Shown here: positions 1 through 64,000 of the stretch, in pieces
How positions within the stretch are numbered: the first letter of the stretch is position 1
How the letters are laid out: each line of letters begins with the position of its first letter
The notes under the pieces: model-generated
What the model was told of the DNA's origin: nothing
The model's input: only the letters and a program-made list of their open reading frames with translations
The model's database searches: none
Made by a program: the position numbers and the translations under genes
Source of the DNA: a virus
Taxonomy: Duplodnaviria > Caudoviricetes
Length of the DNA stretch: 64,000 bases
Reading direction: 5' to 3' (one strand)
IMG/VR virus record: IMGVR_UViG_3300028833_005986
Coordinates: 32,001-96,000 of that record

Positions 1-48
1 ACTTATTTATATTAATTTAATACTTATTTATATTAATTTAATACTTAT
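1..48. repeat. 21-bp tandem direct repeat (ACTTATTTATATTAATTTAAT x2 plus partial)
   Basis: Identical units at 1-21 and 22-42, partial at 43-48; may continue beyond the window edge. Confidence 0.8.
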
Positions 49-84
49 ATGAAATATTCATATTAAATTGCTATAAATAGTAAA

Positions 85-326
85 TAAACTCCCATGCTAA
101 AGTTATCTCATGTTTTAATTTTACCTACATAGTAGGTAAAATATGACTATAACACTGTTACTTTATATATTAAGAGATACTCAAGTAGGAATATATAAAG
201 TAACTGTTTAATTATAATCCGTAGAGTTTTAAACTGGAAGAACACTTAAAAGTACCTATAATATAATGAGATAACGTAGTCTACTCTGTAGACTTAAGCT
301 GATAGGTTAATTGAGTATTAACCTAT
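85..326 (-). ncRNA. HEARO / IscB-type omegaRNA scaffold (cognate iscB would lie off the left edge)
   Basis: Minus strand reads hairpin ATAGGTTAAT-actca-ATTAACCTAT, then CAGCTTAAGTC..GACTACGTTATCTCA..ATAGGTACTTTTAAGTG..CCAGTTTAAAACTCTACG..TAAACAGTT..AACAGTGTT..AAAACATGAGATAACTTTAGC. This is the order of conserved blocks in HEARO/omegaRNAs; GTTATCTCA pairs with TGAGATAAC. Confidence 0.85.
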
Positions 327-350
327 AATTCCTCATACATATTTTTCTCC

Positions 351-626
351 TTATAAAATATTTAATAAATACTTAGATTCATATACAATTTTTAATATTT
401 TATATACATATTCTGCACGAATATGTTCTACTTTAATTATTAATTCAATATTATTATCTTCATGTATACATTTTAATGCTGTAAATAAAGAATTTTTTTT
501 AACATAAATTTTAAGTAATTTATTTATTCTATCAGTTAAATCATACATATCTATATATTTACATTTACTTTTCATTATTTCTATTTCATTTAAGAATATT
601 GTCATATCTTTTATATCTTTATCCAT
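351..626 (-). CDS. hypothetical protein; member of the small paralogue family with C-terminal SKYLL.. motif
   Basis: ORF with GAGGA RBS; ends YESKYLLNIL. Confidence 0.7.
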   Translation of the reverse strand: MDKDIKDMTIFLNEIEIMKSKCKYIDMYDLTDRINKLLKIYVKKNSLFTALKCIHEDNNIELIIKVEHIRAEYVYKILKIVYESKYLLNIL

Positions 627-641
627 AATTTTAATATTCCT

Positions 642-1466
642 CTATACTTTTTTAATTGCTTCGCGAATTGATATTATATAATCATCAAAATATATTTGTC
701 CTTTATCAAAATTTATTTTTATATAATTAATATTATTATAAAATTTATGTTTAGCGAATATAAATAATTTCCTTAATACAAAATTATTACTAATATTATC
801 ATCTTTTGATATTAATACTAATAATTTCCAACCATTAGATAATAAAAAATTTTTTCTATTATTTTCATGAATTATAAATTCTTCTTCTGTCATACGATTT
901 TTTTGCACATTTAAATCATGACCACTTCCATTATATTCTATCGCAATTTTTTCATCAATTAATGCTATATCTATTGCTAAACTATCATATACATAATTTA
1001 AAATTCCTCCAAATAATTTATGTAATCGCTTCTGCTGTTTACTAGCAGGAATATAATTATGTTTTTTAGAAGTGACTTGTATTTTTTCATAAATTCCTGG
1101 TATATCACTAATTTTATCTACACCATATTTTTGTTTTATAATGTCAACAATTTTTTGTTTTACTTGCTTAGCTTGAAATACATGCTTCACACCATATTTT
1201 TTTAAATTAGTTAATTCTTTGCGTTTTTGAATACATTCTTTATCATTACAATTACATATATCAATACATCTACAATAAGATTTTTTTAAAATCTTATTAC
1301 AAAAATCACATTGAATAATAACTTCATGAGTTGATTCTGAAGATAAATCTTTAACTAATACTTTAAATGAATCATGAAATTCAGTAAAAGTATAACCTTT
1401 ATCTTCATAATATTCTTTATTTTTTAATGTCCATTGAATTCTAGTTACTTGTTGTAATATAGGCAT
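642..1466 (-). CDS. putative free-standing homing endonuclease (Zn ribbon, KYGV repeats, C-terminal Vsr/DUF559-like PD-(D/E)XK domain)
   Basis: CDFC Zn ribbon, two KYGV repeats, DIALIDEKIAIEYNGSGH and GWKLLVL motifs. Confidence 0.7.
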   Translation of the reverse strand: MPILQQVTRIQWTLKNKEYYEDKGYTFTEFHDSFKVLVKDLSSESTHEVIIQCDFCNKILKKSYCRCIDICNCNDKECIQKRKELTNLKKYGVKHVFQAKQVKQKIVDIIKQKYGVDKISDIPGIYEKIQVTSKKHNYIPASKQQKRLHKLFGGILNYVYDSLAIDIALIDEKIAIEYNGSGHDLNVQKNRMTEEEFIIHENNRKNFLLSNGWKLLVLISKDDNISNNFVLRKLFIFAKHKFYNNINYIKINFDKGQIYFDDYIISIREAIKKV

Positions 1467-1551
1467 TTTTTCTCCTTTCTATAATTAATTTATAATATTA
1501 ATTATTTTTATTTTAAAAAATAGATTAAAAAAACCTATCATTATAAAATAA

Positions 1552-1580
1552 AAAAGACTAATTAATATAATTAGTCTTTT
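1552..1580. terminator. intrinsic terminator hairpin
   Basis: AAAAGACTAATTA-ata-TAATTAGTCTTTT inverted repeat right after a minus-strand stop. Confidence 0.7.
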
Positions 1581-1722
1581 ATGCAAGTCTAATAGCCAAA
1601 CGCTGTTTTTTGGTACGTAATTTAGAATTTAAATCAGCTAAAGCTTTAGCTTCAATTAATAAAGTTTCTTTATTAATTTCTTTCTTATTATTTTTATCAA
1701 TTTTCTTTTTATTTTGTTCCAT
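1579..1722 (-). CDS. small basic protein, 47 aa (MEQNKKKID...KKQRLAIRLA), missing from ORF track
   Basis: Translated by hand; AGGAG RBS upstream; ends at the terminator. Confidence 0.7.
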   Translation of the reverse strand: MEQNKKKIDKNNKKEINKETLLIEAKALADLNSKLRTKKQRLAIRLA

Positions 1723-1732
1723 TATTTTTCTC

Positions 1733-2161
1733 CTAACCTATTCGTTTCTTTTTTACTATACTCTTATTATCATGTTTAAAACATGATTGATATAAATAAT
1801 CCAAAATATTAATTGTTTCTGGCGAATCTATAATTATGTTTATTATTTCGTTAATTTGTTCTTTATTTAAATAATCATATAAATTTAATGAAATATTTAA
1901 ATTATTAGCATCATTTTGTATAGTTTGTATTTTATTTAATATAAATGATTTTATTTTATTTTTATCATTACTTTTTAATAACGAATATAATTGATAATCT
2001 TGACAAATATATTCATATGCTGAAATTTTACCAAAAATATTTTTATATTCTCCATATTTTTCTTCAAATTGAATATTATTTTCTGCATTATCTTCATCAA
2101 TTTTAAATATACGCATTAATTGTAAATTCTTATGTCTTTTTCTAGAAATAATAGTAATCAT
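1733..2161 (-). CDS. hypothetical protein
   Basis: ORF track; AAGGA RBS. Confidence 0.7.
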   Translation of the reverse strand: MITIISRKRHKNLQLMRIFKIDEDNAENNIQFEEKYGEYKNIFGKISAYEYICQDYQLYSLLKSNDKNKIKSFILNKIQTIQNDANNLNISLNLYDYLNKEQINEIINIIIDSPETINILDYLYQSCFKHDNKSIVKKKRIG

Positions 2162-2182
2162 TTATATTATCCTTTCTTGTAT

Positions 2183-5100
2183 TTATTGATCTTCTTCAAA
2201 CATTTTTTCGCTTACTAAATCATTATACAGTTTATTTTCAAGTTTTTTTCTAGCGTCTCCGTCCTCAACGGTATTTTGCTTTTCAATAACCCATTTAGGC
2301 GGATATTTATATATAGAAGTTTTTATTCCATTAGCATATTTAGTTTTAGCAGCTTGTCCCATAGATGCTTGCATAAAATTTATATATGTTTCCATTATAC
2401 CTTCTATAGTAATTCCTGTATCTCCGTTTCTTCGTTCTTTCCCGCGTTCATTAGCAGCCATATTATACCACTTAGATATAAATGATTTAGGAGTTCTAAT
2501 ATAAGCTAAACCATGACACAATTTAGCATCTGAACTTTTTAAATATCGTTTTACTTCTTCTTTTATGTCTGATAAATCTTGTAAAGCAGCTAATCCAATT
2601 GAAGATAATAAAGTATTAGCATCACTTACAGCATCTGCGATATACTGTAATTCTTCATCAATATTTATATTTTTAAATACTGTAAGTTTTCCCTTAAAGC
2701 CTTCTGCTTCTGCTTCTACTTGTTCCTTTTCCATTTCTGTATGAAGTTTATTAAAACGATTACTAATATTATATTTACCAGTTCCAAAAAATGCTACAGC
2801 AAATGGAGAAATCCTACCATATTGATCACAACAGCCTTCAATATAAGGCTCGACTCGAGCATGAATTGCTTTTATTTTTTGTAAACCTTCGTCAGTATTA
2901 ATATCAATATTATATAAAGTATTTATAAAATAAAATAATACTGATTGTCGTTTTTTATTATCTAATTCTAATATCGTATTACGTAATCTTTTTTGTATTC
3001 CTAATAAAATTTGTTCTTGTATTTTACCTAATTGATTTATTTTAATTAACCAATTTTTATTTAATTGGTGTAAATCTTTATCATAATAATCGTCTTCATA
3101 TTCTTTTTGAGTATCATATAATTGATTAAATATATTATTATATATCTGTTTTGCGGTACATTTTCCCCATACCGAATCTTTATATATAATATCAATAGAA
3201 TTCGCAATATTAAAACGCTTAAATGTTTTCCATAAATTTATATTTTCTCCGTATTTTATTAATAAGCATGTTTGAGTTTTTGTGCTATTATAAATTTTTA
3301 TATAGAATTGAGTATTTTCTTCTTCTCCAAAATTTTGCATTATTGAATTATTAGCTTCATTTTCATTGTTATCTGGATTTCTTGCTGCTATATTTTGATT
3401 TGATATCCATGTTTGAATTAAGCTATAAATATTATGCGGGTGATTACCGGATTTATTATTTTTTAATAATTTTCTGAATAAATATTAAAATTATATTTTT
3501 AATATTAAAATAAAATATTTTTAATATCTTTTAAAATAGATTTTAATATATTATACTTATATTTATGTATAAGCATAGATTATATCTTTATATAAAAATT
3601 ATATAAATAAAATTCAACAAAAATATTTACTATATATAATCGTTATATTATTTATTATAAATTTATAATGAATAATTATGAATTTTAATATAATTATTAT
3701 ATTTTCATAAATTATATTAATTATGCTACTTTATATATAAATAGCTTCATTAATATCATTAATTCTTTCGGTTGAGCATAATTCATTTATTTGATTTATG
3801 AAACTACCAATACTCGTACGATAGCTAGTTAATAAATTTGATATACGCTGTTTAGGATGCAGTTCTTCCCATGTTGCTATATTATCTTTAATAATTTGTG
3901 TACTAGATTTTAAACTGCATAAATCATCAATCATTTTTCGAAGATATTTTATAACTGTATGCCATCTTTCTGGAGAAAACTTTTTTTTAGCTTGTGCAGA
4001 ATTAGAATCGCGCTTTTTCATATATACGTCATTTAATTTTTGTAAAGTTTCTTCTAACGATGAAAATCCGCCATGTGATAATTCTAAAAAATCATCTAAT
4101 TTTTGATTATTAATTACATTTATAATTTCTCCAAAAGACTGATTCGTTACAGGTGTAATAAAATTATTTTTAGAATTTAAGGCCTTATATTTATTATTAA
4201 AGCATGTGTTACGGTATCTTTGTAATTTACTAGTATTATTTTTAATAGCATCAGTTAATTCTTTTAAAGTAGTAATATCATTTAATATAGGATTATTACT
4301 AAATGTTGAAGCTAAATTTAATGCTAATTGTCTAGCTCGTAAAAAGACATTATTATCGAATTCTTCTAATTTAGCATTTTCTTCAATAGTTAAATTCAAA
4401 TTTAATAAATTACGGCGTATATTAACTATACTACGTAATTGAGAAATAATAATATCAGCTTGTTTTGAAGTTAACTCCTTATCTTTTACGCGTTGATATA
4501 ATTTTTCAATTATATCATTACCAAAATATCTATGACATTCTTCTAAATTAAATTGCTCAATACCTTGTGGATCTAATAATATTTTACGATTATTAACCTT
4601 TTTAATAACATCTGGATCTGTTAATGCTGATTCGTCATATTTATCATAAATATTTGAATTTTTTAAAATTGTATCAAAAATAGCTCTTTTTAAATTATCA
4701 AATAATTGTTGATATTTATTTATATTAATAGATGCAAAGGAATTTAAACCTTCAACTATAGCTTTACGTAATTCGGTATACTGTTCAGATGCCAATGAAT
4801 TAACTTGTACTTGTTGATATTTTTTAAAAAAAATTTCAATTCGTCTTATTAAGGCAAAAAAACCATATACTTTGTTAAGCGTAGCTTCGCTATCTTGTGA
4901 ATCTTTTACGCCTTCTTTATAAATTTTATATATCTGATTAACAATACGTTCTTTATTAACATTAGTATATTCATTATGCGCACGATTTAACCAAGAAAAA
5001 GATGTAGCATAAATTGAATCTTTAATAATTGGTAGTAAATCAGCATAATATTTAGCTTGTTTTAAAAATTGCCTTATAAATCGAGCGAATCGCAATTGAA

Positions 5101-5488
5101 ATATTTCAGGCTTAAATTGCGCTATAGTATCATACCACACTGAAATTACGAACCCACTAACTGCAGAAATATATACATTTCTAAATGCTTTATATTTATC
5201 GTTATTTTTAATATCATTTATAAATTGAAGAACTTTAGAAAATATATTTTTATTATATTTGATTATATTAGCAACATTTAAATTTATATCTGAATTTTCT
5301 TTCGTTGCTTTTATGTAGCTATCAAATAATAATTTTTCTGTTCGCTGCCAATCAACTGGAAATGTATTATTATCAATACCTATATCTTTACTATCTGCTT
5401 TTAATTGTTCAACAATACTTTTTATTTTTTTTCTAATTTCTAAATCAGTATCTTTAATTTTTGAATCAGTTGCCATATTTTTATTCAC
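2183..5488 (-). CDS. large helical hypothetical (possibly virion) protein, spliced from exons 5488-3741 and 3473-2183 (~1012 aa)
   Basis: The frame of 2183..3340 stays open upstream to 3473; the junction GAA GCT AT|A AAA TTA restores one frame (EAIKLLKNNK). Confidence 0.8.
3474..3740 (-). ncRNA. group I-like intron, 267 nt, ORF-less
   Basis: P1 GCTAT/GTAGC with U.G at the splice site; R ATAACGATTA, S AAGATATAATCT; ends ..TTCAG; in-frame joining. Confidence 0.85.
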
Positions 5489-5526
5489 TTCTCCTATATA
5501 AATTTATAAATTTTTTAAAATTATAA

Positions 5527-8500
5527 TTATGTCATTGCAGATTCAAAAATTTTATTTAATTCATAAGTAATATTCGCACGCGTCCATTGAATATTTAATT
5601 CTGGAATATCTTTATAATTATCTTCATTAACAGGATTATAATCTTTTTTTGCGCCGCCATATTTATTAATCATATTTTCTAATAAATCTATACAATATGC
5701 AACATTAAAATTTTTATATGATTTTTTATCAATACGTGCTTGTATCACTCTAACCATTTGATTTAAATATCTTTGCCAATTAGCTGGATTTTCTATAAGT
5801 GCACGAGTAACGCCGAGTTTATCATTATCTTTTACTTCTGCTAACATATCACCGAAAAAATTAACATGATCAATAAAAGCATTAACAATTTGATTTAATT
5901 TTACTGTACGATCTATTAAAGTAGTTTGATATAATTTATCTTTTTCTTTATCAAATTCTTTAAATAGATTTTCAAAGACATTTTCATATTTATTATGCAG
6001 TTGCTGAATTTGAGCTAATCTATAATCTTTATCTATTGTTTCATTTCGTATTGAAGCTATATCTATGCCCAGCATTTGTTTAATAAAACGTTTTTTATCT
6101 ATTTCGGAAATATTATTATCTATTGATAAATTATTAATATCAGTCATTATATTATTTTTTAAATTTTGAACACGATTATTAAATTCTTGCTTAGTTTTCA
6201 TTAATTGTTGTTTAATTGTATTTAATCGCTTATACCAATCTTCTCTCTGAGCATTATATTTATGATAATATTCAGCCCAAGTAATCATAATTGGATCAAT
6301 TTTTTTATGAAAATTTTTATATATATCATAATCATATTTTGCGACAATTTTCATATTTGTTGTAGGATTTGAATTCATTAAATTATTAATTCTATCAATA
6401 TTATTTACATTGCGATTATATAATTGTTCATTTATGAATTCATTAGAATTAGCTTTAACATATTTACCAATAATAGCTAACGTTATCTTATCAGCATTTA
6501 ATTGAGCATTATTTATTGAAATAGCTTTTATAAAATTATCAAATTTATTTTTCCATTGATCATCAATAATATCTTTTTTGGGATCTGCATCATCAATCAT
6601 TTTTATCCATTTTACATAATTTTTTAAATCATAAAGGAAATGATTTACATTTTCTTTTGTATCTTCTACATTTGCATATTTTTCGCGTAAATAAGTTACT
6701 ATAATAGGATCAATATATCCGTCTTTATTATAATATTGTTTTTTTACTAATTGTCTGGTAAAAGATAATATTCTACCATCAGCAAAATAAGAATCATTTT
6801 TATTTGATGAATTATCAGATTGGACTCGAACAAAATTCCCCCCCTCGGGAGCATACTCGTATCGTTTAGTAGTTGCATTATATATATAATTTCCTTTTCC
6901 AGATTCTACTTGCTTAAATATATAGTTATTACTGCTTCCAAAACTTTGTTCTAATTGATGCCTAAAATTATTATTATTTTCTAATACTGTTACACGTTTA
7001 TACATATCTTTAGATACTTTATGAAAATTTCCATTAGATATTTTTTGATATTCACCTGAGGGTAATTGCATATAATCGCCACGAGCATCTTGTTTATATT
7101 GATTTGTCGTAGAATCATAACTATATTTATATTTTGCTGGAATATAAATATAATCTCCTTTTGGATTTAATTTATATTTTTTAGTAGATTCATCATATTC
7201 ATATCTATCCATAGGCATTGGCATAGAAAACTGAGTATGAGCATTTAATGGTTTAATTTCACGCGTAAAATTACCATTTTCATCATAAATATAAGTTTTA
7301 GTTTCATCATCATAAGTATAATTTCCCTCACCAGGTTTAGTTGGTGTATATGTTACTACCTGAATATTATTATACTGATAATTTGTAGGATCAAAATCTT
7401 TATTAAATGCAGGATATCGACTATATTTATCATAAATATCATCTATAATTTCGCGATAAATACTAGGCATTGCATTAGATAAAATATTTAGAGCTTGCTG
7501 AAATGTGTGCAATTTATTATATTGATATGTTGGTGATTGATTTACTTTAATAGTATCTGATATATTAGCAACTTTACCACATTTATTCTGAATAAATTCA
7601 CAAGCATATGCATATGGGCAATATTGTTCATATAATCCATTATCAATTAATTTATGTAATAAAGCACGTGTATCAGTCTTTCGACGTTTTTCTCGATCAT
7701 TTTTTACTTGTACTATTTTTTTATTTAAATCGGATATTTTTTGCTCTAATACTTGTTTAACTGTATTATATTCTTCCATTGATTTACGTTCATCTTCAGG
7801 TATATTATCTATATTGTTTGTTGCTAATTGCTGCATATAAAAATCTATTTTTTTTAATTCTTTATCTGTTTCGTCTATTTTAATTTTAATTTTATCTATT
7901 ACTTTTGTAAATGCGTCAGCTTGTGTATTTTGATTATTAAACATATCTTCATCAAATATATTACTATTATCATTATATCGTGAAAGAGTATATCTAATTT
8001 GTCGATCAAACGGAGATCCTTGCTCTTGTAAAATTCTTAAATCTTTTTTCAACTGTTTGCGTTGTTTTATTAATTCATTAATTTTTTCTCGACTATTTAC
8101 CAAGCTTGTACGTGTTATTTGGTTACGTTCACTAATTAATAATCTAAATTTTCTAAGTTCATTTTCTAATATGCGTTTTTTTGCTTGTGTTTGTTCAGAT
8201 TGATCTCCACTATCATGTATTTGCTTTAATTGCTGTGTTAATACTTCTTCATAATCAGGAACTTTATTAGAAGTATCTTCGTCAGATGTATCTTCATCTT
8301 CATTATTTTGTCGATTTTTTAATTTGCTTAATTCTTTTACAAATTTATCAGCAAATTCTTTTGAATCTATATCATTTTCAATATCATTTTCATTTGAATT
8401 ATTAATATTAGTTGCATTAGGATTACTCATTTTATTAATTTGTGTTGTAATAATAGCTAATCTATTATTAATAGCAGTAAATTCGCGTTCCGCTTTTGCT

Positions 8501-9075
8501 ATAGCTTTTTGAAGATCTTTTAAAGCATCTTCTAATGCTTGCTTTTTATCCTCATATCTTTTATTAGTATTACGACGTACCTTATGCATTACAAAATCTA
8601 ATGCATCAATATCGTCAACAGAATAATTATCATTATCGACAATATCTGTATTTACTTGATTTGCTTGCACTTGTAAATCATTATATATGTGATTAAAAAA
8701 TTCGTATAATTCATTTTTAGTTTTTTCATGATTTAATCTACTTTTAGCTTTTAATGCTGAAATAAAATTATCATAAGTCATATAAGGAACTAATTTCATT
8801 AATTTTAATAATATTTCATTATCTTGACCGGGAAATACTGCAGTACCCATTTTAGGACTTTTACTAGAATCCCAATTTGCAGCTTTATCCTCGTTTGCTG
8901 CTGCTAAAATAGATTTTAATCTTGGATTTTGAAATGAATTAATGAGTAAAATTCGATTCAATATACTATTCAAATATTTTTCACCCTTTTTATAATTCAT
9001 TTTGTAATAATTTATTTTTTTATTAAAAAATAAAAATATATAATAAAAAAAGAATTCATATATTTTAAGATACAT
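5527..9075 (-). CDS. large coiled-coil protein with four Tyr-rich beta-hairpin-like repeats; likely start TTG at 8973
   Basis: ORF track; AAGGGTGA RBS precedes TTG 8973; repeats Y.Y(D/N)..T..Y.....G.(Y/F). Confidence 0.75.
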   Translation of the reverse strand: MYLKIYEFFFYYIFLFFNKKINYYKMNYKKGEKYLNSILNRILLINSFQNPRLKSILAAANEDKAANWDSSKSPKMGTAVFPGQDNEILLKLMKLVPYMTYDNFISALKAKSRLNHEKTKNELYEFFNHIYNDLQVQANQVNTDIVDNDNYSVDDIDALDFVMHKVRRNTNKRYEDKKQALEDALKDLQKAIAKAEREFTAINNRLAIITTQINKMSNPNATNINNSNENDIENDIDSKEFADKFVKELSKLKNRQNNEDEDTSDEDTSNKVPDYEEVLTQQLKQIHDSGDQSEQTQAKKRILENELRKFRLLISERNQITRTSLVNSREKINELIKQRKQLKKDLRILQEQGSPFDRQIRYTLSRYNDNSNIFDEDMFNNQNTQADAFTKVIDKIKIKIDETDKELKKIDFYMQQLATNNIDNIPEDERKSMEEYNTVKQVLEQKISDLNKKIVQVKNDREKRRKTDTRALLHKLIDNGLYEQYCPYAYACEFIQNKCGKVANISDTIKVNQSPTYQYNKLHTFQQALNILSNAMPSIYREIIDDIYDKYSRYPAFNKDFDPTNYQYNNIQVVTYTPTKPGEGNYTYDDETKTYIYDENGNFTREIKPLNAHTQFSMPMPMDRYEYDESTKKYKLNPKGDYIYIPAKYKYSYDSTTNQYKQDARGDYMQLPSGEYQKISNGNFHKVSKDMYKRVTVLENNNNFRHQLEQSFGSSNNYIFKQVESGKGNYIYNATTKRYEYAPEGGNFVRVQSDNSSNKNDSYFADGRILSFTRQLVKKQYYNKDGYIDPIIVTYLREKYANVEDTKENVNHFLYDLKNYVKWIKMIDDADPKKDIIDDQWKNKFDNFIKAISINNAQLNADKITLAIIGKYVKANSNEFINEQLYNRNVNNIDRINNLMNSNPTTNMKIVAKYDYDIYKNFHKKIDPIMITWAEYYHKYNAQREDWYKRLNTIKQQLMKTKQEFNNRVQNLKNNIMTDINNLSIDNNISEIDKKRFIKQMLGIDIASIRNETIDKDYRLAQIQQLHNKYENVFENLFKEFDKEKDKLYQTTLIDRTVKLNQIVNAFIDHVNFFGDMLAEVKDNDKLGVTRALIENPANWQRYLNQMVRVIQARIDKKSYKNFNVAYCIDLLENMINKYGGAKKDYNPVNEDNYKDIPELNIQWTRANITYELNKIFESAMT

Positions 9076-9128
9076 GAATTCTTCATAATTATATATTAAC
9101 CTCTATTTAATAGAAGACTTTTTAAAAT

Positions 9129-9419
9129 TTACACTTCAGCAGTTTTATTATTAAGGTCTGCCTTAAATGCATTACTTAATTTTAATTTAATTGTCTTTTT
9201 AGGCTCAATCCATAAAGTTTCGCCCGTAATAGGAGAACGTCCATTTCGTCCAGCTCGCATAACTGGTGTAAATGTACAAAAACGACTAATAGAAAATGTT
9301 TCATCATTTAATAATGTCTTTTTAAGATTATCAAATACTGCATTTACAGCTGCAGCGGCATCATGTTGAGTTAAATCTGCATCACGAGCTACATTTTTAA
9401 TGAATTCTGCTTTTGTCAT
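9129..9419 (-). CDS. hup: HU family DNA-binding protein
   Basis: MTKAEFIKNVA...RAGRNGRSPITGE.L.I.PKK signature. Confidence 0.92.
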   Translation of the reverse strand: MTKAEFIKNVARDADLTQHDAAAAVNAVFDNLKKTLLNDETFSISRFCTFTPVMRAGRNGRSPITGETLWIEPKKTIKLKLSNAFKADLNNKTAEV

Positions 9420-9576
9420 AATTGGTATATATCATCATTAATAACAATGATAATATACTACACTTCCTTTCATAATATAATTATTTTTATTTTAATAATA
9501 TAACTTAATAAATAATTTTATCACTGCACAGTTAATAAATTATTTTCTTTATTAATAATATAATAATTTTATAAAT

Positions 9577-11598
9577 TTATTTTAATAGATTATTAAAATC
9601 TTGCTCCGTAATGATCTGAGCTTGATATTTTTTAGCTTTATCTATTTTAGGTTGTTTAGCACCATTACCAATAATTAAATAATTCAATCCTTGCTTAATA
9701 GATGAATTAATACCGCCATTTTCTTCAATTAATTCTTGAATTTTTTTGCGAGAAATAGATAATGCTCCAGTAAAAGCAAATGTTTTATTCATTAATTTGC
9801 CTATATGATTATTATCATTATCATTACCTAAATTCAATGCAATTAATTGATCTAATAAATTATTATTTTGATTAATCCAATTAATAATATTATTAGCTAC
9901 TGTAGATCCAATATTATTAATCAATATTAATTCTTGATATTTAGCATTTTTAAAATTACTTAATGACTTATAAAATTTTGCTAAATCTTTACCTGCAATT
10001 TCACCAATATTAGCAATTCCTAAGCCTGCAATAATTTTTGCTAAAGATGTTTTTTTTGATTTTTCAATATGATCAATTACTTTATTAGCTGATACTAAAC
10101 CCTGTTTATCTAATACTGATATATCACTAACTTTTAAATAATATATATCTGCAATATTATTTAAAACATTTCTATTAACTAATGCAGTAATTAATTTTTC
10201 GCCAAAATCTTTAATATCTAATTTAGTAACAAAATCTACAATTTTACCTATAATACGACCTTTACAATTGCTATTATTGCAGCGAATATAAACTTCTTCA
10301 AATTTTAATTTACTACCACATACTGGACAAGTTTTAGGAATTACTATATCTTGTTCATTACCTGTACGTAAATCAGTTAATACATTAATAATTTTTGGTA
10401 TTACATCACCGCGACGAGTTACTGTTATATGATCACCAATTTTAATATTTAATCTATTAATTTCTTCAATATTATGTAAAGTCACGTTACTAATATCTGC
10501 GCCTAAAATATTTACTGTTTCAATAATAGCTACAGGTGTTAACGTACCTTTAGAACCTAAATCCCATCTAACATTCTTTAAAATTGATACTTTTTCTTCT
10601 TGTGGAAACTTATAAGCTATAGCCCAATTAGGAACAGTTTGCTTATTACCTAATTTTTTTTGTTCTGCATAATAATATACTTTTATTACTAATCCATCAA
10701 TTTCAAAATCTAAACTATCACGCATATCATTAATATCTGTTAATTTCTTTTTTAACTTAGCCATTAATGTATTAAAATTTTTTCCATAAAAATCAATAAT
10801 AAAATTAGTAACAAAATCATTAGTTATTTTAAATCCCAATTCTTTTAAAAATTGCATAGAAGCTTTATGGTTTAAACATTCATTATCTAATGACATATAT
10901 GCTGCAAATTGTAAATATTTAGATTTTTCAGCATTGGGATTTTTATCATTTAATAATCCACTCGCTGCATTTCTTACATTCTTTTTTATTAATTCTTTAG
11001 GAGAATATTTCTTTATATATTCATTAATTTTTTCTAATCCAGATTTAGTTAAAAAAATTTCTCCACGTACTTCTAAATCTTTTTTATAATCTATTATTTT
11101 CGGGATAGAATCTATTTGCCAGCATATTTTAGTTACATCTTTACCTACTAAACCATTTCCACGAGTAGCAGCTTGTATAAATCTTCCTTGTGAATAATGT
11201 AATACACAAGCTAATCCGTCATGTTTAGATTCAACAAAGAATGTATTAATTCCGAAATTATTTAAATTCTTTAACCATTTTTGTAATTCATCAAAATTCA
11301 TAGCTTTAGCTAAAGATAAACACGGTATTTTATGAGTTATTTCTTTATCAGTTGTATTAATAGATCCCATAATTCGTTTTGTAGGTGAATCTTCACGTAT
11401 CCAGTCTTTATGGTTTTGTTCTATAAATTGAGCTTCATAATATAATGAATCAAATTCAGCATCTGTTAAATCTATTAATTCGGAATTGTAATATTGATTT
11501 TCATATTTTATTAACTGATCTATTAATAAATTATATTTTTCACGCGCAGTTAACTCTGACTGAATCTCTACATCTTTTGCTTCTGCTGGTAACGTCAT
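9577..11598 (-). CDS. ligA: NAD-dependent DNA ligase
   Basis: KHDG adenylation motif, TRGNG, EVRGE, DGLVIK, AYKF, C4 Zn finger, HhH motifs, C-terminal BRCT. Confidence 0.97.
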   Translation of the reverse strand: MTLPAEAKDVEIQSELTAREKYNLLIDQLIKYENQYYNSELIDLTDAEFDSLYYEAQFIEQNHKDWIREDSPTKRIMGSINTTDKEITHKIPCLSLAKAMNFDELQKWLKNLNNFGINTFFVESKHDGLACVLHYSQGRFIQAATRGNGLVGKDVTKICWQIDSIPKIIDYKKDLEVRGEIFLTKSGLEKINEYIKKYSPKELIKKNVRNAASGLLNDKNPNAEKSKYLQFAAYMSLDNECLNHKASMQFLKELGFKITNDFVTNFIIDFYGKNFNTLMAKLKKKLTDINDMRDSLDFEIDGLVIKVYYYAEQKKLGNKQTVPNWAIAYKFPQEEKVSILKNVRWDLGSKGTLTPVAIIETVNILGADISNVTLHNIEEINRLNIKIGDHITVTRRGDVIPKIINVLTDLRTGNEQDIVIPKTCPVCGSKLKFEEVYIRCNNSNCKGRIIGKIVDFVTKLDIKDFGEKLITALVNRNVLNNIADIYYLKVSDISVLDKQGLVSANKVIDHIEKSKKTSLAKIIAGLGIANIGEIAGKDLAKFYKSLSNFKNAKYQELILINNIGSTVANNIINWINQNNNLLDQLIALNLGNDNDNNHIGKLMNKTFAFTGALSISRKKIQELIEENGGINSSIKQGLNYLIIGNGAKQPKIDKAKKYQAQIITEQDFNNLLK

Positions 11599-11623
11599 TG
11601 TAAAATCCTTTCATTAACAATAA

Positions 11624-11974
11624 TTATAATTGTTGTAATAGCAAATAACTATTATATTTAACATTAGGAAATTTTTGACATAATTTTTGTAAAATTTCAC
11701 AAGCCATATATTTATAATATATATCAATAAATATTAATTCATTAGGAGTTAACATATCTTTATTCAATAAATAAAAATATGTTACATTATTAACAAACAT
11801 ATCTTTACAATCAATATATGAAGTTATATCTGCAACTTCAAACTCATAAGTAGATACAATTAATTGATCATTAATATAAATAGCATCTGCTGATAAATAT
11901 TCATTATTAATTTTTACTATTGATATATTAAAATATTGTTTAAACTCCTGATATAAATCCTTCATAATTGTCAT
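11624..11974 (-). CDS. small paralogue-family protein
   Basis: LTPNELIFI motif; ends NSYLLLQQL. Confidence 0.75.
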   Translation of the reverse strand: MTIMKDLYQEFKQYFNISIVKINNEYLSADAIYINDQLIVSTYEFEVADITSYIDCKDMFVNNVTYFYLLNKDMLTPNELIFIDIYYKYMACEILQKLCQKFPNVKYNSYLLLQQL

Positions 11975-11998
11975 ATATATGCTCCTATTAAATAAAAA

Positions 11999-12280
11999 TT
12001 ATAATTGTTTTAATAATAATTTACCACATATATTATGATAAAAATCGGAAATAAAATTATTATACTGCTGAAAAGACATTATATCAGATACAAATTTAAA
12101 TGTAGACTGTATAAACGATTTTAATGATACTTTTGATATAGTCTGATTATAATAATTAAATATTAGACTGACTTGATTTATGTCTTTTATATATAATAAG
12201 CATATAGATTTAAATTGATTAATAACTAATTTATATTGATATATATTATTAGTTAATTCACATACTTGATATTTATCCAT
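11999..12280 (-). CDS. small paralogue-family protein (start more likely ATG 12280 than 12385)
   Basis: ATG 12280 overlaps the upstream stop; ends GKLLLKQL. Confidence 0.6.
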   Translation of the reverse strand: MDKYQVCELTNNIYQYKLVINQFKSICLLYIKDINQVSLIFNYYNQTISKVSLKSFIQSTFKFVSDIMSFQQYNNFISDFYHNICGKLLLKQL

Positions 12281-13070
12281 TTCTAACAAATTTATTAATA
12301 TATTCTCGATCTTTAGCAAATACCGGAATATCATAGTCAATAACCCAACGATAGCGTTGAATATCTTCATTTTTATATTCATCATGTACTATATATCCTT
12401 CTTTTTTAGTACACACTCCACGTTTAAAAAATGTAGGATATTCATTCCAATTAATTCCTATATTTTTTAATTTTTCTTGAATATTAGTATTACTTAAATT
12501 TCTTATTTTTTCAGAGCTAAAATAATAATTACCTGCTAATTGAACTGAATTTTTAGCACATTCAGTTTGTCTATAAAGAAAATAATTAATAACTTCACTT
12601 TCAGGAATATTAAATACTACAGATTCGAATGACATTCGATTAATATTAGATGAATATTGATTTGTTGCTTCTGCATCTAATTCTGCATGATTTAAAATCG
12701 CATGAGTATATGCGGCATTAAATGCTATAGTAGCAATTGAAGAGGATATTGACGCAATTTTTTGTACATTACCATTTTGCCATTGACCTAAAGTAATTTT
12801 TTTATAATCAGTTAATAATAAATTAATTTCATCTGCTTGAATATATGCGAATTCTACATTAGTTAATTGTTCACATAAAGTCAAAGCAGTATTATGCATA
12901 CTTTCCATAAAAAGTGGATCAAACGGTTTTTTCATAAAAGACATAAAATTATGAGCATTTAACATATCAATACGAATAATAACAGGAGTACGCTTAGTAA
13001 GAAAAAAACGATATGGAAATTCATAATTTTGACGCATTCTTTCGCCTAATAAATCTTTATTATTTTGCAT
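12273..13070 (-). CDS. Thg1-like tRNA-His guanylyltransferase / 3'-5' polymerase family protein (divergent motifs)
   Basis: TPVIIRID, YIQADEINLLL, NVQKIAS, YFLYRQ.EC.KNS, GINWN.YP..FKRG. Confidence 0.85.
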   Translation of the reverse strand: MQNNKDLLGERMRQNYEFPYRFFLTKRTPVIIRIDMLNAHNFMSFMKKPFDPLFMESMHNTALTLCEQLTNVEFAYIQADEINLLLTDYKKITLGQWQNGNVQKIASISSSIATIAFNAAYTHAILNHAELDAEATNQYSSNINRMSFESVVFNIPESEVINYFLYRQTECAKNSVQLAGNYYFSSEKIRNLSNTNIQEKLKNIGINWNEYPTFFKRGVCTKKEGYIVHDEYKNEDIQRYRWVIDYDIPVFAKDREYINKFVRNG

Positions 13071-13098
13071 AATTAATAAATTTACTCCTTAAAAATCA

Positions 13099-13524
13099 TT
13101 ATTTTTGCCAATATAAGGCTGATAAATAAATACAATGACTTAATGCAATACTAGCTTTAGTAGGATAATCATTTAATTTGTATAATAATAAATAACTTTC
13201 TATTTCATTTTTATAATCATTATTTAATAACGCACATAAAATTTTATTTAAAATAGAAATACCACAATATTTATAATTTTTATAAATAAAATCTTGTTCT
13301 TCAATTGTTAAAGCTTTACAATTGTTACATAAATATAATACAATTTTATTAATAGTCATAATATATAATGGTTTAAACGTCCAATTACAAGTACATATTT
13401 TTTTTTCATTATATATTAATTTAAAATTATAATATAAGCCTTTTTCCCAATTAACAGATATATAACGAAAATTAGGTAATTGCTTAGATATACTTTTATA
13501 CATTTTTTGAAAATGCTTATTCAT
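13099..13524 (-). CDS. small paralogue-family protein
   Basis: LTIEEQDFIY and ESYLLLYKL motifs. Confidence 0.7.
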   Translation of the reverse strand: MNKHFQKMYKSISKQLPNFRYISVNWEKGLYYNFKLIYNEKKICTCNWTFKPLYIMTINKIVLYLCNNCKALTIEEQDFIYKNYKYCGISILNKILCALLNNDYKNEIESYLLLYKLNDYPTKASIALSHCIYLSALYWQK

Positions 13525-13534
13525 AATTTTTTCC

Positions 13535-13999
13535 TTATAATGTATATAACAAAATTAAACTATTAATATGAAATTGATATTTTTCAATAAAATATTTTTT
13601 AAAATCTTTTAAAAATTGAATTTTATCATCATTATTATTGATTTTATTTAAAAATAAATCTATATGTTCTAAAATAAATAACTGTTCAAATTCATCAGAA
13701 GTATTATTTACTACATAAAACAAAAATCTTTCAGCTAATTCTTTAATAATATAATCTTCACTAATATTAATTACGTATTTTTTATTATATGGAAAAAACC
13801 ATGAAAGAAATCCTTTTTGTCTATAAAAAACTTCAAATAATATTCCAATTTGAGGCTTTTTATTTTGTAAAGTATATTCATTAATAATAAATATTATCTT
13901 ATCATTATTAACATATTTTAAAATAATCATTTGTGCTTCATGTATTATATCTAATATATCATTTTTAACTAAACATTGAGATAATTTTTTCTTTCTCAT
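13535..13999 (-). CDS. small paralogue-family protein
   Basis: EFEQLFIL; ends NSLILLYTL. Confidence 0.7.
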   Translation of the reverse strand: MRKKKLSQCLVKNDILDIIHEAQMIILKYVNNDKIIFIINEYTLQNKKPQIGILFEVFYRQKGFLSWFFPYNKKYVINISEDYIIKELAERFLFYVVNNTSDEFEQLFILEHIDLFLNKINNNDDKIQFLKDFKKYFIEKYQFHINSLILLYTL

Positions 14000-14436
14000 T
14001 ATATTAATTTATGAATTGCTTGCTGAATTTTTTGCGGTAAAAAATAATAATATTTTAATATTGTATCTGTATAAACATTTTTAGAATAATTATATATAAA
14101 TTGTAAAATATAGTTTTCTTCATTTTCTGTTAATATATCATTTTTTGCCTGTTCGCAAACAATATAGCATAATATTTTATGTATATCATTAAGATAAATA
14201 TGTATATCTATTAGATCATCTATATTATTAATAGAATATTTTAATAATATATTTTGTCTATATAAACATAATACTTTATATTCATTATTAAAATATAATG
14301 TATAATTAAAAAATCGTTTATCTGGAATAATTTTTAATAAAATTTCTTTTTCTTGCTGACAAAATTTTTGAATTGCTTCTTTATCCAATTGTATATTTTT
14401 TTCTATTTTTTTTATTTTAAGCACAATTTTTATCAC
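13999..14436 (-). CDS. small paralogue-family protein
   Basis: LTENEENYIL motif. Confidence 0.65.
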   Translation of the reverse strand: MIKIVLKIKKIEKNIQLDKEAIQKFCQQEKEILLKIIPDKRFFNYTLYFNNEYKVLCLYRQNILLKYSINNIDDLIDIHIYLNDIHKILCYIVCEQAKNDILTENEENYILQFIYNYSKNVYTDTILKYYYFLPQKIQQAIHKLI

Positions 14437-14890
14437 CTAGTCTTTCAATTGATTTAATCCAATTAGTATTAAACCACACAGTAGATTCACAATCCCAACC
14501 ATAAAGTTGCGGAAGTGTATAATCAATACAATGAATTCCATCGAATAATTTAGAAACTTTATTAAAATTAATCATATATTTGCCAAGAAATGAATCAAAT
14601 TGTTTCGGTAAAGAATTTAAATCCTCTTCATTATTAATTTCAAAAACTTTTAAATTATTTTTAGGTATAATTTTATATTTAATTTTATGATTTTTAATAT
14701 TAAATTCATTAATTTGGCACCACAAATCCCACTGACTACTATTTGTATCAATTAATGTTGATGTCCATAAAGCTTTATATGGTTTATTTAAGCTATTAAC
14801 AAAATTAAATTTTACCTTAGAAATACAAAAATCAGATGAATGAATTAATAATTGAGTATTAATTTTATTAGTAATCATTTTGTACCTCAA
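14417..14890 (-). CDS. conserved phage hypothetical protein (KP..LWTS / W..WC / DGIH / LYGWDCES motifs)
   Basis: Motif pattern recognised from recurrent phage proteins; function not assigned. Confidence 0.65.
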   Translation of the reverse strand: MRYKMITNKINTQLLIHSSDFCISKVKFNFVNSLNKPYKALWTSTLIDTNSSQWDLWCQINEFNIKNHKIKYKIIPKNNLKVFEINNEEDLNSLPKQFDSFLGKYMINFNKVSKLFDGIHCIDYTLPQLYGWDCESTVWFNTNWIKSIERLGDKNCA

Positions 14891-14950
14891 TTTCTAAAAT
14901 ACTCTTTATTAAAAATATTTTAATATATTAAAAATTAAATAAAAAATAAA

Positions 14951-15274
14951 TTAGATTTTATTTAATAATAGATACGCTTTTAATTTATCTTGATATACTT
15001 CAGAAAATTGAGATAAATTACGTTCTAAATGAATATAATCAATTCGATGTTTATATTTATAAATGAATTGCTGCTCTATATTTGTAAATTTAAAACTGAA
15101 AAATAAATATAATAATAATTCATTAATTGCATACTTTAATGAATTATTATTTTCAACAGCTATATTAAAATCAAATACAACATTAGATTTATTGTAGCAG
15201 AAATATTCTTCCTTTAATTCTAATAAAGGAAGATCTCGATGTAAAATATTAAAAATATGATTAATTTTAATCAC
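14951..15274 (-). CDS. small paralogue-family protein
   Basis: FTNIEQQFIY; ends KAYLLLNKI; AGGAGG RBS. Confidence 0.75.
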   Translation of the reverse strand: MIKINHIFNILHRDLPLLELKEEYFCYNKSNVVFDFNIAVENNNSLKYAINELLLYLFFSFKFTNIEQQFIYKYKHRIDYIHLERNLSQFSEVYQDKLKAYLLLNKI

Positions 15275-15332
15275 TAAAATTCCTCCTTAAAAAAATTAAA
15301 AAAACATTAATTAATAATGTTTTTTTTTATTG

Positions 15333-16934
15333 CTATACAAGAGTACTTCGTATAAATGCATCAAATAATGGCTCAGAATTAATAGGAGTACTTAATAATT
15401 CAGGGTGTCCTTGAATTCCTATATAAAATTTATTTTTATCATATTCTATAATTTCTACTAATTCATTGTCATTATCATTTTTATTATATGATGATGTTCC
15501 GACAATTTTCATTCCATAATTAGTAAATAATTCTCGATATTGATTATTAAATTCATATCTATGCCGATGACGAATATTAATAACATCTTTTTTATAAATA
15601 TTATATATTTGTGAATTTTTTTCTAATTTACAAATATAATCACCGAGCCTTAAAGTTTGGCACATTTCGGTTAAATTACGCTGTTGTTCCATTAAATGAA
15701 CTATTAAATTATTACTACTTTGTTTAGTCTCACTAATAATTTCTTCTGAGTTAGCATCCGATAAATTTAATACATTTCTAGCAAATTCAACGAACATTGC
15801 TTGTGCACCAAAACATATACCTAAACACGGAATATTATTTTCTCGTGCATATTTAGCTGCTAAAATTTTTCCCTCAAAGCCTCTGCTACCAAATCCGCCA
15901 GGAATTAATATCCCATCTGATTCTGATAATTCATTAATATTAACTGCTTCAGCATTAATCCATTTAATATTAATATTAACATTATTTTTCCATCCAGCAA
16001 ATCTTAAAGCTTCAGTAATAGATATATATGAATCTTTTAATTTTAAATATTTGCCAACAATTCCAATTGTAACAGTATTATCGCATTGATTAAATATAAT
16101 ATTATTCCATGGATCATCTTGATAATTAAATTTTAACTTTAATTTATATTCTAATGCAGGAATAATATTTTCTTTAATTAACATAGACGGAACATAGTAT
16201 ATAGAATTTGCATTTAAATTTTTAATAATAAATTTAGATTTTATATTAGTAAATAAAGATAATTTATTCTTTATAGCATCATCAAAATCTTGATCCGCTC
16301 GGCAAATTAAAATATCTGGATTTATACCCAATGATTTACAAGATTCAACGCCTTGTTGAGCAATTTTAGTTTTTATTTCTTGCGTAGTTTGCAAAAAAGG
16401 TAAATATACTAATAAACAAATTAAACAATTATTAACTGATAATTCATATTGTAATTGTCTAATTGATTCAATATATGGCAAAGCTTCTATATCTTTTATA
16501 TTTCCACCAATTTCATGAATAACAATATCATATTGATTATTAAATAATTTAATATATCTTTTTATCTCATTAGTAATATGTGGAATCATTTGAATAGTTT
16601 CTCCGAGATATTTACCTTGTTTTTCATTAGTTAATATATTATCATATATTACTCCAGAAGTAATAGAATTATTTTTTTCTAATAAATATGGATCATTTAA
16701 AAAATTAGCATAATTTAATAGATCCATATCACCTGTCCAGCCATCTTTTAATGGAATACTTTCTCCATGAGATTCAGGATTAATATTGCTCGCGGAAATA
16801 TTATAGTACGGGTCAAATTTTTGAATTGTAACTGTATAACCGCAAGATTTTATAATATGTGCTAAACTAGCAGAAATAATACCTTTACCTAATCCGCTTA
16901 AAGACGCGGATAAAACAAATATATGTTTAGTCAA
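15333..16934 (-). CDS. pyrG: CTP synthase
   Basis: SGLGKG, KFDPY, HGE, KTK, GGFG.RG, LGICFG, RHRHRYE, QGHPE. Confidence 0.97.
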   Translation of the reverse strand: MTKHIFVLSASLSGLGKGIISASLAHIIKSCGYTVTIQKFDPYYNISASNINPESHGESIPLKDGWTGDMDLLNYANFLNDPYLLEKNNSITSGVIYDNILTNEKQGKYLGETIQMIPHITNEIKRYIKLFNNQYDIVIHEIGGNIKDIEALPYIESIRQLQYELSVNNCLICLLVYLPFLQTTQEIKTKIAQQGVESCKSLGINPDILICRADQDFDDAIKNKLSLFTNIKSKFIIKNLNANSIYYVPSMLIKENIIPALEYKLKLKFNYQDDPWNNIIFNQCDNTVTIGIVGKYLKLKDSYISITEALRFAGWKNNVNINIKWINAEAVNINELSESDGILIPGGFGSRGFEGKILAAKYARENNIPCLGICFGAQAMFVEFARNVLNLSDANSEEIISETKQSSNNLIVHLMEQQRNLTEMCQTLRLGDYICKLEKNSQIYNIYKKDVINIRHRHRYEFNNQYRELFTNYGMKIVGTSSYNKNDNDNELVEIIEYDKNKFYIGIQGHPELLSTPINSEPLFDAFIRSTLV

Positions 16935-17076
16935 TTTTATTACCGACCTTGATATAAAAATTCTGTATAATTATACTTTTTATTTATCAATTATTTAATA
17001 AATTAATATCAAATAAGTAAAATTCAATAATAAGTTTAATCATTCTGTTGAGTAAAAATCTATATAAAAAATACTT

Positions 17077-17775
17077 TTATAGTTTTAATAAAAGTTGTAA
17101 AGCTTTCCACTGTTCATTATTAAATGAAATCCGTACTGAAGAACTATTTAAATATTCTGCAATATAACCACGATTATATAAACTGCTATGTAATTTTTTA
17201 TACATAGATTGTATAAAAGTTGTAATCATTTCCGCCGTAAAATATTCTTGAAATAAAAGAAAAAATACAAACATTTTATTATATCCACGCTTACATTTTT
17301 TATATAATTGATCTCCCCAACGATTAAATATATCTTCTAAATGCGGTTCAAGTAAAAATAAATGCTCTGATTTAATTAATTTATTTGCATCTTTCTTTTT
17401 ATAATATAAAGCTGGATATACCAAATACCAATAATTTGATTTAAACAAACAAATATATAAATATTCTATATTATTAGATAATTTATTAATCATAAGCGGA
17501 AAATATTTTTGATATAATTCATTCTGTCGTGCATCTTGCGAAGATAAAGAAGAACAATATAAAAATGCGATTTCGTCATTTGCATTTATTAAATATTGTT
17601 CTATTTGTTCTTCAGATAATCCTTGTTCTTGAGCAATCACAAAAAATCTATCAAAATGACCATATAAACTAATACTTTGTCTATATTTATTACGTAATTT
17701 TTGCTTAGATAAATATACATTCATTAATGTAGAATTAAAATCTAATATATCTTTCATATAAAAATCACCTTTCAT
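17077..17775 (-). CDS. paralogue-family protein (longer form)
   Basis: Ends KALQLLLKL. Confidence 0.7.
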   Translation of the reverse strand: MKGDFYMKDILDFNSTLMNVYLSKQKLRNKYRQSISLYGHFDRFFVIAQEQGLSEEQIEQYLINANDEIAFLYCSSLSSQDARQNELYQKYFPLMINKLSNNIEYLYICLFKSNYWYLVYPALYYKKKDANKLIKSEHLFLLEPHLEDIFNRWGDQLYKKCKRGYNKMFVFFLLFQEYFTAEMITTFIQSMYKKLHSSLYNRGYIAEYLNSSSVRISFNNEQWKALQLLLKL

Positions 17776-17868
17776 TATTTTTTTTATAATAACGAAAGGC
17801 TAATATATTTTTTTATAATATAGATTTTATTTATCTATCAATAAAAATTTTTACAATAAAAGAATTAA

Positions 17869-18585
17869 TTAAAGATCACGTAATAAATATTTACTATTAA
17901 ATTCATGTTTATATTCATTAGGACATGTAGAATCATTAATATATTGTTTTATTAATTGTATACGATCTAAATTTATATCATTTTTAATTAATTTATCATA
18001 ATAACGAATCATTTTATCAATTAAAAGTTGATATTGATCGCTAGTAAAAAAAGGTTCAAAATATATAAAATATATAAATGTATCTATGCTTCGTTGTTGT
18101 GCTCTCGTCCAATAATCTTGTCCATATTGATTATAAATTTTTATTAAAAATGAATATAATAAATCAAAAAAACGTTCTCTTAATAAAAATTTTTTAAGTG
18201 ATTCATTATGATATATAATAGTTAAATTATTCATAAATAATATATTATAATTAGTAAATAATAAATCATATAAAGTACGTTCAAAATATAATAATTGCTT
18301 TAAACAATATATAAAATATTCACGATATGTATTATATGTACTAGATATAATTTTCTGATTATTCATCATATTATATGGTACTTTTTTTAACTTTACTTCT
18401 GTATTAATAACTAATTCATTTTCGGTAAAATCTTTATTAAAAAAATTGCAAAAATATAAACAATATAAATAATAATCTTGTTTAGAAAACTTTTTAATTA
18501 TTACAGGATTTATTTTTAATAAAAAACATAATTCATTAAAAATACTGTCATAATTAATAGTACTAATTGCTGGAAATACTGCCAC
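17869..18585 (-). CDS. paralogue-family protein (longer form)
   Basis: FTENEL motif; ends NSKYLLRDL. Confidence 0.7.
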   Translation of the reverse strand: MAVFPAISTINYDSIFNELCFLLKINPVIIKKFSKQDYYLYCLYFCNFFNKDFTENELVINTEVKLKKVPYNMMNNQKIISSTYNTYREYFIYCLKQLLYFERTLYDLLFTNYNILFMNNLTIIYHNESLKKFLLRERFFDLLYSFLIKIYNQYGQDYWTRAQQRSIDTFIYFIYFEPFFTSDQYQLLIDKMIRYYDKLIKNDINLDRIQLIKQYINDSTCPNEYKHEFNSKYLLRDL

Positions 18586-19183
18586 TTAATTTTCGCCTCC
18601 TCTCCTTTAATTTTTTTTGTATTGTATTATACAATATATCCGCTTCATAATTATTGCAATTAGGCATTATATAATCTATAAATCTATAATAATGATCAAT
18701 TAAATTTTTTTCATATTCATAATATGACGGTAATTTATATTTTATATATTCTAAATGCTTTCGGCATATTATAGAAATTAATAAATTAATTTCAGAAAAT
18801 GATAATAAATTAATAGATCTATTATATATTCTTTTTAATTCATTTTGTAATAAAGAAATATTAATATTATCTGGATTAATTCCAAATTCATTTTCTAATC
18901 TAATAATCGCTTCTTCGCGCGATACATGATTTAATAATTCATAAAATTTTATTATATCGCCGCCAGCATTACAGCCAAAGCAATAAAACGAATCATGATC
19001 TTGCGGACCTAATTGAGTCATAAAGCCTTTAGGATAAATAGTAAATGATGGAGTTTTTTCATTATGAAACGGACAACAAGCTTTATAACTAGTTCCAACT
19101 TGTTTAATATTAGTTACATATTTTGATATATAATCTACTCCATCAATATAATTATATAATTTTTGAATTCTTAACTTATTCAT
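18563..19183 (-). CDS. CHC2 zinc-finger protein (stand-alone DnaG primase Zn-binding domain)
   Basis: CPFHNEKTPSF...FYCFGC..GGDII; no TOPRIM domain follows. Confidence 0.88.
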   Translation of the reverse strand: MNKLRIQKLYNYIDGVDYISKYVTNIKQVGTSYKACCPFHNEKTPSFTIYPKGFMTQLGPQDHDSFYCFGCNAGGDIIKFYELLNHVSREEAIIRLENEFGINPDNINISLLQNELKRIYNRSINLLSFSEINLLISIICRKHLEYIKYKLPSYYEYEKNLIDHYYRFIDYIMPNCNNYEADILYNTIQKKLKERRRKLSGSISSN

Positions 19184-19215
19184 TTAATCGCTTTCATATA
19201 AAAAAAATAATGAAA

Positions 19216-20619
19216 CTAAATTAATACTTTTCCCCAAGTAGTTTCATTATTAATATTTTCAGCTACTGGAATCATTTGCATCATTGCATAATTCTTTTTA
19301 AAAGGAATTGAAAATGGTGCAGCATCCCTTGTTTTAAAACTTTCTAATATAGCATAATCTGATTCGGGATTTACAATTTTTATAGAAATACCCCAATCAA
19401 TATGATCGCCTACTTGATCAGATTCAGCTATATAAGCAGATTCTGCATGTCCTCCCTTCTGTTGCATATCATTTTTTCCTTGCCTACTCATTTGGGCAGC
19501 TGAATATACTACACAATTTCGCTTTCTAGCAATACGTTTTAAACTTAACGCAATATTACCTTGTTGATGACGTTTTTCTGGTACATCTATATCAGGCATC
19601 ATTAATCCTGCATAATCAATTACTACAATGTCAAATTGTATATTTCGTTTTGTCTGTTCTAACGCTAAAGTCGAATCTATAAATGCAGGTTTACATTGAT
19701 TAGGTACGTCTATAATTACAAATGCTCCCATTTGATTTCCATCAATAGTTTTATTATGTTTTAAATTATCGATATATTGTTCAAAACGTTTATAATCTGC
19801 AGTATTTAAAGTAGCGCGTTTTAAATTATTAGATGAAATAGAACAAGCACAGGCAGCTAAACGTCTTTCATAATCTTCTTTAGAAATTTCTAATGAAAAT
19901 AATAATACATTATAACCTACTTTACAAGCATTATAAGCAAGATTTAATAATAATATAGATTTACCAGTACCTTTACGCCCAATAACATAAACTAATTCAG
20001 TACGTCTAAACCCGCCTTCTACTTGATCAATAGCTTCGAATCCTGATGGTATATATTCAATACTATCAGGATGATCACGAAGATAATTATATCTTTCTAA
20101 TTGTTCTTTAGCTGATTCTTGAAGTGATCCGCTTTTTAAAATAATGTTATTATCAATAGATAAATCTGTCAACTTCGTTAATAATTCAGTGTTTAATGTA
20201 TCTACTTCAGCTTCACTTAAAGTAGTATTAGATTTTTCAGTAATTTCTTGCGCGATATGTGTTAATTCTTCTCGTTTATATTGATATTTTAATATTTGTA
20301 TAGTTTGTTTAAAACTAGCTTCATCAGGCTCTATTTCAATTAAATCATCATTATACAATGAATTATATATAACCATATCGTCATCTGAAATATATTGACT
20401 ATATATTTCACTATAAAATATATTTGATAAAGTAGTGGGAATTAATACATCATTATTATGATGATAATAAAATTTTAATAATTTAAATATTCTTTGATAT
20501 TTTTTTGAAAAATATTTAGAATGTAATTCATTATCACTTAATTCTAAGTATTTTTTGTCAGTTAATAAATATTTTAATATTTTTTGTTCATTTTGTAATT
20601 TTAGTTCAGCTAAAGTCAT
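19216..20619 (-). CDS. dnaB: DnaB-like replicative helicase
   Basis: Walker A GRKGTGKS, FSLE, IVVIDY, AAQMSR, K.R finger. Confidence 0.9.
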   Translation of the reverse strand: MTLAELKLQNEQKILKYLLTDKKYLELSDNELHSKYFSKKYQRIFKLLKFYYHHNNDVLIPTTLSNIFYSEIYSQYISDDDMVIYNSLYNDDLIEIEPDEASFKQTIQILKYQYKREELTHIAQEITEKSNTTLSEAEVDTLNTELLTKLTDLSIDNNIILKSGSLQESAKEQLERYNYLRDHPDSIEYIPSGFEAIDQVEGGFRRTELVYVIGRKGTGKSILLLNLAYNACKVGYNVLLFSLEISKEDYERRLAACACSISSNNLKRATLNTADYKRFEQYIDNLKHNKTIDGNQMGAFVIIDVPNQCKPAFIDSTLALEQTKRNIQFDIVVIDYAGLMMPDIDVPEKRHQQGNIALSLKRIARKRNCVVYSAAQMSRQGKNDMQQKGGHAESAYIAESDQVGDHIDWGISIKIVNPESDYAILESFKTRDAAPFSIPFKKNYAMMQMIPVAENINNETTWGKVLI

Positions 20620-20637
20620 TCAAATCACCTAAAATAT

Positions 20638-21249
20638 TTACACTGAAGAACAAATTAATTTACAATTACGTTGTATAATATCATTTATTGACTTAGTATA
20701 AATATTACTAATTTCATTTATATCTATATTAGTAGTAATCCAAGTTAATTTTCCTGACATTTCACGATTACGTAAAATATTATCTAATAAAGACACAGAT
20801 GATCTAGCTTGTGTATATAAACCAGTTTCACTACCAATATTATCTAACACTAATATTTCTGGTAATTTAATTATTGTTTCTAATATAGTAAATGATTTAT
20901 CACTTAATGATAAACGTACTAAATCATCATATAAAATAAATCGTATACAATATAAATTTAATAATAAAGGATTTTTAGCTCGATATATATTTTTAGCTAA
21001 TGTATGCACAGCAATAGTTTTACCTGTATTTGCTTTACCAAAAATAAATAATCCTTTACCTTGCCGTTCATATTCAAGAAAATTATTAAAATATTCTTGA
21101 ATAAATTTTTGTAAATGTGAATTATTCATTTGCTTATTTAAATAAGCTCTACCAAATCCATTTAATTCACATTCAACTAATGCATTTATTAATGTTTCAT
21201 CTTTATATAAATTAGACCAATATATATATTTTTCATCATTTTTAGTCAT
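20638..21249 (-). CDS. DnaC/IstB-like AAA+ helicase loader
   Basis: GLFIFGKANTGKT, LVLDNIGSE, ITTN; adjacent to dnaB. Confidence 0.8.
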   Translation of the reverse strand: MTKNDEKYIYWSNLYKDETLINALVECELNGFGRAYLNKQMNNSHLQKFIQEYFNNFLEYERQGKGLFIFGKANTGKTIAVHTLAKNIYRAKNPLLLNLYCIRFILYDDLVRLSLSDKSFTILETIIKLPEILVLDNIGSETGLYTQARSSVSLLDNILRNREMSGKLTWITTNIDINEISNIYTKSINDIIQRNCKLICSSV

Positions 21250-21287
21250 GTTTATATTTTCCTTTTAAAAATAATTTAAATAAAAAC

Positions 21288-22487
21288 CTATACTTCAAAT
21301 TTTTGTTTATAATTTTTTAACCAAGATTTAAAATTTTGAATATCTATATCATTAGTAAAATGATATAATTTACCATTAATATTAGATTTAGCTAATAAAT
21401 ATAAATCTTTTGTTAGTGGTACTTTTATATTATATAGCCATTCAATTGCTGAATATTGTTGATTGAATTGATTATCTTTTAAAGCTTGTATAATTGATGA
21501 AATAAATATATCTTGTATTCCATATATATTTATGAGATCAATATATGTCATTTCTCCGCGCTTTAATTGATCAATTGCAGAAGATAAATAATTTTTTTCT
21601 GCTGTCGCTTGTTTAATTTCTTTTGCTTGATATGACGATAGAATTGTAATAATTTTACTTTGAATATATGTTAATGGTATAACTTTTTTATTAATTGCAT
21701 ATTGTAATATAAATTGTATTTGTTCTTCATTTAATTTATAAGCTGATTTAATTTTTTGTACGAATTGATAATCTTTAATTGTTTGATATATAGGTATATG
21801 TAAATTTAAACTATCATAATATTGTGTTATAAAATATGGAATAGTATTTTTTTCTTGTAAAAATGGTTTTATTTCTTCTAAATATATTTTTGCATCATGT
21901 GCTTTAAAATTACTCACACCTTTTATATTACATTTTCCCTCTTCTACTTGCATTAACAATGCAGTTTTAACGCATTCATAAGAATAATTATGTAATATAT
22001 TTTTTATAATCACTACTTCTATTCTATAATTATTACATTCTTTATTAATACTATTATAAAATTCTTGTAATAACTGTTTTGCTTGATGATTAATATTTAA
22101 TTGTATTTTATGTAATTTAGCTTTTCCTTTTTTATATATATTATATTCTAATTTAATACAATCATTAATAAATTGACAATTATAGCATTTATATTTATCA
22201 CAGCCTAAACACTGTAATTCTTGAATAGTATCAATATCATTATATGTTTTTTCTAATAAATCAATTTTTTCTCTATATTTATTATGTAATTCATCTTTTT
22301 TCAATCGTAAATGCGCTTTTGCTTTCGCTTTTGTTTCAAATACTTGATTACATATATGACATTTGTATACTATTGTAGGCTTTATTTTATGACTATCCAT
22401 TACATCATCAATATGTTTAATCACATTAATCACCAATCCTATTAATCTGTTATATATTGAAAATAAATTCTTCTCACTTTTATACAT
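21288..22487 (-). CDS. C2H2 zinc-finger-containing protein, possible replication initiator
   Basis: YKCHIC...KAHL..KKDELH and a second Cys cluster; upstream of loader and helicase. Confidence 0.55.
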   Translation of the reverse strand: MYKSEKNLFSIYNRLIGLVINVIKHIDDVMDSHKIKPTIVYKCHICNQVFETKAKAKAHLRLKKDELHNKYREKIDLLEKTYNDIDTIQELQCLGCDKYKCYNCQFINDCIKLEYNIYKKGKAKLHKIQLNINHQAKQLLQEFYNSINKECNNYRIEVVIIKNILHNYSYECVKTALLMQVEEGKCNIKGVSNFKAHDAKIYLEEIKPFLQEKNTIPYFITQYYDSLNLHIPIYQTIKDYQFVQKIKSAYKLNEEQIQFILQYAINKKVIPLTYIQSKIITILSSYQAKEIKQATAEKNYLSSAIDQLKRGEMTYIDLINIYGIQDIFISSIIQALKDNQFNQQYSAIEWLYNIKVPLTKDLYLLAKSNINGKLYHFTNDIDIQNFKSWLKNYKQKFEV

Positions 22488-22616
22488 ATTATTACTGAAT
22501 AAATAAATTCATTTATTTATTTATAGCAAAAGGATTTTATAAAAATTTTAAAATTAGATTTAAAAATAGATAAAAAAAAGACATTAATGTCTTTTACTAA
22601 AGATAAGCAAAAAATA

Positions 22617-24972
22617 TTAATGCCTCAACGGCTTTAAATTATAATCTAATAAATTCATAGGAAACATTTTTATATTAAACGCTGGTTCTTGCTTATATAA
22701 TCTATTACGTACTTGAGCTTGCCGTAATAACATTGGAGTAGAATCTCTAAAATCATACACAAATGCTCTATTTTTACCTTCGCATTTACGAAGTACACGG
22801 CCAATTCTTTGTAGAGCACGTGTAGATGATTTTCCTCCTCCTGCAAGAATCAGACAATCAGCTGATGGAATATCCAAACCTTCATCTGCAATAGTAGTAC
22901 AAATTAGAATTTTGCATAATTTTTCTCTGAAAGCTTGAATAGTAGCATTTCGTTTTAAAGAAGCATCACTACCTGATAAAAATTCTATTTCACTAACTTT
23001 AGCTGGTAATTTTTTATTACTACCAGTTTTTGATGCTTCAATCATAAATGCTTCATTACTAATATATTGTTGTAATAATCTTAAAATCATTTCACCATGT
23101 TCTATACGCTGAACTAAGATTAATATAGTTGCATTCTTTGCTTTACGCATTTGATAAGCAATTTTTACTATATCCATATTACGTTCACGATTACAAACAA
23201 TAGCTTCACGATATAGATCATTATAATTTTTTTGTGGAAATACTCGTTGATGCTTTACCCAAAAAATATCACAAGGCGTTATATAGCCTTGATTTATTAA
23301 TTCACTAGCTGTAACTTTATTATTAGGCAGCGGCCGGGCACATATAGCATCAATTAATAAATCAGAATTATCTGACCTCCACGGAGTGGCAGAAACTCCA
23401 ATACGATAATAAGCATTTACACACCATTTACTTACATCATTTAAAGTATTACATGGTAAATGATGACATTCATCAAATAATAATAATTTAGTATCTTTTA
23501 CCATTTCTTCTGTAGCTGATTGTGCAGAAAAAACAGTAATATCTTGTACATCTCTTGTTCCACCACCAACTAGACCAATCGGTTCGCCTAAAAATTTTTC
23601 AAATTCACTTTTTAATTGAGTACATAAACTAATTTGATTTGCAAAAATTGAAACTGGCTTTACATTAAATTTTGCAACTAATCCTGCCATCATTAATGTA
23701 TTATGTGTAACAATAAAATCTTTACATATAAATGTATGCTTAGGAGAATCAACAGTAATACATTTCATTTCCTTTTTTATATTTAATTTTTGAATATTAA
23801 CAATTCTTAAAGTATTAATATTTAATATTTGAAATATATTATTACCTTGTTTAGAAACACGATATCCTAATGAATATAATAAAAACTTAACATAATTCAT
23901 TAAATTATCATTATAAATATAAACATGATTTTCATCTATATAATGTGCTTGCATTAATCCTTTTAAAAAAGCTGTTCGTTCATCAACAGATGAATAAAGA
24001 TAATTTTTAATATTATATTGTTTTAATATATCGCGATTATTTTCTCTATTAACTAAAAATCCAAAATCATATGGAGATAATATAAAATATCTTCGATAAT
24101 ATTGAATTGGCTTATTAACTGGAATTTGCATATCTATAACTAAATCTTTACATGCAATAATTTGTTCTTCTGATCCATTAATAACTTTCCATAAATGATC
24201 TTGACAACATTCTATTTTAGTTGCATCAGCAAAAGTAATTTCATATATTTCTTTTTCGCCTTGATAAAATTCTTTTAATACTCTTGTTTGGTTGCCATCT
24301 TCATCATATACTATACTACCAGGATGAATATCTTCTAACTTAACCCACCCGTTGGGTGTAAGAATATTCGTATCTAATGGCATTGCTTTACCCAAATTTA
24401 TTATTATAAATAAAATTTATACTATTTATTAAAATATTTTAAAATAAATAGGTTAGTATATATCTTCTTTATTAAAGTTATAATTAATATACGTTGATAT
24501 ATTAATAAAAATTTTTATTAATATATTCTGATTATTATATTTTTCAGAAATAATTATAATTAAGTAGCAATAAATTACTACTAGTTGCAGCTTGAATAAT
24601 ATCTCTCGGACGACAATTATCTATAATTTTTTGCTGATAATCTCTAACTTTTAATTCTTGAGTTCTTTCTTTATCTAAATATTTAACTAATGAATAATCA
24701 GCATTCGGTTGCCAAGCAACTCTTTTATCAATAATTTTATATTCTTCTTTATTTTCTTCTAAAATTTCAATAATATAATCTAATAATCCGGTATAACTCT
24801 TTTTTGTAATACGATTAAATAAATGTCTAACTTGTGGAATTGAATTGGGATTATATTCTTGTATTTCAAAAGATAATTTATCCCAAATTTTAAATTCTAT
24901 ATTATTACTTGCATATTTTACTTCTACATATACATTATCTATGTGCAATTCAATCAAATTCATCACTTCCAT
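22617..24972 (-). CDS. SF2 (UvsW/ResIII-like) helicase, spliced from exons 24972-24577 and 24392-22617, containing an intein
   Basis: Q motif VRDYQQ; Walker A AATSS|GK[intein]T; DECH, SATP, QRIGR. Confidence 0.92.
23700..24386 (-). mobile_element. class 3-type intein (229 aa, Ala1...His-Asn/Thr) with degenerate LAGLIDADG remnant
   Basis: AMPLDTNILTPNGW N-terminus; DHLW (Trp), MKCITVD (Cys), VTHN|T (Thr) give the WCT signature; eroded YLYSSVDERTAFLKGLM block. Confidence 0.9.
24393..24576 (-). ncRNA. group I-like intron, 184 nt, in helicase Walker A
   Basis: P1 AGTAGT/GCTACT (U.G); R TCAACGTATA, S AAGATATATACT; ends TTTG; joins AGT AGT|GGT AAA. Confidence 0.9.
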
Positions 24973-24975
24973 TTT

Positions 24976-25359
24976 CTATTTCATCAATATTTTTTCATTT
25001 ATATCATTTTCATTTATAATTGGATCAATATCAATTTGCGGATCAAAATCAAAATATAAATTAATTTTATTTTGTTTCACATTAATAAAATTTAATGGTT
25101 TAAACATACTTTTATGAACAGATATTTTTAACCAAATCGGTAATTGTAAATTTCGTATACTATATAATTGATCTAATACTTGTTCCGCTAAAAGAAATTT
25201 TTTATTAATAGAAAAATTAGATTCTAATATGATTTTATCATTTATTATTTGAATTGATTTAATTGCACGATGCATATAATTGATATTTAAATAAACATAA
25301 TCATTGAAATCAAATATATTCTGATCGATATAATCGATTATTTTCTTTATAAAAATCAT
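24976..25359 (-). CDS. hypothetical protein
   Basis: ORF track. Confidence 0.65.
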   Translation of the reverse strand: MIFIKKIIDYIDQNIFDFNDYVYLNINYMHRAIKSIQIINDKIILESNFSINKKFLLAEQVLDQLYSIRNLQLPIWLKISVHKSMFKPLNFINVKQNKINLYFDFDPQIDIDPIINENDINEKILMK

Positions 25360-25496
25360 AAAATATGCACGGCAGATTCCCCCTCACTTTAACTGTGGGC
25401 AGGAACCGTGCTCCTCCTTTCCGCTAAATATGTCTTGCGCCTAGAAATTAGAAAGAGCTTGTATGAGCTCACATTTTTAGGCGTGGGATTACTGGC
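25360..25496 (-). mobile_element. 137-bp non-autonomous remnant of an IscB-type IS200/IS605 element (both ends, interior deleted)
   Basis: GC-rich island. 5' part GCCAGTAATCCCACGCCTAAA..GAGCT..AGCTC resembles an omegaRNA start. 3' part GAAAGGAGG..TTCCTGCCCACAGTTAAAGTGAGGGGGAATC resembles the hairpin end that follows iscB. ATGA follows directly. Confidence 0.6.
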
Positions 25497-25546
25497 TAAA
25501 ACTATTCACCAAGTTTTAAATAAATCTTAATCAATATTTAATTTTT

Positions 25547-26803
25547 TTACAAGAATTTTTCTTTAATTTTATAATATGCTTTAATAATATTACTAGGATC
25601 TATTTGATTAATACAATGTGCTTCAGTTGATATACATCCATTATATGTATTATATTCTAAGCATTCGCCTAATGAACTATCGGGCTGTAAAAGAATATAT
25701 TTATTATGTGTTGGATGAAATCTTGCTTTAGCTGATAATGATCCAGTATGTATATTATTTTTATCTTTTGCCTGCGGTAAATAATAAATTATCGGTTTAT
25801 TAAAAACTTCTGCTATATGCATTAATCCAGTATCATTACCAATATATAAATCGCTTTGCTGAATTACCGCTATACTTTCTAATACTGAAGTTTTATTAAC
25901 TAAATTAATACATTCTATATGCTTATTTAAATATTCCGCATCTTTTTTTTCTTGTTCTCCTGCCCCAAGTAAAATAAATGTATTATTATCTTTTACTATT
26001 TCTTTTAAAGCAATTAATAATTTTCGAGCCGAATATCGTTTAGTATTATTACTACTAGCTAAACCAATAATTATTTTTCTTTTTGCATCTTTTAAAATAT
26101 TTTTTGCATATATTATACTTTTTTGATCAAGAAATAATTCTAACTTTTTACTAGTTACTTTTAATCCGCAAGCTTCTAATATATACATTTTTCTATCTAA
26201 TTCATGATACATATAAAAAGGATTAACTATTGGTTTAGTTAATATAAATTTATCTATTTGAATTAAATCTAAAAAACTTTGTAAACTAAAATCTTTATGA
26301 TAATATTGTCTTTCTGCTTCAAAAGAATATCCAATATTTTCTTTTGTTATACTTAACCATTGTATAATTGATCCTATAAATACATTACAACTAAAATGTA
26401 AATTAATTGCTAAATCATATGTTCTATTCCATAAATATTTATAACAAAAATTTATAGAATGTAATAAAAAATTTAATAAATTAATATGTGATATATTTGA
26501 TGGAATAAATTCATCAACATATGGCAAATATTTAACTATATCTTTAAATGTTTCAAAATAAACTAAAGTAATATGTGCATCTGGATAATTTTTTCTTATT
26601 TCTCTAATTGCTGGTATAGCTAAAATTAAATCACCCATTGCATTTAATTGAGTTAATAATATATTTTTACGCTTATTTTCCTTTTTATAAGAATTTAATA
26701 TTTTATTAATATTATTAATAGTATTATCTAAATCATTAGATGTTAATATAGTATTAATAATTTCTTGTTTTAATTTATCTTTATTAATCATTATATTTAC
26801 CAC
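25547..26803 (-). CDS. glycosyltransferase family 9 (ADP-heptose:LPS heptosyltransferase-like)
   Basis: MGDLILAIPAIREIRKNYPDAHITL and DLYIGNDTGLMHIA motifs. Confidence 0.88.
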   Translation of the reverse strand: MVNIMINKDKLKQEIINTILTSNDLDNTINNINKILNSYKKENKRKNILLTQLNAMGDLILAIPAIREIRKNYPDAHITLVYFETFKDIVKYLPYVDEFIPSNISHINLLNFLLHSINFCYKYLWNRTYDLAINLHFSCNVFIGSIIQWLSITKENIGYSFEAERQYYHKDFSLQSFLDLIQIDKFILTKPIVNPFYMYHELDRKMYILEACGLKVTSKKLELFLDQKSIIYAKNILKDAKRKIIIGLASSNNTKRYSARKLLIALKEIVKDNNTFILLGAGEQEKKDAEYLNKHIECINLVNKTSVLESIAVIQQSDLYIGNDTGLMHIAEVFNKPIIYYLPQAKDKNNIHTGSLSAKARFHPTHNKYILLQPDSSLGECLEYNTYNGCISTEAHCINQIDPSNIIKAYYKIKEKFL

Positions 26804-26837
26804 TAAAAACTAAAAAAACCAGAAAAAATTTCTGGAA

Positions 26838-27095
26838 TTATAGTTTTTCTTTCGCTTCATTAAATAATTCATTAAAAGCATTTTGTAATTTATTAATATC
26901 TTCTAAAGAAGTAATTTGAGTAATAAAACCATTTTTAGTAGGTCCATCATAATCTGCCGTTTTTTTAAATAATCTTGCAGAAGCATGTAATGTTCCGCGC
27001 TTTTTATGTTCTTCCAATCTAAACTGCCAAGTAAATACTTCATCAACAGGTAATTCTTTCACATAAATTTGATTGTAATTATCGGACCAAGCCAT
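26838..27095 (-). CDS. small PC4/YdbC-like ssDNA-binding protein (tentative)
   Basis: 85 aa; ARLF..T..Y.GPTKNG pattern. Confidence 0.45.
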   Translation of the reverse strand: MAWSDNYNQIYVKELPVDEVFTWQFRLEEHKKRGTLHASARLFKKTADYDGPTKNGFITQITSLEDINKLQNAFNELFNEAKEKL

Positions 27096-27188
27096 TAAAA
27101 ATCAATTCCTTTCAATAATATTAATTAAAAATACTTTCAACAAATCTTTAATAAAATATAAAAACTTAAATAATATATAATTTATAAA

Positions 27189-30100
27189 TTAGATTTTTAT
27201 AGTAGGTAATCCAGATAATTTAAATAAATCACCATATACCGGTTCAATTATATTATGTGTAGTTTTATTATTATATGTTAATTGATTATTATTAATAGAT
27301 CCAATAATAAATAATAATAATTGTCCTAATTCATCAACTACTATACACGCCATTCCTGTATATTTACTAATTCCTACTAATGAATCCGGTAAATATACTT
27401 TAAAATTATTAAATGTATATTTTAAAGTATCATCTTGGTACCCTATAGTTTGTTTATTAATTTCAAATGAAGTATCTAATTCAAAGAAATAATCATCAAA
27501 TTTATGATCCACAGAAGTAAATAATGCATCATTTAAAAATCTTAATTCATAATTGCCATCAGATTTTAAATATTTTTTAATCTTATCCGCAATATTTATT
27601 TCTACATCTGTATTATTATTTAAAACTAAATTTAATTCATCAATACTATCAATATCATCATTTAATTCTTGATTAGTCATTATATAATTATTATATAAGT
27701 TTTGTGATTGTCCTATAGGTATATCCGTGTTAAAAATAATTTTTTCTCCTGTTAAATATGATGCATAAGTATTACCACCTGGTAATCTATTTACTAAATT
27801 ATTTAGCGAATTAACATTATCATATTTAGCTGATAAAGCTTCTCCACCTGAAGATAAAGTAGTAATAAAATATTTCCAATCAGTTAAGCGTTTTAATTTT
27901 TTAGTATTATTACTTAATATTCCTTGATATGGCGTATATGTATACCAAAGTGATAATACATCATATTGAGTTGGTTGATAACTAACCAATATAGGAATTT
28001 CAACTTTTGCATTTTCTGCGGGAGTATAATTAAAAGTAATTTTTAAAAATGGCGTATGCCATGAAGTATTATTAATACTTAATTGAGCTAATTGATATGC
28101 GCCTATTGATGTTTGATATTCTTGCGAATTATCCTGTATAGGATCTGTTGATACATTTACAGATTCATCTGCATTCCTTATAGCACGAAATGGATACATT
28201 TCTCCATCAACATAACAAGCATATTTAAATATTTCATTGCCTTCATCATCAATATCAATTATACTACAAACTGATTGTAATACACCGCCATTTTGTGTAT
28301 AAATAGGTAATAAATATTGATTATGAATTCCATCAGTATTAAAAGAAATAATTTGCGTACGTAATATATTCGAAACTAAAGTTTTAGTATGCACATCATA
28401 ATCAAAAGTAGTTCCACCTAGTGCTAAAACGAATTCGATATTTTCTCCTAATGTAACAGATTGTTGTAAATATACAATAAATTGTCCACTTTTTTCTTCT
28501 GTATCATTTATCTTTTTTATATTTCTTACTTGTTTATTAGATACATATAATACATATAATACTGGATAACCATATAATTTATTAGGAATAAAATATTCAT
28601 TTGTGCCATTACCAATTTTATGATAATATAATATACGTGCAAAACTTTGATGCGTAGTACGATCAGTATGATAGTCATATAATTGATCTATACTATCTTC
28701 TAATACTGTAGAATGAAAATAATTTACTAATCTAAAATTAGTATCATTTTTTCTTGCAAATGAACATTCTTCATAAATATCTGAATCCGTAACATATCCT
28801 GCTGCTAAAATTTCCTCTGGCATATCACTAACGCCATTTCCAGCAGGAACTTCAATAGTATACTGCACTACTACTGAAGTAATAGTAATATCATCTGCTT
28901 GAAAAATCCATTCTTCATCAAATGAATACCATGTACCTGATACTGTTAAAATATTACCATCTAAATCGACTTCACCAGTAGATTTATAAACAATTGGCTC
29001 TGTATTAATTTTAATATCTATAGATATAGGTAATGAAAATAATCCATTTTCACCATTTAATACTTGAATTATTTCATTTTGTTCTAACCTAATATCGCCA
29101 AATCCACGATATAATGAATTAAATGATGGTAATATTTTAGCTGATCCTTTAATAAAATCATTAGGTAAACCAGGCCAATATTCATTAATAAAATATGCTG
29201 TATTATCTGTAGTAATATTTTGTTCGTATGTATTATTATATAATACTAATTCTTCAATTATAAAGCCATAATTATGATTAACACGCTTTTGATTAATTTT
29301 TTGTAAATATATCTTTTTTTCATTCTTTCTAAAATTTTTTAAACGATTTAATAATAATATTCGTGTTTTTTCATTATTTAATAATGAATTAATATCATTA
29401 TCTGTTAAATTATCTACATCTAATTGTAAATCATTATTATCTTCATCACTACTATGTATATCATTATTAATATTTTCTGCGTTTGTATTATTAGATTCTT
29501 CATCAGTCACATCAATAGTACCAATAGGATATCGTTGCCCAGCAATATTCGCAAATACAATATTATCATTTAATAATAACTTACCTGTTAATTGCTGAAT
29601 TTGTTCTTCAGATAAATCACTTATATCTATATCTTGATTATTAGTTATATAAAAATTTTGATCTTCTTCTTTTTCTTCATCAGTAATAATTAAATTAGCA
29701 TAATTTTTAGCGTCATTTTTATCTCCAATAATTAAAGCATGTGGAATTAATACTGAACCAATATAAGAAATTCTAGCAATAAATGAGCCATTAATATAAA
29801 AAATTATATAGCTTTTTGATGGATCACTATCCCATGCAATACGGAATATATTAATTTGCTTAGCAAAAATTAAAGTATTTTTTAAATCTATAATTAAACT
29901 ACCGTCTTTATTATTATCATCATTTAATATATCATATGTTCTATTAACTTTTAATATTAATTGATCATTTTCTTTTATACATTTAAATATAATATTACCA
30001 TTCACATCAACGATAGTAAATAATGTTTGATTAATATCAGTATGGCCATTATATAAAAATTGTGTATAAAAATCTAATGTACCTTTATTAATATTACAAG

Positions 30101-31424
30101 CATCAATAATATATTTATATTCAGCTCGACCATCTATATATAGTCCTTTCGCAATAACTGCATCCTTATATATTGGTTCATATAATATTTCATTAGATTC
30201 CATAGATACTGTAGAAGAATAATCATCTAATTCATCAGGGTCAATATTACCATCAAATTCCACATGCAATATAACATTATCATTTTCAGAATAATCTACA
30301 TATTGTCTACCGAATTGTACACGTCGTACTTGTGCTTTATCTTTAGTACATAATTTTCCCGTAAATAATTCTTTCAATCCTTGATTTAAATAATGTGTAT
30401 ATGAAACATTATTTAATACTGTTTTTCTTAAATCAACTATATCATTTTCTGCAATAACATCATAATAATAATGATCAGGACGGATATTATTTAATAAATC
30501 ACCATATGCCGATGACGGAATATCATTATATTGATATATAATAGTTCGTGATCCGTTATAATTTTGTAATGAATATGCTTGTTTATTACGGCGTTTAATA
30601 CGAAACATTGGTAATGCAAAAATAAAATTACCAATTACTTTATTACTATTTAAATCATGATTGGGTAATCCTGCTATATATAAATTATTATCTTTATAAA
30701 ATGGTTGATCTCTAAAAGCTAAAAAATCAGCTGGTTTATAAATTAATTCTCGATGATATGTATTAAATTCACCATTAGCTGTAGCTTGTATATTAGAAAA
30801 ATCGTTAATGCTATTATATCCAAATCCATTAGGAAATTTATTAAAATTTATATTTTGTGCGACTTTTATCGAATAATGTACTATTACGCGGCGAGAAGTT
30901 TCATCTTGTACTCGAGAATCTAAAATATTATAATTAACATAATTACCATTAATATTACCTTCAAATTTAAAAGTATCTTTATATGATGCACGTTCTAACC
31001 ACATTTCTAAATATACTAAATCTTCTCTCGTACCCGTTTCAGGCGCTTCACCTAAATTTAACAATAAATAATTACCTGCTTGTTGTGTGGTAAAATTACC
31101 TACTAAATTAACAGGTATACCATTAATTATGGCTTTACAGGGTGCAATAGCGATAGAATTTAATATTACATTATTTAAATTATCTGTTGGCTGATATATA
31201 ATAGCCGATGATAAAAAACTTTTATCCACTAATTCAATAAATCCGCTAGGAATTAATATTCTAGCTAAATTTTGACGATTTTTATTTTGTATATCTTGTA
31301 ATTCATTTAATTCTAACTCTAATAATGGAGAATTATTAGAAAAAATTATACTTTGTAAATTAACATGATCATTAAAAGCACTAAAATAACGAAATCTTTC
31401 AGCATCTTGTGACAATTTATTCAC
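27189..31424 (-). CDS. large virion structural protein (baseplate/tail-associated, LamG-like middle)
   Basis: LELNELQ, REDLVYLEMW, ETSRR, FALPMFRIKRRN, RPD..YYD.I...DI.DLR; these are shared with the spliced gene 40571-42162. Confidence 0.65.
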   Translation of the reverse strand: MNKLSQDAERFRYFSAFNDHVNLQSIIFSNNSPLLELELNELQDIQNKNRQNLARILIPSGFIELVDKSFLSSAIIYQPTDNLNNVILNSIAIAPCKAIINGIPVNLVGNFTTQQAGNYLLLNLGEAPETGTREDLVYLEMWLERASYKDTFKFEGNINGNYVNYNILDSRVQDETSRRVIVHYSIKVAQNINFNKFPNGFGYNSINDFSNIQATANGEFNTYHRELIYKPADFLAFRDQPFYKDNNLYIAGLPNHDLNSNKVIGNFIFALPMFRIKRRNKQAYSLQNYNGSRTIIYQYNDIPSSAYGDLLNNIRPDHYYYDVIAENDIVDLRKTVLNNVSYTHYLNQGLKELFTGKLCTKDKAQVRRVQFGRQYVDYSENDNVILHVEFDGNIDPDELDDYSSTVSMESNEILYEPIYKDAVIAKGLYIDGRAEYKYIIDACNINKGTLDFYTQFLYNGHTDINQTLFTIVDVNGNIIFKCIKENDQLILKVNRTYDILNDDNNKDGSLIIDLKNTLIFAKQINIFRIAWDSDPSKSYIIFYINGSFIARISYIGSVLIPHALIIGDKNDAKNYANLIITDEEKEEDQNFYITNNQDIDISDLSEEQIQQLTGKLLLNDNIVFANIAGQRYPIGTIDVTDEESNNTNAENINNDIHSSDEDNNDLQLDVDNLTDNDINSLLNNEKTRILLLNRLKNFRKNEKKIYLQKINQKRVNHNYGFIIEELVLYNNTYEQNITTDNTAYFINEYWPGLPNDFIKGSAKILPSFNSLYRGFGDIRLEQNEIIQVLNGENGLFSLPISIDIKINTEPIVYKSTGEVDLDGNILTVSGTWYSFDEEWIFQADDITITSVVVQYTIEVPAGNGVSDMPEEILAAGYVTDSDIYEECSFARKNDTNFRLVNYFHSTVLEDSIDQLYDYHTDRTTHQSFARILYYHKIGNGTNEYFIPNKLYGYPVLYVLYVSNKQVRNIKKINDTEEKSGQFIVYLQQSVTLGENIEFVLALGGTTFDYDVHTKTLVSNILRTQIISFNTDGIHNQYLLPIYTQNGGVLQSVCSIIDIDDEGNEIFKYACYVDGEMYPFRAIRNADESVNVSTDPIQDNSQEYQTSIGAYQLAQLSINNTSWHTPFLKITFNYTPAENAKVEIPILVSYQPTQYDVLSLWYTYTPYQGILSNNTKKLKRLTDWKYFITTLSSGGEALSAKYDNVNSLNNLVNRLPGGNTYASYLTGEKIIFNTDIPIGQSQNLYNNYIMTNQELNDDIDSIDELNLVLNNNTDVEINIADKIKKYLKSDGNYELRFLNDALFTSVDHKFDDYFFELDTSFEINKQTIGYQDDTLKYTFNNFKVYLPDSLVGISKYTGMACIVVDELGQLLLFIIGSINNNQLTYNNKTTHNIIEPVYGDLFKLSGLPTIKI

Positions 31425-31432
31425 CTCGGTAT

Positions 31433-32455
31433 TTAAAAAATTCGTTTAGCTAGTCGTGCTTGTTTTAATATTCCGCTTTGATTTCTTGGAGCGGAAGAAA
31501 TAAATACTTTTAATATATTTGGTTCTTCTCTTTTAATAATATCTGCTACTTCTTGTAAAGAATTATATCCATTATGTTCATTAGTTGATAAAATAGCTAT
31601 TAACCCATGTAAATATGCACAATTAAATACTTCAACACCATCTTTATTTTTACAATTATTTCTTAATTCTGGATATTGATTCAATACATCATTATGATGC
31701 TGTCCATAATCGCCAATTAATACATGATCAGTATTATCCTTAAAATTGTGTATAACAACAATTGGTGCATCACGTAAAAACGGTATTTGTGGGTCAAAAT
31801 CAATATATTCTTTTCCATTATTCGAATCTTCTAACTTATTTATTTTTAATCTATGGTTTCTACGTTTATTTATTATATTGTTATTTTTTTCTTTTATGTA
31901 ATTTTGCAAAATACTATTAATTTGTGCAAATGTCTTATTCCAATTAAATTTTTTATATAATGTATTAATTCCAAAATTAACATATCTTAGCTTTTTATAA
32001 TTTGGACATACTTTACACACAATATTAAATAAATTAAAACTAGTATCATCTTCATTAATAAAAAAATAATCATTTAAATTAGGCTTATAATAAATATCAT
32101 AAAGCATAGTATCTCTATCTCGCGGCCACGATAATTCATCTATAATAGTTTTAATATTATTTTTAACCCATGCTACAGTTTCTTTTTGTACTAATTGTGC
32201 TAATTGTTGCGGAGTCATTTCAATATAGTCTTTAAATGATTTCGGCTGATATTTATTAATATAATTAATTATTAAATCTTCATTATTATATATATATTGA
32301 TTAATTAATTTTGTATTAAATACTTTTACCATACATGTATTTAAATATTCTATAATTCTTTCTTTATTAAAATCAAAACAATCCTTATATAAGTATAAAG
32401 ACATATTATTTAAATAATCTTGAATTTTTTCACGTATCTGTCTATTACTAAAAAT
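31433..32455 (-). CDS. hypothetical protein, paralogue of 57931-58929; probable ATT start at 32455
   Basis: LRDAPIVV..DHVLIGDYGQHH C-terminal domain; frame open to ATT behind a GAGGTGA RBS. Confidence 0.7.
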   Translation of the reverse strand: MFSNRQIREKIQDYLNNMSLYLYKDCFDFNKERIIEYLNTCMVKVFNTKLINQYIYNNEDLIINYINKYQPKSFKDYIEMTPQQLAQLVQKETVAWVKNNIKTIIDELSWPRDRDTMLYDIYYKPNLNDYFFINEDDTSFNLFNIVCKVCPNYKKLRYVNFGINTLYKKFNWNKTFAQINSILQNYIKEKNNNIINKRRNHRLKINKLEDSNNGKEYIDFDPQIPFLRDAPIVVIHNFKDNTDHVLIGDYGQHHNDVLNQYPELRNNCKNKDGVEVFNCAYLHGLIAILSTNEHNGYNSLQEVADIIKREEPNILKVFISSAPRNQSGILKQARLAKRIF

Positions 32456-32491
32456 ATTTTTTCACCTCATTAAATAACTTTCTGCTATAAA

Positions 32492-32522
32492 AATAACACC
32501 TAATTAATATAATTAGGTGTTA
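32492..32522. terminator. intrinsic terminator-like hairpin
   Basis: TAACACCTAATTA-ata-TAATTAGGTGTTA. Confidence 0.6.
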
Positions 32523-32681
32523 ATTATAATACTTTATTATATAGTTATTATTTATTATACTAATTAATGCTTTTTTATATATATTATTTTAATATATCAT
32601 AATTAAAACTTAATCAAATATATATATGCATTAATTAGATGATATTTATCTATAAAAGCATTTCTATGATAAAAAAATATC

Positions 32682-33578
32682 TTAAATTAAATATTGGTTT
32701 ATAAAATTTTTAAAAATTATACTAATTGAAGAATCCGCACGCACAGCATATTTATCTTTATAAATTGCTTTTACATTATCATATTCTACTTCATTTTCTA
32801 ATTTTAATAAATGTTCTGATTGTATATTTAATATTTTATCTTCATCGCCAAAAGTATCATCTACAATAAATAATTTTTCAATATCAATTACAAAACATAC
32901 TTTTTCAATATGATTAGGATTATCATTAAATGCCAATTTATAAAATTCTGCTTGATTTTCATAATTAATTGTTGTTAGCATATCAAAACATACTAAAATC
33001 AAATACATGTGTACAGGTTTTTTTAATTGTTGTTCCATTTTATATTTAAAAGAAAAATATAATTCATTTAATTTTTTAGTAGTTAAACCAGTATTATATA
33101 TCCAAATAGGATTTTGCTTATTTTGATCATCTAATTTTTTGCGCCATACCATACCAGATTTTACATCAAATGCATGATAAGAATTATCTTTTATTGATTG
33201 AACTAATAAATCTGGCATTTTCATTTTATTATATTCTGTAAAATTAATAACATTATCAAATGTATTAGTAAATTCAGGAGTTAATTGATAACTATATAAT
33301 ATATTAGCAATTTCTTGCTCATATAATGATCCAATTAATACATTTAATTCTTTTGCCATCCAATTATAGATTTTTGTATTATCTTTATATTTATCAATTA
33401 TTTTTTGTAATTCTAGCTTTTGCTTATATTCATCAATTTGTAAATACATAAGTAATTCTTTAAATACTTTTTTTATCATATATTGTTTATCAAATAATTT
33501 ATTATATTGAAAACTAGTAGAATAATAATTTTTTAATATATTATTAATAGTCATTTTATAAGGTAAAATATAATTCAT
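32682..33578 (-). CDS. putative PD-(D/E)XK nuclease-fold protein
   Basis: GSLYE...MPDLLV...AFDVKSG. Confidence 0.55.
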   Translation of the reverse strand: MNYILPYKMTINNILKNYYSTSFQYNKLFDKQYMIKKVFKELLMYLQIDEYKQKLELQKIIDKYKDNTKIYNWMAKELNVLIGSLYEQEIANILYSYQLTPEFTNTFDNVINFTEYNKMKMPDLLVQSIKDNSYHAFDVKSGMVWRKKLDDQNKQNPIWIYNTGLTTKKLNELYFSFKYKMEQQLKKPVHMYLILVCFDMLTTINYENQAEFYKLAFNDNPNHIEKVCFVIDIEKLFIVDDTFGDEDKILNIQSEHLLKLENEVEYDNVKAIYKDKYAVRADSSISIIFKNFINQYLI

Positions 33579-33791
33579 TATTAATAAATCCTTTCTTAAA
33601 TAAAATAATTTTTCATTAATTATATTTTAATGTGTTATTAATATTATTTTAAACTAATATTAATTTTTAATAATTTAGATTTTTTAATTTCTTCGTTTAT
33701 ATTACTTATCTAATAATCTAATCATTTTTTTTTATTATTTTTATCCTTTATTATTTTATAAAAAATATAAGTAGAAAGGATTAAAATAATT

Positions 33792-35582
33792 ATGTTATGT
33801 ATTCCATATAATTCAATCGAATTAAATAATAATGCAGTAGGTAAAATTTTTAGAATTTATAATAAAAATAATAATAAATCTTATATTAATTATACTAATA
33901 ATAATTTATTTACTATATCAAATATTATAAATGAATTAAAAGCAAAAAAATTCTATATTACTGATATGCAAAATGATTGGAATAATAATATTGCTAATTT
34001 TTTTGCAGAAGATTTACAATTATATTATTCAATTAATGAAATTTCTATATTAATGATTAATTGGCAAAATTATTTTGGCGGTACCAATAAAGAATTATTA
34101 TATAATATTGAAGAATTTAAAAATCATAAGAATATTGATGAGTTATTGGATGAAAATAAATATTATATTTATTATACTACACAATTATTAAAAGTAAATA
34201 AAAATTTACAAGAACAATTAAATATTTTAAATCAGAATTATATTAATTTACAAAATTATAATATTAATATAAAAAATGATTTAACATCAATTAATACATT
34301 AATTGCCCAACAAATTAAAGATTCACCAATTCAAATATTACAAATGTTAACTTCATTATTAACTATTACTAGCGCAGAATGTAATATTCAATTTAATAAA
34401 TCTATAATTAATTCTTTATCCACTAATACAACTTCTACTAATAATATGATTAATAATGAAAATAATTCTTCGCAGCAAAAAATTATTATTGCTAATAATA
34501 ATTCTTTGACTAATGAAAATATTATAAATGAATCTATTTCTAATGAAAATAAATTTATCTCTAATGAAAATAAATTTATCTCTAATGAAAATGAAAATAA
34601 TCATAAAAAAATGTATAATAAAAATCAGTCATTAGTAATACAAGATACTAAAATTACATATAATAAAATAAATGCAGCAATACAGCTTATTCAACAATAC
34701 ATTCCTATACTAAAACGTCTTATAAAAGTATTAAGAAGTAATCAATTCGTTAATATTAATAGTAAAGATAAAGTATTAAACGATATTAATGATATTCAAA
34801 ACTTATTTAATCGTATAAACGCTCAAATTATTATATATAAAGAAAATATTATATTATTAAATAATAGTTCACAATTCGTTAATATTATGAATAAAATTAA
34901 TAAGCAATTACAAAATTTTAAAAATGATTTTAATGGATTAAAAAATAATATTTATAATCGTATTAAACAGATTGAATTAAAAAATAATTCAAAAATTAAT
35001 ACTGATAATTTAAGTATAGAAGAATTGATAAAATTAAAATTACAAAAAAGTGATAATAATATAAAAACAAAAGTAGAAAATACTATTAATAATAAATCGA
35101 ATAATAATATAGAAACAAAAGTAGAAAATATTATTGATAATAAATCGAATAATAATAACAATAATACTAATGATGATATTAATAATGAAAAAAATGATTT
35201 TAAATTATTTCCGTTATTTGATGGTAAAAAGCCAATCGCCGCTTGGCTACGTATTGCATATCAATGGTTAATTAATAATAATTATATCAATTTTGCTCAA
35301 GAGTTACAACATGAAGTTAATAAATCATTAATTAATAAATCTCCAACCAAAGCATTAAATTACGCTTTAACTTATAATAAAGGTATTAATTATAATGATA
35401 TTGCTAAACTATTTAATATATCAAAAATCAAAGTTATGCAAAGTATTGATAGCTTACAAGCTACACATCCTGCAATTTATTTAGCATTAGGTTATAAAAG
35501 TAAAAATTCACAAGGTAAAAATAAACGTGTTATAAAAACTTTACACAACCTTAATATTACTAATATTCCTTCAGAATTATAA
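33792..35582 (+). CDS. Asn-rich coiled-coil protein with degenerate N-terminal GIY-YIG-like segment and internal tandem repeats
   Basis: GKIFRIYNKNNNKSYINYT; 21-bp repeat (ISNENKF) near 34537-34595; 45-bp repeat near 35054-35150. Confidence 0.6.
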   Translation: MLCIPYNSIELNNNAVGKIFRIYNKNNNKSYINYTNNNLFTISNIINELKAKKFYITDMQNDWNNNIANFFAEDLQLYYSINEISILMINWQNYFGGTNKELLYNIEEFKNHKNIDELLDENKYYIYYTTQLLKVNKNLQEQLNILNQNYINLQNYNINIKNDLTSINTLIAQQIKDSPIQILQMLTSLLTITSAECNIQFNKSIINSLSTNTTSTNNMINNENNSSQQKIIIANNNSLTNENIINESISNENKFISNENKFISNENENNHKKMYNKNQSLVIQDTKITYNKINAAIQLIQQYIPILKRLIKVLRSNQFVNINSKDKVLNDINDIQNLFNRINAQIIIYKENIILLNNSSQFVNIMNKINKQLQNFKNDFNGLKNNIYNRIKQIELKNNSKINTDNLSIEELIKLKLQKSDNNIKTKVENTINNKSNNNIETKVENIIDNKSNNNNNNTNDDINNEKNDFKLFPLFDGKKPIAAWLRIAYQWLINNNYINFAQELQHEVNKSLINKSPTKALNYALTYNKGINYNDIAKLFNISKIKVMQSIDSLQATHPAIYLALGYKSKNSQGKNKRVIKTLHNLNITNIPSEL

Positions 35583-35651
35583 AAAATAATATTTATAAAA
35601 ATATTATTTTTTATATAAATATATCATTCCGTTACGAAAACATTTTAAAAC

Positions 35652-35686
35652 AAAAGAGTAGATATAAAAAATATCTACTCTTTTTT
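35652..35686. terminator. bidirectional terminator between convergent genes
   Basis: AAAAGAGTAGATAT-aaaa-ATATCTACTCTTTT. Confidence 0.75.
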
Positions 35687-36686
35687 TAATTATATTGTTC
35701 TAATAACCATAATGCATCAACTTTTTCATTAATAAATCTATTTCTTAATCCATTAATTACACTTAAATTATAAGCGTGACAGAAATTATAAGTTGATCGA
35801 TAATATCCTAAATTATAATCCCAATATACAGAATCGCATTCACCAATTAAAAAGTTATAAATTTCAATAATAATATCATTATCAAAATATGCACTATCAA
35901 TATAGGATAAATTAGGATATTCAAATATATCTTCATTTACATATTCTAATAAGCTAATACATCCAGAATTGCCATTTTGAATCGCACGAGCAAAAATTAC
36001 ACTTTGCATTGCAAATGAATGTTTATCTATATTAAAATATTTAACTTTTAAACGCTGTAACACAGGATAATAATATTGACTTAATGCAAATTCATCTTGT
36101 AGCTTTTCAAAATTACCGGGATCAACATTACCTAATTGCTGCCACAATTTAATAAATTTATTACTATTAATAGTATACTTATTTAATTCTTTACCATAAT
36201 TCGCTAATCGAGGGTGTGAATAATTACATAACCATTGTACAAATTCATCTACTACTCCAACGGTAGATGAGAATTGATATTTCTAGTATATTTATTCAAT
36301 TTTTCTTTAAAAAAATTCTATATGTAATTAAATTATATTAGAATTTATTTGAAGAAAAATTGAATAAAATTATTAATCTATTTATATGAAATTAAATAGC
36401 ATATGACTATATCTTTATTAAAAGACTTTTAATAAATTTCGATATAATTAAATATATTTACTTATAATTAGTCGTTAGATAAATATTTATTATATTAATA
36501 AATATTTATTATTGATATATTAAATATTAATTATATCAATAATTATATATTATATTAATAGCATTAATATTTACCATAAGATTGTCCACCAATATCTCCA
36601 TAACCAGTAGAAACAAATCCTGGTCCGCGGCCAGAAGTTTCATATTTATTAATTAAATATGTAATAATTGGAATATATTCATTCAT
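35686..36686 (-). CDS. peptidoglycan hydrolase (VgrG3 C-terminal-like muramidase), spliced from exons 36686-36573 and 36282-35686 (236 aa)
   Basis: Spliced motif KYETSGRGPGFVSTGYGDIGGQSYG|KYQFSSTVG; later F..LQ.EF....YY.P, ARAIQNG, GLRNRF.NE. Confidence 0.85.
36283..36572 (-). ncRNA. group I-like intron, 290 nt
   Basis: P1 ATGGT/GCTAT (U.G); R CTAACGACTA, S AAGATATAGTCA; ends CTAG; restores the SYGKYQ motif. Confidence 0.92.
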
Positions 36687-36688
36687 TT

Positions 36689-36856
36689 TTATTTTTCCTC
36701 TTTTCTCTTTTCTTGTATTGCTTTATTATACTCTTTACTATCGGTAAAAACATAATTTTTATCATGTTCAACCGTAAAATGATCTGCTGGATCTTGCGGA
36801 ATAAAAATATTAATTGTATCAATAGCATTTTCATTGTCATCTTCTAATTTAATCAT
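36689..36856 (-). CDS. small acidic protein, 55 aa (MIKLEDDNENAIDT...), not in ORF track
   Basis: Translated by hand; GGAGA RBS; abuts the muramidase start. Confidence 0.65.
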   Translation of the reverse strand: MIKLEDDNENAIDTINIFIPQDPADHFTVEHDKNYVFTDSKEYNKAIQEKRKEEK

Positions 36857-36868
36857 TAAATCTCCGCA

Positions 36869-37027
36869 TTAATCAATAGGATCTAGATAAAAAGTAACAA
36901 AACATTTACGATTATCTAAATTATATTCATAAACTTCATGCACTGGCATTTTTTTAGGATAATCATCGCTACGAATTTTAGCAATTCTATTAATTATTCT
37001 ATTTATGTTTTTTTCTCTATACTTCAA
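36869..37027 (-). CDS. small protein, ~52 aa (..NRIINRIAKIRSDDYPKKMPV..), start uncertain
   Basis: Open frame translated by hand. Confidence 0.45.
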   Translation of the reverse strand: MKYREKNINRIINRIAKIRSDDYPKKMPVHEVYEYNLDNRKCFVTFYLDPID

Positions 37028-37267
37028 TATATTAAAATATTACTTTATTAAAAAATAATTATATATAATAAAAAAAATGACTAAAGAAATTAAATCTCTT
37101 TAGCCTTTTTATGTGCTTATTTAAGTAAAATTCAATAATAATACTACTATTATCATTAACTCAGCATCTGAACTCTTAGTCTACTTATCACTATTCCTAT
37201 ATATGCTTTTTATATGACTTAACATATAATATAATCATGTTTTTAATTTTTAAATTATAACAATTAA

Positions 37268-40200
37268 TTAAAATGTTAATCTCCATGTACACTAAATAAT
37301 ATTGGACTATATAATTAATTAATAAAGTTATTATAGTCTCTGAAGAATATACAAATTCTTACTGATTAAATTATTATTAATTACTTTCAGTAATTTAAAC
37401 TTTTTATATAACTACTACATATATTAAATAGTTAATCTAGAACTTGCGTCTTTCTAATATATTATTATTTTAGCATATACTTAAAATATCTTATATATTT
37501 TATATAAGTTTAGATTATATCTTTTATATAATTAAATATAAACTATTATTATAATCGTTGTATATATAAATTATTCTTATATAATTTATATATTACTAAT
37601 TAATATTATTAATAATATTTTTAGTAAATAAATAATTTACGGAACAAAAATCTATTATAAGAATATAAAATTTTTATAATAATAAAAAACATCGTTCCAA
37701 ACTGGAAATACTTTCATTATTTTTTATTTGGACTATATCATATATAAAAATTATTTATATTAATATTACTAGTCTCTGATATGATTAATAATCATATACT
37801 GATTTATTTATTAAAAATAAATATTCCAGTAATTTTATTATTTTATAATCGTAAAGTATTTAAAATATAATCAAAATTTTATCAGCGATTGAACATATAA
37901 CCAGTATCTTTTCCAGCTCCATTTTCCCAGGCAGAAGCATTTCCGCCAAATATAGCCATTTCAGTAATTGGACCTACAGCTTCATCTTCATTAAATGTTG
38001 TTACTAATTTTAGAATATTCGTATTATAATCTTGCTGATAATTTTTAAAATATCTTCTCATCTTAAAAATTCATACCAATTAAGCTCTCTTGTTATTATA
38101 TATGTACTAATATATAATCAAATCAATCTACACTTCGCAGCGTATTCTAAAATCAATTCAATATATACTTATCTCTTATATATATCATAATCAATTCTAT
38201 ATTGATTCTTGAACTCTAATTCGTATTGGCGCTACCAGCGCACCTCTACAGTATAAAGTAGATATATCTTCATATAAATTATGTATATCTCGACTTTCTA
38301 TTAAGTCTTCATAAGATATCTTTCTACTTATAACCTTACCTTTATTTAACTGTTTTATTTTTTTATATTCTTTATTTAATAAATATTTCTTTAATATATT
38401 CAAAGATCCATTCATATCTGCATTTATTAATATACCATTCTTGGACTTATAAAGTCCTCTCTTTATTCTCTTACCTGCAAAGTGTTTCTTTTTTAATTCT
38501 ATCTTATCATTTATTGTTCTTAATACATATCCTAATTTTTCATCTTTTTTATATGATAATATATAATCATTATCTAAGAAAGAAGCTTTAGATGTAAATG
38601 ATTCTTCTTGAAGAACAAATTTAATATTATTCATCTTACATCTATATTCTAAATTATCTTTTATCTTACTAAATGGTATACTAGTAAAGAATTGATTATT
38701 TTTCTTACCTAAATTAGATTTTCTTTGAAAGTCATTGTTCCATCCTAATATAATAATTTTTATATTATTTTGTAAAGAATAATCTATTAATTTTTTACAA
38801 ATCTTATGGATATAATAATTAACTTTATTATTTCTTTTCTTTAATATATTATACATCTTTTTTGTATATCTTAATTTTTTATTAGTATTTTTCTTTTGTA
38901 ATTTACTAATAATTCTATTATATCCTTGATTTATAGATTTCAATTCTTTACCATCTAATATAAAACTATTAATTTTTTTCTTAGAATTATGATTATAATT
39001 AATACAAGTCATTAAATTATTAATGCCTAAATCAATTGATAAATAATTATTATTAACTTGTATATTATCATTAATTTCTATTTCATAGGTATAATGAATT
39101 TCAAAAATTTTACCTTTATATTTAGGAATTACTTGAATATATTTTATTTTTTTATCTTTTAATATAGCAGGTATTTTTATTCTAAATCTATCTTTACTTT
39201 TTAAAGTTAAATTATATTCTTTTAATATTTGATAACTTAGAGGAATAATCCATTCATTATTTTTATTTATATGAATTTTATTAGTTGGAAGTATAAAATA
39301 ATCATTTTTGTCTAAATATTTAGGAATATTACATTTTAAACCTTTTTGTTTTAAAGTGAAGAAAGATTTAAAATTTTCATCTATTATATATAAGATATTA
39401 CAACTACAATTAGCTTCTAATAATTTATAATTAATATTATTTTTAATACTATGATAATTATCTATATAATTTAAATATTTACCAATATTAAAGAAATATT
39501 GTCTAATATTATATAGAGCAGAATTATATAGATTTTTACTATATTTACATAATTTTTTAAATAATATATATAATTGTTTATATTTATATATACTGACTTG
39601 TTGTTTAACAGTTAAATAACATTTTTCTTTTTTATTGATATTATTTTTAAGATTTCTACTAATAATAATAATTCACATCTTTTTAATATTATAAATTTTA
39701 ATAATATTAACAGTTTAAATAACTATTAGTAATAGGATTAGATATTTTAAAACCTATTAAGCTTTGATTTTAATTAAAGCATAGATTATATCATTAATAT
39801 ATAAGATATATAATTAATGATTCTATAGAAATATACAATATTAATCGTTAGATAGATATATATTGATAAAATATATATTTATTATTGATCTATTATAAAA
39901 TTATAAATATTCCAATAAATAATTAAATTATCAAACCATTGTATGGTTCATCGTTTTCATCAACAAAACACCACGAAGTAAATTTCTTACGATATAATTC
40001 ACCTACTAATCTAGTATCAGTTAATTGTGCTTTATGTTCCACCTCTGGATCCATAATATCCCATAATACTGTATTAACTTTATTATTTACACGGTCATAT
40101 GGCTGATCTTCGTGTTCGAGAATACCAACGCCAACAGCTAAAACCTGTAAGCCTGTAATTTTTTGAATATCACTAACAGTAGTACCAGTTTCCGATTCCA

Positions 40201-40399
40201 TTACTGGTGCCATTCTCCAAGCCATTAATTCGCTAGCTTTATTAACAATTAAATTTTTTGTAGTTTGTTCTTTTGTAATTTCTTTAGCGCCTTCAATTTT
40301 ACCTGTTTTAGGATTATATTCTCCGCCTTTGTGCATAACCATTGAAATTTCGCCTTTAATTACATGCTGTTTTTTATAATCTTCATTATTTATACTCAT
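37268..40399 (-). CDS. baseplate/tail-associated structural protein, 5 exons (40399-39935, 38034-37885, 37714-37694, 37453-37428, 37289-37268; 227 aa)
   Basis: Spliced product NLIVN..LAVGVG..L.GELYRK..G|QDYNTNIL...F.E.EAVGPITEMAIFGG...MFNR|KVFPVWN|KDASSRLTI|TWRLTF* forms one coherent phage structural fold. Confidence 0.82.
37290..37427 (-). ncRNA. group I-like intron, 138 nt
   Basis: P1 TAACTAT/GTAGTTA (U.G); R TCAGAGACTA, S TATAGTCC; ends TAGTG. Confidence 0.85.
37454..37693 (-). ncRNA. group I-like intron, 240 nt
   Basis: P1 TGGAAC/GTTCCG (C-G at the splice site); R CAACGATTA, S AAGATATAATCT; ends TTAG. Confidence 0.8.
37715..37884 (-). ncRNA. group I-like intron, 170 nt
   Basis: R TCAGAGACTA, S GATATAGTCC; ends AATG; candidate P1 AATCGC/ACGATT (C.A). 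Confidence 0.8.
38035..39934 (-). mobile_element. IStron-like element 1: group I intron core + tnpB + right end/omegaRNA, no transposase
   Basis: R CTAACGATTA, S GATATAATCT; tnpB downstream of the core; ends AAAAATTATCAG; highly similar to 45905-47822; removal restores the host frame. 5' end placed by alignment and frame. Confidence 0.85.
38197..39672 (-). CDS. tnpB: IS607-type TnpB RNA-guided nuclease (~491 aa; frame open to ATT codons at 39672, ORF track truncated it at 39012)
   Basis: YLTVKQQ, SKNLYN, IDLG, QEESFTSKASFLD, KRGLY, INADMNG, RG.L..P.RI; collinear with 46076..47557. Confidence 0.88.
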   Translation of the reverse strand: MIIISRNLKNNINKKEKCYLTVKQQVSIYKYKQLYILFKKLCKYSKNLYNSALYNIRQYFFNIGKYLNYIDNYHSIKNNINYKLLEANCSCNILYIIDENFKSFFTLKQKGLKCNIPKYLDKNDYFILPTNKIHINKNNEWIIPLSYQILKEYNLTLKSKDRFRIKIPAILKDKKIKYIQVIPKYKGKIFEIHYTYEIEINDNIQVNNNYLSIDLGINNLMTCINYNHNSKKKINSFILDGKELKSINQGYNRIISKLQKKNTNKKLRYTKKMYNILKKRNNKVNYYIHKICKKLIDYSLQNNIKIIILGWNNDFQRKSNLGKKNNQFFTSIPFSKIKDNLEYRCKMNNIKFVLQEESFTSKASFLDNDYILSYKKDEKLGYVLRTINDKIELKKKHFAGKRIKRGLYKSKNGILINADMNGSLNILKKYLLNKEYKKIKQLNKGKVISRKISYEDLIESRDIHNLYEDISTLYCRGALVAPIRIRVQESI

Positions 40400-40570
40400 A
40401 TATTTTTATCTCCATTCTTTTATTTTTTAATATAATATTTATTAATAAGATAATTTGTTAATTAGATTATTAATTTATCTATATAATAATATTAATATAA
40501 TTAACGAATTAATTAATAAAAAATAATATTAATTTATTAAATAACTAATAAATTAAGTAATATTAATTTG

Positions 40571-42162
40571 TTATATAGCTAACAAATTAATAAATTCAAG
40601 TTCTTTACGTAATTGCTTATTTTCTTCTATTAAAGCTTCAATTCCTTTAGTATGAATATCCATATTATCTTGAGTATCTTTTACATAAGTATTAAAATTA
40701 CTTAATTGTAAATATTTCGTATTTAATTCATTCGTTCCTAAAAATGCTTGATAGCGCTGATCTTGTATATCATTCCAATAAATTACATTAGCAAATTTAC
40801 CGTCTAATGATACTCTATCGGATATAGAACTAAAATTTTGCCAATTAATTGCTCCATAAATATTATGATAAGCATTATAGCCGGTTGTGTTTAATCTAGC
40901 GACTTCAAATAAAGGTATTGCATAAACATATCCATCCATAGTATTAAAGATATTCATAGTTTCTGCGCCTTTACCTGCAATAAACATATGCGGGTCATTA
41001 AACGGTTCAAAATCAGCCGTAGTATATATATAATCTAAATTATCATAAACTTTTGGACCTTGCTGATATTTTTTAAAATATCTTTTCGTATTTTAAAAAT
41101 TTATTAAGCTTTAATGATTTAGTTAAAGCATAGATTATATCATTAATATATAAGATATATAATTAATGATTCTATTAGTATATACCTATAAAATTAATCG
41201 TTAAATATATATTTATTATTAATAAATATATATTATTGATCTATTATAATGGTTTATAAATATATCAATAAATTTTAAATTAATAATCCCTTATAAGGAT
41301 GTATATCTAAATCTTCAATACGATTTTTACCGTTATCATAATGTAATTCATGTTTATCTTCAATTGCTCTAATACACCATTGTAATTGAATTCTAGTTGT
41401 GCTGGGAATAGAAATACGATGATCAATCATTTCAAATGCTACTGAATCATTAGCTATACCACCAAATAAAGGAATGTCATCTCTAAATTTAATTTCTTTA
41501 AACCAAAATTCTAATATTACTAAATCTTGGCGTCTAACAGATGTAGCTGTAGGTGGAGGTAAATATACAACTAATCCATCGCGTTTACTTGATTCAATTC
41601 TTACAATATGTCCATGTAAAACTGCATGAAATGGATTAATAATAAAATTATTTAATTCTAATTGTGAGCCAATAGTACTAGCATCTTGAATAATATGATC
41701 ATGTTTATCTCTAATTAAAAATTGATGTGCTTTATATGCGCCTAATTCATCAGTATTAGCATTATTTGAAATTTGTAAGCATCCTGAATGCGTCATAGTT
41801 CTAATTAATTTTGCTCGTTCTTCAATCTGAATCCATTGAAGTTCCTTTATATATTTATATATTTAAATATACTTTTTAAATACATTTTTATTAAAAGTCT
41901 TAAAATAAAAATGGTTAGACTATATCTTTTTTTAAAAATAAAAATTATTATATAGTCGTTGAATATATAGATTTTTATATAAAAATTTATATATTACTAA
42001 ATAAATTGATTATTTTTAGTAATTAAATAATTCGATTGGAACAAATTTATTCCATTCATCTTCAATTAAGAAAGCATCTGATCCACCTTTTAATGACAAA
42101 AAATTAACAGTAGGATCAAATTTACCTTTCGCATTTCGTGAAAAATCAGGAAAATATGCCAT
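40571..42162 (-). CDS. virion structural protein, 3 exons (42162-42049, 41844-41287, 41062-40571; ~387 aa), paralogous to the N-terminus of 27189-31424
   Basis: IEDEWN|ELQWIQ, RQDLVILEFW, STTRIQLQW, YAIPLFEVARLN, DGKFANVI..NDIQDQR. Confidence 0.82.
41063..41286 (-). mobile_element. 224-nt tnpB-less intron of the same family as the IStrons
   Basis: Shares the 5' core (ATAATAGATCAATA, TAACGATTAA, AGAATCATTAATTATATATCTTATATATTAATGATATAATCTATGCTTTAA) and the 3' end (AGATATTTTAAAAA.TATCAG). Confidence 0.85.
41845..42048 (-). ncRNA. group I-like intron, 204 nt
   Basis: P1 TGGAAT/GTTCCA (U.G); R TCAACGACTA, S AAGATATAGTCT; ends AAAG. Confidence 0.92.
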
Positions 42163-42301
42163 TTACCTTTATTCACCTCAAATAGTATATTTATTTTTTG
42201 AAATAAATATTTTTATTTTCTTTACAATGAATTTTTATTTTTTACAAAGAATTTTTTTCTTTATAAAAAATTTTATTTTCTTTTCTTTATAAAAATAGAC
42301 T

Positions 42302-43003
42302 TTAATCTAGCATAAACAAATACGGATATACATTATTTAATAATACTGTTATTAATTCTTCATATGATTGAGTATTATTTATATCGTTTTTTAATTTATC
42401 CGGTATATTTTTTATTTCACTTATATTAATTAAAAAATATTTTATATTAATTAAATCTTGTTCTGATAATTCTCTATCTATATAGAAATGAAATAATGAA
42501 GTTAATATATCTTTATTATCAATTTTAGATTTTTCAATCTTTTCATTTTCTATTTTAGATTGTTCTTGAGCATTTATTATTTGTTCTTTAATACTATTAC
42601 TAATTATTTCATTTAAATCAGATGAATAAATTCGTTCTGAGTTAAAATATTGATCCATTTTAGAATCAATATCTTGACTTATTTGCATTTTTATATTATC
42701 TAATTTATCAAATATAATTTGATTTATATTATCAGATTCTTTATTCTTTTCTTGTATTGGAAATTTAGTATTAATATTATTTATAATTTGATGATTAATA
42801 CTATGATTACTTTTCTTTACAGTATATTTATTTTTTGGTAAAGTAACCAATTGTATATCATTATCTTCAATAATATTTAAAAAGCCGCTGGAAATTAATT
42901 TTTTATATGGATTTAAACTAATACTTCTAATTTCTTCCCCAGGCTTTATAAATTTTCCTAATATATCTAGTGTATTATTTGATACATTTTTTAATTTATA
43001 CAT
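42302..43003 (-). CDS. hypothetical protein
   Basis: ORF track. Confidence 0.7.
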   Translation of the reverse strand: MYKLKNVSNNTLDILGKFIKPGEEIRSISLNPYKKLISSGFLNIIEDNDIQLVTLPKNKYTVKKSNHSINHQIINNINTKFPIQEKNKESDNINQIIFDKLDNIKMQISQDIDSKMDQYFNSERIYSSDLNEIISNSIKEQIINAQEQSKIENEKIEKSKIDNKDILTSLFHFYIDRELSEQDLINIKYFLINISEIKNIPDKLKNDINNTQSYEELITVLLNNVYPYLFMLD

Positions 43004-43021
43004 TTTTAATCAACTACGCTT

Positions 43022-44620
43022 TTAAGTTTTATAAAAATATGAACCAGTTTGTAATAGAAATTTAGTATTATTATTACTATTATTATTACCTATTTTATTA
43101 TTAACATTATCTTCAATCGTAGTAACAGTTCCATCTGCATTTATATGTTTTAACTCTGTAATAACATTAAAATTTGGATGATAATATTCAAAAATATATG
43201 TACCTGGATCTAAAAAAAATATATATTTACCATTACTATCAGTATAATCTTGTGCACGAATATTTTCTTCACAAATTGTATCATCTTTATAAAAAACATT
43301 TACTTGTACTTCATTTATTGGATTATTCCATTTATCTTGTATTATATCTATAATTTTTAATCTACCAATTCCATTATTAATTACTGGTATATTAGAATTA
43401 GTTAATATATTAGCAGTAATATTATCCATCATAAATGTGCCATCAGGTAATACTTTTAATCGAAATATACGATTAAAATCAGTATTATCTAAAGTACCAT
43501 TTACTTTTAGTATATAAAATCCTTCGTCTAAATATAATTCCCATACTCCATTAGTATCAGTATTAGTTTCAGCTATTTTTATTGCTGGATTTATTATGTC
43601 AAAAACAGTAATATTTAAATTATATAATGGTTGTCCTGTCTTAGTAGTAAATGAATCTGTTAATCTAAATAATCCTGTACCTTGCAAAACAGAATTATTA
43701 CTCAATGAAATAGTTTCAAATAATAAATGATTATTATCATCGGTAATTTCAGTATATACAATTTCATCATTATAACCATTACGTGAAAAAATAAATTTAT
43801 ATTGATTAGGATATAAATAAGCTTCCCAATAACCTTCACGATTTGTTAATGATTGATATACTTTAGATTCAGTATTAATTTCTGTATTAGTTTCATAAAT
43901 AGATACTCTAACATCCTCGGCTGGAATAGTGGTATTTTTATAATTAACATAACCAGTAATTTTTACAGTATCCTCATATATAGAGGACTGTTGAATAATA
44001 TAAAACATTTCCATAGTATGAGCAATACTATTATCGTTACATTTATCAAAATTTAAATTCTGTAATTGTATATCGTCTAAATATTGCTTACTAATTAAAT
44101 CATAATATTTTTTATTATAAATAGATTTATATATAACTTGATATTGTCCAGGAGATAAATCATAAGGAATTGAATAATTATAATAAAATTCATTATTACC
44201 CATAGTTAACATATTAGTCCAAGGTAAATCTTCATATATATTTCCATCATTATCATGTAAAATTCTACATTGCATTTGGTGTGAAATTTGTTCTACAATA
44301 ACACAATCTTCAATATTTAAATCTTCTAATGAATGTACATAATAATTTGATGTCCATGAATAGCCATTTAAATATATATTAGAATAATATGAATTATATG
44401 CATAATAAGTAGTATCCCATGCAGTATCAACTAAATAATCAGAATAATATCTCATATATTGATCATAAGTAACATATTCACCATTGATATATAAGCCATA
44501 TTTGGAATTATCTGTAGCAATATGATTAAGATCTTCTTGATGATTAGTAATAATATTTAATCCTGGCTGAAATGATGAATATAAAAAGATAACTTCTCCT
44601 GGAAAATAAACATTTTTCAT
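43022..44620 (-). CDS. virion protein with three carboxypeptidase-regulatory-like (Ig-like) repeats
   Basis: Three P..V.V.....T...G.(W/Y)...L.PG.Y repeats. Confidence 0.7.
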   Translation of the reverse strand: MKNVYFPGEVIFLYSSFQPGLNIITNHQEDLNHIATDNSKYGLYINGEYVTYDQYMRYYSDYLVDTAWDTTYYAYNSYYSNIYLNGYSWTSNYYVHSLEDLNIEDCVIVEQISHQMQCRILHDNDGNIYEDLPWTNMLTMGNNEFYYNYSIPYDLSPGQYQVIYKSIYNKKYYDLISKQYLDDIQLQNLNFDKCNDNSIAHTMEMFYIIQQSSIYEDTVKITGYVNYKNTTIPAEDVRVSIYETNTEINTESKVYQSLTNREGYWEAYLYPNQYKFIFSRNGYNDEIVYTEITDDNNHLLFETISLSNNSVLQGTGLFRLTDSFTTKTGQPLYNLNITVFDIINPAIKIAETNTDTNGVWELYLDEGFYILKVNGTLDNTDFNRIFRLKVLPDGTFMMDNITANILTNSNIPVINNGIGRLKIIDIIQDKWNNPINEVQVNVFYKDDTICEENIRAQDYTDSNGKYIFFLDPGTYIFEYYHPNFNVITELKHINADGTVTTIEDNVNNKIGNNNSNNNTKFLLQTGSYFYKT

Positions 44621-44701
44621 TATACATCACTTTTTAATATATTTTTTATATATAAAGAAAATAAGTAGAAAATTTATGTAGTTAGAATGTGGTGATGATT
44701 T

Positions 44702-45276
44702 GTGGAAAACTGCCTTCTACTTTTAGCATGTCTATTATTTTCTTTTGCAGGTAATTTAATTCAACAAATTTATAATAATAAAGTATATTCATCTATTCAA
44801 TCAATGCTATATCATGCATTAGTATCATCCGCGGCTGGATTTATTTTTTCCTTAATATTAAGTGAATTTATATTAAATCCATTATTATTAATTTTTTTAT
44901 CTGGCGTTGGCGGATTTTTAGGCATAACTTATAGAGTGTCTAATAATTAATTTAATTTATTAAAATAATTTTTATAAAATTGATTAATATTATATTAATA
45001 TATGATATTAATATAATTAACGACTAATTATATAAAAAGTAGATTTTATTGAAAAAATATAATGTAATTATATAGTCTTATACTTATATGAATAATATAA
45101 GCAAATATATTAATCAAGGATTAACATTTATTTTACAGCATAAATTTAATATTGAACTTAACGATTTATTACACAAAAACAATACACAGTATATGTTAAT
45201 ATATAATAATAGCATATTAAAAATATTACAGCAACCACATAAACATATACATTTACAAATTATAAAAAAAGAATAA
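44702..45276 (+). CDS. holin-like membrane protein, spliced (exon 44702-44925 + exon from 45102 or 45120)
   Basis: Three hydrophobic segments, LSGVGGFLG motif; both candidate 3' sites join GGC AT| in frame with 45088..45276. Confidence 0.65.
44926..45119 (+). ncRNA. group I-like intron, 176 or 194 nt (3' end G45101 or G45119)
   Basis: P1 TTAGGCAT/GTGTCTAA (U.G); R TAACGACTA, S TATAGTCT. Confidence 0.82.
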
Positions 45277-45300
45277 TATAAATAAATATATTATTCTTTT

Positions 45301-45576
45301 TTATTTAAATCGCATATTATTTAATATAATTTCATTAACATTTGTTAAGTTATCATTATTAACAACAAAATAAATATCATTACCCCAAACTTTAAATATA
45401 GAGTTGCAATTAGGACATATTTTAAATCCAGAGTCTTTTTCTAAATGATATAATGATTTACATATTGGACATTTATTAGCTCTAACTTCTGCTGCATCTA
45501 ATAGCTTCATTTTTTCCATAGGATTAGTTGCAAAACAAGCTTCACAAGTTATATTTTTTAATAAATCTGCATTCAT
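45301..45576 (-). CDS. small zinc-ribbon protein
   Basis: CPIC...CPNC. Confidence 0.7.
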   Translation of the reverse strand: MNADLLKNITCEACFATNPMEKMKLLDAAEVRANKCPICKSLYHLEKDSGFKICPNCNSIFKVWGNDIYFVVNNDNLTNVNEIILNNMRFK

Positions 45577-45649
45577 ATAAAGCTATCTCTCTAATTATAT
45601 TTTTTCTTGATTATACAAAACTATCAATTATATTGACGTATATAATTGA

Positions 45650-47888
45650 TTATATATAATTATCAATTATATTACCAATATAATAATAATTATTATAATT
45701 TAATAAATAATTTTCACTATATGTATTTTCACGATCAATTGTTGTTTTAAAATCGTTTATATATGTTTCAATGTCATCTATACCATTTATACCTTTCATT
45801 GATTTTTTAATATCATCAATCTGAGATTGTGCTTTATGCTGCTGATAATTAATAAATTTATATTCACTAATCTCATTAACTTGATGTATACGTTTATATT
45901 TATTCTGATAATTTTTAAAATATCTTCTCATCTTAAAAATTCATACCAATTAAGCTCTCTACTTCTCAATATATTAATCACTTAATATATCTAAAATCAA
46001 ATCAATCTACACTTCACAGTATATTCTAAAATCAATTCAATATATACTTATCCTTTATATATATCATAATCAATTTCATATTGATTCTTGAGCTTTAATT
46101 CGTATTGGCGCTACCAGCGCACCTCTACAGTATAAAGTAGATATATCTTCATATAAATTATGTATATCTCGACTTTCTATTAAGTCTTCATAAGATATCT
46201 TTCTACTTACGACCTTACATTTATTTTTATTTAACTGTTTTATTTTTTCATATTCTTTATTTAATAAATATTTCTTTAATATATTCAAAGCACCATTCAT
46301 ATCTGCATTGATTAATATACCATTCTTGGACTTATAAAGTCCTCTCTTCACTCTCTTACCTGTAAAGAGCTTCTTTCTTAATTCTACTTTATTATCTATT
46401 GTTCTTAATACATATCCTAATTTTTCATCTTTCTTATATGATAACATATAATCATTATCTAAAAAAGATGCTTTAGATGTAAATGATTCTTCTTGAAGAA
46501 CAAATTTTATATTATTCATTTTGCATCTATATTCTAAATTATCTTTTATTTTACTAAATGGTATACTAGTAAAAAATTGATTATTTTTTCTACCTAAATT
46601 AGTTTTTCTTTGAAAATCACTATTCCAACCTAATACAATAGTTTTTATATTATTAGCTAAGCAATAATCTATAAGTTTTTTACAGGTCTTATGAATATAA
46701 TAATTAATTTTATTATTTCGCTTCTTTAATATATTATACATCTTTTTTGTGTATCTTAATTTCTTATTAGTATTTAATTTTTGTAATTTACTAATAATTC
46801 TATTATATCCTTGATTTATAGATTTTAATTCTTTACCATCTAATATAAAACTATTAATTTTTTTATTAGAATTATGATTATAACTAATACAAGTAAATAA
46901 ATTATTAATACCTAAATCAATAGCTAAATAATTATTATTAACTTGTATATTATCATTAATTTCTATTTCATATGTATAATGAATTTCGAATATTTTACCT
47001 TTATATTTAGGAATAACTTGAATATATTTTATTTTTTTATCTTTTAATATAGCAGGTATTTTTATTCTAAATCTATCTTTACTTTGCGAAGTTAAGTTAT
47101 ATTCTTTTAATATTTGATAACTTAAAGGAATAATCCATTCGTTATTACTATTAATATGAATTTTATGCGTAGGTAATATAAAATAATCATTTTTATCTAA
47201 ATATTTAGGAATATTGCATTTTAATTTTTTTTGTTTTAAAGCGAAGAAAGATTTAAAATTTTCATCTATTATATGTAAAATATTATTACTACAATTAGCT
47301 TCTAATAATTTATAATTGATATTATTTTTAATATTATGATAATTATTATTATAATTTAAATATTTATTAGTATTAAAGAAATATTGTCTAATATTATATA
47401 AAGCAGAATTATATAAATTTTTACTATATTTACACAATTTTTTGAATAATATATATAATTGTTTATATTTATATTTACTAACTTGTTGTTTAACAGTTAA
47501 ATAAAATTTTTCTTTTTTATTGATATTTTTTTTAAGATTTCTACTAATAATAATCAACTACCTTTTAATATTAATATAATAATATAAATAGATAATGATT
47601 ATTAAAAAGTAATAGGATTAGATATTTTAAAATCTATTATACTTTAATATTTAATTAAAGCATAGATTATATCATTAATATATAAGATATAAGATATATA
47701 ATTAATGATTCTATAATAATATACAATATTAATCGTTAGATAGCTATATATTGATATAATATATAGCTATTATTGATCTATTATGAGATTATAAATATTC
47801 CAATAAATAATTAAATTATTAAACCATTATTAGGTTCAGGCATATTAAATAATAACCATGAAGTATCTGTTATATACATATTCATCAT
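45650..47888 (-). CDS. small tail-fibre-associated protein, spliced from exons 47888-47823 and 45904-45650 (106 aa)
   Basis: AGGAGG RBS; MMNMYITDTSWLLFNMPEPNNG|NKYKRIHQVNE in frame. Confidence 0.7.
45905..47822 (-). mobile_element. IStron-like element 2: group I intron core + tnpB + right end/omegaRNA
   Basis: Same architecture and termini as 38035-39934. Confidence 0.87.
46076..47557 (-). CDS. tnpB: IS607-type TnpB RNA-guided nuclease
   Basis: AIDLG, VLGWN, QEESFTSKASFLD, INADMNG; no C4 zinc finger. Confidence 0.92.
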   Translation of the reverse strand: MIIISRNLKKNINKKEKFYLTVKQQVSKYKYKQLYILFKKLCKYSKNLYNSALYNIRQYFFNTNKYLNYNNNYHNIKNNINYKLLEANCSNNILHIIDENFKSFFALKQKKLKCNIPKYLDKNDYFILPTHKIHINSNNEWIIPLSYQILKEYNLTSQSKDRFRIKIPAILKDKKIKYIQVIPKYKGKIFEIHYTYEIEINDNIQVNNNYLAIDLGINNLFTCISYNHNSNKKINSFILDGKELKSINQGYNRIISKLQKLNTNKKLRYTKKMYNILKKRNNKINYYIHKTCKKLIDYCLANNIKTIVLGWNSDFQRKTNLGRKNNQFFTSIPFSKIKDNLEYRCKMNNIKFVLQEESFTSKASFLDNDYMLSYKKDEKLGYVLRTIDNKVELRKKLFTGKRVKRGLYKSKNGILINADMNGALNILKKYLLNKEYEKIKQLNKNKCKVVSRKISYEDLIESRDIHNLYEDISTLYCRGALVAPIRIKAQESI

Positions 47889-47919
47889 AATACGCCTCCT
47901 TTAAAAAATATTTTTATAA

Positions 47920-50900
47920 TTATGCTTTATAAATGCGATATCTAATAGTAAAAGTATCTGATGGTGTTTCTTTTGCATATAAATAAAAGCATCCCGATGC
48001 TGAAACTGTAAAGTCTGCTAATCCTGCTGCACGAGCTATATTTGTATTACTTGCTAATTCTACTTCAACTACATCATTAGCTGTTAAATTACTAACATTT
48101 ATTTGATATCGCCGTGCATATGATATATTATTAATAGTAGTTGCGGTGGTATACCAAGCACCAGCAGTTGTAGAACTGGTAGTAGTTGTTTTTGCAATAG
48201 TTACTGCCGAAGCATATGTATATTTAGTCATATAAGTAGTATCAATTCGCTGTCCTTTAATATCTTGCAGTGCTTGTAAAGCATTAATACCCATAGGTTG
48301 GAATTCGCCATTTACGTACTGCCAATATTGATTATATAAAAGATTTATATTCATTTGATATGTAGAATATGATCTACCAACATATAAATAGGTATATCCG
48401 TCTTCACTAGTAGGAGCTGTAGTAGTTAAAATATCAGAATGTACAGTAAAAGTATTACCAGATAAAGTACCTTTTAAATATACTGGTTTCTTTTCTGCAA
48501 ATGTTCTTGATGCATTATCAACTATTGTTTGCATATTAGCACCAATACTAATCCAATACAAACTTGTACTCAATGCAGCTGCATCAGCCACCGTTGATCC
48601 ATTAAATAATACTGGATGTCGAATATCAAAAGTATCTCCTGCATTAAGTTCTTTATATGCTATGCCATCAGTTGTACCTACAAATCTTGCAGCAGCAATA
48701 GCACCATCAGCAGTTGCTACTGGATTCGCTATTCTTATTCTATCATAATAGTTGGCATCATAATCAGCAAGTACAAACCAATAAGTACCATTATAAATTA
48801 ATGGAACATAATAATTCGCACTATATTGTGTTGTTAATCGAGTTGTAGAGTATCTATAAATTGCTTTTGCGCCTGTTGTACTTCCACCTGAAAGTGTAAG
48901 ATTTAATGTAGCATTACCAGAACTCGAATATGGTAATTTATAAATAATCATTTTACCAGTATATAGAGCAGCATCTTTTGTTACGCCAGTCCAAGCACCT
49001 GTAACTGCTGTTTGAGTACCTACAATATATTCTATAGTGTGTTCACTAATCTTTTTACCATTAGAATCATTAGTAGCTGTAGCAGCTGTTCCGCTAATAT
49101 TAATCCCCCAAGTACCTGAAGCATCTCCACCTGTTCTACTAGGAACTGATAAAGTTGTTCGCATTGCTGCTACATCTGCATCATCTAATAACGTTCTTGC
49201 TATAGCTGTTAATGGTGTAGTTGCATATGTATTAGAAGCAGTTGTATAAATCATTTGATTTGCAGAAGTAGCTAACCCACTAATAGAAGTTAAAGCTGCA
49301 TGAGCACTTTGTTTAGTAGTAATAGCATTATTTAATGTAGTATATACACTAGCATCTTTATTAATAGCATTAGCAATTTCTTCCAAAGTATCTAATGTAC
49401 CAGGTGCCGCACCAATTAAATTATTAATAGCATTATCGACAAAAGCTGTAGTAGCTACTTGTGTAGTCTTAGTGCCTAATGGAGCTGTTGAAGCTGTTAC
49501 CGTTCCTGTAAATGCAGCACCAGCCAGTTTAGCATAAGTAGTATTAATTGGTTTATTATCGCTGTCATTAGTTGCTTTTGTTGCAGAATCAGCATTACCT
49601 GTTAAATTAGCTTTAATTGTCGCAGGCAATTTAAGAATAATATTAGAAGATCCATCAAAACTAGTAACAGCACCTGTATTAGCAGCAGTAGAATCTTGAA
49701 TACTAATAGATTTTGCAACAGCTAATTTAGTAGCAGTATCAGCATTGCCGTCTAAACTTGCTTTTATAGTCGCTGGTAATCTTATATTTAATACAGAAGT
49801 ATTACTTCCATCAAAACTAATAGCCGTACCAGTATTCGCTCCAGAACTATCTTGAATATTAATAGATCTTGCTGTAGCTAATTTAGTAGCTGTAGTTGCA
49901 TTACCAGTTATACTACCAGTAAAAGATTGTGCAATTACTCCCGCAGGAAATGTAACGTTATTATTTATATCCCAAGTATAGAATCTGTTATGACTAACTA
50001 TATTGTGATCAGAAAACCACCAGTTACCACCATAAAAACGAATATCATTTAATGATGGCGAACCATAACTAGCATTTACTGTTGTTTGTTTAAAAGTCAT
50101 ACGCAATGCATACATATTTCCTGATTGCGAAGCAGATTGATTAAAACCTTGTACTTGATTGAAATAAATTATATTATTTCCTGACCATCCGCTTAATGGC
50201 TTCTCAGTAAATAAATTAATCCAAGTATCAGTATCTTTATCTGCAAATTTTTGCCAATCAAGCGTTACATTCCAATTATTACCATTAGTGGAGCCCCAAA
50301 TATATAAAGCATTTACACTAACATATCTACCTGAAGGCATAATAGTAATACGTAGCTGATTATTAAGACTATTATCTGCTTTTACAGATGCTTTACCTAA
50401 GAACATGTTAGTAGTACGTAATTCCATAAAGATAGCCTTTTTTTGATCATCAGTTAAACCATAATCAATCCATGTTTTGCCGCCATCGCGTGAATATTCT
50501 ACAATAGTTGTCGCGCCACTAATACCAAATGTTTTATTAGATGCCCATGCTCCTACGCGATTACCAGTAATCCAGTCTAAATTACCTGCTATACTTTCTG
50601 TTGTGGTATTAATTGATGATGGAGTAATATTACCAGATATATTAGTCGCTTGAATATTAGTGGCTGATAGTGTAGATGTAGCGGGATTAACTTTTACTCC
50701 AGAGCCAAAAATTGCTGTATTCGCACCACGATTTGTTGATGCATTTTCTGTAGATACTAATAATACTGGGTATGTTGCATCCGCAGTAGATACATTTTGC
50801 GTCATTAGTGTATCAGTATTAGTATCGCCGTATAATGTAGTAGTTGTACCATTTATAGTAATTTTACCTACTTCAGTACCAGAAGTCTTTGTTTGTGTAA

Positions 50901-53900
50901 AACTAACAGCATCTGCAGAAGCAGTAATACCATCTAATTTAGATTTATCTGCGGCAGACATTAATCCAGCAATACTAGTTGTTGCTTCATGCTCAGTACC
51001 AGTAGAATTAATAGTAATTACACCATTAGAAGCCGTAACTGTAGTAGAACCAGTACCTTTAATATTAATGGCATTTCGTACAGTAGAATCATCAATAACA
51101 TTTAAATGCACATTACCATTAGTAGCAACTGCATTAGCTGTTCCGTTATTAGCACTAGCTGCTACTAAATGTGTGGTATAATGCGTATTAGTATCTGTAG
51201 TTGGAGGCGTATAGCCTAATGCAGTGGTAACATTATCTTTAGTTAGACTAATCGTACCTGAAGAATTAGTAATATTACTACCTATTTTAACTAATCCTAA
51301 ATTACTACCAGACGCAGCAGAATATGTCGTATCTTGTGTAGTAATAGTACCAGTATCTCCATCACCTTTAGTATAAGTGATAGTCTTACCAGATACAGAT
51401 AAGTCTTTAATATAAGTATCAACGATATCTTGATTTTTACTATCTTTAGTAGCAGAAGTAGCCGCACCTGATAAGTTACCTGTAAAAGTAGTAGCTGTTA
51501 CTTTAGTTGCTAATAATTCACCAGTTGATGGATTGATTTTTATATCTTTACCAAATTGTGCAGCATTAGCCGAAATATTACTTGTCGCATTAGCTGTAGC
51601 CGCAATTAATACTGGATATGTTGAATTTACAGTAGAAATATTTTGTGCGACTTTAGCATCCGTATTTGCTGCGGCAGCTGCAGCTTTAGCAAAAGCTGTT
51701 GTAGCAATTTGTGTATCATTAGTAGCGATTGCCGCTGTAGGAGCAGTTGGCGTTCCAGTTAATTCAGGCGATGCTAATGGTGCATAAGTAGTATTAATTT
51801 GATTACCGACAGAATCACTAGTCGCTTTTGTGGCTAGACCACTGAAATTTTTAGCCGTAATAGTACCTGCCGACGGATTAATAGTAATTGCAGAATTAAA
51901 ATAAGTACCACTAGTAGTATCTGTTACCGCGGTGCTATTTTTAAATAATACTGGATATGCAGAATTAACAATTGATATAGCAGTTTGTGTTACATTTTGA
52001 TCCTCAGTAGTAATAGTTCCGGTAGTATTATTACCTTTAGTATATGTAATAGTTTTACCTGAAATTGCTAGGCCTACAATAGCATTAGCTTTAGCTACAT
52101 AAGTATCGGCGATATTATGCCCACCACTATCATTTGTTGCATTAGTTGCAGAAGTCGCATTACCAGATAAATTACCAGAAAAAGTAGTAGCATATAAAGT
52201 GCCAGTAGATGGATTAATTTTAATAGTTTTACCAAAAATTGCAGCTTTTGCACCTTGATCTGTTGTAGCATTAGGTGTAGAAGTAGCTAATATTGGATAT
52301 GTAGAATTAGTAGTAGATACACTTTGTGTTACAAATGTATTTGTATCAGGTGTAGTAATAGTACCTGTAGTTCCATTACCTTTAGTATAAGTAATAGTCT
52401 GTCCAGAAATAGCTAATCCTGTAATAGCATTAGCTTTAGTTTCATAAGTAGTAGCAATATTATGTCCTGCACTATCTTCAATAGCTGCATCTGCAGTGCC
52501 TTCTAAATCGCCAACAAATTTAGATGCAATAATACTTTTATTGTTTGGATTAATTTTAATATCTTTACTAAAAATTGCAGTTGTAGTTGCATTAGTACTT
52601 GCATTTACTACTGACGATGCTAATAATGGATAAGTAGAATTAGTAGTCGAAACGCTTTGTTGCATTTTTTCATCTTTAGTAGTTAAAGTGCCAGTTGTAT
52701 TATCTCCGCGTTTAAAAGTTAATGTCTGATTTGATAGAGTTAAATCAACAATTCCTTCAGTCTTTTTAACATAAGTCGTGTTAATCGGTTTATCATCACT
52801 ATCGTTTGTCGCTTTTGTAGCAGCTGTGGCAGTAGAAGCATTACCGTTTAAAGTAGCTTTAATAGTAGAAGGTAATTTAATATATAATGTAGAAGTATTG
52901 CTACCATCAAATTTAATTTCTGTACCAATATTAGTACCATCAGCATCACTAATATTAATAGATCTCTTATTAGCTAATTTAGTTGCAGTAGAAGCATTAC
53001 CTTCAATAGTAGCTGTAATCGTACCAGGTAATTTAATGGTACCAGCTGAAGACCCATTAAAATTAAATGCAGTACCAGTATGTGATCCGTCACTATCACT
53101 TATATTTATATTTCTTCCTGTTTCTAAAGTAGTAGCAGTAGCAGCATTACCGGTACATTTTGCTGCAGTATCTGCCGTAGTTGCTGATGCTGCTTTTTCA
53201 CTTTTACCTAAAGCATCAATAGTTGTACGCATATCAGAAGCTGTAGCATCATCTAATAAATTCCTTGCTAATGCAGTTAATGGCGCAGTTTTATATGTAT
53301 TAGAAGCTGTCGTATAAATCATTTGATTTGCAGACGTAGTTAAATTACTTATAGAAGTTAATGCTGCATGGGCTGATTGTTTTGTAGTAATTGCATTATT
53401 TAATGTATTATATACATCTTGATCATTATTGATTGCATCTGCTAATTCTTTTAATGTATCTAATTCTGCTGGAGCTGCTCCAATTAAATTTTTAATAGCA
53501 TTATCTACAAAAGCTGTAGTAGCTACTTGTGTAGTCTTAGTACCCAATGTAGCTGTAGGAGCAGTTGGTGTTCCAGTTAATTCTGGTGAAGCTAATGGTG
53601 CATAAGTAGTATTAATTTGATTACCAGAAGAATCATTAGTAGCATTAGTAGCAGTATCAGCATTACCTGTTAAATTAGCTTTTATAGTACTAGGTAATTT
53701 AATAGTACCATTTGTCGATCCGTCAAACTCAATAGCAGTACCGGCATTAGTATTATCAGCATCACTAATATTAATAGATCTTTTATTAGTTAATTTAATA
53801 GCTTTATCTGCTGTACCAGTTAAATCAGCTTTTATAGTACCAGGTAATGCAATAGTTACTGCTTGACTACCATTAAAACTAGTACCTGCTCCAATATTTG

Positions 53901-54777
53901 TTGCATCCGCATCACTTATTTTTAAAGTACGAGAATTTTTTAATGTAGTGGCAGTAGCGGCATTACCAGTAGTATCTATACTAGCTGTACCACTTAATTT
54001 AGTAGCATCTAATGACGTAACAGGAATAGTAATATCTAAAGTACCATTAAATTCTGTAGCTGTACCAGTAGCGGCGCCAGAAAGTGCTATTGTTTTTTTA
54101 TTAGCTAATTTTGTAGCTGAATCTGCATTACCAGTTAAATCAGCTTTAATAGTAGCTGGTAATTTTAAAGTAACATCTGCAGAACCATTAAAAGTACTAG
54201 CAGTACCAGCATTTGTGCTATCATTATCATTAATAACAAAATTTCTAATATTCTTTAATACAGTGGCAGTAGAAGCATTACCATCAATTTCAGCTGTAAT
54301 GGTTTTTGGTAATGTAATAGTACCATTAGCAGAACCGTCAAAATTAATAGCTGTACCTGTATGCGTTTCGCTATTATCTTGAATATTAATAGACCTGCTA
54401 TTAGTTAATGTTGTAGCAGTAGTAGCGTTGCCAGTTAAATCAGCTTTAATAGTAGAAGGTAATTTAAGATTAATATTTGATCCGCCGTTAAAACTAGTAG
54501 CAACGCCTGTATTTGTTTTTGATGCGTCGCTAATAGTAATATCTCTACTAACACTTAAATTACTTGCAGCTGTAGCTGTACCATCTGCGGGAAGAAATGA
54601 ACCTACGATAGAATTATTATAAAATTCAGAAATTTTGCTATCAATTCGATTATCTGTAGCATTTGCAAAATCTGTTATTTGTGAACTTTCAGTTTCTGGA
54701 TGTAATACTTTATATATAGCTTTATTATTCAAATCGCGATCAGCAATTACATGTATTTTTCCTTTAATTTCTGCCAA
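47920..54777 (-). CDS. long tail fibre protein (2285 aa, repetitive)
   Basis: Many GNA.TA.KL...R.I.I.D...G..FDGS.N..I.LP.TI.A repeats; PTAPTA..T..TQ.ATTAF and LDTL.E.A.AI fibre motifs. Confidence 0.9.
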   Translation of the reverse strand: MAEIKGKIHVIADRDLNNKAIYKVLHPETESSQITDFANATDNRIDSKISEFYNNSIVGSFLPADGTATAASNLSVSRDITISDASKTNTGVATSFNGGSNINLKLPSTIKADLTGNATTATTLTNSRSINIQDNSETHTGTAINFDGSANGTITLPKTITAEIDGNASTATVLKNIRNFVINDNDSTNAGTASTFNGSADVTLKLPATIKADLTGNADSATKLANKKTIALSGAATGTATEFNGTLDITIPVTSLDATKLSGTASIDTTGNAATATTLKNSRTLKISDADATNIGAGTSFNGSQAVTIALPGTIKADLTGTADKAIKLTNKRSINISDADNTNAGTAIEFDGSTNGTIKLPSTIKANLTGNADTATNATNDSSGNQINTTYAPLASPELTGTPTAPTATLGTKTTQVATTAFVDNAIKNLIGAAPAELDTLKELADAINNDQDVYNTLNNAITTKQSAHAALTSISNLTTSANQMIYTTASNTYKTAPLTALARNLLDDATASDMRTTIDALGKSEKAASATTADTAAKCTGNAATATTLETGRNINISDSDGSHTGTAFNFNGSSAGTIKLPGTITATIEGNASTATKLANKRSINISDADGTNIGTEIKFDGSNTSTLYIKLPSTIKATLNGNASTATAATKATNDSDDKPINTTYVKKTEGIVDLTLSNQTLTFKRGDNTTGTLTTKDEKMQQSVSTTNSTYPLLASSVVNASTNATTTAIFSKDIKINPNNKSIIASKFVGDLEGTADAAIEDSAGHNIATTYETKANAITGLAISGQTITYTKGNGTTGTITTPDTNTFVTQSVSTTNSTYPILATSTPNATTDQGAKAAIFGKTIKINPSTGTLYATTFSGNLSGNATSATNATNDSGGHNIADTYVAKANAIVGLAISGKTITYTKGNNTTGTITTEDQNVTQTAISIVNSAYPVLFKNSTAVTDTTSGTYFNSAITINPSAGTITAKNFSGLATKATSDSVGNQINTTYAPLASPELTGTPTAPTAAIATNDTQIATTAFAKAAAAAANTDAKVAQNISTVNSTYPVLIAATANATSNISANAAQFGKDIKINPSTGELLATKVTATTFTGNLSGAATSATKDSKNQDIVDTYIKDLSVSGKTITYTKGDGDTGTITTQDTTYSAASGSNLGLVKIGSNITNSSGTISLTKDNVTTALGYTPPTTDTNTHYTTHLVAASANNGTANAVATNGNVHLNVIDDSTVRNAINIKGTGSTTVTASNGVITINSTGTEHEATTSIAGLMSAADKSKLDGITASADAVSFTQTKTSGTEVGKITINGTTTTLYGDTNTDTLMTQNVSTADATYPVLLVSTENASTNRGANTAIFGSGVKVNPATSTLSATNIQATNISGNITPSSINTTTESIAGNLDWITGNRVGAWASNKTFGISGATTIVEYSRDGGKTWIDYGLTDDQKKAIFMELRTTNMFLGKASVKADNSLNNQLRITIMPSGRYVSVNALYIWGSTNGNNWNVTLDWQKFADKDTDTWINLFTEKPLSGWSGNNIIYFNQVQGFNQSASQSGNMYALRMTFKQTTVNASYGSPSLNDIRFYGGNWWFSDHNIVSHNRFYTWDINNNVTFPAGVIAQSFTGSITGNATTATKLATARSINIQDSSGANTGTAISFDGSNTSVLNIRLPATIKASLDGNADTATKLAVAKSISIQDSTAANTGAVTSFDGSSNIILKLPATIKANLTGNADSATKATNDSDNKPINTTYAKLAGAAFTGTVTASTAPLGTKTTQVATTAFVDNAINNLIGAAPGTLDTLEEIANAINKDASVYTTLNNAITTKQSAHAALTSISGLATSANQMIYTTASNTYATTPLTAIARTLLDDADVAAMRTTLSVPSRTGGDASGTWGINISGTAATATNDSNGKKISEHTIEYIVGTQTAVTGAWTGVTKDAALYTGKMIIYKLPYSSSGNATLNLTLSGGSTTGAKAIYRYSTTRLTTQYSANYYVPLIYNGTYWFVLADYDANYYDRIRIANPVATADGAIAAARFVGTTDGIAYKELNAGDTFDIRHPVLFNGSTVADAAALSTSLYWISIGANMQTIVDNASRTFAEKKPVYLKGTLSGNTFTVHSDILTTTAPTSEDGYTYLYVGRSYSTYQMNINLLYNQYWQYVNGEFQPMGINALQALQDIKGQRIDTTYMTKYTYASAVTIAKTTTTSSTTAGAWYTTATTINNISYARRYQINVSNLTANDVVEVELASNTNIARAAGLADFTVSASGCFYLYAKETPSDTFTIRYRIYKA

Positions 54778-54914
54778 AATTCTATCACCTACGATTATGA
54801 TTGTAAAAAAAAATATATATTTTCTTTCATAAGAAAAATATATATTAGAATAAAATTATTTCAACTTATAAAATGCTTAATTCATATAATAATTAATAAG
54901 TGCATATAATTATA

Positions 54915-56142
54915 TTAATTTTTTTTATTTTTATAATATTCATTTTTTATTAACATAAATGAAACTAAAATAATCATTATAATAATAATTAAAATTATAA
55001 AAAATGCATTTATATGTAAACTATTTATAGGATTAGTAATAATATGATGTCTAAAAGTATTAATCTTAGTTATATCTCCTGAATATCTAGCTTGTAATTG
55101 CTGATATAAATTAAATGTTTGCACAACAATTATTTTATGATTTTGTACTTTATTGCCATATATATCAATATCGTCTACGCCAAAAATATCTCCGTTAGGT
55201 GTAATATAAGCTGGTGCGAGAAATTGAATATTTTTAAAAGCTTCTATTCCATATTGATTATATAATTGATGCAAATTTTCTATATCAATTTCTGGAGGAA
55301 TTACAACTCTATTAGGATCGTCACTCGGAAATTCCCAATAAATAAGTCCATCTTTCTGCGATAATAAAGCATTCACTGCGGCTTTAGTAAGCTTAATATT
55401 AGTTTGTTCTTTATAAATTTCACTCCATAAGAGTGGAAATTTTTCTATATTTTTTCTAGCGCGACGTGATTGATTTGCTAATACACCATATCTATTGCAA
55501 ATAAAAACATTATTATTATTATCATCTGCGTTAACGTTAAATAAATATACATCTTTGATAGTTTGTTGCATAATAACAAAATATCTAGGATTTAAATCTT
55601 TATTAGCATTATTATCCAATTCTTCTTGCAATACAGATAAATCTGAATATTGACTTTTAATATTAATAATTAAATTATCTGCTATTAATTTTGCTTGATT
55701 TTTTGCCGCCAAATGATCTTCATATATAATAGATTTAATAAAAGTCCACTCTAAATCATTAATATATTGTGTACGCAATTCTATATTCGAAAAATTCGTA
55801 ACATAATCATTATATATATATCCTATATATGCAGATAGAATAATGAATATTATAATTATACACATTGGCAACAATTTATATTTATTTATCTTAAACAAAT
55901 CATATGGTCTGTAAAATATTTTATTAAAAAATTAATAAAACTATTAATCAATTATTAATTTCTATAATTGCATAGACTATATATTTTTATAACAATAAAT
56001 TTCAATAAAAAATATTTACTATTATAGTCATTACTTATATGATAATTTTAAAATTATCATATAATATTGATAATTTTAAATTAATATACCAATAATCAAT
56101 ATATTTACTGAGGCTATATTAATACCTCCTACATAATTTCAT
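54915..56142 (-). CDS. membrane protein with two TM helices flanking an extracytoplasmic domain; 5' end interrupted by an intron
   Basis: Hydrophobic N- and C-terminal segments; candidate splice ATG AAA TTA TGT AGG AGG T|AT TTG TTT. Confidence 0.65.
55901..56123 (-). ncRNA. group I-like intron, ~215-223 nt (3' end G55901 or G55909)
   Basis: P1 GAGGT/GCCTC (U.G); R TAATGACTA, S ATATAGTCT. Confidence 0.78.
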
Positions 56143-56391
56143 CAATCCTTTAAGTTTTATAAACAATTCCTTTATTTAAAAAATATTTTTCTTTTTCTTA
56201 AATAAAAATTTTCCTTTAATAAAAATTTTTTTAATAAAAAATTTTATATAAAACTTTTTATAATGATCGATATTATTTATCTAAATCTATTTTTTATTTT
56301 ATATTATTATTTAATAATTATAATTATATATTTTTTATATTAAAAAGAAAAGAGGCGTATTTATATATTATTATTAAATGATTATATACAA

Positions 56392-56619
56392 ATGTATATT
56401 AATCCTCAGCATTGGTATGAAAAGCAAGAAGCTGAAAATATGAAGCAAAAAATTGATAAATATTTAATTATTAAAAATAATGTAGGTTATATACATAATA
56501 GATTATTATCAATACCTATTACAAAATTTGCTATTTATTTAGGTAAAAATATTAATTTACAAAAACAAATTAATGCATTACTTAAAGAAGACTATCAATA
56601 TTTATCTAATATTGTTTAA
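56392..56619 (+). CDS. hypothetical protein
   Basis: ORF track. Confidence 0.45.
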   Translation: MYINPQHWYEKQEAENMKQKIDKYLIIKNNVGYIHNRLLSIPITKFAIYLGKNINLQKQINALLKEDYQYLSNIV

Positions 56620-56624
56620 TTTTA

Positions 56625-57440
56625 TTAATACTTTTTATTAGCGACTCGAATAATTAATTCGTCTGCAAATCTAAAAGTATAAATTTTTTTATGTAATTTA
56701 TGTTGTACTTTTTTACATATGCTTTTTATATTTTCTGTTCTATAGGTAATTAATAATTCATCAATATCATATGAATAAGCATATAATCTTGCCGCAGAAA
56801 TATTATACTTATTTAAATCATTCCAAGTTAATATTTCTACTTGTTCTAATATTTTTGTTAAATCTTTTTCACTTTCATGTTTATATTGGTCATATTCTAA
56901 ACAATATTGTTCTAATAAATCATCATGTAAGCAGTCTCTTTGTAAAATAGATCCGTTAATATATAATACTGCTAATCCGTCAGGATCGAATTCTGGTTCT
57001 AATATTTTATATTTATCATCAACATCATCAATTATTGAAGTTAATTCTTTTTTATGTTTAATAATTTTATAATTTGTTGGAGTATTTAATTTCTTTTTAA
57101 ATGAAATTAATTTTTTATTGATTTTAGATCTAATTGACTCATATATAGGTAATTTACAAATTCTTTTCATATATATAATAAATGATATTGGAGGTAATCG
57201 ATAAATATAATTATCAGGCATTAATGAATCTATTAAATCGTAATCAATAAATATTATTTTTTTACTATATAATAGTTCATGATTATCAATTAATTTATCA
57301 ACATTTATATTATTTATTTTAAATAAATTGGTATTAATAAATTTATTAATATAATCTAAATATAAAGTAATATATTGTTCGTGTAAAACATTATCTAATT
57401 GTTTATGTGTTTTTAATATTATACTCAAAATTAAATTCAC
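56625..57440 (-). CDS. hypothetical protein, distant relative of the 31433/57931 family
   Basis: DGLAVLYING..H..L and C-terminal KKIY....L.IRVA. Confidence 0.6.
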   Translation of the reverse strand: MNLILSIILKTHKQLDNVLHEQYITLYLDYINKFINTNLFKINNINVDKLIDNHELLYSKKIIFIDYDLIDSLMPDNYIYRLPPISFIIYMKRICKLPIYESIRSKINKKLISFKKKLNTPTNYKIIKHKKELTSIIDDVDDKYKILEPEFDPDGLAVLYINGSILQRDCLHDDLLEQYCLEYDQYKHESEKDLTKILEQVEILTWNDLNKYNISAARLYAYSYDIDELLITYRTENIKSICKKVQHKLHKKIYTFRFADELIIRVANKKY

Positions 57441-57567
57441 CCTATAATAAATATTAAATCAAATATAAAAAAATCCTTATTAAATTAATCTTTTATATTA
57501 AAAACTAATTTAATAAGGATTTTTTATTAAAATTTTTTATATTAAGAACTAATTTATTAAGAATTTA

Positions 57568-57855
57568 CTAAGTAAATGCATAACCTAACATATTGTTATT
57601 TAATTTAGCATTTAGCAATTCAATTTCATCACATGAATTATCAAATATTTCATATACAATAATTTGATACTTGTGTCCACGCTTTTCATATTCTGCTTGC
57701 CAAATTTTTTCTTTATCATTAATTAATTCTAATACCTGAATACTATGCATTTGAGCAATATTAATTGCTTCATCCTGTGTATTAAATATACCAATAATAC
57801 ATATTCTAATATTATTAGTATTAATTGTATAATCTTTCTAAACTACAATAAACAT
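57568..57855 (-). pseudogene. small gene with premature TAG at codon 6 (57840-57838)
   Basis: AAGGAG RBS, then ATG TTT ATT GTA GTT TAG AAA GAT..., continuing in frame into ORF 57568..57750. Confidence 0.6.
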
Positions 57856-57930
57856 TTTAGTTCTCCTTATAATTGTATTAATAATACTAACTAAATTTAA
57901 AATAAAAAATATTTATTAATTTATATGCTT

Positions 57931-58929
57931 TTATTTTTTTATAGCTAATCGTTTAAGCTTTCCACCATGTGCTCCATCTGGTGCTAAATATACTTTTTTA
58001 ATTCTTGAATCATTTTTTAATATATTAACTAATTCATTAATTGTATATCCAATTTGTCCTTGATAATCAATAAATACACATGGTTTATACCAATATGCTC
58101 GACCATAATGATAATTGTCATAATTACAATTTTCAGTATTCAATTCATGATGAAAATCTCCATAATTACCAATTAATACATGATCTTTATTATTTTTATC
58201 TCGATAAATAACTACAGGTCCATCGCGTAAATTAGTATTATGTGGATCATAATTAATCTCTCCATAATATTGACCAATTTTATCATCATTATCTAATTCT
58301 AATAAATATTTATTTTTATCTTTTATATGTAATTGATCATATATATCTATAACATAATTTTCTAATTCATTAAAATCATTTTCTAGTACTAAATTAATAG
58401 TTGGCGATAATGATAAAATATTACTTAAAGATAAATTAAAATTTTCTTTACAAAATATATCATCTACAATAAATGCATTAATTAAATTTATTAATTTATT
58501 TCTTATATTTGCTTTAATTTTAATATTATTAATAATTTTAGGTATTAATTGATATATATGTCCACAAATTAATTTACTAAGTCGAGAATATATTTGTTCT
58601 AAATTAATATCTTTACTTCTTTCATTAATTATTTTTTGTATTATATTTTTAAATTGTTTTTTATTATCTTCAACGAAAGATAATAAAATATTTTCAAGAT
58701 TATATTTATATTGTTTATTATTTCTATATTTTTGAATATCAATATTTAATAATTCAGCAATATCAAAATCTTGATTATCTAAATATTCTTTAATACAATT
58801 AACATAATGTTCATTAATTAAATTATAAATATTATCATTTAATTTAAAATCAATACCGAATTCAAAATATAACTCAAAATATTCTTTAAAGGATTTAAAT
58901 AATTTTTCTTTATCCATATTTTTATTCAT
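57931..58929 (-). CDS. hypothetical protein, paralogue of 31433-32455
   Basis: LRDGPVVI..DHVLIGNYGDFH...GGKLKRLAIKK. Confidence 0.75.
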   Translation of the reverse strand: MNKNMDKEKLFKSFKEYFELYFEFGIDFKLNDNIYNLINEHYVNCIKEYLDNQDFDIAELLNIDIQKYRNNKQYKYNLENILLSFVEDNKKQFKNIIQKIINERSKDINLEQIYSRLSKLICGHIYQLIPKIINNIKIKANIRNKLINLINAFIVDDIFCKENFNLSLSNILSLSPTINLVLENDFNELENYVIDIYDQLHIKDKNKYLLELDNDDKIGQYYGEINYDPHNTNLRDGPVVIYRDKNNKDHVLIGNYGDFHHELNTENCNYDNYHYGRAYWYKPCVFIDYQGQIGYTINELVNILKNDSRIKKVYLAPDGAHGGKLKRLAIKK

Positions 58930-58954
58930 TAAAAAATAATTATTAATTTTATAT

Positions 58955-59190
58955 ATAGCAAAATCACGTCAAGCTAAAATTTTAAAAAAGATAATAGCTT
59001 ACGCGCCGACTAATTTTTATTTTTTAAAAATTAACTAGCAATTAATTTACAATATATAGTAATTAATTTATACATAGCGCGATTGATATTCAACGTACCC
59101 AGGATACACATTTCCAGCTATCCACATATCCCAACGGCTTGACTATCCTTTACGTGGGTCATCGCAACCTGCGTGTATCATATGCTCTTC
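58955..59190 (-). ncRNA. unassigned GC-rich structured RNA (~240 nt)
   Basis: Non-coding GC island. Minus-strand stems GATACACG/TGTGTATC, CAGG/CCTG, AATCGCG/CGTGATT, GCGCT/GGCGC, TAAGCTA/TAGCTTG; G.U wobbles favour the minus strand. Confidence 0.6.
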
Positions 59191-59394
59191 TATATATATA
59201 TTAATAATAATATATTTTAAATTAATATTTAATTAATTATCAAATGGAAAAAATTAATTTAAAAAACTCTCTGTATATAAAATAGCATAAATTTGCTATT
59301 TTATTTCGTCTTAAATTGACAATACAATTAGCTTAAAGAATGTTTTTAGAAGAAATTTTTTAGAAGAATATTTTTATATAGAGGTGAATAAATA

Positions 59395-60929
59395 ATGGCT
59401 ATTATTTTAGAAGCTAAAGATGATCTTAATCAGTTTATATTAACAGATTATGAACGCAAACTTATTTATCGCCTCCGCGTTTTACTAAAAGATTTACCAG
59501 ATGATGTTCTTAGAACATTAAATACGTTAGTCGAACAAAATCGCGGAATTAATATTATTAATACTAAACTACATTTTAGAAATTATATTAATTTTTTTAT
59601 GCCGCGAAAAATTATAAAAATTTCAAAGAAATACTAATATATTATTTGAATTATTAATAAAATTATTTAATTAATAATTTCTATATAAGCAACGTATATT
59701 ATTTATAATTAATAAAAAAGAAATATACTAATCTTTTTATATAAAAAGAAAATATATAATAAAATATTTATAAATATAAATGGAACGATGGACAGATCAA
59801 ATGCTAATAAATTACATATATCAATCTTTAGGATATATTAATGCAGCGCCTTTACAAACAGGATATGATTTAACAAATATACCTACAGCATGGGAAAGCC
59901 CACTATTAACCGGTGCAATGGTATTCTCACTTTTAGCAGAAGCTATATTACAGACTGGAAACATCATATAAAATAAATATATTGCTTGTATAGCAATATT
60001 AGTTTTAAATTATTCTCTAGTCAAATAAATTAAAATAATTTCGAGAAATTATTCAATAAATTTAATTCGAAAATATATTATATATATTATATAATAATTG
60101 CAACGCATAATTGAATTTAATATAAACATAAAAAATTATGCTAATCTAAAAAGATAATTTTTAGATAATAATTAATATAATTATTATTTAATACAAAAAG
60201 AAACATTTTCCTATTCAGATAATGGAATCAGTCAAAAATTAAAGGCTGAAATAAAATTTAATTAATTACGAGAATAATATATCTATATTTATTCGTAACT
60301 TATATAAGTTCAAAGACTATATATTAAAATTATTAAAATAAAAAATAGTCTAATTATATAATGCTTTCAATTTCTAATGCTGGACAGTACCAATCTCTAG
60401 CGAACGGATTACTATCCGGCTTTGAGCAACAAATAAAATCTTTAAAAGCATATACAAATATGCTTATACAATTAATTAATTTAATGAAAACACATATATT
60501 ATGTATATATTAAAATAATATTTATTTTTAAATAAATCTTATTTCAGAGCATATAAATATTAATTTATAATAAATGATTTATGCCATTCTATATTAAAAT
60601 TTATAGAATTATATAATAATAAATATATTTTCTTCTTAATTCAAAAAATTTGAGGCCAAATCCGGCTGGAATTTTTCATAAGTTCTTGTATAAATATATT
60701 ATTGCTAAAAATATATATTATATATCAATTAGCATTTATTTAAATATAAATATATTATTTATAAATCAACGACTATATAATATTTATTAATAAAAATATA
60801 GTCTTATTTTAGCATTTGTTAAAAATATTAAATTTATAAATTTAATAAAAAATTCAAAATTGATATGGAGGAATGAATTCAGGAGTCCGAATTCGCTCAT
60901 ATTCCCCGCGAATGTGGGTTTATAGATAA
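59395..60929 (+). CDS. neck/head-completion-like protein, 6 exons (59395-59547, 59783-59960, 60201-60232, 60364-60453, 60653-60672, 60863-60929; 179 aa)
   Basis: Spliced: ..RLRVLLKD..NRG|ERWTDQML..INAAP..LQTG(K/E)TFSYSDNGIS|LSISNAGQYQ..KAY|RPNPAGI|YGGMNSGVRIRSYSPRMWVYR*. Functional label is inferred from the FSYSDNGISL-type motif. Confidence 0.78.
59548..59782 (+). ncRNA. group I-like intron, 235 nt
   Basis: P1 TCGCGG-A / G-CCGCGA (59601-59607); R CAACGTATA, S AATATACT; ends AATG. Confidence 0.82.
59961..60200 (+). ncRNA. group I-like intron, 240 nt (ends uncertain by 1 nt)
   Basis: P1 GACTGG/CTAGTC; R CAACGCATA, S TTATGCT. Confidence 0.78.
60233..60363 (+). ncRNA. group I-like intron, 131 nt
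   Basis: P1 TCAGT/GCTGA (U.G); R TCAAAGACTA, S AATAGTCT; ends AATG. Confidence 0.85.
60454..60652 (+). ncRNA. group I-like intron, ~199 nt
   Basis: P1 AAGCATAT/ATATGCTT; R TCAGAGCATA, S TTATGCC; ends TTTG. Confidence 0.78.
60673..60862 (+). ncRNA. group I-like intron, 190 nt
   Basis: P1 GGAAT/GTTCT (U.G); R TCAACGACTA, S ATATAGTCT; ends ATTG. Confidence 0.85.
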
Positions 60930-61085
60930 GTATATCAAGCATTTTATAATTTTTATAAAAATGAATATAATAATAATTTTTATAAAAATTATATTTATTC
61001 GTGCAAAAAAAAAAAAAGTGACTCTAGAAAATTGAAATAAAATTATAAAATTATATTATTTTTATCATGTATAAAAAACTTATAC

Positions 61086-63866
61086 ATGATTTTTTTATTA
61101 AAAATTTTTTATGAAATTGAGGTAAAAATAATTATGAGTATGACTTTAGAAGAAAAAAGACAATTAGCTATTCAAAGTTTAAAAGAAAAAATGATTAATA
61201 AAATGAAAAAAATAAAATCATCAGATGATACTATAGAGAATATACTCTATAATATATCCGATGAAGCTGAAAGAAATTTATTACGTATATTCAATTATTG
61301 CCACAGGCAATTTGAATATCAATGTAAATATTTCGAATTAAATAATACTATATTTATTCCTAATATTTACTGTAATAAAAATAAAACATTTTATATATTA
61401 AATTTTATTAATCAATATACCGGTTCAGATAGAAAAAAAATAATAAATGAATTTATTAATTTATATCCAAATGAAAAAATAAAACTAATATCATTAAAAC
61501 AATATAGAAAAATAATAAAATGGTTTCGAGATGATATTTTATTTGAAAGTAGTAAATATAAAATTAATTTTAGCTTAGATAATAAAAAAAGAATAAAATG
61601 TAATTATTGCGGAACAAAATTTACATCTAACAATAAAAAAGATAAATATTGTTCTGAAGAATGTGCTATAAATGCACATAATAATAAAACAAATAAATCT
61701 ATAATACGTCATTATTATTCAGGATATTATATGGATATACATCATTATGTTCGATCTGGATGGGAACATAATATAGCACGAATATTACAATGGAGTCAAT
61801 TAAATTATGATTATGAATGCCATACATTCAAATTAAGTAATGGTACTACATATACTCCAGATTTTTATATATATGCTGATAATACATTTTATGAAGTAAA
61901 GGGCGAAATGCGCACAAACACATTAACAAAATATAATATGTTTAAAGAAGAATACCCAGAAAAAAAATTAATAATAATAGACGGAAAGATATATCAAGAC
62001 TTATTAGAGCAGTATACCAATATTGATTTTAACCAATATCAGTATAATCAATATCAAACATTACCATATACTATTAATAATATTAATCAATATAGAGTTT
62101 CTAATATAAAATATGAAATGTGGGAATTAGATTATAAATTTTATACAAATAAGCGCTATAATAATAGTAAATCAATTGCTGCAGATGAAAATATTAATAA
62201 TTTTATTAATATAAAAGAATTAGCAAATAATAATTATTTATTAAAAAACATAGCAATTAAAACTATACGTTATATGCATATTAATAATGAATTTTTTATT
62301 TTTAAGGATGATATACAGATTAATTCTACTAATAAACAAGCTACTATTATTCAGCATAATACTTCTTTACCAGAAATATTTCATAAATGTTTACAAAAAA
62401 TCTTACCTAATAAATATATTGTTATTTGTCAAAATTGTAAAAAACAATATATAAGTAATTATATCGCATATAATAAACCTCAAATTTGCCGTGATTGCTA
62501 TCAAATAATATATAATAATACAGATATTAAACGTCAGCAAGCTAATAAAATGCTTATTAAAAATTTAAAGCATATACACTGGCATATTAATGATAATCAT
62601 ATACAATTTAATAATGAAGCAGAAAATAATTTTGCTTTAATCTTAGAATATTTAAATAATGAATATACATATGAAGATGATTATCGATATATTGACAATT
62701 ATCAATATATTTATCAATTTAATTTTTTTAGAAATAAAAATAATACAATTTATATTTTAGAATTTTGTTTAACTTACACGATTAGACTAAGAGTAAAGTC
62801 ATTTTTAAATGAATATAATGAAAAAGTACATATTATTACGCGCAAAAAATACGAAAGAATCTTAAAATTTTTTAATACAAAAATTAATTTTACTTATAAT
62901 CAATATCCTTTACAATATTATGTATTACATATTTGTCCTATTTGTAATAATAATTTTTATGCTAATATACAACAAATTTATTGTTCTAGTCAATGTAAAC
63001 ATAAAAGCATGAATAAACAATATAAAGAAATAAGAACTAATTTATATCAATATAAGCTTACAGATGAACAATTAAATAATTTACAATGTACTAATTTACA
63101 AGCAACAAACAAAAAATTATTAAAGCAAATGCATAATTTAAATTCTAATAATATTGATATAAATAATATTAATTTACCCAATGAAGAAATTAATTTTATT
63201 AAGGTATTACAATATTTAAAATTAGAATTTTATTATAAAACTGAATATAAAAAATTATCTACTGGAAAAATTTTAATTATGAAATTTTATTTACCAGTAG
63301 ATAATCACTATTATTTTTTAACTTTTGTCTATAATCGTAATTATATTAATAAAATAAAACAATATATAATTGAAAATGAAAATAATAATTGTATATTAAT
63401 TGATAAATATATATATGAACAATTATTACAACAATATAAAAATAAAATTGATTTTATACAAACTACTATTTGTACATTAAATAATAATCAAATAGTAAAT
63501 AAATGTAAATATTGTGGTAAAGAATTATCTACTGTAAAAAAACAGCATTTATATTGTTCTAGAAAATGTTATGAACTGGCTAAACGAAAATATATTAAAA
63601 AATCTTGTATCAATTGTAATAATAAATTTTTAGTATTAGATGATGATATTAATAATCAATATTTTTGTTCTTCAAAATGTGGCGAAGAATATAAACAAAA
63701 AATACAAAATAATAATAAATTATCAGTAATTACTGAAAATAATATAATTAAAAAATTTTATAATACTCAATGCGAGTATTGTCATAAACAGCATTATTAT
63801 TTTGGTACAAGAAAGCACAAATATTGCTCTAATATTTGTAAAAGAAAAACAAATGCTAATAAATAA
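61086..63866 (+). CDS. multidomain protein with four PD-(D/E)XK endonuclease-like repeats (one intact) and several C..C..YCS..C zinc ribbons; start probably 61134
   Basis: RSGWE..IAR.L...YE...F...YTPDFY...EVKG plus three degenerate copies; GAGGT RBS before ATG 61134. Confidence 0.75.
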   Translation: MIFLLKIFYEIEVKIIMSMTLEEKRQLAIQSLKEKMINKMKKIKSSDDTIENILYNISDEAERNLLRIFNYCHRQFEYQCKYFELNNTIFIPNIYCNKNKTFYILNFINQYTGSDRKKIINEFINLYPNEKIKLISLKQYRKIIKWFRDDILFESSKYKINFSLDNKKRIKCNYCGTKFTSNNKKDKYCSEECAINAHNNKTNKSIIRHYYSGYYMDIHHYVRSGWEHNIARILQWSQLNYDYECHTFKLSNGTTYTPDFYIYADNTFYEVKGEMRTNTLTKYNMFKEEYPEKKLIIIDGKIYQDLLEQYTNIDFNQYQYNQYQTLPYTINNINQYRVSNIKYEMWELDYKFYTNKRYNNSKSIAADENINNFINIKELANNNYLLKNIAIKTIRYMHINNEFFIFKDDIQINSTNKQATIIQHNTSLPEIFHKCLQKILPNKYIVICQNCKKQYISNYIAYNKPQICRDCYQIIYNNTDIKRQQANKMLIKNLKHIHWHINDNHIQFNNEAENNFALILEYLNNEYTYEDDYRYIDNYQYIYQFNFFRNKNNTIYILEFCLTYTIRLRVKSFLNEYNEKVHIITRKKYERILKFFNTKINFTYNQYPLQYYVLHICPICNNNFYANIQQIYCSSQCKHKSMNKQYKEIRTNLYQYKLTDEQLNNLQCTNLQATNKKLLKQMHNLNSNNIDINNINLPNEEINFIKVLQYLKLEFYYKTEYKKLSTGKILIMKFYLPVDNHYYFLTFVYNRNYINKIKQYIIENENNNCILIDKYIYEQLLQQYKNKIDFIQTTICTLNNNQIVNKCKYCGKELSTVKKQHLYCSRKCYELAKRKYIKKSCINCNNKFLVLDDDINNQYFCSSKCGEEYKQKIQNNNKLSVITENNIIKKFYNTQCEYCHKQHYYFGTRKHKYCSNICKRKTNANK

Positions 63867-63911
63867 ATATATTTTTTATTTTAATAAAAAACCAATTATT
63901 AATAATAAAAT

Positions 63912-63945
63912 AAAAAGGAATATAAAGAATAATATTCCTTTTTAT
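63912..63945 (+). terminator. intrinsic terminator
   Basis: AAAAAGGAATAT..ATATTCCTTTTT. Confidence 0.7.
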
Positions 63946-64000
63946 TTTATATTTTATAAAATTATTGAGTATTAATTTATAATTTTTGCATTAATCTTTT

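Follow-up and report, generated by a model that had tools for sequence, protein, structure and literature searches.

Are the AT-rich segments that interrupt genes of this phage genuine introns, and how unusual is their density? The initial annotation of the window (the whole 64,000-nucleotide stretch that was analysed) had described 17 introns in nine genes. All 17 intervening sequences were located, in nine genes (Table 1). Fifteen encode no ORF, reproduce exactly the annotated size range of 131-290 nt and have a GC content of 8-16%, as against 35% for the exons of the gene that holds five introns; the other two, of about 1.9 kb each, contain a TnpB ORF. The source phage comes from the sheep gut and is a distant relative of Bacillus phage G, with which it shares synteny; it is not crAss-like. 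Its genome measures 167 kb, has 23% GC and uses the standard genetic code; HEARO (IscB-type) RNAs and TnpB elements occur in it. Structural, lysis and helicase genes are split. Outside the window, at least eight further genes show piecewise alignment to phage G proteins, and we estimate that the 167 kb hold at least 35 introns. The contig lacks a terminal repeat, and genes homologous to those for the terminase, portal and capsid of phage G were not found in it, so it may be incomplete.

Table 1 Intervening sequences of the window, with R and S boxes, P1 helices and 3' ends
Feature	Position	Strand	Length (nt)	R box	S box	P1 or 5' splice site	3' end	Remarks
Gene A intron	3474..3740	-	267	UAACGAUUA	GAUAUAAUC	GCUAU/GUAGC with U.G	CAG	
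SF2 helicase intron	24393..24576	-	184			AGUAGU/GCUACU with U.G		In Walker A motif, 6 nt upstream of intein
VgrG3-C-like cell-wall hydrolase intron	36283..36572	-	290	CUAACGACUA	AAGAUAUAGUC	AUGGU/GCUAU with U.G	CUAG	Boxes same as T4 sunY
Gene D intron 4	37290..37427	-	138	CAGAGACUA	UAUAGUCC	7 bp with U.G		26-nt micro-exon before, 22-nt last exon after
Gene D intron 3	37454..37693	-	240	CAACGAUUA	GAUAUAAUC	GGAAC/GUUCC, C-G instead of U.G		Between 21-nt and 26-nt micro-exons
Gene D intron 2	37715..37884	-	170	CAGAGACUA	GAUAUAGUCC	AAUCG/CGAUU, weak; 5' exon terminates in C		
Gene D intron 1, IStron-type element 1	38035..39943	-	1,909				UAUCAG	TnpB ORF 38197-39672; 5' boundary probable
Gene E intron 2	41063..41295	-	233			AUCCU/GGGAU with U.G	CAG	tnpB-less sibling of IStron-type elements
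Gene E intron 1	41845..42048	-	204			GGAAU/GUUCC with U.G	AAAG	
Small membrane-protein gene (44702-45276), probable intron	44926..45119	+	~194	UAACGACUA at 45019	UAUAUAGUC			Boundaries tentative
IStron-type element 2	45905..47831	-	1,927			U.U at splice site		TnpB ORF 46076-47557; small gene, ATG 47888
Leader intron (apparent), upstream of ORF 54915-55898	55909..56123	-	215	UAAUGACUAU	AUAUAGUCU	GAGGU/GCCUC with U.G	ACAG	
gp165-like gene intron 1	59548..59782	+	235	CAACGUAUA	GAAAUAUAC	UCGCGG/CCGCGA; 5' exon terminates in A		
gp165-like gene intron 2	59961..60200	+	240	CAACGCAUAAUU	AAUUAUGC			1-nt ambiguity
gp165-like gene intron 3	60233..60363	+	131			UCAGU/GCUGA with U.G		Smallest of 17
gp165-like gene intron 4	60454..60652	+	199	CAGAGCAUA	GAUUUAUGCC	8 bp; U-A at splice site		Then 20-nt exon 60653-60672
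gp165-like gene intron 5	60673..60862	+	190	CAACGACUAUA	AUAUAGUCU	GGAAU/GUUCU with U.G		Last exon 60863-60929

Comparison with homologues, a check that the initial annotation had proposed, showed that continuous proteins of phage G and of metagenomic relatives span 13 of the 17 junctions without a gap. The remaining four junctions (both IStron-type elements, the plus-strand gene and the leader intron) lack such a homologue. Boundaries were placed at codon level and, in one case, to the nucleotide, where a related strain provides a precisely empty site as further support. The four motifs said to be rebuilt by excision were all recovered: AATSS|GK(intein)T, SYG|KYQ, EDEWN|ELQW and FSYSDNGIS|L. 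Joining ORFs 3741-5503 and 2183-3473 gave a gene A protein of about 1,015 aa, the junction of which is spanned by a continuous 787-aa homologue (NEA|I|KLLKNN versus KYA I KLIKGS in P0037). The helicase exons read AATSS|GK, followed by the intein (A...THN|T; weak Pfam intein match), and phage G helicases have an unbroken AATGAGKTF at this junction. Seven VgrG3-C-like (lysozyme-like) homologues of 233-237 aa are unbroken over GDIGG.SYG|KYQFSS. Homologues of gene E, whose conserved product has about 387 aa, are 330-388 aa long and span both of its junctions, EDEWN|ELQW being unbroken in P0021-P0028 and phage G paralogues and DIHP|QGPK in P0018-P0028.

The shortest exons were conserved in the same way. 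The three micro-exons of gene D match phage G G_132274 residue for residue and free of gaps, at intron 2 (GYMFNR|KVFPVWN versus GYMFNY KTFAVWN), intron 3 (KVFPVWN|KDASS versus KTFAVWN KPSDA) and intron 4 (KDASSRLT(I) and TWRLTF(stop) versus KPSDARLTV TWKLTF(stop)). The gp165-like gene holds five introns in 540 nt, and its six exons align in order to phage G gp165 (179 aa), and likewise to P0003 and P0001. The junction EQNRG|ERWTDQ of its intron 1 is unbroken in gp165, P0001, P0002 and P0003, and FSYSDNGIS|LSISNAG of intron 3 in four homologues; the 20-nt exon RPNPAG(I) matches LRPNSAGIYGGMNS of P0003 and P0004, and the last exon, (I)YGGMNSGVRIRSYSPRMWVYR(stop), matches the C-termini of gp165 and P0003. 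Around intron 2 the homologues read QTGE(T/Q)FSYSDNG; an intron ending in G yields K, and moving both sites 1 nt back yields the conserved E with a terminal A. These alignments bear on the idea that the insertions are never removed, the phage being decayed or defective and its genes broken by dead mobile elements. A contig that is possibly incomplete, for the reasons given above, and introns that Rfam does not find would fit such a phage, but every exon, even those of 20-26 nt, is in frame and conserved relative to homologues with no frameshift or stop, and excising the insertions rebuilds essential motifs, Walker A among them. The cores of the introns show conservation together with compensating changes, and several sheep-gut runs contain near-identical DNA, parts of which also occur in RNA runs; we regard this explanation as very improbable.

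Two intervening sequences call for a qualification. The initial annotation had placed all 17 within genes, which holds for most; the one at 55909..56123 apparently sits between the RBS AGGAGGU and the start codon, in the leader and not in coding sequence, because no upstream coding exon joins in frame. The probable intron of the plus-strand membrane-protein gene contains an R/S pair. Its boundaries were set by P1 and terminal-G rules only, the best join that keeps the frame having a P1 of 8 bp, a U.G pair and a G at the end of the intron; they are tentative, since no homologue of this gene was found.

What kind of intron these sequences represent was indicated by their core. The R-like and S-like boxes and terminal G described earlier were recovered in 17 of 17 sequences. 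Over 10-12 nt the boxes match the core of the T4 sunY ribozyme exactly (CUAACGACUA / AAGAUAUAGUC), which supports their assignment as the P7, J6/7 and J8/7 elements of group I introns. P7 pairing is kept in five variants (GAUUA/UAAUC, GACUA/UAGUC, GUAUA/UAUAC, GAAUA/UAUUC and GCAUA/UAUGC), although the count of 100% paired is circular because the sequences were chosen by P7 pairing. Across the 167-kb genome, a strict R/S pattern was counted 21 times, compared with a mean of 1.9 and a maximum of 6 in 100 second-order Markov shuffles of that genome, and all 21 pairs are on the same strand as the genes around them. The hairpins noted at 5' junctions correspond to P1 helices with U.G pairs: about 10 of 16 introns have a P1 of at least 5 bp ending in U.G no more than 12 nt from the intron start, and several others have C-G, A-U, U.U or A opposite G at the 5' splice site. 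The 80 nt upstream of R gave a mean folding z-score of -2.25, with hairpins at the expected places of P4 and P6.

Folding of single introns was uneven. The minimum free energy (MFE) fold of the 131-nt intron contains P1, a P4 hairpin and P7 (GACUAU/AUAGUC) with a z-score of -2.9; that of the 138-nt gene D intron 4 contains P4, P6 and P7, with a z-score of -0.5 that is no better than shuffles. In the helicase intron P3, P4, P6, P7, P8 and P9 could be parsed by eye. Across the set, P3 pairing in real introns was no better than in mismatched intron pairs (permutation p ~0.24), and this helix is indistinguishable from chance in such AT-rich sequence. The covariance-model search that the initial annotation had suggested was negative for all 17: no Rfam family reached the gathering score, nor was there a match with E up to 10, also when the search was confined to 351 nt. 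Collectively, the sunY-identical core, P1, terminal G and P4/P6 hairpins supported the annotation as group I-type introns in an intron-dense architecture. We consider it likely, with a probability of about 0.85, that the sequences are true phage group I introns of subgroup IA2, with a sunY-like core, shrunk to the bare core and spliced from RNA.

Splicing would take the introns out of the mRNA and restore each reading frame, presumably by self-catalysis. P1 would form where the final 5-8 nt of the preceding exon pair with a guide sequence that lies 5-12 nt inside the intron in most cases, and some 50-70 nt inside in three. Hairpins would occupy the places of P4/P5 and P6, and P7 would be flanked by the conserved J6/7 (AAC or AGA) and J8/7 (AAGAUA) strands, to which guanosine would bind; the predicted architecture further has a short P8, P2 and P9 that are reduced or missing, and the terminal G. 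T4 sunY (nrdD), td and nrdB introns (IA2) have the same J6/7-P7 and J8/7-P7' strands, likewise interrupt phage genes for proteins and have a terminal G; in the sunY ribozyme, as published, the two strands read CUAACGACUA and AAGAUAUAGUCU. T4 has three such introns per genome, which are much longer, have full peripheral helices and partly contain endonuclease ORFs, whereas those described here, at 131-290 nt and about 90% A+U, are missed by Rfam. The pre-tRNA-Ile intron of Azoarcus, of about 205 nt, is the classic minimal self-splicing group I intron, GC-rich and very stable; ours share its compact core and few peripheral elements, but these putative self-splicers are AU-rich and up to 74 nt shorter than that proven one.

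Such erosion raises the question of whether the introns splice unaided. Where the core of a group I intron is weak, splicing often depends on proteins such as CYT-18, CBP2 or maturases, and the present introns are 84-92% A+U with helices almost entirely of A-U pairs, P2 and P9 absent or vestigial, P8 barely visible in the 131-nt intron, and several 5' splice sites lacking U.G; curated models fail to recognise them. They may be unable to self-splice, a shared phage or host protein or RNA helper having let the periphery erode and the family multiply. Yet no candidate helper was identified, J6/7, P7 and J8/7 are conserved as well as in the self-splicing T4 sunY intron, and in vivo splicing has been reported for small phage introns of group I, about 206 nt long, where no helper was invoked (PMC12880540); we hold dependence on a helper to be possible, if rather unlikely.

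Three of the 17 introns form one family by sequence; the other 14 share core motifs and not flanks. Element 1 carries a 5'-terminal group I core followed by TnpB, with Pfam matches to OrfB_IS605 and a Cas12f1-like TNB domain, and this core is homologous to the tnpB-less gene E intron 2. Phage G G_132274 aligns to both flanks of the element, and its 5' boundary is probable, being set by analogy with the sibling's empty site. Element 2 shares 92-94% identity with element 1 along long stretches, encodes an OrfB_IS605 protein and joins its exons in frame (MMNMYITDTSWLLFNMPEP|NKYKRIHQ...). Strain contigs L034 and L035 lack exactly the 233 nt of gene E intron 2, with CAC CCG|CAA GGG at the empty site versus CAT CCT|intron|CAA GGT at the occupied one; the empty-site strain has 85-89% DNA identity to the phage, and the insertion point follows a pyrimidine and precedes CAAGG. 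Gene E intron 1 is retained in L034. In all three TnpB-type introns the 5' splice site first annotated had to be moved 9 nt upstream, which makes the tnpB-less intron 233 nt long instead of 224. RNAalifold returned P4/P5, P6, P8 and a P9-like hairpin for this family, with four compensated pairs.

A clean empty site in one strain, together with the TnpB elements and HEARO (IscB-type) RNAs of the genome, could also be taken to mean excision from DNA by TnpB/IS-type transposition, if not ribosomal bypassing. However, 15 of the 17 sequences encode nothing, TnpA transposase was not seen in the elements, and what the sequences have in common is a ribozyme core, not IS ends; the empty site reflects mobility over evolutionary time and not excision in each infection. 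Known ribosomal bypassing covers about 50 nt in T4 gene 60, which 131-1,927 nt far exceeds. We find either route scarcely credible. The introns are mobile, the same genes in close relatives having fewer, no or differently placed introns. At least one family probably derives from, or yields, IStron-type elements, in which TnpB is encoded towards the 3' side of the intron, the related copies in the window being two TnpB elements and one tnpB-less.

IStrons themselves combine a 5' group I core with a 3' TnpB (ORF B), and ORF-B-only and ORF-less forms exist; IS607-type group B members (BcISt1, and CbISt3 and CbISt4 of Clostridium botulinum phages c-st and D-1873) have target sites that do not end in U, and phage occurrences have been described (Tourasse et al. 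2014, PMC4227781). The two TnpB-bearing elements and their tnpB-less sibling resemble them.

Intron density here is real and extreme, but intron-riddled phage genomes have already been published. Jug (jumbo gut) phages, which infect Bacteroides or Phocaeicola, contain 2,513 group I introns in 136 genomes, or 18.5 per genome of 360-402 kb with a mean length of about 206 nt; found via published covariance models, these split essential genes alongside inteins and endonucleases, and 37 of 76 tested had metatranscriptome read support (Sci Adv 2026, PMC12880540). Like them, the present phage is an uncultured gut phage with genes split by many small group I introns; it differs in being a phage G relative of 23% GC, with the estimated at least 35 introns in 167 kb, five introns in a single gene of 540 nt and exons of 20-32 nt. 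Zeta-group crAss-like phages have many intron-split genes, with up to 14 introns per genome, found through endonuclease domains, and use alternative genetic codes (Yutin et al. 2021, PMC7886860), whereas most introns here are ORF-less and the code is standard. The proposal of an undescribed system therefore did not hold, given these phages, the IStrons and the AR9 and MarsHill-like phages, and in view of the same precedents its starting point, according to which group I introns of phages are few and long and carry endonucleases, is out of date. In AR9, MarsHill, Madawaska, Machias and Twort/K-like Staphylococcus phages, multiple genes are split by one or more introns; exon numbers differ among close relatives, and inteins lie in neighbouring genes. 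The present phage belongs to another lineage and habitat, and its split genes are structural, lysis and helicase genes, not those of RNA polymerase.

Comparison with homologous proteins indicated that the intervening sequences are real. The split genes put forward in the initial annotation imply that homologues align continuously across the junctions, and continuous homologues were found to span 13 of the 17, an outcome that favours the finding. The gp165-like gene is the clearest intron-split case. Phage G gp165 (179 aa) aligned to it in order, in five separated segments, and two metagenomic homologues (P0003, 180 aa, and P0001) were unbroken across the same junctions. The join originally proposed, with exons of 153, 178, 32, 90, 20 and 67 nt, was upheld and gives a 179-aa protein. 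At the cell-wall hydrolase junction, GDIGG.SYG/KYQFSS (slashes mark junctions), seven homologues of 233-237 aa read straight through, and proteins of 330-388 aa crossed both gene E junctions, EDEWN/ELQW and DIHP/QGPK. A 787-aa homologue of gene A aligned up to the final residue of the upstream ORF and continued into the downstream ORF, with its Ile351 matching the codon split by the intron. In the helicase gene, exon 1 ends in ...IIQAATSS and is followed by 184 nt, GK, an intein (A...THN) and T; phage G helicases have AATGAGKTF at the matching Walker A site. The final 23 residues of gene D come from three exons, 21, 26 and 22 nt long, encoding KVFPVWN, KDASSRLT(I) and TWRLTF-stop, which aligned without a gap to phage G KTFAVWN KPSDARLTV TWKLTF-stop. 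Protein searches returned no spliced product or assembled spliced transcript of the exact strain, only relatives at 43-96% identity, and no relatives were found when IMG/VR was scanned using either the gene A exon or the alignment of gp165-like proteins. Alternative genetic codes were rejected as the cause of ORF fragmentation, as they leave the gaps between fragments unclosed.

The window contains 17 introns, the ORF-less ones summing to 3,130 nt with a GC content of 8-16%. Five of them lie in a single 540-nt gene, and exons are as short as 20-26 nt. Strict R/S pairs (see below) and split phage G alignments indicated at least 18 more outside the window, giving an estimate of at least 35 introns in 167 kb, which is a count from motifs and gaps and not a model-based census.

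Intron-split genes, mobile elements and related features (window coordinates unless marked as genome, i.e. whole contig, or by contig name)
Feature	Coordinates	Strand	Content
Gene A			1 intron
Helicase gene			1 intron
Hydrolase gene			1 intron
Gene D			4 introns, one a 1.9-kb TnpB element
Gene E			2 introns
Gene E intron 2 (tnpB-less)	41063-41295		233 nt
Small gene			1 TnpB element
Membrane-protein gene		+	1 probable intron
Leader, ribosome-binding site and start codon apparently separated	55909-56123	-	1 intron
ORF downstream of leader intron	54915-55898		UUG start codon
gp165-like gene	59395-60929	+	5 introns
Segments aligned to phage G gp165	59395-59547, 59783-59959, 60200-60232, ~60364-60447, 60885-60926	+	
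TnpB-bearing IStron-type elements	38035-39943, 45905-47831		
TnpB copies in window	38197-39672, 46076-47557		
TnpB copies elsewhere	genome 108269-109495, 110502-111848, 164279-165664, 166568-166780		
HEARO (IscB-type guide) RNA matches	84-326; L003:5580-5793 (genome 101580-101793)	-	
Helicase intein	23700-24386	-	~229 aa
Gyrase/topoisomerase II subunit	genome 20171-23644 (L002)		1,157 aa
DnaB/primase-like ORF	genome 17584-19761 (L001)		
Closest relatives of helicase intron	genome 160783-160899, 160413-160523		
Empty site of gene E intron 2	L034:1338-1343		
Lone intron of gp165-like gene in L032	L032:780-1270		~470 nt
Compositionally distinct ORF	47920-54855	-	2,311 aa

The features common to the introns are those of a group I ribozyme core. 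The R-like and S-like boxes and terminal G described initially were borne out: a paired R/S box is present in 17 of 17 introns, and an ending in G is compatible with the frame required by homologues in all of them, although in gp165-like intron 2 a conserved E would require the intron to end in A. R consists of (C/U)A-AC/GA-G followed by 4-6 nt, and S of an A-rich stretch, GAUA, the complement and C. Their most frequent forms, CUAACGACUA and AAGAUAUAGUCU, exactly match the T4 sunY group I ribozyme, whose sequence is printed in PMC10023712, over 10-12 nt corresponding to J6/7-P7 and J8/7-P7'. The P7 helix occurs in five variants with complementarity kept; the number of P7 pairs is a circular measure and was excluded from the evidence. 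The strict R/S pattern occurred 21 times in the genome, whereas 100 Markov shuffles gave 1.9 on average, and every one of the 21 pairs was in the coding orientation and located between fragments of exons. About 10 of 16 introns had a P1 helix of 5 bp or more with a terminal U.G pair, no further than 12 nt from where the intron starts. An empty site pins down one U.G splice site to the nucleotide. The remaining introns pair too, but with C-G, A-U, U-A, U.U or A/G at the splice site. We consider it probable (roughly 0.85), judging from sequence comparisons, that these are group I introns and that they are spliced out of the RNA. Intact, conserved micro-exons fit poorly with dead insertions in a decaying genome, which we regard as very improbable; excision from the DNA or bypassing by the ribosome appears slightly less probable still and fits poorly with the ribozyme core that the insertions have in common.

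In the introns, hairpins were found at the positions of P4/P5, P6 and P8, sometimes also P9, and the 80 nt upstream of R (the P4-P6 region) had a mean fold z-score of -2.25 relative to shuffles. P3 pairing was indistinguishable from chance in this AT-rich sequence (permutation p about 0.24), because any two AU-rich strands pair. The 131-nt intron folded into P1, P4 and P7 (z-score -2.9), and the 138-nt intron gave no significant fold. Covariance-model searches, one of the checks suggested with the initial annotation, gave no match: Rfam models recognised none of the introns, with no group I intron at the gathering score or at E values up to 10 in the window or the rest of the genome, nor when the search was confined to a 351-nt stretch containing the most canonical one. 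In phage G, of which 140 kb were searched, Rfam likewise gave no group I match. A covariance model built from the helicase intron sequence alone was rejected as a census tool, as it recovered just its closest relatives and weak partial matches, and MAFFT alignments across intron families were structurally unreliable except at R and S. The 131-, 138- and 170-nt introns may conceivably be working ribozymes smaller than any known self-splicing group I intron, or else depend on a common cofactor of phage or host; we hold this only tentatively. If true, it would explain how the phage copes with an intron about every 5 kb, with five inside a single 540-nt gene and with exons as short as 20-26 nt. 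On general grounds alone, a helper being needed for splicing is considered less likely than not.

Comparison of strains indicated that the introns are gained and lost between close relatives, fitting mobile introns. Two strain contigs with 85-89% DNA identity (L034 and L035) precisely lacked the 233-nt gene E intron and retained the other gene E intron. Their empty site reads CAC CCG/CAA GGG, as compared with CAT CCT/intron/CAA GGT in the window. Base 41296, which ends the exon ahead of the intron, is U (CCU) where the intron is present and G (CCG) where it is absent; the difference is synonymous, and the U forms the U.G pair of the splice site. In another strain contig (L032), the gp165-like gene lacks introns 1-3 and has a single intron elsewhere, after ...SWENQ, at a position that is intron-free in the window; the same gene has zero introns in L033. 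The empty site settles the 5' boundary of this intron and, by analogy, places that of its two TnpB-bearing siblings: in all three the splice site comes after CC(U/A), in the hairpin at the junction, on its 5' arm. This replaces the boundary initially drawn after AAUGGU or AAGGGA, 9 nt downstream; both sites keep the frame, so that sequence alone was not decisive.

Both TnpB-bearing elements in the window are of IStron type, with a group I core towards the 5' end and TnpB in the 3' part. Each has the R/S core in its first ~200 nt, followed by a TnpB ORF matching OrfB_IS605 and the Cas12f1-like TNB domain, and ends in UAUCAG. TnpB is the only ORF in either element, and IStrons with ORF B only have been described (Tourasse et al. 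2014, PMC4227781). The genome carries five full TnpB copies plus a sixth truncated where the contig stops, all of them apparently lying within IStron-type introns; in phage G there is a single TnpB homologue (413 aa, ~37% identity). Two HEARO matches, one below the gathering score (57.6 bits) and one above it (113 bits), point to IscB-type elements in the genome besides the TnpB-type ones. The helicase intein lies two codons after the intron in the same Walker A motif (GK/A...THN/T), so that formation of the P-loop would require splicing at the RNA level as well as at the protein level. At 1,157 aa, the gyrase/topoisomerase II subunit is longer than its phage G counterpart (823 aa) and aligns to it with a gap. 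A gap of this kind was also seen for the DnaB/primase-like ORF, and additional inteins are the probable cause in both.

The initial annotation took phage introns to be few in number, long and equipped with endonuclease genes, a premise that is outdated. Jug phages have a mean of 18.5 group I introns of ~206 nt, with read-supported splicing for 37 of 76 (PMC12880540); the density here, taken from the motif and gap estimate, is ~4 times as high. Zeta-group crAss-like phages have as many as 14 introns and 3 inteins (Yutin et al. 2021, PMC7886860), and AR9 and MarsHill-like phages have numerous intron-split genes whose exon number differs between relatives. IStrons, ORF-less derivatives and splice sites without U have been described, including in Clostridium botulinum phages (PMC4227781), and several introns here resemble IS607-type IStrons in having splice sites without U.G (PMC4227781). 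Given these precedents, the introns represent an extreme case of something already known. They belong to a different phage lineage, phage G-like and from the rumen or gut, are denser, include five in one 540-nt gene and one of 131 nt, and are all missed by standard models.

ORF callers split at least nine window genes and overlook every micro-exon, which leaves the helicase P-loop, the active-site region of the cell-wall hydrolase and several virion proteins annotated in pieces. Pipelines based on Rfam would flag zero introns, and phages of this sort would thus be systematically mis-annotated. The natural, sequence-diverse, tiny AU-rich group I cores, in 17 exon contexts and with intron-less alleles known, provide a panel for asking the minimum size of a splicing group I intron. 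Copies of one intron with and without tnpB, together with the exact empty site in a sister strain, offer an example in which the spread and decay of IStron-type elements in phage genomes can be studied.

The leader intron may bear on gene expression. The 5' strand of its P1 is the Shine-Dalgarno sequence (GGAGGU), and splicing would place this ribosome-binding site ~10 nt from the UUG start codon. Translation of the downstream ORF may thus be splicing-dependent.

The virus is represented by a single contig of 166,990 bp (22.8% GC), of which the window covers bases 32001-96000, and genes are mainly on the minus strand. Translated comparison revealed synteny with Bacillus phage G from 96 to 250 kb, with protein identities of 25-57%; numerous phage G proteins aligned to the contig in 2-4 separated pieces. 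The contig has no terminal repeat, and despite the long synteny the terminase, portal and major capsid proteins of phage G have no detectable homologue on it, suggesting that the full genome may be larger than these 167 kb. Near-identical DNA is present in sheep-gut metagenomes, and sheep-gut metatranscriptomes contain parts of the contig; two runs, X4 and X5, contained 39% and 28% of the words sampled from window positions 36000-45999. The 2,311-aa ORF has a GC content of 32-35%, against 23% for the genome, with a weak DM13 domain match as its sole one; it may be a separately acquired compositional island.

Follow-up and report, generated by a model that had tools for sequence, protein, structure and literature searches.

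The gene described here lies on the minus strand of a 64,000-nt stretch of DNA (the window), which belongs to a 167-kb phage record. The phage itself is a very AT-rich jumbo (giant) phage related to phage G, with a GC content of ~20%. The gene runs from 40399 to 37268, and of these 3,132 nt only 675 nt are coding (456 + 150 + 21 + 26 + 22), divided among five exons that together specify 224 aa. The last 22 aa of the protein are spread over the three exons of 21, 26 and 22 nt (Table 1). Exons 3 and 4 both begin AAAG. The terminator-like hairpin downstream is the only one on the minus strand between the start codon and that point, with none inside the gene, and similar hairpins lie 3' of the gene in two related loci, L010 and L012. 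A tRNA scan of the 64-kb window found none.

Table 1. Features of the split gene, with the core elements of each intron (positions in the window)
Feature	Position	Strand	Length	Remarks
Shine-Dalgarno-like GGAG	40410..40413	-		10 nt upstream of the ATG at 40399; read from the sequence
Exon 1	39944..40399	-	456 nt	Residues 1-152, ends ...DENDEP; ORF with phrog_5417 and gp190 matches
Intron 1, IStron-like	38035..39943	-	1909 nt	Guide UGGUUU 39938-39933, pairs with exon GAACCA 39949-39944; P1 hairpin; R box 39850-39840; S box 39792-39783; 3' end ...UAUCAG, terminal G 38035; four copies with common ends; empty sites in L010 and L033
TnpB frame, 3' part of intron 1	38200..39672	-	491 codons between stops	
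Exon 2	37885..38034	-	150 nt	QDYNTNILKL...GYMFNR
Intron 2	37715..37884	-	170 nt	No ORF; guide 37858-37847 (UACUUU with exon 3 start, CGAUU with exon 2 end); P4 37831-37826 with 37802-37797; P6 hairpin 37796-37780; R box 37779-37770; S box 37738-37730; terminal G 37715
Exon 3, micro-exon	37694..37714	-	21 nt	KVFPVWN, in frame
Intron 3	37454..37693	-	240 nt	No ORF; guide 37650-37641 (UUUUU + GUUCC); P4 37627-37621 with 37599-37593; R box 37560-37550; S box 37521-37512; P9 hairpin 37508-37490; terminal G 37454
Exon 4, micro-exon	37428..37453	-	26 nt	KDASSRLT plus 2 nt of an Ile codon
Intron 4	37290..37427	-	138 nt	No ORF; guide 37421-37409 (UAUGUA with exon 5 start, GUAGUUA with exon 4 end, U.G at splice site); putative P3 37403-37398 with 37329-37324; P4 37393-37388 with 37364-37359; P6 37360-37343; R box 37343-37333; S box 37312-37304; terminal G 37290
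Exon 5, terminal micro-exon	37268..37289	-	22 nt	Third Ile base, TWRLTF, TAA
Intrinsic terminator-like hairpin	37079..37105	-		12 pairs plus U run

The gene is a homologue of phage G gp190 (phrog_5417). Exon 1 matches the phrog_5417 profile at positions 9-87 and exon 2 at positions 93-134, tblastn aligns the split gene to Bacillus phage G gp190 with E values of 8e-17 and 5e-10, and the protein has 24 database homologues, the best at 3.7e-93. It is present in a single copy, within a structural module. A profile search against solved structures gave no sequence match. A structure model of the homologue P0006 (pLDDT 74, pTM 0.75) resembled baseplate proteins in Foldseek (probability 1.0, E 4.5e-4, TM 0.38-0.50), and VIA-align gave Z scores, near that tool's grey zone, of 8.8-8.4 to A511 gp105 and the phi812 arm and 7.0 to a T4 baseplate chain of the gp8 type. 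The top seven structural matches were all tail or baseplate proteins. The modelled fold, by its resemblance to A511 gp105, the phi812 arm and T4 gp8, points to a baseplate-type structural protein as the probable product and agrees with the label "structural" first given to the gene.

The original prediction had placed five exons here, with micro-exons of 21, 26 and 22 nt separated by introns of 170, 240 and 138 nt and preceded by a 1.9-kb IStron. All of these micro-exon and intron coordinates hold, and the IStron proved to be an element of 1,909 nt with a full TnpB frame and group I-type boxes. The one boundary that had to be moved is the end of exon 1, which had been set at 39935, 9 nt too far; exon 1 ends after GAA CCA, and the coding length is thus 675 nt rather than the 684 nt first given. 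The empty site in L010 lacks the 9 additional bases, which form a conserved 5' end in three other copies of the element, and in element copy C the equivalent choice would break the reading frame.

Uninterrupted homologues, empty sites and selection

When the five exons are joined, the resulting 224-aa protein aligns end to end with uninterrupted homologues of 216-222 aa. Such an alignment had been proposed as a check on the micro-exons, and the C-terminal 22 residues are indeed found in these homologues in the same order and with zero gaps: 20/22 are identical in P0006, 19/22 in P0005, 18/22 in both P0019 and P0020, and 14/22 in phage G gp190. A match of 22 residues in order and without gaps is far beyond chance. 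The final R of exon 2 is likewise kept in the homologues, as FNRK, and conservation in the protein family is highest in the C-terminal strand. Searching for related loci with the protein alignment as query returned 19 homologues, all uninterrupted, while the same search with the exon 1 protein alone found nothing. A degenerate scan of metagenome contigs for the spliced exon 2-3-4 junction gave 0 matches.

ORF callers had been expected to miss the small exons, and the database proteins of relatives do end early at introns (P0002, P0013, P0022). ORF callers and Rfam between them miss both the exons and the introns, so that the gene stands in public protein sets as truncated fragments and the most conserved strand of a baseplate protein, at its C terminus, is lost from annotation.

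Relatives of the phage show which insertions come and go. L010, a 95% relative of the phage, carries introns 2, 3 and 4 in the same phase and has an exact empty site for intron 1; L033 has exact empty sites for introns 1, 2 and 4, and L012 for introns 2 and 4. Five assemblies, L010, L033, L012 and L011 among them, have an intron at the intron 3 site. L010 has four micro-exons, of 39, 21, 26 and 22 nt. Among relatives, at least six insertion sites have been verified in this one 675-nt gene, one of them holding a group II intron. This pattern of presence and absence makes the gene a good marker of intron mobility in jumbo phages. Intron 2 is 98% identical to its L010 orthologue at the same site, and intron 3 is 97% identical across phages whose exons are at 80%. 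On a more speculative reading, such near-identity would mean that ORF-less mini-introns move laterally between phages, perhaps with TnpB elements elsewhere in the genome mobilising them in trans.

Could the gene simply be dead, a pseudogene loaded with MITE-like insertions that are never removed? Repeated elements are abundant in the record, which is classed as a provirus fragment, 34% complete. Against this, dN/dS is 0.05 at a dS of 0.55 between the window and L010, two alleles that both contain introns 2-4, and 0.12-0.18 between the window and L033 and L012. Within the micro-exons themselves, codon differences per pair number 2-12 synonymous against 1-3 non-synonymous. None of four independently assembled intron-bearing alleles has a frameshift or a stop in any exon, the insertions hold splice guides complementary to their own flanking exons, and the gene, a baseplate gene in one copy, belongs to a structural module. 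We consider a pseudogene very improbable. As judged from these substitution patterns, the split gene is under strong purifying selection.

Group I features of the four introns

Intron 1 differs from the others in size and content. Its 5' part is of group I type, with a guide, a P1 hairpin and R and S boxes, and its 3' part is occupied by a TnpB frame that matches Pfam OrfB_IS605 (2.3e-16, profile positions 1-113 of 120) and also contains a Cas12f1-like TNB domain. The first 220 codons of this frame lack ATG, GTG and TTG alike. Homologues of the TnpB were found by tblastn in Lak, phage G and Staphylococcus phages. The four copies of the element in the 167-kb record are 88-90% identical; the TnpB frame is open in three of them, and the three copies outside the split gene sit in other genes. 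No ORF A transposase (TnpA) was found in intron 1, TnpB being its only long frame. Intron 1 combines the features by which an IStron is recognised: a group I-type part together with TnpB, insertion in the sense direction within a gene, and precise boundaries. Rfam did not recognise its ribozyme part.

Introns 2-4 have no ORF, and each carries the sequence and pairing marks of a group I intron. All four introns end in G, as do all orthologues and paralogues of introns 2-4 that we examined, and the 3' boundaries of introns 2-4, terminal G included, are fixed independently by the empty sites. We compared the contiguous P10/P1 guides with shuffled sequences. In intron 4 the guide makes 13/13 pairs, which only 2/2000 shuffles reached; in intron 2 it makes 11/13 (23/2000), with 12/13 (7/2000) in the L010 orthologue. 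The 11/13 pairs of intron 3 are not significant alone (255/2000), but L010, L033 and L012 retain its GUUCC/GGAAC pairing or compensate for changes in it.

Introns 2 and 4 have UCAGAGACUA as R box and AUAUAGUCC as S box, and a compensated version, GAUUA/UAAUC, is found in intron 3; we take these strings to match the classical group I R/S consensus. In the 64 kb there are just two exact copies of the R box UCAGAGACUA, one in intron 2 and the other in intron 4. Some 33 R/S cores (~33) are present in the 167-kb record, and introns related to intron 3 split other genes there. Across ~30 cores of the record P7 covaries, with 13 C:G, 14 U:A and 1 cross combination, and it covaries also within orthologous intron 3. 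P4 pairs UACUGG with UCAGUA, UUACUAA with UUAGUAA, and UUACUG with CAGUAA, and paralogues carry compensatory variants, as does the L010 orthologue of intron 4 (UUGCUG with CAGCAA). In intron 4, and by eye in paralogues, a P3 complementarity lies directly 3' of P7 (AAAGUU with AACUUU).

Folding gave a more modest signal. Unconstrained minimum free energy (MFE) folds contain P4-P5, P6 and P7-P8 in introns 2, 3 and 4, and in intron 3 also P9 and the P1 helix; the z-scores are weak (-1.8, -2.5 and -0.4), and the helices are almost wholly A-U. RNAalifold on eight intron-3-like introns recovered P7 with compensation and no other helix, and the alignments of four introns (MAFFT/RNAalifold) and of ten (MAFFT) were unusable. 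We also built a model, R1, trained solely on introns of other genes and low in information. Its best non-training matches were introns 4 and 3, with weak scores of 28 and 26.7 bits; intron 2 was not recovered. Rfam RF00028 detected none of the four introns in the whole window, in 3.8 kb or, even at E<=10, in a 641-nt stretch, and over the whole record it gave four sub-threshold fragments elsewhere (model positions 219-251, best 17.3 bits). The same Rfam run readily detects the group II intron in L038. A blastn search of the intron block against the phage collection returned no match.

Perhaps the gaps are crossed without any splicing of RNA, by ribosome hopping in the style of T4 gene 60 or by excision of DNA? 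Exon order and closeness are all that would favour this. The gaps here measure 138-1909 nt, against 50 nt in T4 gene 60, and matching take-off and landing codons are absent at the junctions. The gaps carry conserved ribozyme-type boxes and covarying helices, and several DNA assemblies contain these inserts. Either mechanism appears so improbable that we set both aside and return to RNA splicing.

A splicing model and its nearest relatives

Taken together, the homologue alignment, the empty and shared intron sites and the purifying selection uphold the five-exon structural gene with micro-exons after a TnpB IStron, and we infer the splicing of its four introns from them. The locus is very probably a functional baseplate-type gene, expressed as one transcript and assembled by four group I-type splicing events. 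Transcription would proceed as one unit from ~40413 to the terminator at 37079. Intron 1 would act as a TnpB-carrying IStron-like element and introns 2-4 as ORF-less miniature group I introns. Through P1, each guide would bind 5-7 nt at the end of the upstream exon and, through the adjoining P10, 5-6 nt at the start of the downstream exon. Since the guides pair with both flanking exons, each micro-exon of 21 or 26 nt would be gripped by two different ribozymes, one at either end. In the first step, the 5' splice site would be attacked by a guanosine seated in P7, which the R and S boxes form; in the second, the upstream exon, now free at its end, would react with the linkage that follows the terminal G of the intron.

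We wondered if splicing might be partial or alternative, with intron 3, for example, splicing poorly or exon 3 being skipped, so that truncated or shortened forms would appear beside the full one. The pairs at the 5' splice sites bear on this. The U.G pair is found only in intron 4 among the four; in intron 1 the pair is A-U, in intron 2 a C stands opposite A, and in intron 3 the pair is C-G in the window, where the orthologues of intron 3 have C.A (L033) or U.G (L010 and L012). A C-G pair at the 5' splice site is a poor substrate, as Tetrahymena mutants have shown. The shared start of exons 3 and 4 could favour skipping, which PMC10136302 documents for the 23-nt exon of Twort orf142 and a 34-nt exon of Coxiella 23S rRNA. 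But selection has been purifying on the codons of the micro-exons, and no part of the family is better conserved than the C-terminal strand, so the full product must be made. Incomplete or alternative splicing seems rather unlikely.

A larger, though still minority, share of our belief goes to introns that derive from group I but are not autonomous, needing a phage or host protein cofactor or a neighbouring related intron. The sizes of 138-170 nt, the nearly all-AU helices with their weak fold z-scores, the non-canonical splice-site pairs of introns 1-3 and the failure of Rfam to recognise the introns would all fit such dependence. Intron 4 has a vestigial P8 of 3-4 pairs at most and lacks P2 and P9. 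Introns 2 and 4 are paralogues that align at 74%, and PMC10136302 discusses, for Twort I2/I3, cooperation between similar introns in tandem. On the other side, every catalytic core element (guide, a putative P3, P4, P6, P7 and terminal G) is in place in each intron, and no maturase candidate came to light. Four group I-type splicing events are our preferred reading, whether they would proceed autonomously or with the help of protein.

What kind of intron would this make them? We tentatively suggest that the 138- and 170-nt elements may be either complete, active ribozymes, almost entirely A-U, tolerant of C.A and C-G pairs and working in tandem (two per 21-nt exon), or a reduced, helper-dependent group I class. 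If so, introns of 138 and 170 nt would fall well below the ~200 nt of the smallest well-studied self-splicing group I examples. The locus raises two questions: how small and how AU-rich a group I ribozyme can be, and how adjacent ribozymes can both use one 21-nt exon without its being skipped. With three introns and three micro-exons in ~800 nt, it offers a compact natural test bed for both.

Phages are known to have genes divided in this way, and the locus is a genuine, extreme instance. Twort orf142, a gene of a Staphylococcus phage, has three group I introns (IA2), the second and third of which are separated by an exon of 23 nt (Landthaler and Shub 1999, as summarised in PMC10136302). Both are small phage genes with several ORF-less group I introns, a micro-exon of ~20 nt between two related introns and R/S boxes of IA type. 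The present gene differs in its four introns, three consecutive micro-exons and TnpB IStron, and in introns of roughly half the common length, nearly all A-U, that Rfam does not see, with splicing deduced from sequence.

Larger phages offer a second parallel. In Jug phages, group I introns average ~206 nt and number 18.5 per genome, and 37/76 of those tested were confirmed by RNA reads (PMC12880540); among zeta crAss-like phages, a crAss MCP gene is in five fragments (PMC12880540, PMC7886860). In these genomes, which are likewise large, genes with essential and structural roles are broken up by numerous short group I introns. Their introns were found by group I covariance models or endonuclease ORFs, whereas those described here escape RF00028, are shorter (138-240 nt), occur at a higher density (~33 cores/167 kb) and belong to a ~20% GC relative of phage G.

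Intron 1 has its own precedents in the IStrons CdISt1 and BcISt1 and in the elements of C. botulinum and phage c-st (PMC4227781; bioRxiv 10.1101/2023.11.20.567912), and ORF A is missing from many described IStrons (PMC4227781). Like them, it has a group I-type 5' part and TnpB (ORF B) in the 3' part with no ORF A, is multicopy with conserved ends, lies in the sense direction within a coding gene and, as in group A IStrons, ends 3' in ...TCAG. Unlike them, it resides in a jumbo phage, and its target, with A or U as the final exon base, is GA(A/C)CC(A/U) where theirs is TTGAT or a site ending in GG; the TnpB has no canonical start, and the ribozyme part goes unrecognised by Rfam.

A further comparison is with fungal mitochondrial cox1, which can hold many group I introns per gene and exons of a few to a few tens of nt. 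The cox1 introns are organellar, large, mostly LAGLIDADG-encoding and maturase-dependent, whereas introns 2-4 of the present gene are viral, ORF-less and tiny.

Exon structure and product of the split gene

The original prediction had placed a structural gene here in five exons, with three micro-exons that ORF callers miss. At its 5' side the gene has two separate ORFs, of 158 and 59 codons. Both match Bacillus phage G gp190, and both match the 156-position profile of phrog_5417, the first at 9-87 and the second, next in order, at 93-134. The final ~22 profile positions fall in no ORF at the locus. Translation of the minus strand of window positions 37720-37268 yields KVFPVWN, KDASSRLTI and TWRLTF-stop as three small in-frame islands, which reproduce the C-terminus of gp190. 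Aligned with the C-termini of uninterrupted metagenome homologues of 216-222 aa, 18-20 of the 22 island residues are identical, colinear and gapless, which bears out the proposed C-terminal sequence. The sizes given for the micro-exons (21, 26 and 22 nt) and for the small introns (170, 240 and 138 nt) proved exact.

Exon 2 closes on a conserved R (FNRK), and its junction is therefore fixed. The coding length, put at 684 nt, is corrected to 675 nt (224 aa), exon 1 having been drawn nine bases too long. We rejected these nine bases as the end of exon 1: they are the conserved 5' end of the intron 1 element, as seen at the empty site of a relative's locus, L010, and in three other copies. A GGAG stands upstream of the ATG, and the sole terminator-like hairpin on the minus strand of the gene lies ~160 nt past the exon 5 stop codon.

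Is the product structural? Large tail-type ORFs flank the gene. The structures most similar to the predicted model of P0006, a database homologue (pLDDT 74), are baseplate proteins: the phi812 arm and A511 gp105 at Z 8.4-8.8, then baseplate chains of T4 and of Klebsiella phage KP1 at a Z near 7, all of them grey-zone scores. Given the baseplate-like model and the tail-type neighbours, the label "structural gene" is reasonable, tempered by those fold scores.

Coordinates of the gene, its introns and related features
Feature	Location	Strand	Remark
Split gene	window 40399-37268	-	five exons
Intron 1	window 39943-38035	-
TnpB frame	window 38200-39672	-	intron 1 copy
Intron 2	window 37884-37715	-	compared with L010:1492-1661
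Intron 3	window 37693-37454	-	compared with L033:922-1159
Intron 4	window 37427-37290	-
Element copy	window 45887-47838	-	TnpB frame open
Element copy	genome 107900-109847	+	TnpB frame open
GA(A/C)CC(A/U)	window 39944-39949, 47832-47838; genome 107901-107907, 166199-166205		precedes IStron copies
R/S cores, examples	window 3546-3720, 36373-36552, 41101-41278, 41886-42036, 44943-45109, 47633-47813, 60026-60835
Micro-exon region with extra intron	L010:1266-2082		extra intron of 184 nt, after ...ASEWN
Group II intron	L038:2657-3342		~690 nt, ORF-less
IStron-type core	L036:4360-4500		after WDIMDP
IStron-type core	L033:115-394		after GGEYNP, without tnpB
2285-aa ORF	window 47920-54777	-

Introns and selection in relatives

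In L010 (95% protein identity) the 1.9-kb element is missing, introns 2, 3 and 4 sit at identical positions and there is one additional intron; the last 35 residues of its protein are spread over four micro-exons of 39, 21, 26 and 22 nt. L033, a relative's locus found in three samples, is without introns 1, 2 and 4 and retains intron 3; a further intron lies near the start of its gene. Introns 2 and 4 are also absent from L012, where introns are found at site 3 and further upstream, and in L011 a larger insert occupies site 3. When the inserts are excised at these boundaries, a full-length in-frame protein results in all four intron-bearing alleles examined (window, L010, L033 and L012). The empty site in L010 sets the boundaries of intron 1 after GAA CCA (39944) and after ...UAUCAG (38035); three other copies of the element, 88-90% identical and inserted in other genes, give the same boundaries.

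The split gene is alive: comparison of the window with L010, with which it shares introns 2-4, gives dS 0.55 and dN/dS 0.05; dN/dS is 0.12-0.18 against L033 and L012. Codon differences within the micro-exons are mostly synonymous, including the Arg changes AGA to CGT and AGA to CGG.

Relatives have further intron sites in this gene. In L038, a 61%-identical relative, the C-terminal hot spot is occupied by a group II intron, which separates FPV from W and sits one codon ahead of the position of intron 3 (Rfam RF02004, 117 bits; RF00029, 55 bits). IStron-type cores mark two sites in L036 and L033, and a further two candidate sites are suggested by the database proteins P0021 and P0023, which are truncated.

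Group I features of the small introns

Within its first 55 nt, each small intron contains a guide that can pair with the final 5-7 nt of the exon before it, and the adjoining stretch can pair with the opening 5-6 nt of the exon after it. The guide forms 13/13 pairs in intron 4 (reached by 2 of 2000 shuffles), 11/13 in intron 2 (23 of 2000) and 11/13 in intron 3 (255 of 2000). Every intron of the gene ends in G. Introns 2 and 4 both contain UCAGAGACUA and AUAUAGUCC, the former being confined to these two introns within the 64-kb window, and intron 3 has a compensated R/S pair, GAUUA/UAAUC. The variable R/S position covaries among cores of the 167-kb record (13 C:G, 14 U:A, 1 cross), and RNAalifold recovered the R/S helix on eight introns from other genes. 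P7 covaries between orthologous copies of intron 3; P4 (the P/Q boxes) does so among paralogues and also between the window and L010 orthologues of intron 4. In unconstrained MFE folds, the three small introns all show P4-P5, P6 and P7-P8, and intron 3 shows P9 and a P1 helix in addition. For a covariance model trained solely on introns of other genes, introns 4 and 3 were the best non-training matches, at a modest 28 and 26.7 bits (E 0.006-0.009, 901-nt stretch). The R/S and P/Q boxes of introns 2-4 agree with the classical group I consensus. Judged from sequence, then, the guide, terminal G, boxes, folds and model matches make up the set of features by which group I introns are defined.

Rfam, which readily detects the L038 group II intron, detected none of the gene's introns with RF00028. 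The intron helices are almost all A-U, a canonical U.G is found at the splice site of intron 4 only, and P8 of intron 4 is vestigial. A scan of metagenome contigs gave 0 matches to the spliced exon junction.

We propose that a single transcript would span all five exons. Each intron would fold around a core of its own, the guide would align both flanking exons, and guanosine-initiated transesterification would excise the intron. Of the 21 nt of exon 3, the first 6 would pair with intron 2 (P10) and the last 5 with intron 3 (P1); of the 26 nt of exon 4, the first 5 would pair with intron 3 and the last 7 with intron 4. Perhaps splicing is aided by a protein helper, or by cooperation of the paralogous introns 2 and 4? 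This is a real possibility, because the introns are small and AU-rich and have odd splice-site pairs.

The IStron-like element, probable intron spread and known systems

Intron 1 (1909 nt) has a group-I-like core, as in the small introns, at its 5' end and a TnpB frame of 491 codons with OrfB_IS605 and TNB domains; no TnpA was found in the element. Its 3' end, ...TCAG, is common to it and group A IStrons (PMC4227781). On these features it is an IStron-like element, in keeping with the 1.9-kb IStron originally placed upstream of the micro-exons. The record holds at least four IStron copies. In three of them TnpB is open for 491-498 codons, of which the first ~220 contain no ATG, GTG or TTG. Homology to other TnpBs begins near codon 18-41, pointing to a start codon of a non-canonical kind. 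GA(A/C)CC(A/U) precedes four of four IStron copies and pairs with the guide a few bases inside the element; in copy C the two strands differ in a compensatory way (GACCC with GGGUU). This motif may double as a P1 helix strand and the TnpB target-adjacent motif.

About 33 R/S cores of the same intron type occur in the 166,990-bp record, ~1 per 5 kb and on both strands. Several clearly interrupt neighbouring genes, as between ORFs 42016-42162 and 41275-41796, where the splice site has the canonical U.G. Intron 3 shares 97% identity with its L033 counterpart (exons, 80%) and intron 2 shares 98% with that of L010 (exons, 90%). Since both are more conserved than the surrounding exons, these comparisons indicate that ORF-less mini-introns have recently passed laterally between diverged phages.

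It is already known that one phage gene can hold several group I introns. Twort orf142 has a 23-nt exon (PMC10136302), a capsid gene in zeta crAss-like phages is split into five fragments (PMC7886860), and Jug phages carry 18.5 group I introns per genome, of ~206 nt, validated in part by RNA reads (PMC12880540). Given these precedents, the predicted gene structure is an extreme case of a known type, with three consecutive micro-exons (four in L010), introns as short as 138 nt, undetected by the standard model, and an IStron in the same gene. Elsewhere in the window, GC rises to 33-35% over the 2285-aa ORF, compared with ~20% in the rest.

Follow-up and report, generated by a model that had tools for sequence, protein, structure and literature searches.

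Classical group I introns of phages are those of T4 (td, nrdB and sunY), Twort (orf142) and SPO1. Like these, the introns described here, which lie in a 64,000-nt stretch of phage DNA analysed as a whole (the window), have P1 and P10 helices formed between the exons and an internal guide sequence (IGS), a P7 with a bulge and a G-C guanosine-binding pair, and a G at the 3′ end; they are likewise inserted in conserved phage genes, sometimes several per gene. They differ in being much smaller (131-240 nt), extremely AT-rich and missed by the Rfam model RF00028, and in that the last exon base (-1) or its partner departs from the U·G pair at half of the sites, including purines at -1. Tolerance of C at this position has been described elsewhere, as Hur and Waring in 1995 reportedly found C-G at the 5′ splice site of Aspergillus nidulans mitochondrial introns, while Doudna, Cormack and Szostak in 1989 are said to have found engineered C·A sites (the pair being isosteric with U·G) functional in the Tetrahymena ribozyme without editing. 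These cases are single exceptions or laboratory constructs, whereas the window genome clusters several kinds of exception, A at -1 included.

The -1 base of group I introns has been described as 'virtually always U, exceptionally C', and natural exceptions to U·G have already been published (PMC4227781); the rule is treated here as near-universal and as non-disqualifying for group I identity. Replacement of U·G by C-G raises P1 undocking ~80-fold, with the wobble being ~230-fold more open (PMC1891724). The group B IStron BcISt1 has been shown by RT-PCR to splice after G in vivo (Tourasse et al., 2014, PMC4227781). In both this element and the window introns the critical P1 pair adjoins a loop. 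However, the U·G of BcISt1 is shifted one base into the intron. Such a shift was considered for the flagged window sites and rejected, as the introns there begin with A, A, A, U, G and U and in no case does this base pair with a guide G one position further in. Many short group I introns in a huge gut phage, as seen here, have also been reported for the 'Jug' jumbo phages, with ~18 per genome of ~206 nt which fragment essential genes and with metatranscriptome support for the splicing of about half (PMC12880540). The Jug genomes are of 27-30% GC in comparison to 20% here, and the passages of that report which were searched do not discuss splice-site pairs.

Probable group I identity of the window introns

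The virus record containing the window is a very AT-rich giant-phage genome (GC content 20%) with a CheckV completeness of 34%. In the window, late genes are interrupted by at least 14 small elements, either introns of group I type or IStron derivatives. Their exon junctions were fixed by intron-less homologues, checked with spliced-protein models, and examined further by enumerating all frame-keeping junctions. The spliced models yield full-length proteins without stops, in which every exon is supported by homologues, micro-exons included. Searches of IMG/VR and JGI with the proteins or alignments of the two intron-rich genes, termed gene A and gene B, found no relatives. IGS elements were located by a weighted complement scan with 1000 shuffles as background; this score replaced an unweighted P1 scan, which counts G·U as Watson-Crick and was uninformative in AT-rich DNA. 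P1 was retrieved by it for all introns, being significant for B-I1, B-I2, B-I4 (gene B introns) and the IStrons. The scan recovers U·G in seven introns of the window and, for the canonical families, in the copies of relatives as well, with the canonical P1 of the lysin-gene and 56-kb introns picked by eye. As U·G is found by the scan where it is present, the exceptions are not scanning artefacts. In the census of 14 introns, canonical U·G is present at seven 5′ cut sites, and the remaining seven have one each of A·G, A·C, U-A, A-U, U·U, C·A and C-G.

All eight introns of genes A and B that lack an ORF show the textbook pattern of P7 (outer pair, one bulged base, G-C pair), as do most of the relatives' copies. 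Automated P7 picks were wrong for the IStron-type copies and the lysin-gene intron, where P7 was read by eye, and loose regular-expression P7 scans of the record gave mostly noise, a strict version revealing one extra intron. The terminal G (omega G) is exact at 12 of 14 junctions, the exceptions being B-I2 and B-I4, where it would cost a conserved residue. P1 and P10 share one guide, a pair of hairpins is predicted for the segment from P3 to P7 of B-I5, A-I3 and A-I4, and P3 candidates are present, if ambiguous given the AT-richness. The introns are minimal, lacking P2 and most of P9. No match to RF00028 was obtained at the gathering score nor at E-values up to 10, on either 34 kb or 1.5 kb. 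This model is known to overlook reduced AT-rich introns.

The best explanation, with a probability of roughly 0.6, is that these are genuine tiny group I introns and, from one intron family, IStron derivatives, and that about half of them would tolerate a weak or non-Watson-Crick pair in place of U·G, which suggests from sequence comparison that the "universal" rule has been relaxed in this phage genome. Accurate splicing is required because the genes would otherwise not work. We infer that it takes place at the mapped bonds, and how the sites are recognised, from the junctions, pairings and conservation described below.

Splice-site pairs in genes A and B

Gene B (59395-60929, forward strand) codes for a 179-aa protein and possesses five introns. 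The first, B-I1 (59548-59782, 235 nt), follows A59547, the last base of a GGA codon, which lies opposite G59601 (IGS 59601-59607), and its junction RG|ERW matches homologues P0001-P0004 exactly. The A·G reported for this site in the initial annotation thus holds, within a P1 whose six pairs are G+C-rich (p ~0.003 against shuffles). Three assemblies share this A·G (window, L012 and L017; family p 0.000-0.004), while the divergent L006 and L013 have C·A along with three compensatory P1 changes. MAFFT alignment of this family misplaced both the guide and P7, and helices were compared sequence by sequence. U-ending alternative junctions for B-I1 were rejected on the listing of frame-keeping junctions, in which no alternative for B-I1 or B-I2 yields U·G.

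B-I2 (59961-60200, 240 nt) follows A59960, which is opposite C60015 (IGS 60015-60022; p 0.000-0.018), in keeping with the A previously placed at 59959/60; if the intron instead ends at A60199, the pair is A59959-U. A terminal G would turn the codon into Lys where all homologues have Glu. The A·C is present in five assemblies (window, L012, L017, L018 and the divergent L013) with three fully compensatory P1 pairs. B-I3 (60233-60363, 131 nt) has a canonical U60232·G60245, a P1 of 4-5 bp and a P10 of 4 bp, and its junction S|LS agrees with the homologues. B-I4 (60454-60652, 199 nt) follows U60453, which lies, as earlier proposed, opposite an A (A60458), within a hairpin whose 8-bp stem is perfect and whose loop has 4 nt (p 0.02). 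Its 3′ end is ambiguous, as G60652 loses a conserved Leu which a junction 3 nt upstream retains; L012, L017 and L018 lack this intron and their protein reads Y-L-R-P-N. The bonds of B-I2 and B-I4 are therefore uncertain by 1-3 nt, the terminal-G rule standing against protein conservation. B-I5 (60673-60862, 190 nt) is canonical (U60672·G60682).

It is conceivable that junctions have been misplaced by a few bases, the real sites being canonical or otherwise different and the proteins differing slightly from their homologues. Misplacement did occur in the initial annotation, at 41287 and 39931 (see below), two models compete for each of B-I2 and B-I4, and some introns of relatives fit non-G 3′ ends only, unless one residue is dropped. 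Nevertheless, listing and inspection found no alternative within 12 nt of B-I1, A-I2 or A-I3 having both U·G and a protein matching the homologues, and we consider misplacement quite unlikely as a general explanation.

Directly after gene B lies an ORF of 926 aa (61086-63866) which is endonuclease-like, with HNH and PD-(D/E)XK-type PHROG matches. It is the only candidate seen for a putative phage or host factor, whether an RNA chaperone or a maturase-like protein derived from an endonuclease, that would position P1 and make the wobble unneeded. Such assistance would suit introns as minimal as these. However, free-standing homing endonucleases are common beside phage introns with no splicing role needed. 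As a replacement for the preferred reading, protein-assisted splicing appears unlikely, but the two can coexist.

Gene A (40399-37268, reverse strand) codes for a 224-aa protein. In addition to an IStron, it contains three ORF-less introns. A-I2 (37715-37884, 170 nt) follows C37885, opposite A37852 (IGS 37852-37847), and homologues read FNR|K across its junction. Its P1 of 5 bp is borderline by itself (p 0.06-0.1) and support rests on a contiguous P10 of 8 bp directly 5′ on the same guide; the two together pin the C|A junction, which both upholds the C·A and IGS given in the initial annotation and argues against misplacement. The C·A is identical in L007. A hand-drawn fold of this intron can accommodate P3, P4, an A-rich internal loop, P5 and P6, and the arrangement of P4, A-rich internal loop and P5 is that which normally reads the wobble pair; its apparent retention in A-I2 speaks against a need for protein assistance.

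A-I3 (37454-37693, 240 nt) follows a 21-nt micro-exon (37714-37694). C37694 forms a Watson-Crick pair with G37645 (IGS 37645-37640), just as first annotated, and the homologues read VWN|KD, but P1 alone is non-significant (p 0.7). This C-G occurs in the window assembly only, the same site being U·G in L007 and L009. The codons ending in these two cytosines are rare, with AAC at C37694 comprising 4% of Asn codons and CGC at C37885 6% of Arg codons, so that C at -1 in both runs against mutation bias. A-I4 (37290-37427, 138 nt) is canonical (U37428·G37415), with a P1 and a P10 of 6 bp each, and is flanked by micro-exons of 26 nt (37453-37428) and 22 nt (37289-37268).

With a pair unique to one assembly of a 34% complete record, the introns with exceptional pairs could be impaired in splicing or dead, their sequences stemming from alleles in decay, from defective phages or from errors of assembly. 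Watson-Crick pairing at the Tetrahymena cut site is indeed strongly deleterious (PMC1891724). Against this, the exons are intact, in frame and conserved, down to the micro-exons, in genes common to many related phages. Moreover, independent metagenome assemblies, from separate samples and divergent relatives, again show A·G, A·C and C·A beside P1 helices with compensatory changes, which is a signature of selection and not of decay, and it is very unlikely that these introns are impaired or dead.

IStrons and remaining introns

Group A IStrons (CdISt1 type) combine a 5′ group I intron with a tnpB of the IS200/IS605 type and a TCAG terminus, whereas group B elements end in CGG (PMC4227781). Two elements of the window have this group A organisation and would by sequence be assigned to it. 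The first (38035-39943, reverse strand) interrupts gene A and has its terminal G at 38035. Its boundary had been placed at 39931, but the best fit, set by the intron-less relative L007, is 39944|38034, where the last exon base A39944 lies opposite U39938 (IGS 39938-39932). The second (45905-47831, reverse strand) has U47832 opposite U47826 (IGS 47826-47820), a position at which sister copies elsewhere in the record retain G. Both have Pfam matches to OrfB_IS605 and to the Cas12f1-like TNB domain, with a P1 at p 0.03. In this family the intron core and the 3′ terminus, TCAG, are conserved and compensatory changes are seen in P1, as in B-I1 and B-I2. No tnpA was observed with the IStrons.

The window elements depart from group A IStrons in other respects as well. 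Their flanks end in AACCA, AACCU or AUCCU, that is CC followed by U or A instead of a T-rich pentanucleotide, and the guide G is gone from both tnpB-bearing copies (U·U and A-U). As in group A, the genome also has ORF-less derivatives. A tnpB-less sibling (41063-41295, reverse strand) lies in a 384-aa gene (42162-40571). Here the initial annotation placed an A at the cut site, at 41287, and had named a nearby U·G as grounds for discarding such a site; at this one of its six sites a nearby U·G did prove to be the junction, the other five being upheld. Homologues P0029, P0030 and P0053 read HP|QGPK, which gives a junction at U41296 and a canonical pair with G41290, while the earlier position adds three gap columns in all three comparisons and falls within the IGS itself (41290-41286).

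The 384-aa gene has a further intron (41845-42048, reverse strand), absent from the initial annotation, with a canonical U42049·G and a junction EDEWN|ELQW which agrees with P0030. An intron with a core of the IStron-type family is also present in a lysin-like gene possessing a VgrG3-like C-terminal domain (36283-36572, reverse strand); its weak U·G P1 at U36573 was picked among several candidates. The intron noted earlier at 55909-56123 (reverse strand) has U56124·G56114 by inspection, its junctions being putative.

Possible route away from U·G

In the most likely mechanism, the cut site would be set by an end of, or a break in, P1, the helix of exon and guide, and any weak or non-Watson-Crick juxtaposition at that point could replace the wobble. 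C·A, isosteric with the wobble, would serve, other non-Watson-Crick options being A·C, A·G and U·U, and the loop-closing A-U and U-A pairs would fray. C37694-G, a true internal Watson-Crick pair, would be a recent and probably costly state. Since U·G is retained in sister copies, this C-G is a derived state, as is the absence of the guide G from two IStrons. The guide G may have been lost under AT pressure (G-to-A or G-to-U), with a synonymous exon change then restoring a non-Watson-Crick pair; U·G could in this way have become U-A and then C·A, leaving the rare codon CGC. The earlier remark that most of the exceptional bases are third codon positions where U would be synonymous holds for 37694, 37885 and 59547 but not for 59960, where U would create a stop codon; at 37885, U would form a Watson-Crick U-A pair.

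Relaxed splice-site chemistry, as the initial annotation put forward, is the simplest reading of in-frame conserved exons with recurring pairs other than U·G. The RNA editing offered alongside it, whereby the -1 base would become U or its partner G ahead of splicing, gained no support and is extremely improbable. Nothing was found in its favour, several conversions would be needed (C to U, A to U and A to G) and C·A requires none. To our knowledge, no editing system for such sites is known in phages or bacteria.

Matched natural experiments come with this single genome, namely one intron with A·G or C·A, one site with U·G or C-G, and IStrons whose sister copies differ in having U·G, U·U or A-U, which would allow a direct test of the U·G requirement with few transcripts. 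Gene callers overlook the micro-exons, and introns of this kind escape finders that rely on Rfam models or the U·G rule, which leaves the genes of huge gut phages annotated in pieces.

A bolder proposal, possible but on balance doubtful, is that the ribozymes of this lineage have truly dispensed with U·G and cut after A or C at a helix interruption, and that the 3′ rule may be loosened too. We know of no experimental precedent for a purine at -1. In one relative's intron (L012:1520-1675), whose junction fits non-G 3′ ends only, A-U replaces the G-C guanosine-binding pair; if the proposal is true, this intron would parallel, in nature, the adenosine-specific ribozyme obtained by engineering.

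Splice junctions of the interrupted genes

The 179-aa gene B (window 59395-60929, + strand) consists of six exons of 153, 178, 32, 90, 20 and 67 nt, as confirmed by two protein homologues taken together, P0003 (180 aa), which has no introns at all, and P0001, which is without the first three. Its spliced product of 179 aa is identical to P0003 in 134 of 180 alignment columns. With gene A (224 aa, 40399-37268, - strand), a conserved C-terminal tail of approximately 30 residues, which ends 14 homologues, is reproduced only when micro-exons of 21, 26 and 22 nt are joined. The relative L007, a metagenomic sequence that is 95% identical and lacks the gene A IStron (a group I intron with a tnpB-bearing insertion sequence), sets the IStron junction at 39944|38034; the boundary of 39931|38030 in the initial annotation is thus incorrect. 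In gene C (384 aa in three exons, 42162-40571, - strand), the residues HP|QGPK in homologues P0029, P0030 and P0053 place the 5′ splice site of a tnpB-less sibling of the IStrons (41063..41295) at U41296, which forms the canonical pair U41296·G41290. The A at 41287, formerly read as the last exon base, costs three gap columns in each comparison. A further gene C intron with canonical U·G lies at 42048-41845 (- strand) downstream of an exon at 42162-42049, neither of which had been noted previously. The exon bases following the terminal G of a second IStron (47831-45905, - strand) differ from those in genes A and C, and so the four bases after TCAG in these genes are exon, not intron.

Evidence for group I identity and distribution of the introns

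The virus record is 166,990 bp in length with a G+C content of 22.8% and an estimated completeness of approximately 34% (CheckV). ORFs in the window include long late genes (standard code), two tnpB genes (OrfB_IS605/Cas12f1-like TNB) and one lysin-like gene. As Rfam matched no RNA family, including at E 10 on 1.5 kb, group I identity was tested directly. Automated searching recovered a textbook P7 in each of the eight introns of genes A and B that have no ORF, as well as in most of the relatives' copies, the pattern in these introns being an outer pair, one bulged base and then a G-C pair heading a stem of 4-7 bp; P7 of the IStron-type copies and the lysin intron (36283..36572, - strand) was read by eye. 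An intron-terminal G is compatible with 12 of the 14 junctions. In introns with a clear guide (the internal sequence pairing with both exons), P10 forms between this guide and the 3′ exon, directly beside the 5′ exon. Two hairpins are predicted between P3 and P7 in introns B-I5, A-I3 and A-I4.

The two large elements and the tnpB-less sibling have a common intron core and TCAG ends, the latter being the same as in published group A IStrons. This core is present in at least 15 copies in the 167-kb record, examples being those at record (G000:C1) positions 107909, 166206, 118536, 117780, 110166, 164043 and 35736 (window 3736); the copy near 117780 is a possible further C·A site. Introns are very dense in this record. 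One family is inserted several times downstream of a shared short exon word with the ending GGAAU (window 37699-37694, where it ends GGAAC at 37694; 42054-42049; 60668-60672; L007:1261-1266). This word is matched by the family's guide, which suggests guide-directed spread to new sites.

Directly 3′ of gene B is a 926-aa ORF (61086-63866, + strand) with PHROG matches to endonuclease families of the HNH type and to endonuclease/resolvase families of the PD-(D/E)XK type. Its product is probably a homing endonuclease of the free-standing kind; any role in splicing is speculative. A 2285-aa fibre-like ORF rich in repeats (47920-54777, - strand) forms an island of 33-35% G+C within a 20% G+C genome.

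Pairing at the 5′ splice sites

To locate the exon-guide helix (P1), the first 130 bases of each intron were scanned for complementarity with a weighted score, against 1000 shuffles. The census of 14 introns gave seven with the canonical U·G pair at the last exon base (-1) and seven without it. Canonical are B-I3 (60233..60363), B-I5 (60673..60862), A-I4 (37290..37427), the tnpB-less sibling, the first intron of gene C, the lysin intron and the intron at 56123-55909, the U·G of the last two being picked by eye (in a weak P1 for the lysin intron). The scan finds the wobble where present, since in copies of the canonical families from relatives the -1 U likewise faces a G.

The earlier proposal that several sites lack U·G holds at five positions. 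On the + strand in gene B, B-I1 (59548..59782) has A59547·G59601 in a P1 of six G+C-rich pairs (p 0.003), B-I2 (59961..60200) has A59960·C60015 (seven pairs, p 0.018) and B-I4 (60454..60652) has U60453-A60458 in a perfect 8-bp hairpin (p 0.022). On the - strand in gene A, A-I2 (37715..37884) has C37885·A37852 (p 0.06, its guide also forming an immediately adjoining P10 of 8 bp) and A-I3 (37454..37693) has C37694-G37645, where P1 by itself has p 0.7 and relatives have a homologous guide. The remaining two are the IStrons, with A39944-U39938 in gene A and U47832·U47826 in the second element (both - strand, p 0.03).

Three of these pairs, those of B-I1, B-I2 and A-I2, recur in relatives' DNA. The A·G of B-I1 is the same in L012 and L017 and is C·A in the divergent L006 and L013, three P1 pairs differing in both partners from one group to the other. 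The codon is GGT or GGC in intron-less alleles, and the freely available synonymous U is used by no intron-bearing allele compared. B-I2 has A opposite C in L012, L017, L018 and the divergent L013, with three compensatory P1 pairs; a U at 59960 would create a stop codon. The C·A of A-I2 is identical in L007, the single close relative for the gene A sites. At A-I3 both L007 and L009 have U·G, so that C-G is derived here, and the guide carries an additional U to C change one step further along. Sister IStron copies near record 166206 and 118536 have U·G, and therefore the guide G was lost in the two tnpB-bearing IStrons. AAC and CGC are rare (4% of Asn and 6% of Arg codons respectively), and so C at -1 opposes mutation bias; at 37885 it is the wobble-keeping choice, as U would form a Watson-Crick pair with the guide A. 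IMG/VR and JGI scans returned no further relatives.

A purine at -1 was not found in published reports; C-G sites and engineered C·A sites are reported precedents. The group I -1 base is described as "virtually always a U, or exceptionally a C", and splicing after G has been demonstrated for BcISt1 (PMC4227781). In the Tetrahymena P1 duplex the U·G pair is needed for activity and is approximately 230-fold more open than C-G, which in its place gives approximately 80-fold faster undocking (PMC1891724). The requirement may concern not U and G themselves but the instability or non-Watson-Crick nature of the pair that ends the exon-guide helix. C·A and A·C could form protonated wobbles, A·G and U·U would be mismatches filling the wobble's place, and A-U or U-A pairs would close a loop of 4-5 nt. 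The pattern found here fits this requirement; C37694-G, the one internal Watson-Crick pair, is recent. Splicing itself at all these sites we infer from sequence. Gut jumbo phages have small, numerous group I introns with splicing backed by metatranscriptomes (PMC12880540).

Ambiguous 3′ ends

With a terminal G, B-I2 gives a Lys codon in place of the Glu of every intron-less homologue; ending in A60199, it retains Glu and the -1 base becomes A59959 paired with U, so that the A formerly assigned to 59959/60 stands at either position. B-I4 with terminal G60652 drops a Leu conserved in all homologues, which a junction 3 nt upstream keeps, with a 3-bp P10 to the hairpin loop. Since both introns retain the G-C binding pair, the terminal G is the better choice by group I chemistry. 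The alternative ends are the better choice by protein conservation, and the alternative model aligns with P0003 gap-free with 136 of 180 columns identical. Under either model U·G is absent from both sites.

An extra gene B intron in a relative (L012:1520-1675, ends uncertain by up to 3 nt) has A-U in place of the G-C guanosine-binding pair of its sister introns, with both strands changed, and only non-G 3′ ends, one being A, fit homology. It recalls the specificity switch engineered into the Tetrahymena ribozyme, reportedly the work of Michel (1989) and of Been and Perrotta (1991). Three other introns in relatives (L017:2531-2700; L013:3694-3830, also in L006; L012:2365-2654) have a canonical U·G 5′ site and a G-C binding pair, and by protein homology the base preceding their 3′ exon is A. 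The next G would remove exactly one conserved residue in the first two, as at B-I4, and the next in-frame G two residues in the third.

Follow-up and report, generated by a model that had tools for sequence, protein, structure and literature searches.

In a giant phage with a very AT-rich genome, two genes are each interrupted by a self-splicing-type intron of 1.9 kb that carries a gene for an RNA-guided nuclease (tnpB) and none for a transposase, which raises the question of whether TnpB could serve as a homing endonuclease for an intron that travels without a transposase. The two elements, A and B, were analysed in a stretch of 64,000 nucleotides (the window) belonging to a 167-kb virus record whose completeness is only about 34%. 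The mechanisms of IStrons and of TnpB-dependent homing have been published (10.1101/2023.11.20.567912; PMC10055086; PMC13565253), and both are already known in clostridia and bacilli. We favour, with a probability of roughly 0.6, the reading that A and B are transposase-less, IStron-like introns of group I type whose TnpB-ωRNA complex would cut intron-less alleles and thereby promote homing.

Results

Intron-less alleles define the two elements

Window 38035..39943, minus strand: element A, the entire intron of 1,909 nt, within a homologue of Bacillus phage G gp190
Window 45905..47831, minus strand: element B, the entire intron of 1,927 nt; its host gene encodes 102 aa and lies just downstream of a 2,285-aa tail-fibre gene

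A and B are about 88-94% identical and share one layout: a compact group-I-like core, a terminal AU-rich hairpin of inverted repeats that encloses the TnpB frame, and a right end, ...UAUCAG (TATCAG in the DNA), that directly abuts the downstream exon. The first-pass annotation had described an intron core, tnpB and this conserved right end in both genes, a description borne out by the conserved 5' RNA core, the TnpB profile matches and the junction with the exon. It had counted two elements; the pair is real and lies on the minus strand, but the number is too low, as six tnpB matches and several ORF-less copies were found in the record.

Five empty alleles were identified at four sites. Site A is empty in contig L021, site B in L053 and L054, and the site of an ORF-less sibling (element C, below) in L022; the fifth is the window's own allele at a site that is filled in L022. 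At site A, L021 reads GAT GAA CCG CAG AAT TAT where the window has GAT GAA CCA, the intron, and CAA GAT TAT. Across the junction, the predicted spliced form of gene A aligns with gp190 of phage G and with over 20 homologues without any difference in length, and the three residues YNG are absent from more than 20 homologues. At site B, L054 is 100% identical to window positions 49885-47827 and 45904-45459 and lacks exactly B (with a 5-nt AATAA ambiguity), which may represent either intron-less DNA or spliced RNA. The intron-less versions of gene B in L053 and P0146/P0147 read ..NMPEP/NKYKRI.. across the junction (slash). Filled and empty sites occur in differing combinations among phages that are 82-100% identical, indicating mobility.

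The same intron-less alleles and more than 20 homologues place the 5' splice site 9 nt upstream of its earlier position. The elements had been described as inserted after GAACC....AATGGT; the shared string does exist, but only GAACCW belongs to the exon, and TAYAATGGT constitutes the first 9 nt of the intron and includes the internal guide sequence (IGS).

A compact group-I-type core supported by covariation

39741..39943, minus strand: ribozyme core of A, with the 3' strand of P1, P4-P5 (39884-39916), P6 (39852-39882), P7 (5' strand AACGAUUA, 39842-39848; 3' strand 39783-39788), P8 (39790-39821) and P9 (39761-39780)
39741-39752, minus strand: 5' inverted repeat (IR) of A
47621..47831, minus strand: ribozyme core of B, with the IGS GGUUU (47821-47825) and the 5' IR (47621-47632)

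The cores of A and B scored 197 and 182 bits, respectively, against covariance model R1, and covariation supports six helices. Over 43 core pairs, 96.2% of the alignment cells were paired, compared with 85% in shuffles and 30-50% when the alignment was slid, figures that favour the structure because the alignment had been fitted to the model. Two-sided changes were seen in 22 of the 43 pairs, compared with 7.1 +/- 2.0 in shuffles and 3-6 when slid. P4-P5, P6, P8 and P9 follow the canonical group I order. P7 is formed by AACGAYUA and GAUAUARUCU with a bulged C, and the pairing GAUUA/UAAUC has become GACUA/UAGUC in three copies; the R and S boxes (AACGACUA, GAUAUAGUCU) are identical to those that RF00028 aligns in the T4 td and nrdB introns. 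An IR stem of 11-13 bp, showing compensatory differences between A-type and H-type copies, lies 7 nt ahead of the 3' splice site, and a direct repeat (DR), AGCTTAAT..., is found upstream of the 3' IR, as described for IStrons (Tourasse 2014).

The core is otherwise strongly reduced. Candidates for P3, sought between the segments ahead of P4 and ahead of P8, span only 4-5 bp (UUUA with UAGA; UUAU with AUAG) and none is kept in all copies. The core does not conform to the IA2 ribozyme with P7.1/P7.2 and P9.0-P9.2 (Tourasse 2014); the gap between P7 and P8 is only 20-24 nt and the ORF-less form is 233 nt long. Rfam model RF00028 matched no copy, either at the gathering score or at E <= 10, in a search that returned the controls T4 td and nrdB at 40.3 and 35.7 bits; published IStrons were detected with this model at >= 20 bits (PMC4227781).

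The exon end pairs with an internal guide sequence

39944..39949, minus strand: 5' exon end of A, GAACCA, which supplies the exon strand of P1 and the predicted TAM region
39933..39938, minus strand: IGS of A, UGGUUU, within the string AATGGT
47832..47837, minus strand: 5' exon end of B, GAACCT, delimited by exon/IGS comparison and empty alleles; exon strand of P1 and predicted TAM region

The motif RAHCCW ends the 5' exon of 12 copies, and in 11 of them a P1 of 5-6 bp forms with the IGS; the helix was also predicted by RNAalifold. Exon and IGS covary: A, U or C at exon position -4 is matched by U, A or G, and U or A at position -1 by G or U. The 5' splice-site pair is U.G in eight copies, A-U in three (A, E107 and L040) and U.U in B. 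At the other end, every copy with a defined terminus finishes in ..AUCAG, its terminal G being followed by the in-frame 3' exon. A TAM resembling AATGGT had been expected from the first inspection. As this string is the internal guide of the intron and not exon, the target-adjacent motif is instead (R)AHCC(N), and the predicted TAM is C-rich, about AHCCN.

TnpB retains its catalytic residues

38197..39669, minus strand: tnpB of A, 91% identical to that of B; its frame is open over 491 codons and has no ATG, GTG or TTG start
46076..47557, minus strand: tnpB of B, encoding 493 aa, with a TTG start after AAAGG

The TTG that starts the B frame reads TGA in A. TnpB matched OrfB_IS605 (PF01385) with 61 bits, TNB (PF07282) with 27.7 bits and the NCBIfam family guided_TnpB (NF040570) with 149.5 bits, against a cut-off of 100. 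An AlphaFold2 model of the B protein (pLDDT 71.8) was matched by Foldseek to Cas12f, ISFba1 TnpB (8iaz), ISDra2 TnpB (8h1j, 8exa) and Fanzor2 (9b0l), with E values from 6e-15 to 2e-8. The D-E-D triad, judged from the alignment, comprises D214, E356/E357 and D419, all invariant in 14 aligned relatives. Between A and other copies dN/dS was 0.20-0.27, which indicates purifying selection on the protein.

All aligned relatives bear out the earlier observations that Gly replaces Glu at the RuvC-II position (Gly310, IVLGWN), that an EES motif follows (Q-E356-E357-S) and that the zinc finger is missing: residues 358-415 contain no Cys pairs in any close relative, and no CxxC. Loss of the zinc finger is known in some TnpB branches (PMC10691335). 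The arrangement had been taken as a mark of IS607, an attribution that does not stand, since a relocated Glu has been published for several TnpB clades and Fanzors (PMC10691335; PMC10711439). By motif and fold, the phage protein resembles the RIIr clades (PMC10691335) and the 'Ealt' TnpBs and Fanzors (PMC10711439) in the Gly at the canonical RuvC-II position, in an alternative Glu located six residues ahead of where the first zinc-finger Cys would be, and in a fold that matches TnpB, Cas12f and Fanzor2. It differs from the RIIr and 'Ealt' clades in having no zinc finger at all, and from pro-Fanzors, which have DPG, in its RuvC-I motif DLG.

A putative ωRNA with the 3' exon as guide

38035..38244, minus strand: putative ωRNA scaffold of A, which starts with a GC hairpin within the 3' end of tnpB (38228-38244), continues over the 3' DR and the 3' IR (38043-38054) and reaches the 3' splice site
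45905..46123, minus strand: putative ωRNA scaffold of B, running from the GC hairpin (46107-46123) through the 3' IR (45913-45924) to the 3' splice site
38019..38034, minus strand: predicted guide of A, CAAGATTATAATACGA, the first 16 nt of the 3' exon, placed relative to the conserved right end
45889..45904, minus strand: predicted guide of B, AATAAATATAAACGTA

The scaffold region is conserved and shows two-sided changes in seven pairs; coupled changes in two codons (GCG..GCG as against GUA..ACA) preserve its hairpin GGUGC/GCGCC. This structured region begins inside the 3' end of tnpB and finishes exactly at the 3' splice site, so the guide would correspond to the first nucleotides of the 3' exon (CAAGATTATAATACG.. 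and AATAAATATAAACG..), as in published IStrons (10.1101/2023.11.20.567912). The same guides had been proposed at first inspection, and the anatomy and the existence of intron-less alleles bearing the targets support the proposal. Guide B matches the empty sites of L054 (beside GAACCT) and L053 (beside GAGCCA) at 16 of 16 positions. Guide A and the empty site of L021 differ at positions 3, 4 and 15, and with the mismatch at positions 3-4 this allele may not be cleavable with guide A.

Sibling copies in the same genome

41063..41295, minus strand: element C, an ORF-less sibling intron of 233 nt; its host gene is homologous to gp423 of phage G

Element C shares its core and its last ~40 nt with A and B, and its IR hairpin is closed by an 8-nt loop. 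The corresponding gene of L022 is unbroken, encodes 330 aa and reads CAC CCG/CAA GGT at the empty site. The record carries at least six tnpB copies together with ORF-less derivatives; one tnpB copy outside the window has six stops, and a linked tnpB is missing from most of the record's small introns. The family is present in at least 10 different genes of this one genome, at RAHCCW sites, and the 3' exons are dissimilar among the unrelated genes that hold it. The homing model does not explain how, with no transposase, the family entered so many genes.

Transposase genes and family assignment

Neither a serine recombinase (PF00239) nor a Y1 transposase (PF01797) was found in the 167-kb record, in agreement with the initial description of the elements as transposase-less; with the record about 34% complete, a tnpA could lie elsewhere. 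Beside the closest bacterial homologues, no TnpA was found either, serine recombinase included. The label 'IS607-type' is not supported. In IS607 elements and group B IStrons the insertion follows GG and the 3' end is CGG (PMC4227781; PMC13565253), whereas the phage elements follow ..CCW and end in UCAG, with neither a GG target nor a CGG end nor a serine recombinase. Of the features of group A (IS200/IS605) IStrons, the exon-final U (in most copies) and UCAG are present; the target, AHCCU, is not rich in T, and PF01797 was not found. The termini (exon-U ... UCAG) look like those of group A IStrons and the repeats like those of group B.

Discussion

Relation to known IStrons and phage introns

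With group A IStrons (CdISt1/CdiIStrons of Clostridioides difficile and relatives, IS200/IS605 type; PMC4227781, PMC13565253) the phage elements share a group I intron on the 5' side with tnpB and the putative guide-RNA region on the 3' side, a final U of the 5' exon paired with an IGS G in most copies, the UCAG end, a 3' splice site at the border of (here predicted) scaffold and guide, and target specificity on the 5' side only. Unlike group A, which uses a T-rich pentanucleotide, they occupy RAHCCW; they have neither a Y1 TnpA or its remnant nor GC-balanced subterminal palindromes, their ribozyme is missed by RF00028, and they reside in many copies in a giant phage of lytic type. At 233 nt without the ORF, the ribozyme is also below the >= 482 nt of published IStrons and leaves no room for P7.1/P7.2. 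Group B IStrons (BcISt1, CboIStron, and CbISt3/CbISt4 of the C. botulinum phages c-st and D-1873; IS607 type) likewise occur in phage genomes and have a long AU-rich inverted-repeat stem around the ORF with a direct repeat that precedes the 3' IR; derivatives with only ORF-B or without an ORF come, as proposed here, from deletion between repeats, and the intron and ωRNA folds of the 3' end, again as proposed here, are mutually exclusive. Their GG-ending target (AGGG/TGGG), CGG end and serine recombinase have no counterpart in the phage elements, and their 5' splice site follows G, that of the phage elements U or A.

Group I introns of phages that encode protein homing endonucleases (T4 td/I-TevI, nrdB/I-TevIII; PhiPA3 gp210, PMC11620839) also carry the ORF in a peripheral loop, are polymorphic for presence among relatives, and have an expected role in homing and competition during co-infection. 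In contrast to those endonucleases, TnpB is RNA-guided and would take its specificity from the 3' exon, so that each new insertion would be retargeted automatically. In huge gut phages (Jug, crAss-like; PMC12880540), swarms of group I introns of ~200 nt similarly break up essential and structural genes of one large genome; they were reported with stand-alone HNH, GIY-YIG or LAGLIDADG genes, tnpB being unmentioned (PMC12880540).

Proposed mechanism and alternatives

In the favoured homing model, the exon end RAHCCW of the pre-mRNA would pair with the internal guide (U)GG(G)WU(U) as P1, and the core would fold through P4-P6, P7 (IA-type boxes AACGAYUA and GAUAUARUCU), P8 and P9. The last peripheral hairpin (5' IR with 3' IR) would hold tnpB and, at its 3' end, the ωRNA scaffold, its stem carrying the terminal G to the core; splicing would restore the reading frame of the intron-less alleles. 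In an alternative 3' fold, the 3' DR would pair with the 3' IR and, with the GC hairpin in the tnpB 3' end, form an ωRNA guided by the first ~16 nt of the 3' exon. TnpB (D214, relocated E356/E357, D419, no zinc finger) with this ωRNA would cut the intron-less alleles of co-infecting relatives, where AHCCN lies beside a matching target, and recombinational repair from the intron-bearing genome would copy the intron in, amounting to homing and possibly to exclusion of the competitor. ORF-less copies such as C would arise by deletion between the direct repeats around tnpB. A function in homing and phage competition is plausible.

It is also conceivable, though we consider it unlikely, that the introns splice and that new copies arise through IGS-directed reverse splicing or through a TnpA acting in trans, encoded by the host or in the two thirds of the phage that were not sequenced, with TnpB only preserving copies or tuning splicing. 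Allelic homing cannot explain insertions in many unrelated genes with dissimilar 3' exons, the IGS follows each exon, the record is about 34% complete, and in IStrons binding of TnpB lowers splicing and TnpA transposes (10.1101/2023.11.20.567912). However, no resolvase or Y1 match exists in 167 kb or TnpA beside the closest homologues, the termini fit neither the GG/CGG rule of IS607 nor the T-rich targets of IS605 (PMC13565253), perfectly matching empty targets are available for B, and TnpB keeps all its catalytic residues under purifying selection. A further idea is that TnpB is here an exapted, nuclease-independent RNA-binding protein and not a homing nuclease, for instance a maturase-like factor or a splicing regulator for the phage's many tiny introns. 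A protein cofactor is plausible for a ribozyme that is unusually small, has no recognisable P3, P7.1 or P7.2 and escapes RF00028; the zinc finger is lost, and precedents for exaptation are known (PMC10691335). Yet exapted TnpBs usually lose the residues that are invariant here (PMC10691335), ORF-less copies such as C occupy genes that need expression, and most small introns of the record lack a linked tnpB, which makes this idea very improbable.

Least credible, and barely worth entertaining, is that the elements are plain non-splicing IS-like insertions in a decaying provirus, the interrupted genes being either dead or expressed in pieces. The record carries the IMG/VR label 'provirus', no Rfam intron match was obtained, copy A has no start codon and one outside copy has six stops. 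Against this, the flanking frame is kept in every insertion examined, removal of the element yields the exact intron-less allele in structural genes conserved up to phage G, P1 and six core helices covary, and the exons beside B are 100% conserved.

Implications

The homing model may be carried further, to a lineage in which TnpB-ωRNA has taken the place of transposase and protein homing endonuclease alike, the internal guide is retuned to each exon, and new sites are reached independently of a transposase by IGS-directed reverse splicing or by off-target TnpB cuts followed by capture. We regard this extension as speculative and probably wrong; if true, the captured 3' exon would become the new guide, giving a self-retargeting mobile intron specified by RNA only.

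A ribozyme reduced to about 230 nt and missed by current models suggests that similar elements are probably under-annotated in phage metagenomes, and a TnpB with a relocated Glu, no zinc finger and the C-rich predicted TAM AHCCN may, if active, interest genome editing. A 2026 review proposes intron homing as a possible means of spread of TnpA-less IStrons. The locus is a natural setting in which to test such homing, as it combines several tnpB introns that are nearly identical, derivatives without the ORF, and sister genomes. The same sites are empty in the sister genomes, where one fits its predicted guide perfectly and another imperfectly, and this brings the RNA-guided spread of introns within reach of experiment.

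Anatomy, distribution and setting of the elements

Two minus-strand stretches, A and B, are ~88–94% identical to each other across ~1.9 kb, and in each a TnpB frame lies between non-coding parts of ~200 nt (5′) and 160–170 nt (3′). The conserved right end TATCAG reported in the first-pass annotation was confirmed, with ...UAUCAG closing both elements. A third element, C, matches A and B in its 5′ part and its final ~40 nt but carries no ORF. In A and B, tnpB is bordered by UUUUAAAAUAUC and GAUAUUUUAAAA; in C these fold into a simple hairpin around an 8-nt loop. tnpB is thus housed in the loop of a hairpin at the terminus, 7 nt short of the 3′ end. A direct repeat (DR; AGCTTAAT..) follows the core and recurs ahead of the 3′ inverted repeat (IR), a layout known from group B IStrons and from the ORF-less derivatives that deletion generates from them (PMC4227781).

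The tnpB of B encodes 493 aa from a TTG start. In A, 491 codons are open, the TTG of B is TGA and no ATG, GTG or TTG lies ahead of the frame; at 39660–39700 (−) this copy reads ATG TGA immediately before tnpB, where other copies have AAAGG..TTG. To be translated, A would have to begin at a non-canonical codon (ATT); alternatively, it relies on TnpB from sibling copies.

Both elements are real, but the count of two did not hold for the whole record, in which there are six tnpB matches (three full-length, one truncated by the contig end, one belonging to a 56%-identical subtype and one decayed) plus ORF-less relatives, more of which were recovered by Blast and by a seven-copy covariance model.

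Elements and relatives (window coordinates unless marked genome)
38035–39943, −: A, intron with full-length tnpB
45905–47831, −: B, intron with full-length tnpB
genome 107908–109834: third full-length tnpB copy
41063–41295, −: C, ORF-less
36280–36560 and 3480–3724, −: divergent ORF-less ribozyme relatives
genome 3409–3572, 14451–14531, 115663–115888 and 117480–117774: divergent ORF-less ribozyme relatives
genome 164052–165990 and 110175–~112300 (loci L019 and L016, outside the window): second tnpB-intron subtype

TnpB of the second subtype is 51–56% identical, its exon end differs (..AUAGU followed by AUCUUAAUU), and one copy is intact while the other is decayed with six stops. The divergent ORF-less relatives share the R box AACGAYUA and the S box GAUAUARUC and are located between ORF fragments, with one gene outside the window containing three of them consecutively. 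A search of phage records with a 224-nt core query (the first-guess extent of C) gave no match.

The source record (166,990 bp, of which the window is bases 32001–96000) has a CheckV completeness of ~34%. The window has a G+C content of ~20%, and its genes are similar to genes of Bacillus phage G (497 kb). The neighbourhood of the introns includes a gene for a tail-fibre protein of 2,285 aa (PHROG tail-fibre families).

Predicted splice boundaries and the internal guide

The 5′ splice site had been placed after AATGGT, a boundary initially chosen since removal of GGT/...CAG/ preserves the frame. With this boundary, however, spliced gene A contains an extra YNG, three residues that phage G gp190 and over 20 metagenomic homologues lack. 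Alleles lacking the elements were found at all three sites. At site A, the related-phage locus L021 is empty and reads GAT GAA CCG CAG AAT TAT; at site C, L022 has an unbroken 330-aa gene C (CAC CCG CAA GGT), and it carries a family member in gene A at a position that is empty in the window. For B, a public 3.5-kb contig (L054, Logan SRR7634052), compared with 45459–49885, shows 100% identity in the 2,059 nt ahead of the element and the 446 nt behind it, and lacks exactly 47831–45905, save for a 5-nt AATAA ambiguity; it is a spliced late transcript or else derives from a coexisting variant without the intron. The ~82% identical L053 reads GAG CCA AAT AAA TAT at this site. The gene A exon had no match among the viral contigs scanned.

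Because of the surplus YNG, the empty alleles and the pairing of the exon end with the internal guide sequence (IGS), the 5′ splice site was moved 9 nt upstream. Once the boundary is corrected, 11 of 12 copies from the record and metagenomes show pairing between the exon end and GG(G)WU(U) of the intron, so that AATGGT is the L1 loop plus the IGS. Eight copies have a U.G pair at the splice site, and the same P1 helix is predicted by RNAalifold. The common exon motif, RAHCCW, has an invariant A at −5 and an invariant CC at −3/−2.

P1 pairings (exon end, IGS)
AUCCU, GGGAU
AACCU, GGGUU
GAACCA, UGGUUU
GACCCA, UGGGUU
GAUCCA, UGGAUU

Other boundary models were rejected. The GGT/ boundary leaves three extra residues, as exposed by the empty alleles and homologues, and the earlier P1 of AAUGGU with AUUAUU is superseded. 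Retention of a 9-nt exon tag in the mRNA was set aside because of the covariation of P1, and those 9 nt are read as intronic. A CC^G insertion point, at which the target would supply the terminal G, is ruled out by L054 (CCT) and L053 (CCA), and IS607 crossover models with GG, GT or AG cores did not reproduce the observed junctions.

In the stretch 37225–38034 (−), spliced gene A stops at ..GYMFNR*, and its homologues run ~25 residues further (KSFPVWNK..RLTITWRLSF); the remainder is probably split by more small introns downstream. Gene C, which is gp423-like, has an additional ~200-nt gap at ~41850–42046 (−), with both flanking segments matching gp423. The intervening sequence is repeated near gene A, at ~37460–37650, and in L022, and is probably another small intron family.

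The putative ribozyme core

Several features are those of a group I intron: P1 and the terminal G are present, and six helices in canonical order are 96% paired, compared with 85% after shuffling and 30–50% when slid. Two-sided changes occur in 22 of 43 pairs (shuffles, 7.1 ± 2.0). P7 is formed by AACGAYUA and GAUAUARUCU with a bulged C, and the same R and S boxes are aligned by Rfam in the T4 td and nrdB introns. On the other side, the group I model RF00028 reported no copy even at E ≤ 10 (controls: T4 td 40 bits, nrdB 36 bits), whereas published IStrons were detected with it at ≥20 bits (PMC4227781). Rfam at gathering and permissive thresholds gave no intron match in any copy or in the P. 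sordellii homologue locus, and no consistent P3 was found in the core. The core also leaves no space for P7.1/P7.2 hairpins, which IA2 introns possess. Taken together, it reads as a strongly reduced, IA-derived ribozyme, and the conservation of the exons suggests that it is catalytically competent.

The TnpB protein

TnpB family-profile scores are clear, and there are more than 7,000 relatives in the database; a sequence search of the PDB gave no match, and TnpB of B had no entry in the contig index. The AlphaFold2 model (pLDDT 71.8) matches Cas12f, ISFba1 TnpB, ISDra2 TnpB and mimivirus Fanzor2. Aligning 14 relatives shows D214 (AIDLG), Q-E356-E357-S, D419 (NADxNG) and, in the canonical RuvC-II position, Gly310 to be invariant and reveals no Cys pairs, bearing out the reported loss of the RuvC-II Glu, the downstream EES motif and the missing zinc finger. 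Gly in place of Glu has been described in a large TnpB clade (PMC10691335), and E357, six residues ahead of the first zinc-finger Cys position, has the published ‘alternative Glu’ geometry (PMC10711439). Across four copies, dN/dS is 0.20–0.27.

The 417-aa relative P0024 proved to be a plain intergenic phage tnpB with no intron. The closest plasmid-borne homologues (40–44% identity) are all solo, without TnpA: L010 (P. sordellii pCS1-6), L050 (a P. larvae plasmid) and L051 (Butyrivibrio pCY360). In L010, tnpB sits between two short ‘hypothetical’ ORFs, and L050 and L051 have a 280–620-nt unannotated upstream gap; these loci might be unrecognised IStron-like insertions. An Rfam scan of L010, the one locus of the three scanned, returned nothing.

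Putative guide RNA and predicted targets

Within the 3′ end of tnpB lies a GC hairpin (GGUGC..GCGCC) preserved by compensatory changes, which in the divergent subtype alter two codons jointly (GCG..GCG to GUA..ACA). RNAalifold gave 63 pairs for the putative guide-RNA region, seven with two-sided changes. The final stem of this fold (3′ DR with 3′ IR) and the intron's IR stem use one and the same 3′ IR, and the two folds are therefore mutually exclusive, the conflict published for IStrons (10.1101/2023.11.20.567912). The IR stem itself is compensatorily different between the subtypes (UUUUAAAAUAUC/GAUAUUUUAAAA versus UUAUUAAAAUCU/AGAUUUUAAUAA).

If the elements behave like IStrons and IS605 TnpBs that have been tested, the ωRNA guide would correspond to the first nucleotides of the 3′ exon and the target-adjacent motif (TAM) to the exon end, predicted as AHCCN. 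The predicted ωRNA would begin close to the GC hairpin at the 3′ end of tnpB and extend ~16–20 nt into the 3′ exon. A TAM resembling AATGGT had been expected, but those bases belong to the L1 loop and IGS. TnpB of B would recognise an AHCCN-type TAM adjoining AATAAATATAAACGTA. The predicted B target is perfect in the empty alleles L054 and L053; the predicted A target has mismatches at positions 3, 4 and 15 in L021.

Family placement and probable function

The elements match group A (IS605-type) IStrons at their termini, exon-U ... UCAG, and group B in having an AU-rich IR and a DR. The designation ‘IS607-type’ is unsupported, since the junctions do not follow the IS607 GG/CGG rule (PMC13565253) and neither a resolvase nor a Y1 transposase, the serine or Y1 tnpA whose search had been proposed, was found in the 166,990-bp, ~34%-complete record.

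In a relative phage (JGI 3300031992), a HEARO RNA (Rfam RF02033, 99 bits; an IscB-type ωRNA family) lies at L009:12621–12847. A stretch at genome 101505–101915, outside the window, is 75% identical to it, and the record may therefore also carry RNA-guided nuclease elements of another kind.

The literature describes IStrons in C. botulinum phages (PMC4227781) and huge phages with swarms of small group I introns (PMC12880540). We class the present elements as a new transposase-less IStron variant carried by phage. Their spread to many unrelated genes could have come about through off-target cuts, reverse splicing or a transposase acting in trans. In another giant phage, an intron endonuclease that is a protein has been shown to affect competition (PMC11620839), and the most likely function of the elements is homing during co-infection.

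Follow-up and report, generated by a model that had tools for sequence, protein, structure and literature searches.

A 233-nt group I intron in a rumen phage, best read as a deletion derivative of a tnpB-carrying IStron

Introduction

The Azoarcus tRNA-Ile group I intron, at ~205 nt, is self-splicing and G+C-rich. IStrons are larger, and both ORF-less IStron derivatives and IStrons residing in phages have been published. In emetic Bacillus cereus, Tourasse et al. (2014) described ORF-less BcISt1, a member of the group B IStrons that carries one direct repeat and a 3' inverted repeat, and excision of the BcISt1 ORF module between repeats was reproduced in E. coli, where it depended on ORF B and RecA (PMC4227781). 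Known group A (IS200/IS605-type) IStrons use TTGAT, ATTAT or TTTAT as targets and have a TCAG 3' end (PMC4227781; bioRxiv 10.1101/2023.11.20.567912). In CboIStron, removal of most guide-RNA stem-loops increases splicing and abolishes TnpB targeting, and the last stem-loop is needed for splicing (bioRxiv 10.1101/2023.11.20.567912).

Here we describe an ORF-less intron (hereafter the mini-intron) located in a 64,000-nt stretch of phage DNA (Duplodnaviria; Caudoviricetes), the window, which spans positions 32,001 to 96,000 of IMG/VR virus record IMGVR_UViG_3300028833_005986. The mini-intron is very probably a group I intron that is precisely removed from its transcript and descends from a tnpB-carrying IStron by a deletion of ~1.67 kb.

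Results

Host gene and probable removal of the mini-intron

The record to which the window belongs has a length of 166,990 bp, a G+C content of 22.8% and a CheckV completeness estimate of 34%, and carries nearly all of its genes on the − strand; the runs that contain the window stretch are metagenomes and metatranscriptomes from sheep gut or rumen. Among named phages, the closest TnpB is that of Prevotella megaphage Lak-A1 (38.8% identity). Big intergenic regions with high expression have been reported for Lak phages (PMC6784885), and one may speculate that regions of this type, in phages like the present one, could be introns.

The mini-intron splits its host gene directly after a Pro codon and ahead of a Gln codon (His-Pro|Gln-Gly), and the ORFs of 173 and 138 aa that flank it are two halves of a single gene with a 384-aa product (Table 1). 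Fifteen longer homologues (P0001-P0015) are uninterrupted at this position (DIHP|QGPKV), and a contig of a relative, L001, contains an empty site (CAC CCG|CAA GGG). The product matches no Pfam or PHROG family; by tblastn against the phage collection, exon 2 had no match and the sole match of exon 1 was a weak one to Bacillus phage G gp423. The second intron of the gene is of an unrelated type, and its P1 pairs GGAAU with GUUCC (41845-42048, − strand).

Seven blocks of JGI contig L004 (2,261 nt; source sample 3300024342) match the window at 99-100% identity, with six introns absent, one of which is the mini-intron. Protein P0020 is identical to the joined exons at 330/330 residues, and each of the six missing introns has a 3'-terminal G. 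Because the six absences are precise at such exon identity, the contig is best read, from its sequence, as spliced RNA, which provides transcript-like support for the exact removal of both a parent-type element and its remnant. An exact search of viral and metagenome contigs for the exon-intron junction gave no match.

The homologues and L004 agree with the 3' end of the interval 41063-41286 proposed in the first-pass annotation and move its 5' end to 41295, 9 nt further out; placing it too far in had hidden a canonical U.G 5' splice site, so that the assignment is now to a canonical U.G pair and not to an A. A 5' boundary after a Gly codon, considered from the reading frame alone, is ruled out by the homologues, which put YKG within the intron.

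Among the six introns missing from L004, three have a base other than U at exon position −1 (A, C, C), and the two C residues are at 37694 and 37885. The 1909-nt IStron at 38035-39943 is absent exactly after CCA, so that its last exon base is an A; at this 5' splice site (39944|39943) the A pairs with U at intron position +6 and there is no U.G, and two further copies, those of L020 and of genome 107.9 kb, have the same A-U. L004 also confirms micro-exons of 21 nt (37694-37714) and ~27 nt (37427-37453) within the region 37290-37884, separated by introns of 170, 240 and 137 nt.

Table 1. Coordinates of the mini-intron, its host gene and the related elements (window positions unless marked as genome)
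Feature	Position	Strand	Basis or remark
Host gene exon 1	42049..42162	-	L004 bases 115-228
Second group I intron in host gene, unrelated type, P7 GACUA/UAGUC	41845..42048	-	L004 junction and sequence
Host gene exon 2	41296..41844	-	L004 and P0020
Mini-intron, ORF-less group I intron, 233 nt, 12.4% G+C	41063..41295	-	L004 junction at 100% exon identity, uninterrupted homologues, L001 empty site
Host gene exon 3, including stop codon	40571..41062	-	L004 and P0020
P1 5' strand, last five exon bases AUCCU, U at −1	41296..41300	-	pairs with intron +6 to +10
Internal guide sequence GGGAU (P1 3' strand), intron +6 to +10	41286..41290	-	sequence and covariation
P4-P5 hairpin	41236..41268	-	helix 3: 85% of cells paired, 3 pairs changed on both sides
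P6 hairpin	41204..41234	-	helix 4: 83% of cells paired, 5 pairs changed on both sides
P7 5' strand in R-like box (A, bulged C, GAUU)	41196..41201	-	helix 5: 100% of cells paired
P8 hairpin	41139..41170	-	helix 6: 86% of cells paired
P7 3' strand in S-like box (GAUAUAAUC)	41132..41136	-	helix 5, same evidence
P9 hairpin, 3' edge overlapping AGCTTAAT (41103-41110)	41108..41129	-	helix 7: 96% paired, 2 pairs changed on both sides
Terminal 11-bp hairpin, one direct repeat and 3' inverted repeat	41070..41099	-	folds, homology to IStron right ends, orthologue L041
Intron-terminal G (omega-G), end of shared TATCAG	41063..41063	-	all family copies end TATCAG; L004 junction
L004 junction	42049 to 41844		removed: intron 41845-42048
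L004 junction	41296 to 41062		removed: mini-intron 41063-41295
L004 junction	39944 to 38034		removed: 1909-nt IStron
L004 junction	37885 to 37714		removed: 170-nt intron
L004 junction	37694 to 37453		removed: 240-nt intron
L004 junction	37427 to 37289		removed: 137-nt intron
Sibling IStron, 1909 nt, tnpB frame open for 491 codons	38035..39943	-	spliced out in L004 (best reading)
Sibling IStron, 1927 nt, tnpB 493 aa	45905..47831	-	sequence comparison and Pfam
Close tnpB-bearing copies, present genome	window 38035-39943; window 45905-47831; genome 107.9 kb; genome 166.2 kb		last copy cut by contig end
More distant tnpB-bearing copies, present genome	genome 110.2 kb; genome 164.1 kb		TnpB 49% identical
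ORF-less copies ending TATCAG, present genome	mini-intron; genome 118.1 kb; genome 117.5 kb		233 nt; 432 nt; 301 nt
tnpB-bearing copies, other metagenome contigs	L003/L008; L016; L020; L021; L027		
ORF-less copies, other metagenome contigs	L013; L018; L027 (other strand)		601 nt; 311 nt; 295 nt

Group I fold

The mini-intron is a compact group I intron, with P1, a putative P3, P4-P5, P6, P7, P8 and P9 elements, a terminal hairpin and a 3' G, and its ~190-nt core has a G+C content of 12%. At the 5' splice site, 41296 and 41290 form the U.G pair, and exon and guide covary across copies (AUCC/GGAU, AACC/GGUU, GAUAU/GUAUC and GCUAU/GUAGC). In an alignment of 16 sequences, the proposed P3-P9 structure pairs 86.2% of cells, compared with 35-49% in slid controls, and 16 of its pairs are changed on both sides; none of 500 shuffles attained that number. 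Within this alignment P3 is weak (66% of cells paired), and in P7, where a bulged base precedes the putative guanosine-binding G-C pair, 100% of cells are paired across the 16 sequences. P7 also changes from U-A to C-G in the copy at 36373-36580, a double change within the alignment; the same swap recurs outside it, in the genome copies at 117.5 and 159.7 kb, and copies with GACUA carry a matching UAGUC in P7. The R-like and S-like boxes that contain the two P7 strands are comparable to the R and S boxes of the Tetrahymena intron. Both MFE and alifold folding are unable to represent the P3/P7 pseudoknot, and the Rfam group I model (RF00028) gave no match to the whole window, either at the gathering score or at E<=10, or to 351 nt searched alone at E<=10. 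The mini-intron presumably self-splices independently of protein.

Kinship with IStrons

In a self-comparison, the mini-intron region 41089-41298 aligns to 39743-39946 (83% over 213 nt, E 3e-51) and to 47623-47834 (81% over 220 nt), and both partner regions flank TnpB frames (Pfam OrfB_IS605 and Cas12f1-like TNB domain). At the opposite end, the last 42 nt (41063-41104) match the IStron right ends at 38035-38074 and 45905-45944 (86%, E 4e-07 in the 167-kb genome); in the self-comparison the aligned stretch is 41059-41104, opposite 38031-38074 and 45905-45944. HMMs built exclusively from tnpB-bearing copies detect both parts, with E values of 1.8e-27 for the core and 0.0012 for the 3' end. Together with the self-comparison matches, this upholds the initial proposal that core and 3' end are common to the mini-intron and the IStrons, without the 1.7 kb between them.

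What the mini-intron and the tnpB-bearing IStrons of the same record have in common is a core of ~200 nt and the last ~40 nt, the latter being the only retained part of the IStron right end. No ORF and no similarity to TnpB is found in its 233 nt, and blastn against the phage collection gave no match. The mini-intron shares both termini and the ribozyme with the tnpB-bearing copies, the features of an ORF-less IStron (PMC4227781), and lacks the internal tnpB and guide-RNA scaffold of a full IStron. Its exon target is AUCCU, and those of its siblings are AACCU, AACCA or GAUAU.

A metagenome scan with a 19-nt core motif returned 22 loci, 14 of which are chance matches in unrelated DNA. The tnpB of the 1909-nt IStron (38297-39672 region) has ATT/ATA start codons, not ATG, GTG or TTG, so that the ORF list shows just a 271-aa piece of its 491-codon frame. 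Further right-end-like termini, ending ATATCAG or AATATCAG, occur at window 32246 and at genome 96385 (equal to window 64385, just outside); as the terminus at genome 96385 adjoins a weak core match (96569-96644), it may belong to another ORF-less derivative. Separately, window 84-326 (− strand) matches the Rfam HEARO RNA, an IscB-associated guide RNA, with a score of 57.6 bits (E 5e-09) that does not reach the gathering score of 83.

Partial remnants and the breakpoint

Derivatives of 295-601 nt in the present genome and related contigs show that tnpB deletions recur in this family. The 432-nt sibling aligns both to ~360 nt from the 5' portion of full-length copies, including ~30 N-terminal tnpB codons, and to their last ~70-85 nt, and the 601-nt element of L013 retains both ends of the tnpB gene.

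On this strand, AGCTTAAT occurs only five times in the window, and four of these occurrences belong to the IStron family: element 38035-39943 has one following its core and one close to its right end, 45905-47831 has one close to its right end, and the mini-intron has one at 41103-41110. The breakpoint had been placed at this microhomology. The join does lie directly 3' of the left AGCTTAAT, but relative to the right copy it is displaced downstream by 7 nt (TGGTATG); because TGGTATG would be expected after the right AGCTTAAT and is missing from the mini-intron, a simple AGCTTAAT x AGCTTAAT crossover does not account for the junction. The join falls within an imperfect direct repeat that is longer than AGCTTAAT and starts immediately 3' of its left copy, and exact microhomology there amounts to ~2-3 nt. 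The idea of a deletion that turns an IStron into an ORF-less intron is thus retained, and that of a clean crossover at the microhomology is abandoned.

In full copies, the ~13 nt that immediately follow P9 form a duplex with a segment located ~10 nt ahead of the 3' end, with predicted energies of −11 to −16 kcal/mol. This pairing is preserved with differing sequences in three subfamilies and closes the leftover insert in every ORF-less form. In addition, the IStron right end folds locally, using the same 3' strand; because one strand serves both pairings, tnpB is flanked by imperfect direct repeats, namely the post-P9 sequence and the 5' arm of this local hairpin. The orthologue in L041 has a hairpin 5' arm of right-end type, so that the join has the end of the left AGCTTAAT(A) on one side and the right-end arm on the other. 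The terminal hairpin is all that survives of the tnpB/right-end module in the mini-intron.

These features suggest a route for the deletion. The ancestor would have been a tnpB-carrying IStron, from a family with at least six copies in the phage record, whose 5' inverted repeat after P9 would pair with the sequence near the 3' end and loop out tnpB, and whose 3' direct repeat, just upstream of the 3' strand, could instead pair locally with that strand. Loss of ~1.67 kb, comprising tnpB and the whole guide-RNA scaffold bar its last hairpin, would have fused the element between or next to the two repeats and left behind a short hairpin built from one repeat and the 3' strand; the repeats may have brought this about by slippage or by recombination.

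Rather than by a single deletion between repeats, the mini-intron could have been eroded stepwise from a truncated sibling of the 601- or 432-nt type. The size series of 601, 432 and 233 nt, the GGGAU guide common to these three elements and the top identity of the mini-intron, which is to L013 (86%), are in keeping with this; we nonetheless consider it unlikely, as the core tree pairs the 432- and 601-nt elements (99/98) and then joins them to the tnpB-bearing L021 rather than to the mini-intron, and as their 5' breakpoints lie at ~360-410, compared with ~194 in the mini-intron.

Strain distribution

In a strain with 89.8% exon identity, this site is occupied by the same intron and the junction is identical; the 5' 91 nt of the mini-intron are 98% identical in L005 and its 3' 87 nt are ~91% identical in L041. 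In another strain, with exons 91.4% identical, the mini-intron site is empty, and the L041 strain is without the 1909-nt IStron. Because a strain diverged by ~10% has the same junction, the deletion is older than that divergence and its remnant is stably inherited; the element is not the fresh snapshot of intron origin that it was initially taken for. Recent horizontal transfer, considered on account of the 98% identity of the 5' 91 nt in L005 compared with 90% in the exon, is rejected, since the 3' 87 nt in L041 are only ~91% identical.

Empty alleles of the mini-intron site (L001:1335-1346) and of the 1909-nt IStron site (L041:1190-1200) have CCG before the junction, and occupied alleles at these two sites have CCU or CCA; the CCG might mark resistant alleles, or flanking bases might be converted upon insertion. 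A neighbouring gene of L001 contains another intron of the IStron family (L001:2323-2496), with a GGGAU guide and located after GAUCCU, ~100 nt upstream of the position of the 1909-nt IStron in the window, which indicates that insertion sites differ among strains.

Polymorphism of the site between strains, together with retention of both ends of the parent element and the report from C. difficile of a similar ORF-less element bounded by IStron ends (bioRxiv 10.1101/2023.11.20.567912), would also be expected if the mini-intron were mainly a non-autonomous, palindrome-associated DNA transposon, mobilized by a transposase in trans and only incidentally active as an intron. This is very improbable: no Y1 or serine transposase was found in the 167-kb record (itself ~34% complete), the exact 233-nt form is present in a single copy in the genome, and its occupation of the same site in a ~10% diverged strain fits vertical descent.

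Direction of change

A maximum-likelihood tree of the cores recovers the close family with 100/100 support and has the distant tnpB-bearing family as its outgroup; within the close family two tnpB-bearing copies branch first (91/74 and 87/82), followed by a polytomy that includes the mini-intron and tnpB-bearing copies. An AU test does not reject the mini-intron as sister to all other family members (p 0.17). Wherever it sits, the common ancestor carried tnpB, because the outgroup has a homologous tnpB (49% amino acid identity) and right end. The core phylogeny, which had been proposed as a check on whether tnpB was gained, thus favours its loss, and the mini-intron is best read from these comparisons as a deletion derivative of an IStron. 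As it has no tnpB codons, we infer its IStron descent rather than read it directly; none of the relatives examined has a full-length IStron at its exact site.

Least probable, and already disfavoured, is the reverse view that the mini-intron is an ancestral, never-invaded intron and that IStrons formed by insertion of a tnpB cassette after its P9: the missing tnpB codons, the polytomy with its unrejected basal alternative and the longest terminal branch (0.18) speak for it, but the distant subfamily (genome 110 and 164 kb, L016) has a homologous tnpB and right end in the same position, so that the common ancestor already carried tnpB, the terminal hairpin of the mini-intron is of right-end type, the pre-insertion sequence predicted from the AGCTTAAT duplication contains the TGGTATG that the mini-intron lacks, and siblings with tnpB remnants prove that deletion occurs in the family.

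Discussion

Read as the product of tnpB loss, the mini-intron stands at the end of a natural decay series of 1.9 kb, 601, 432 and 233 nt, with elements of 295-311 nt in a second subfamily, which shows an RNA-guided mobile intron decaying into a plain intron in a virus. What is new is the very small size of the remnant, a graded deletion series within one phage lineage, the transcript-like support for removal, and a TCAG end together with a guide-matched target that is not T-rich. As the principle was shown for BcISt1 in 2014, the gain lies in a new setting and in detail, not in a new mechanism.

The first-pass annotation further regarded other introns of the window as older IStron products. 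Of these, 37454-37693 shows no right-end remnant and 3474-3740 is ambiguous, so that a general IStron origin of the mini-introns is unproven. It is conceivable, if doubtful, that the repeat/inverted-repeat layout by which IStron RNA would switch between splicing and guide-RNA folds predisposes the DNA to shed tnpB, that IStrons consequently keep supplying minimal group I introns that are then stably inherited, that much of the phage's swarm of 130-300-nt introns is IStron-derived, and that the 233-nt form, at 12% G+C, is near the minimal ribozyme working in vivo.

With the Azoarcus tRNA-Ile intron the mini-intron shares a similar size, the lack of P2 and a short P1, but it is 12% G+C rather than G+C-rich and resides in a protein-coding gene instead of a tRNA. 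Like the CboIStron right-end truncations, it retains the last hairpin only; unlike this natural element, those truncations are engineered laboratory constructs of IS607 type. By analogy, the mini-intron should splice well and would no longer yield a guide for TnpB.

Group A IStrons (CdISt1/CdiIStron) resemble the present family in their TCAG 3' terminus, in a U.G pair inside the P1 stem, in a layout with the ribozyme 5' and tnpB and guide RNA 3', and in having ORF-less relatives, for example one in C. difficile 630 that has IStron ends. They differ in that known group A ribozymes are of class IA2 and detected by Rfam, whereas the ~190-nt core of the mini-intron goes undetected by Rfam, and in that their targets are T-rich pentanucleotides, as opposed to AUCCU for the mini-intron and AACCU/AACCA/GAUAU for its siblings. 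In its long AU-rich stem and direct repeat, the present family instead resembles group B.

In summary, despite its far smaller size (233 nt compared with 482 nt), its location in a huge rumen phage, a TCAG end of group A type, a target (AUCCU) that neither ends in GG nor is T-rich, and a junction with just 2-3 nt of exact microhomology, the mini-intron parallels ORF-less BcISt1 in having lost the ORF module, in keeping the ribozyme and a stem-loop that combines one direct repeat with the 3' inverted repeat, and in being inherited at orthologous loci.
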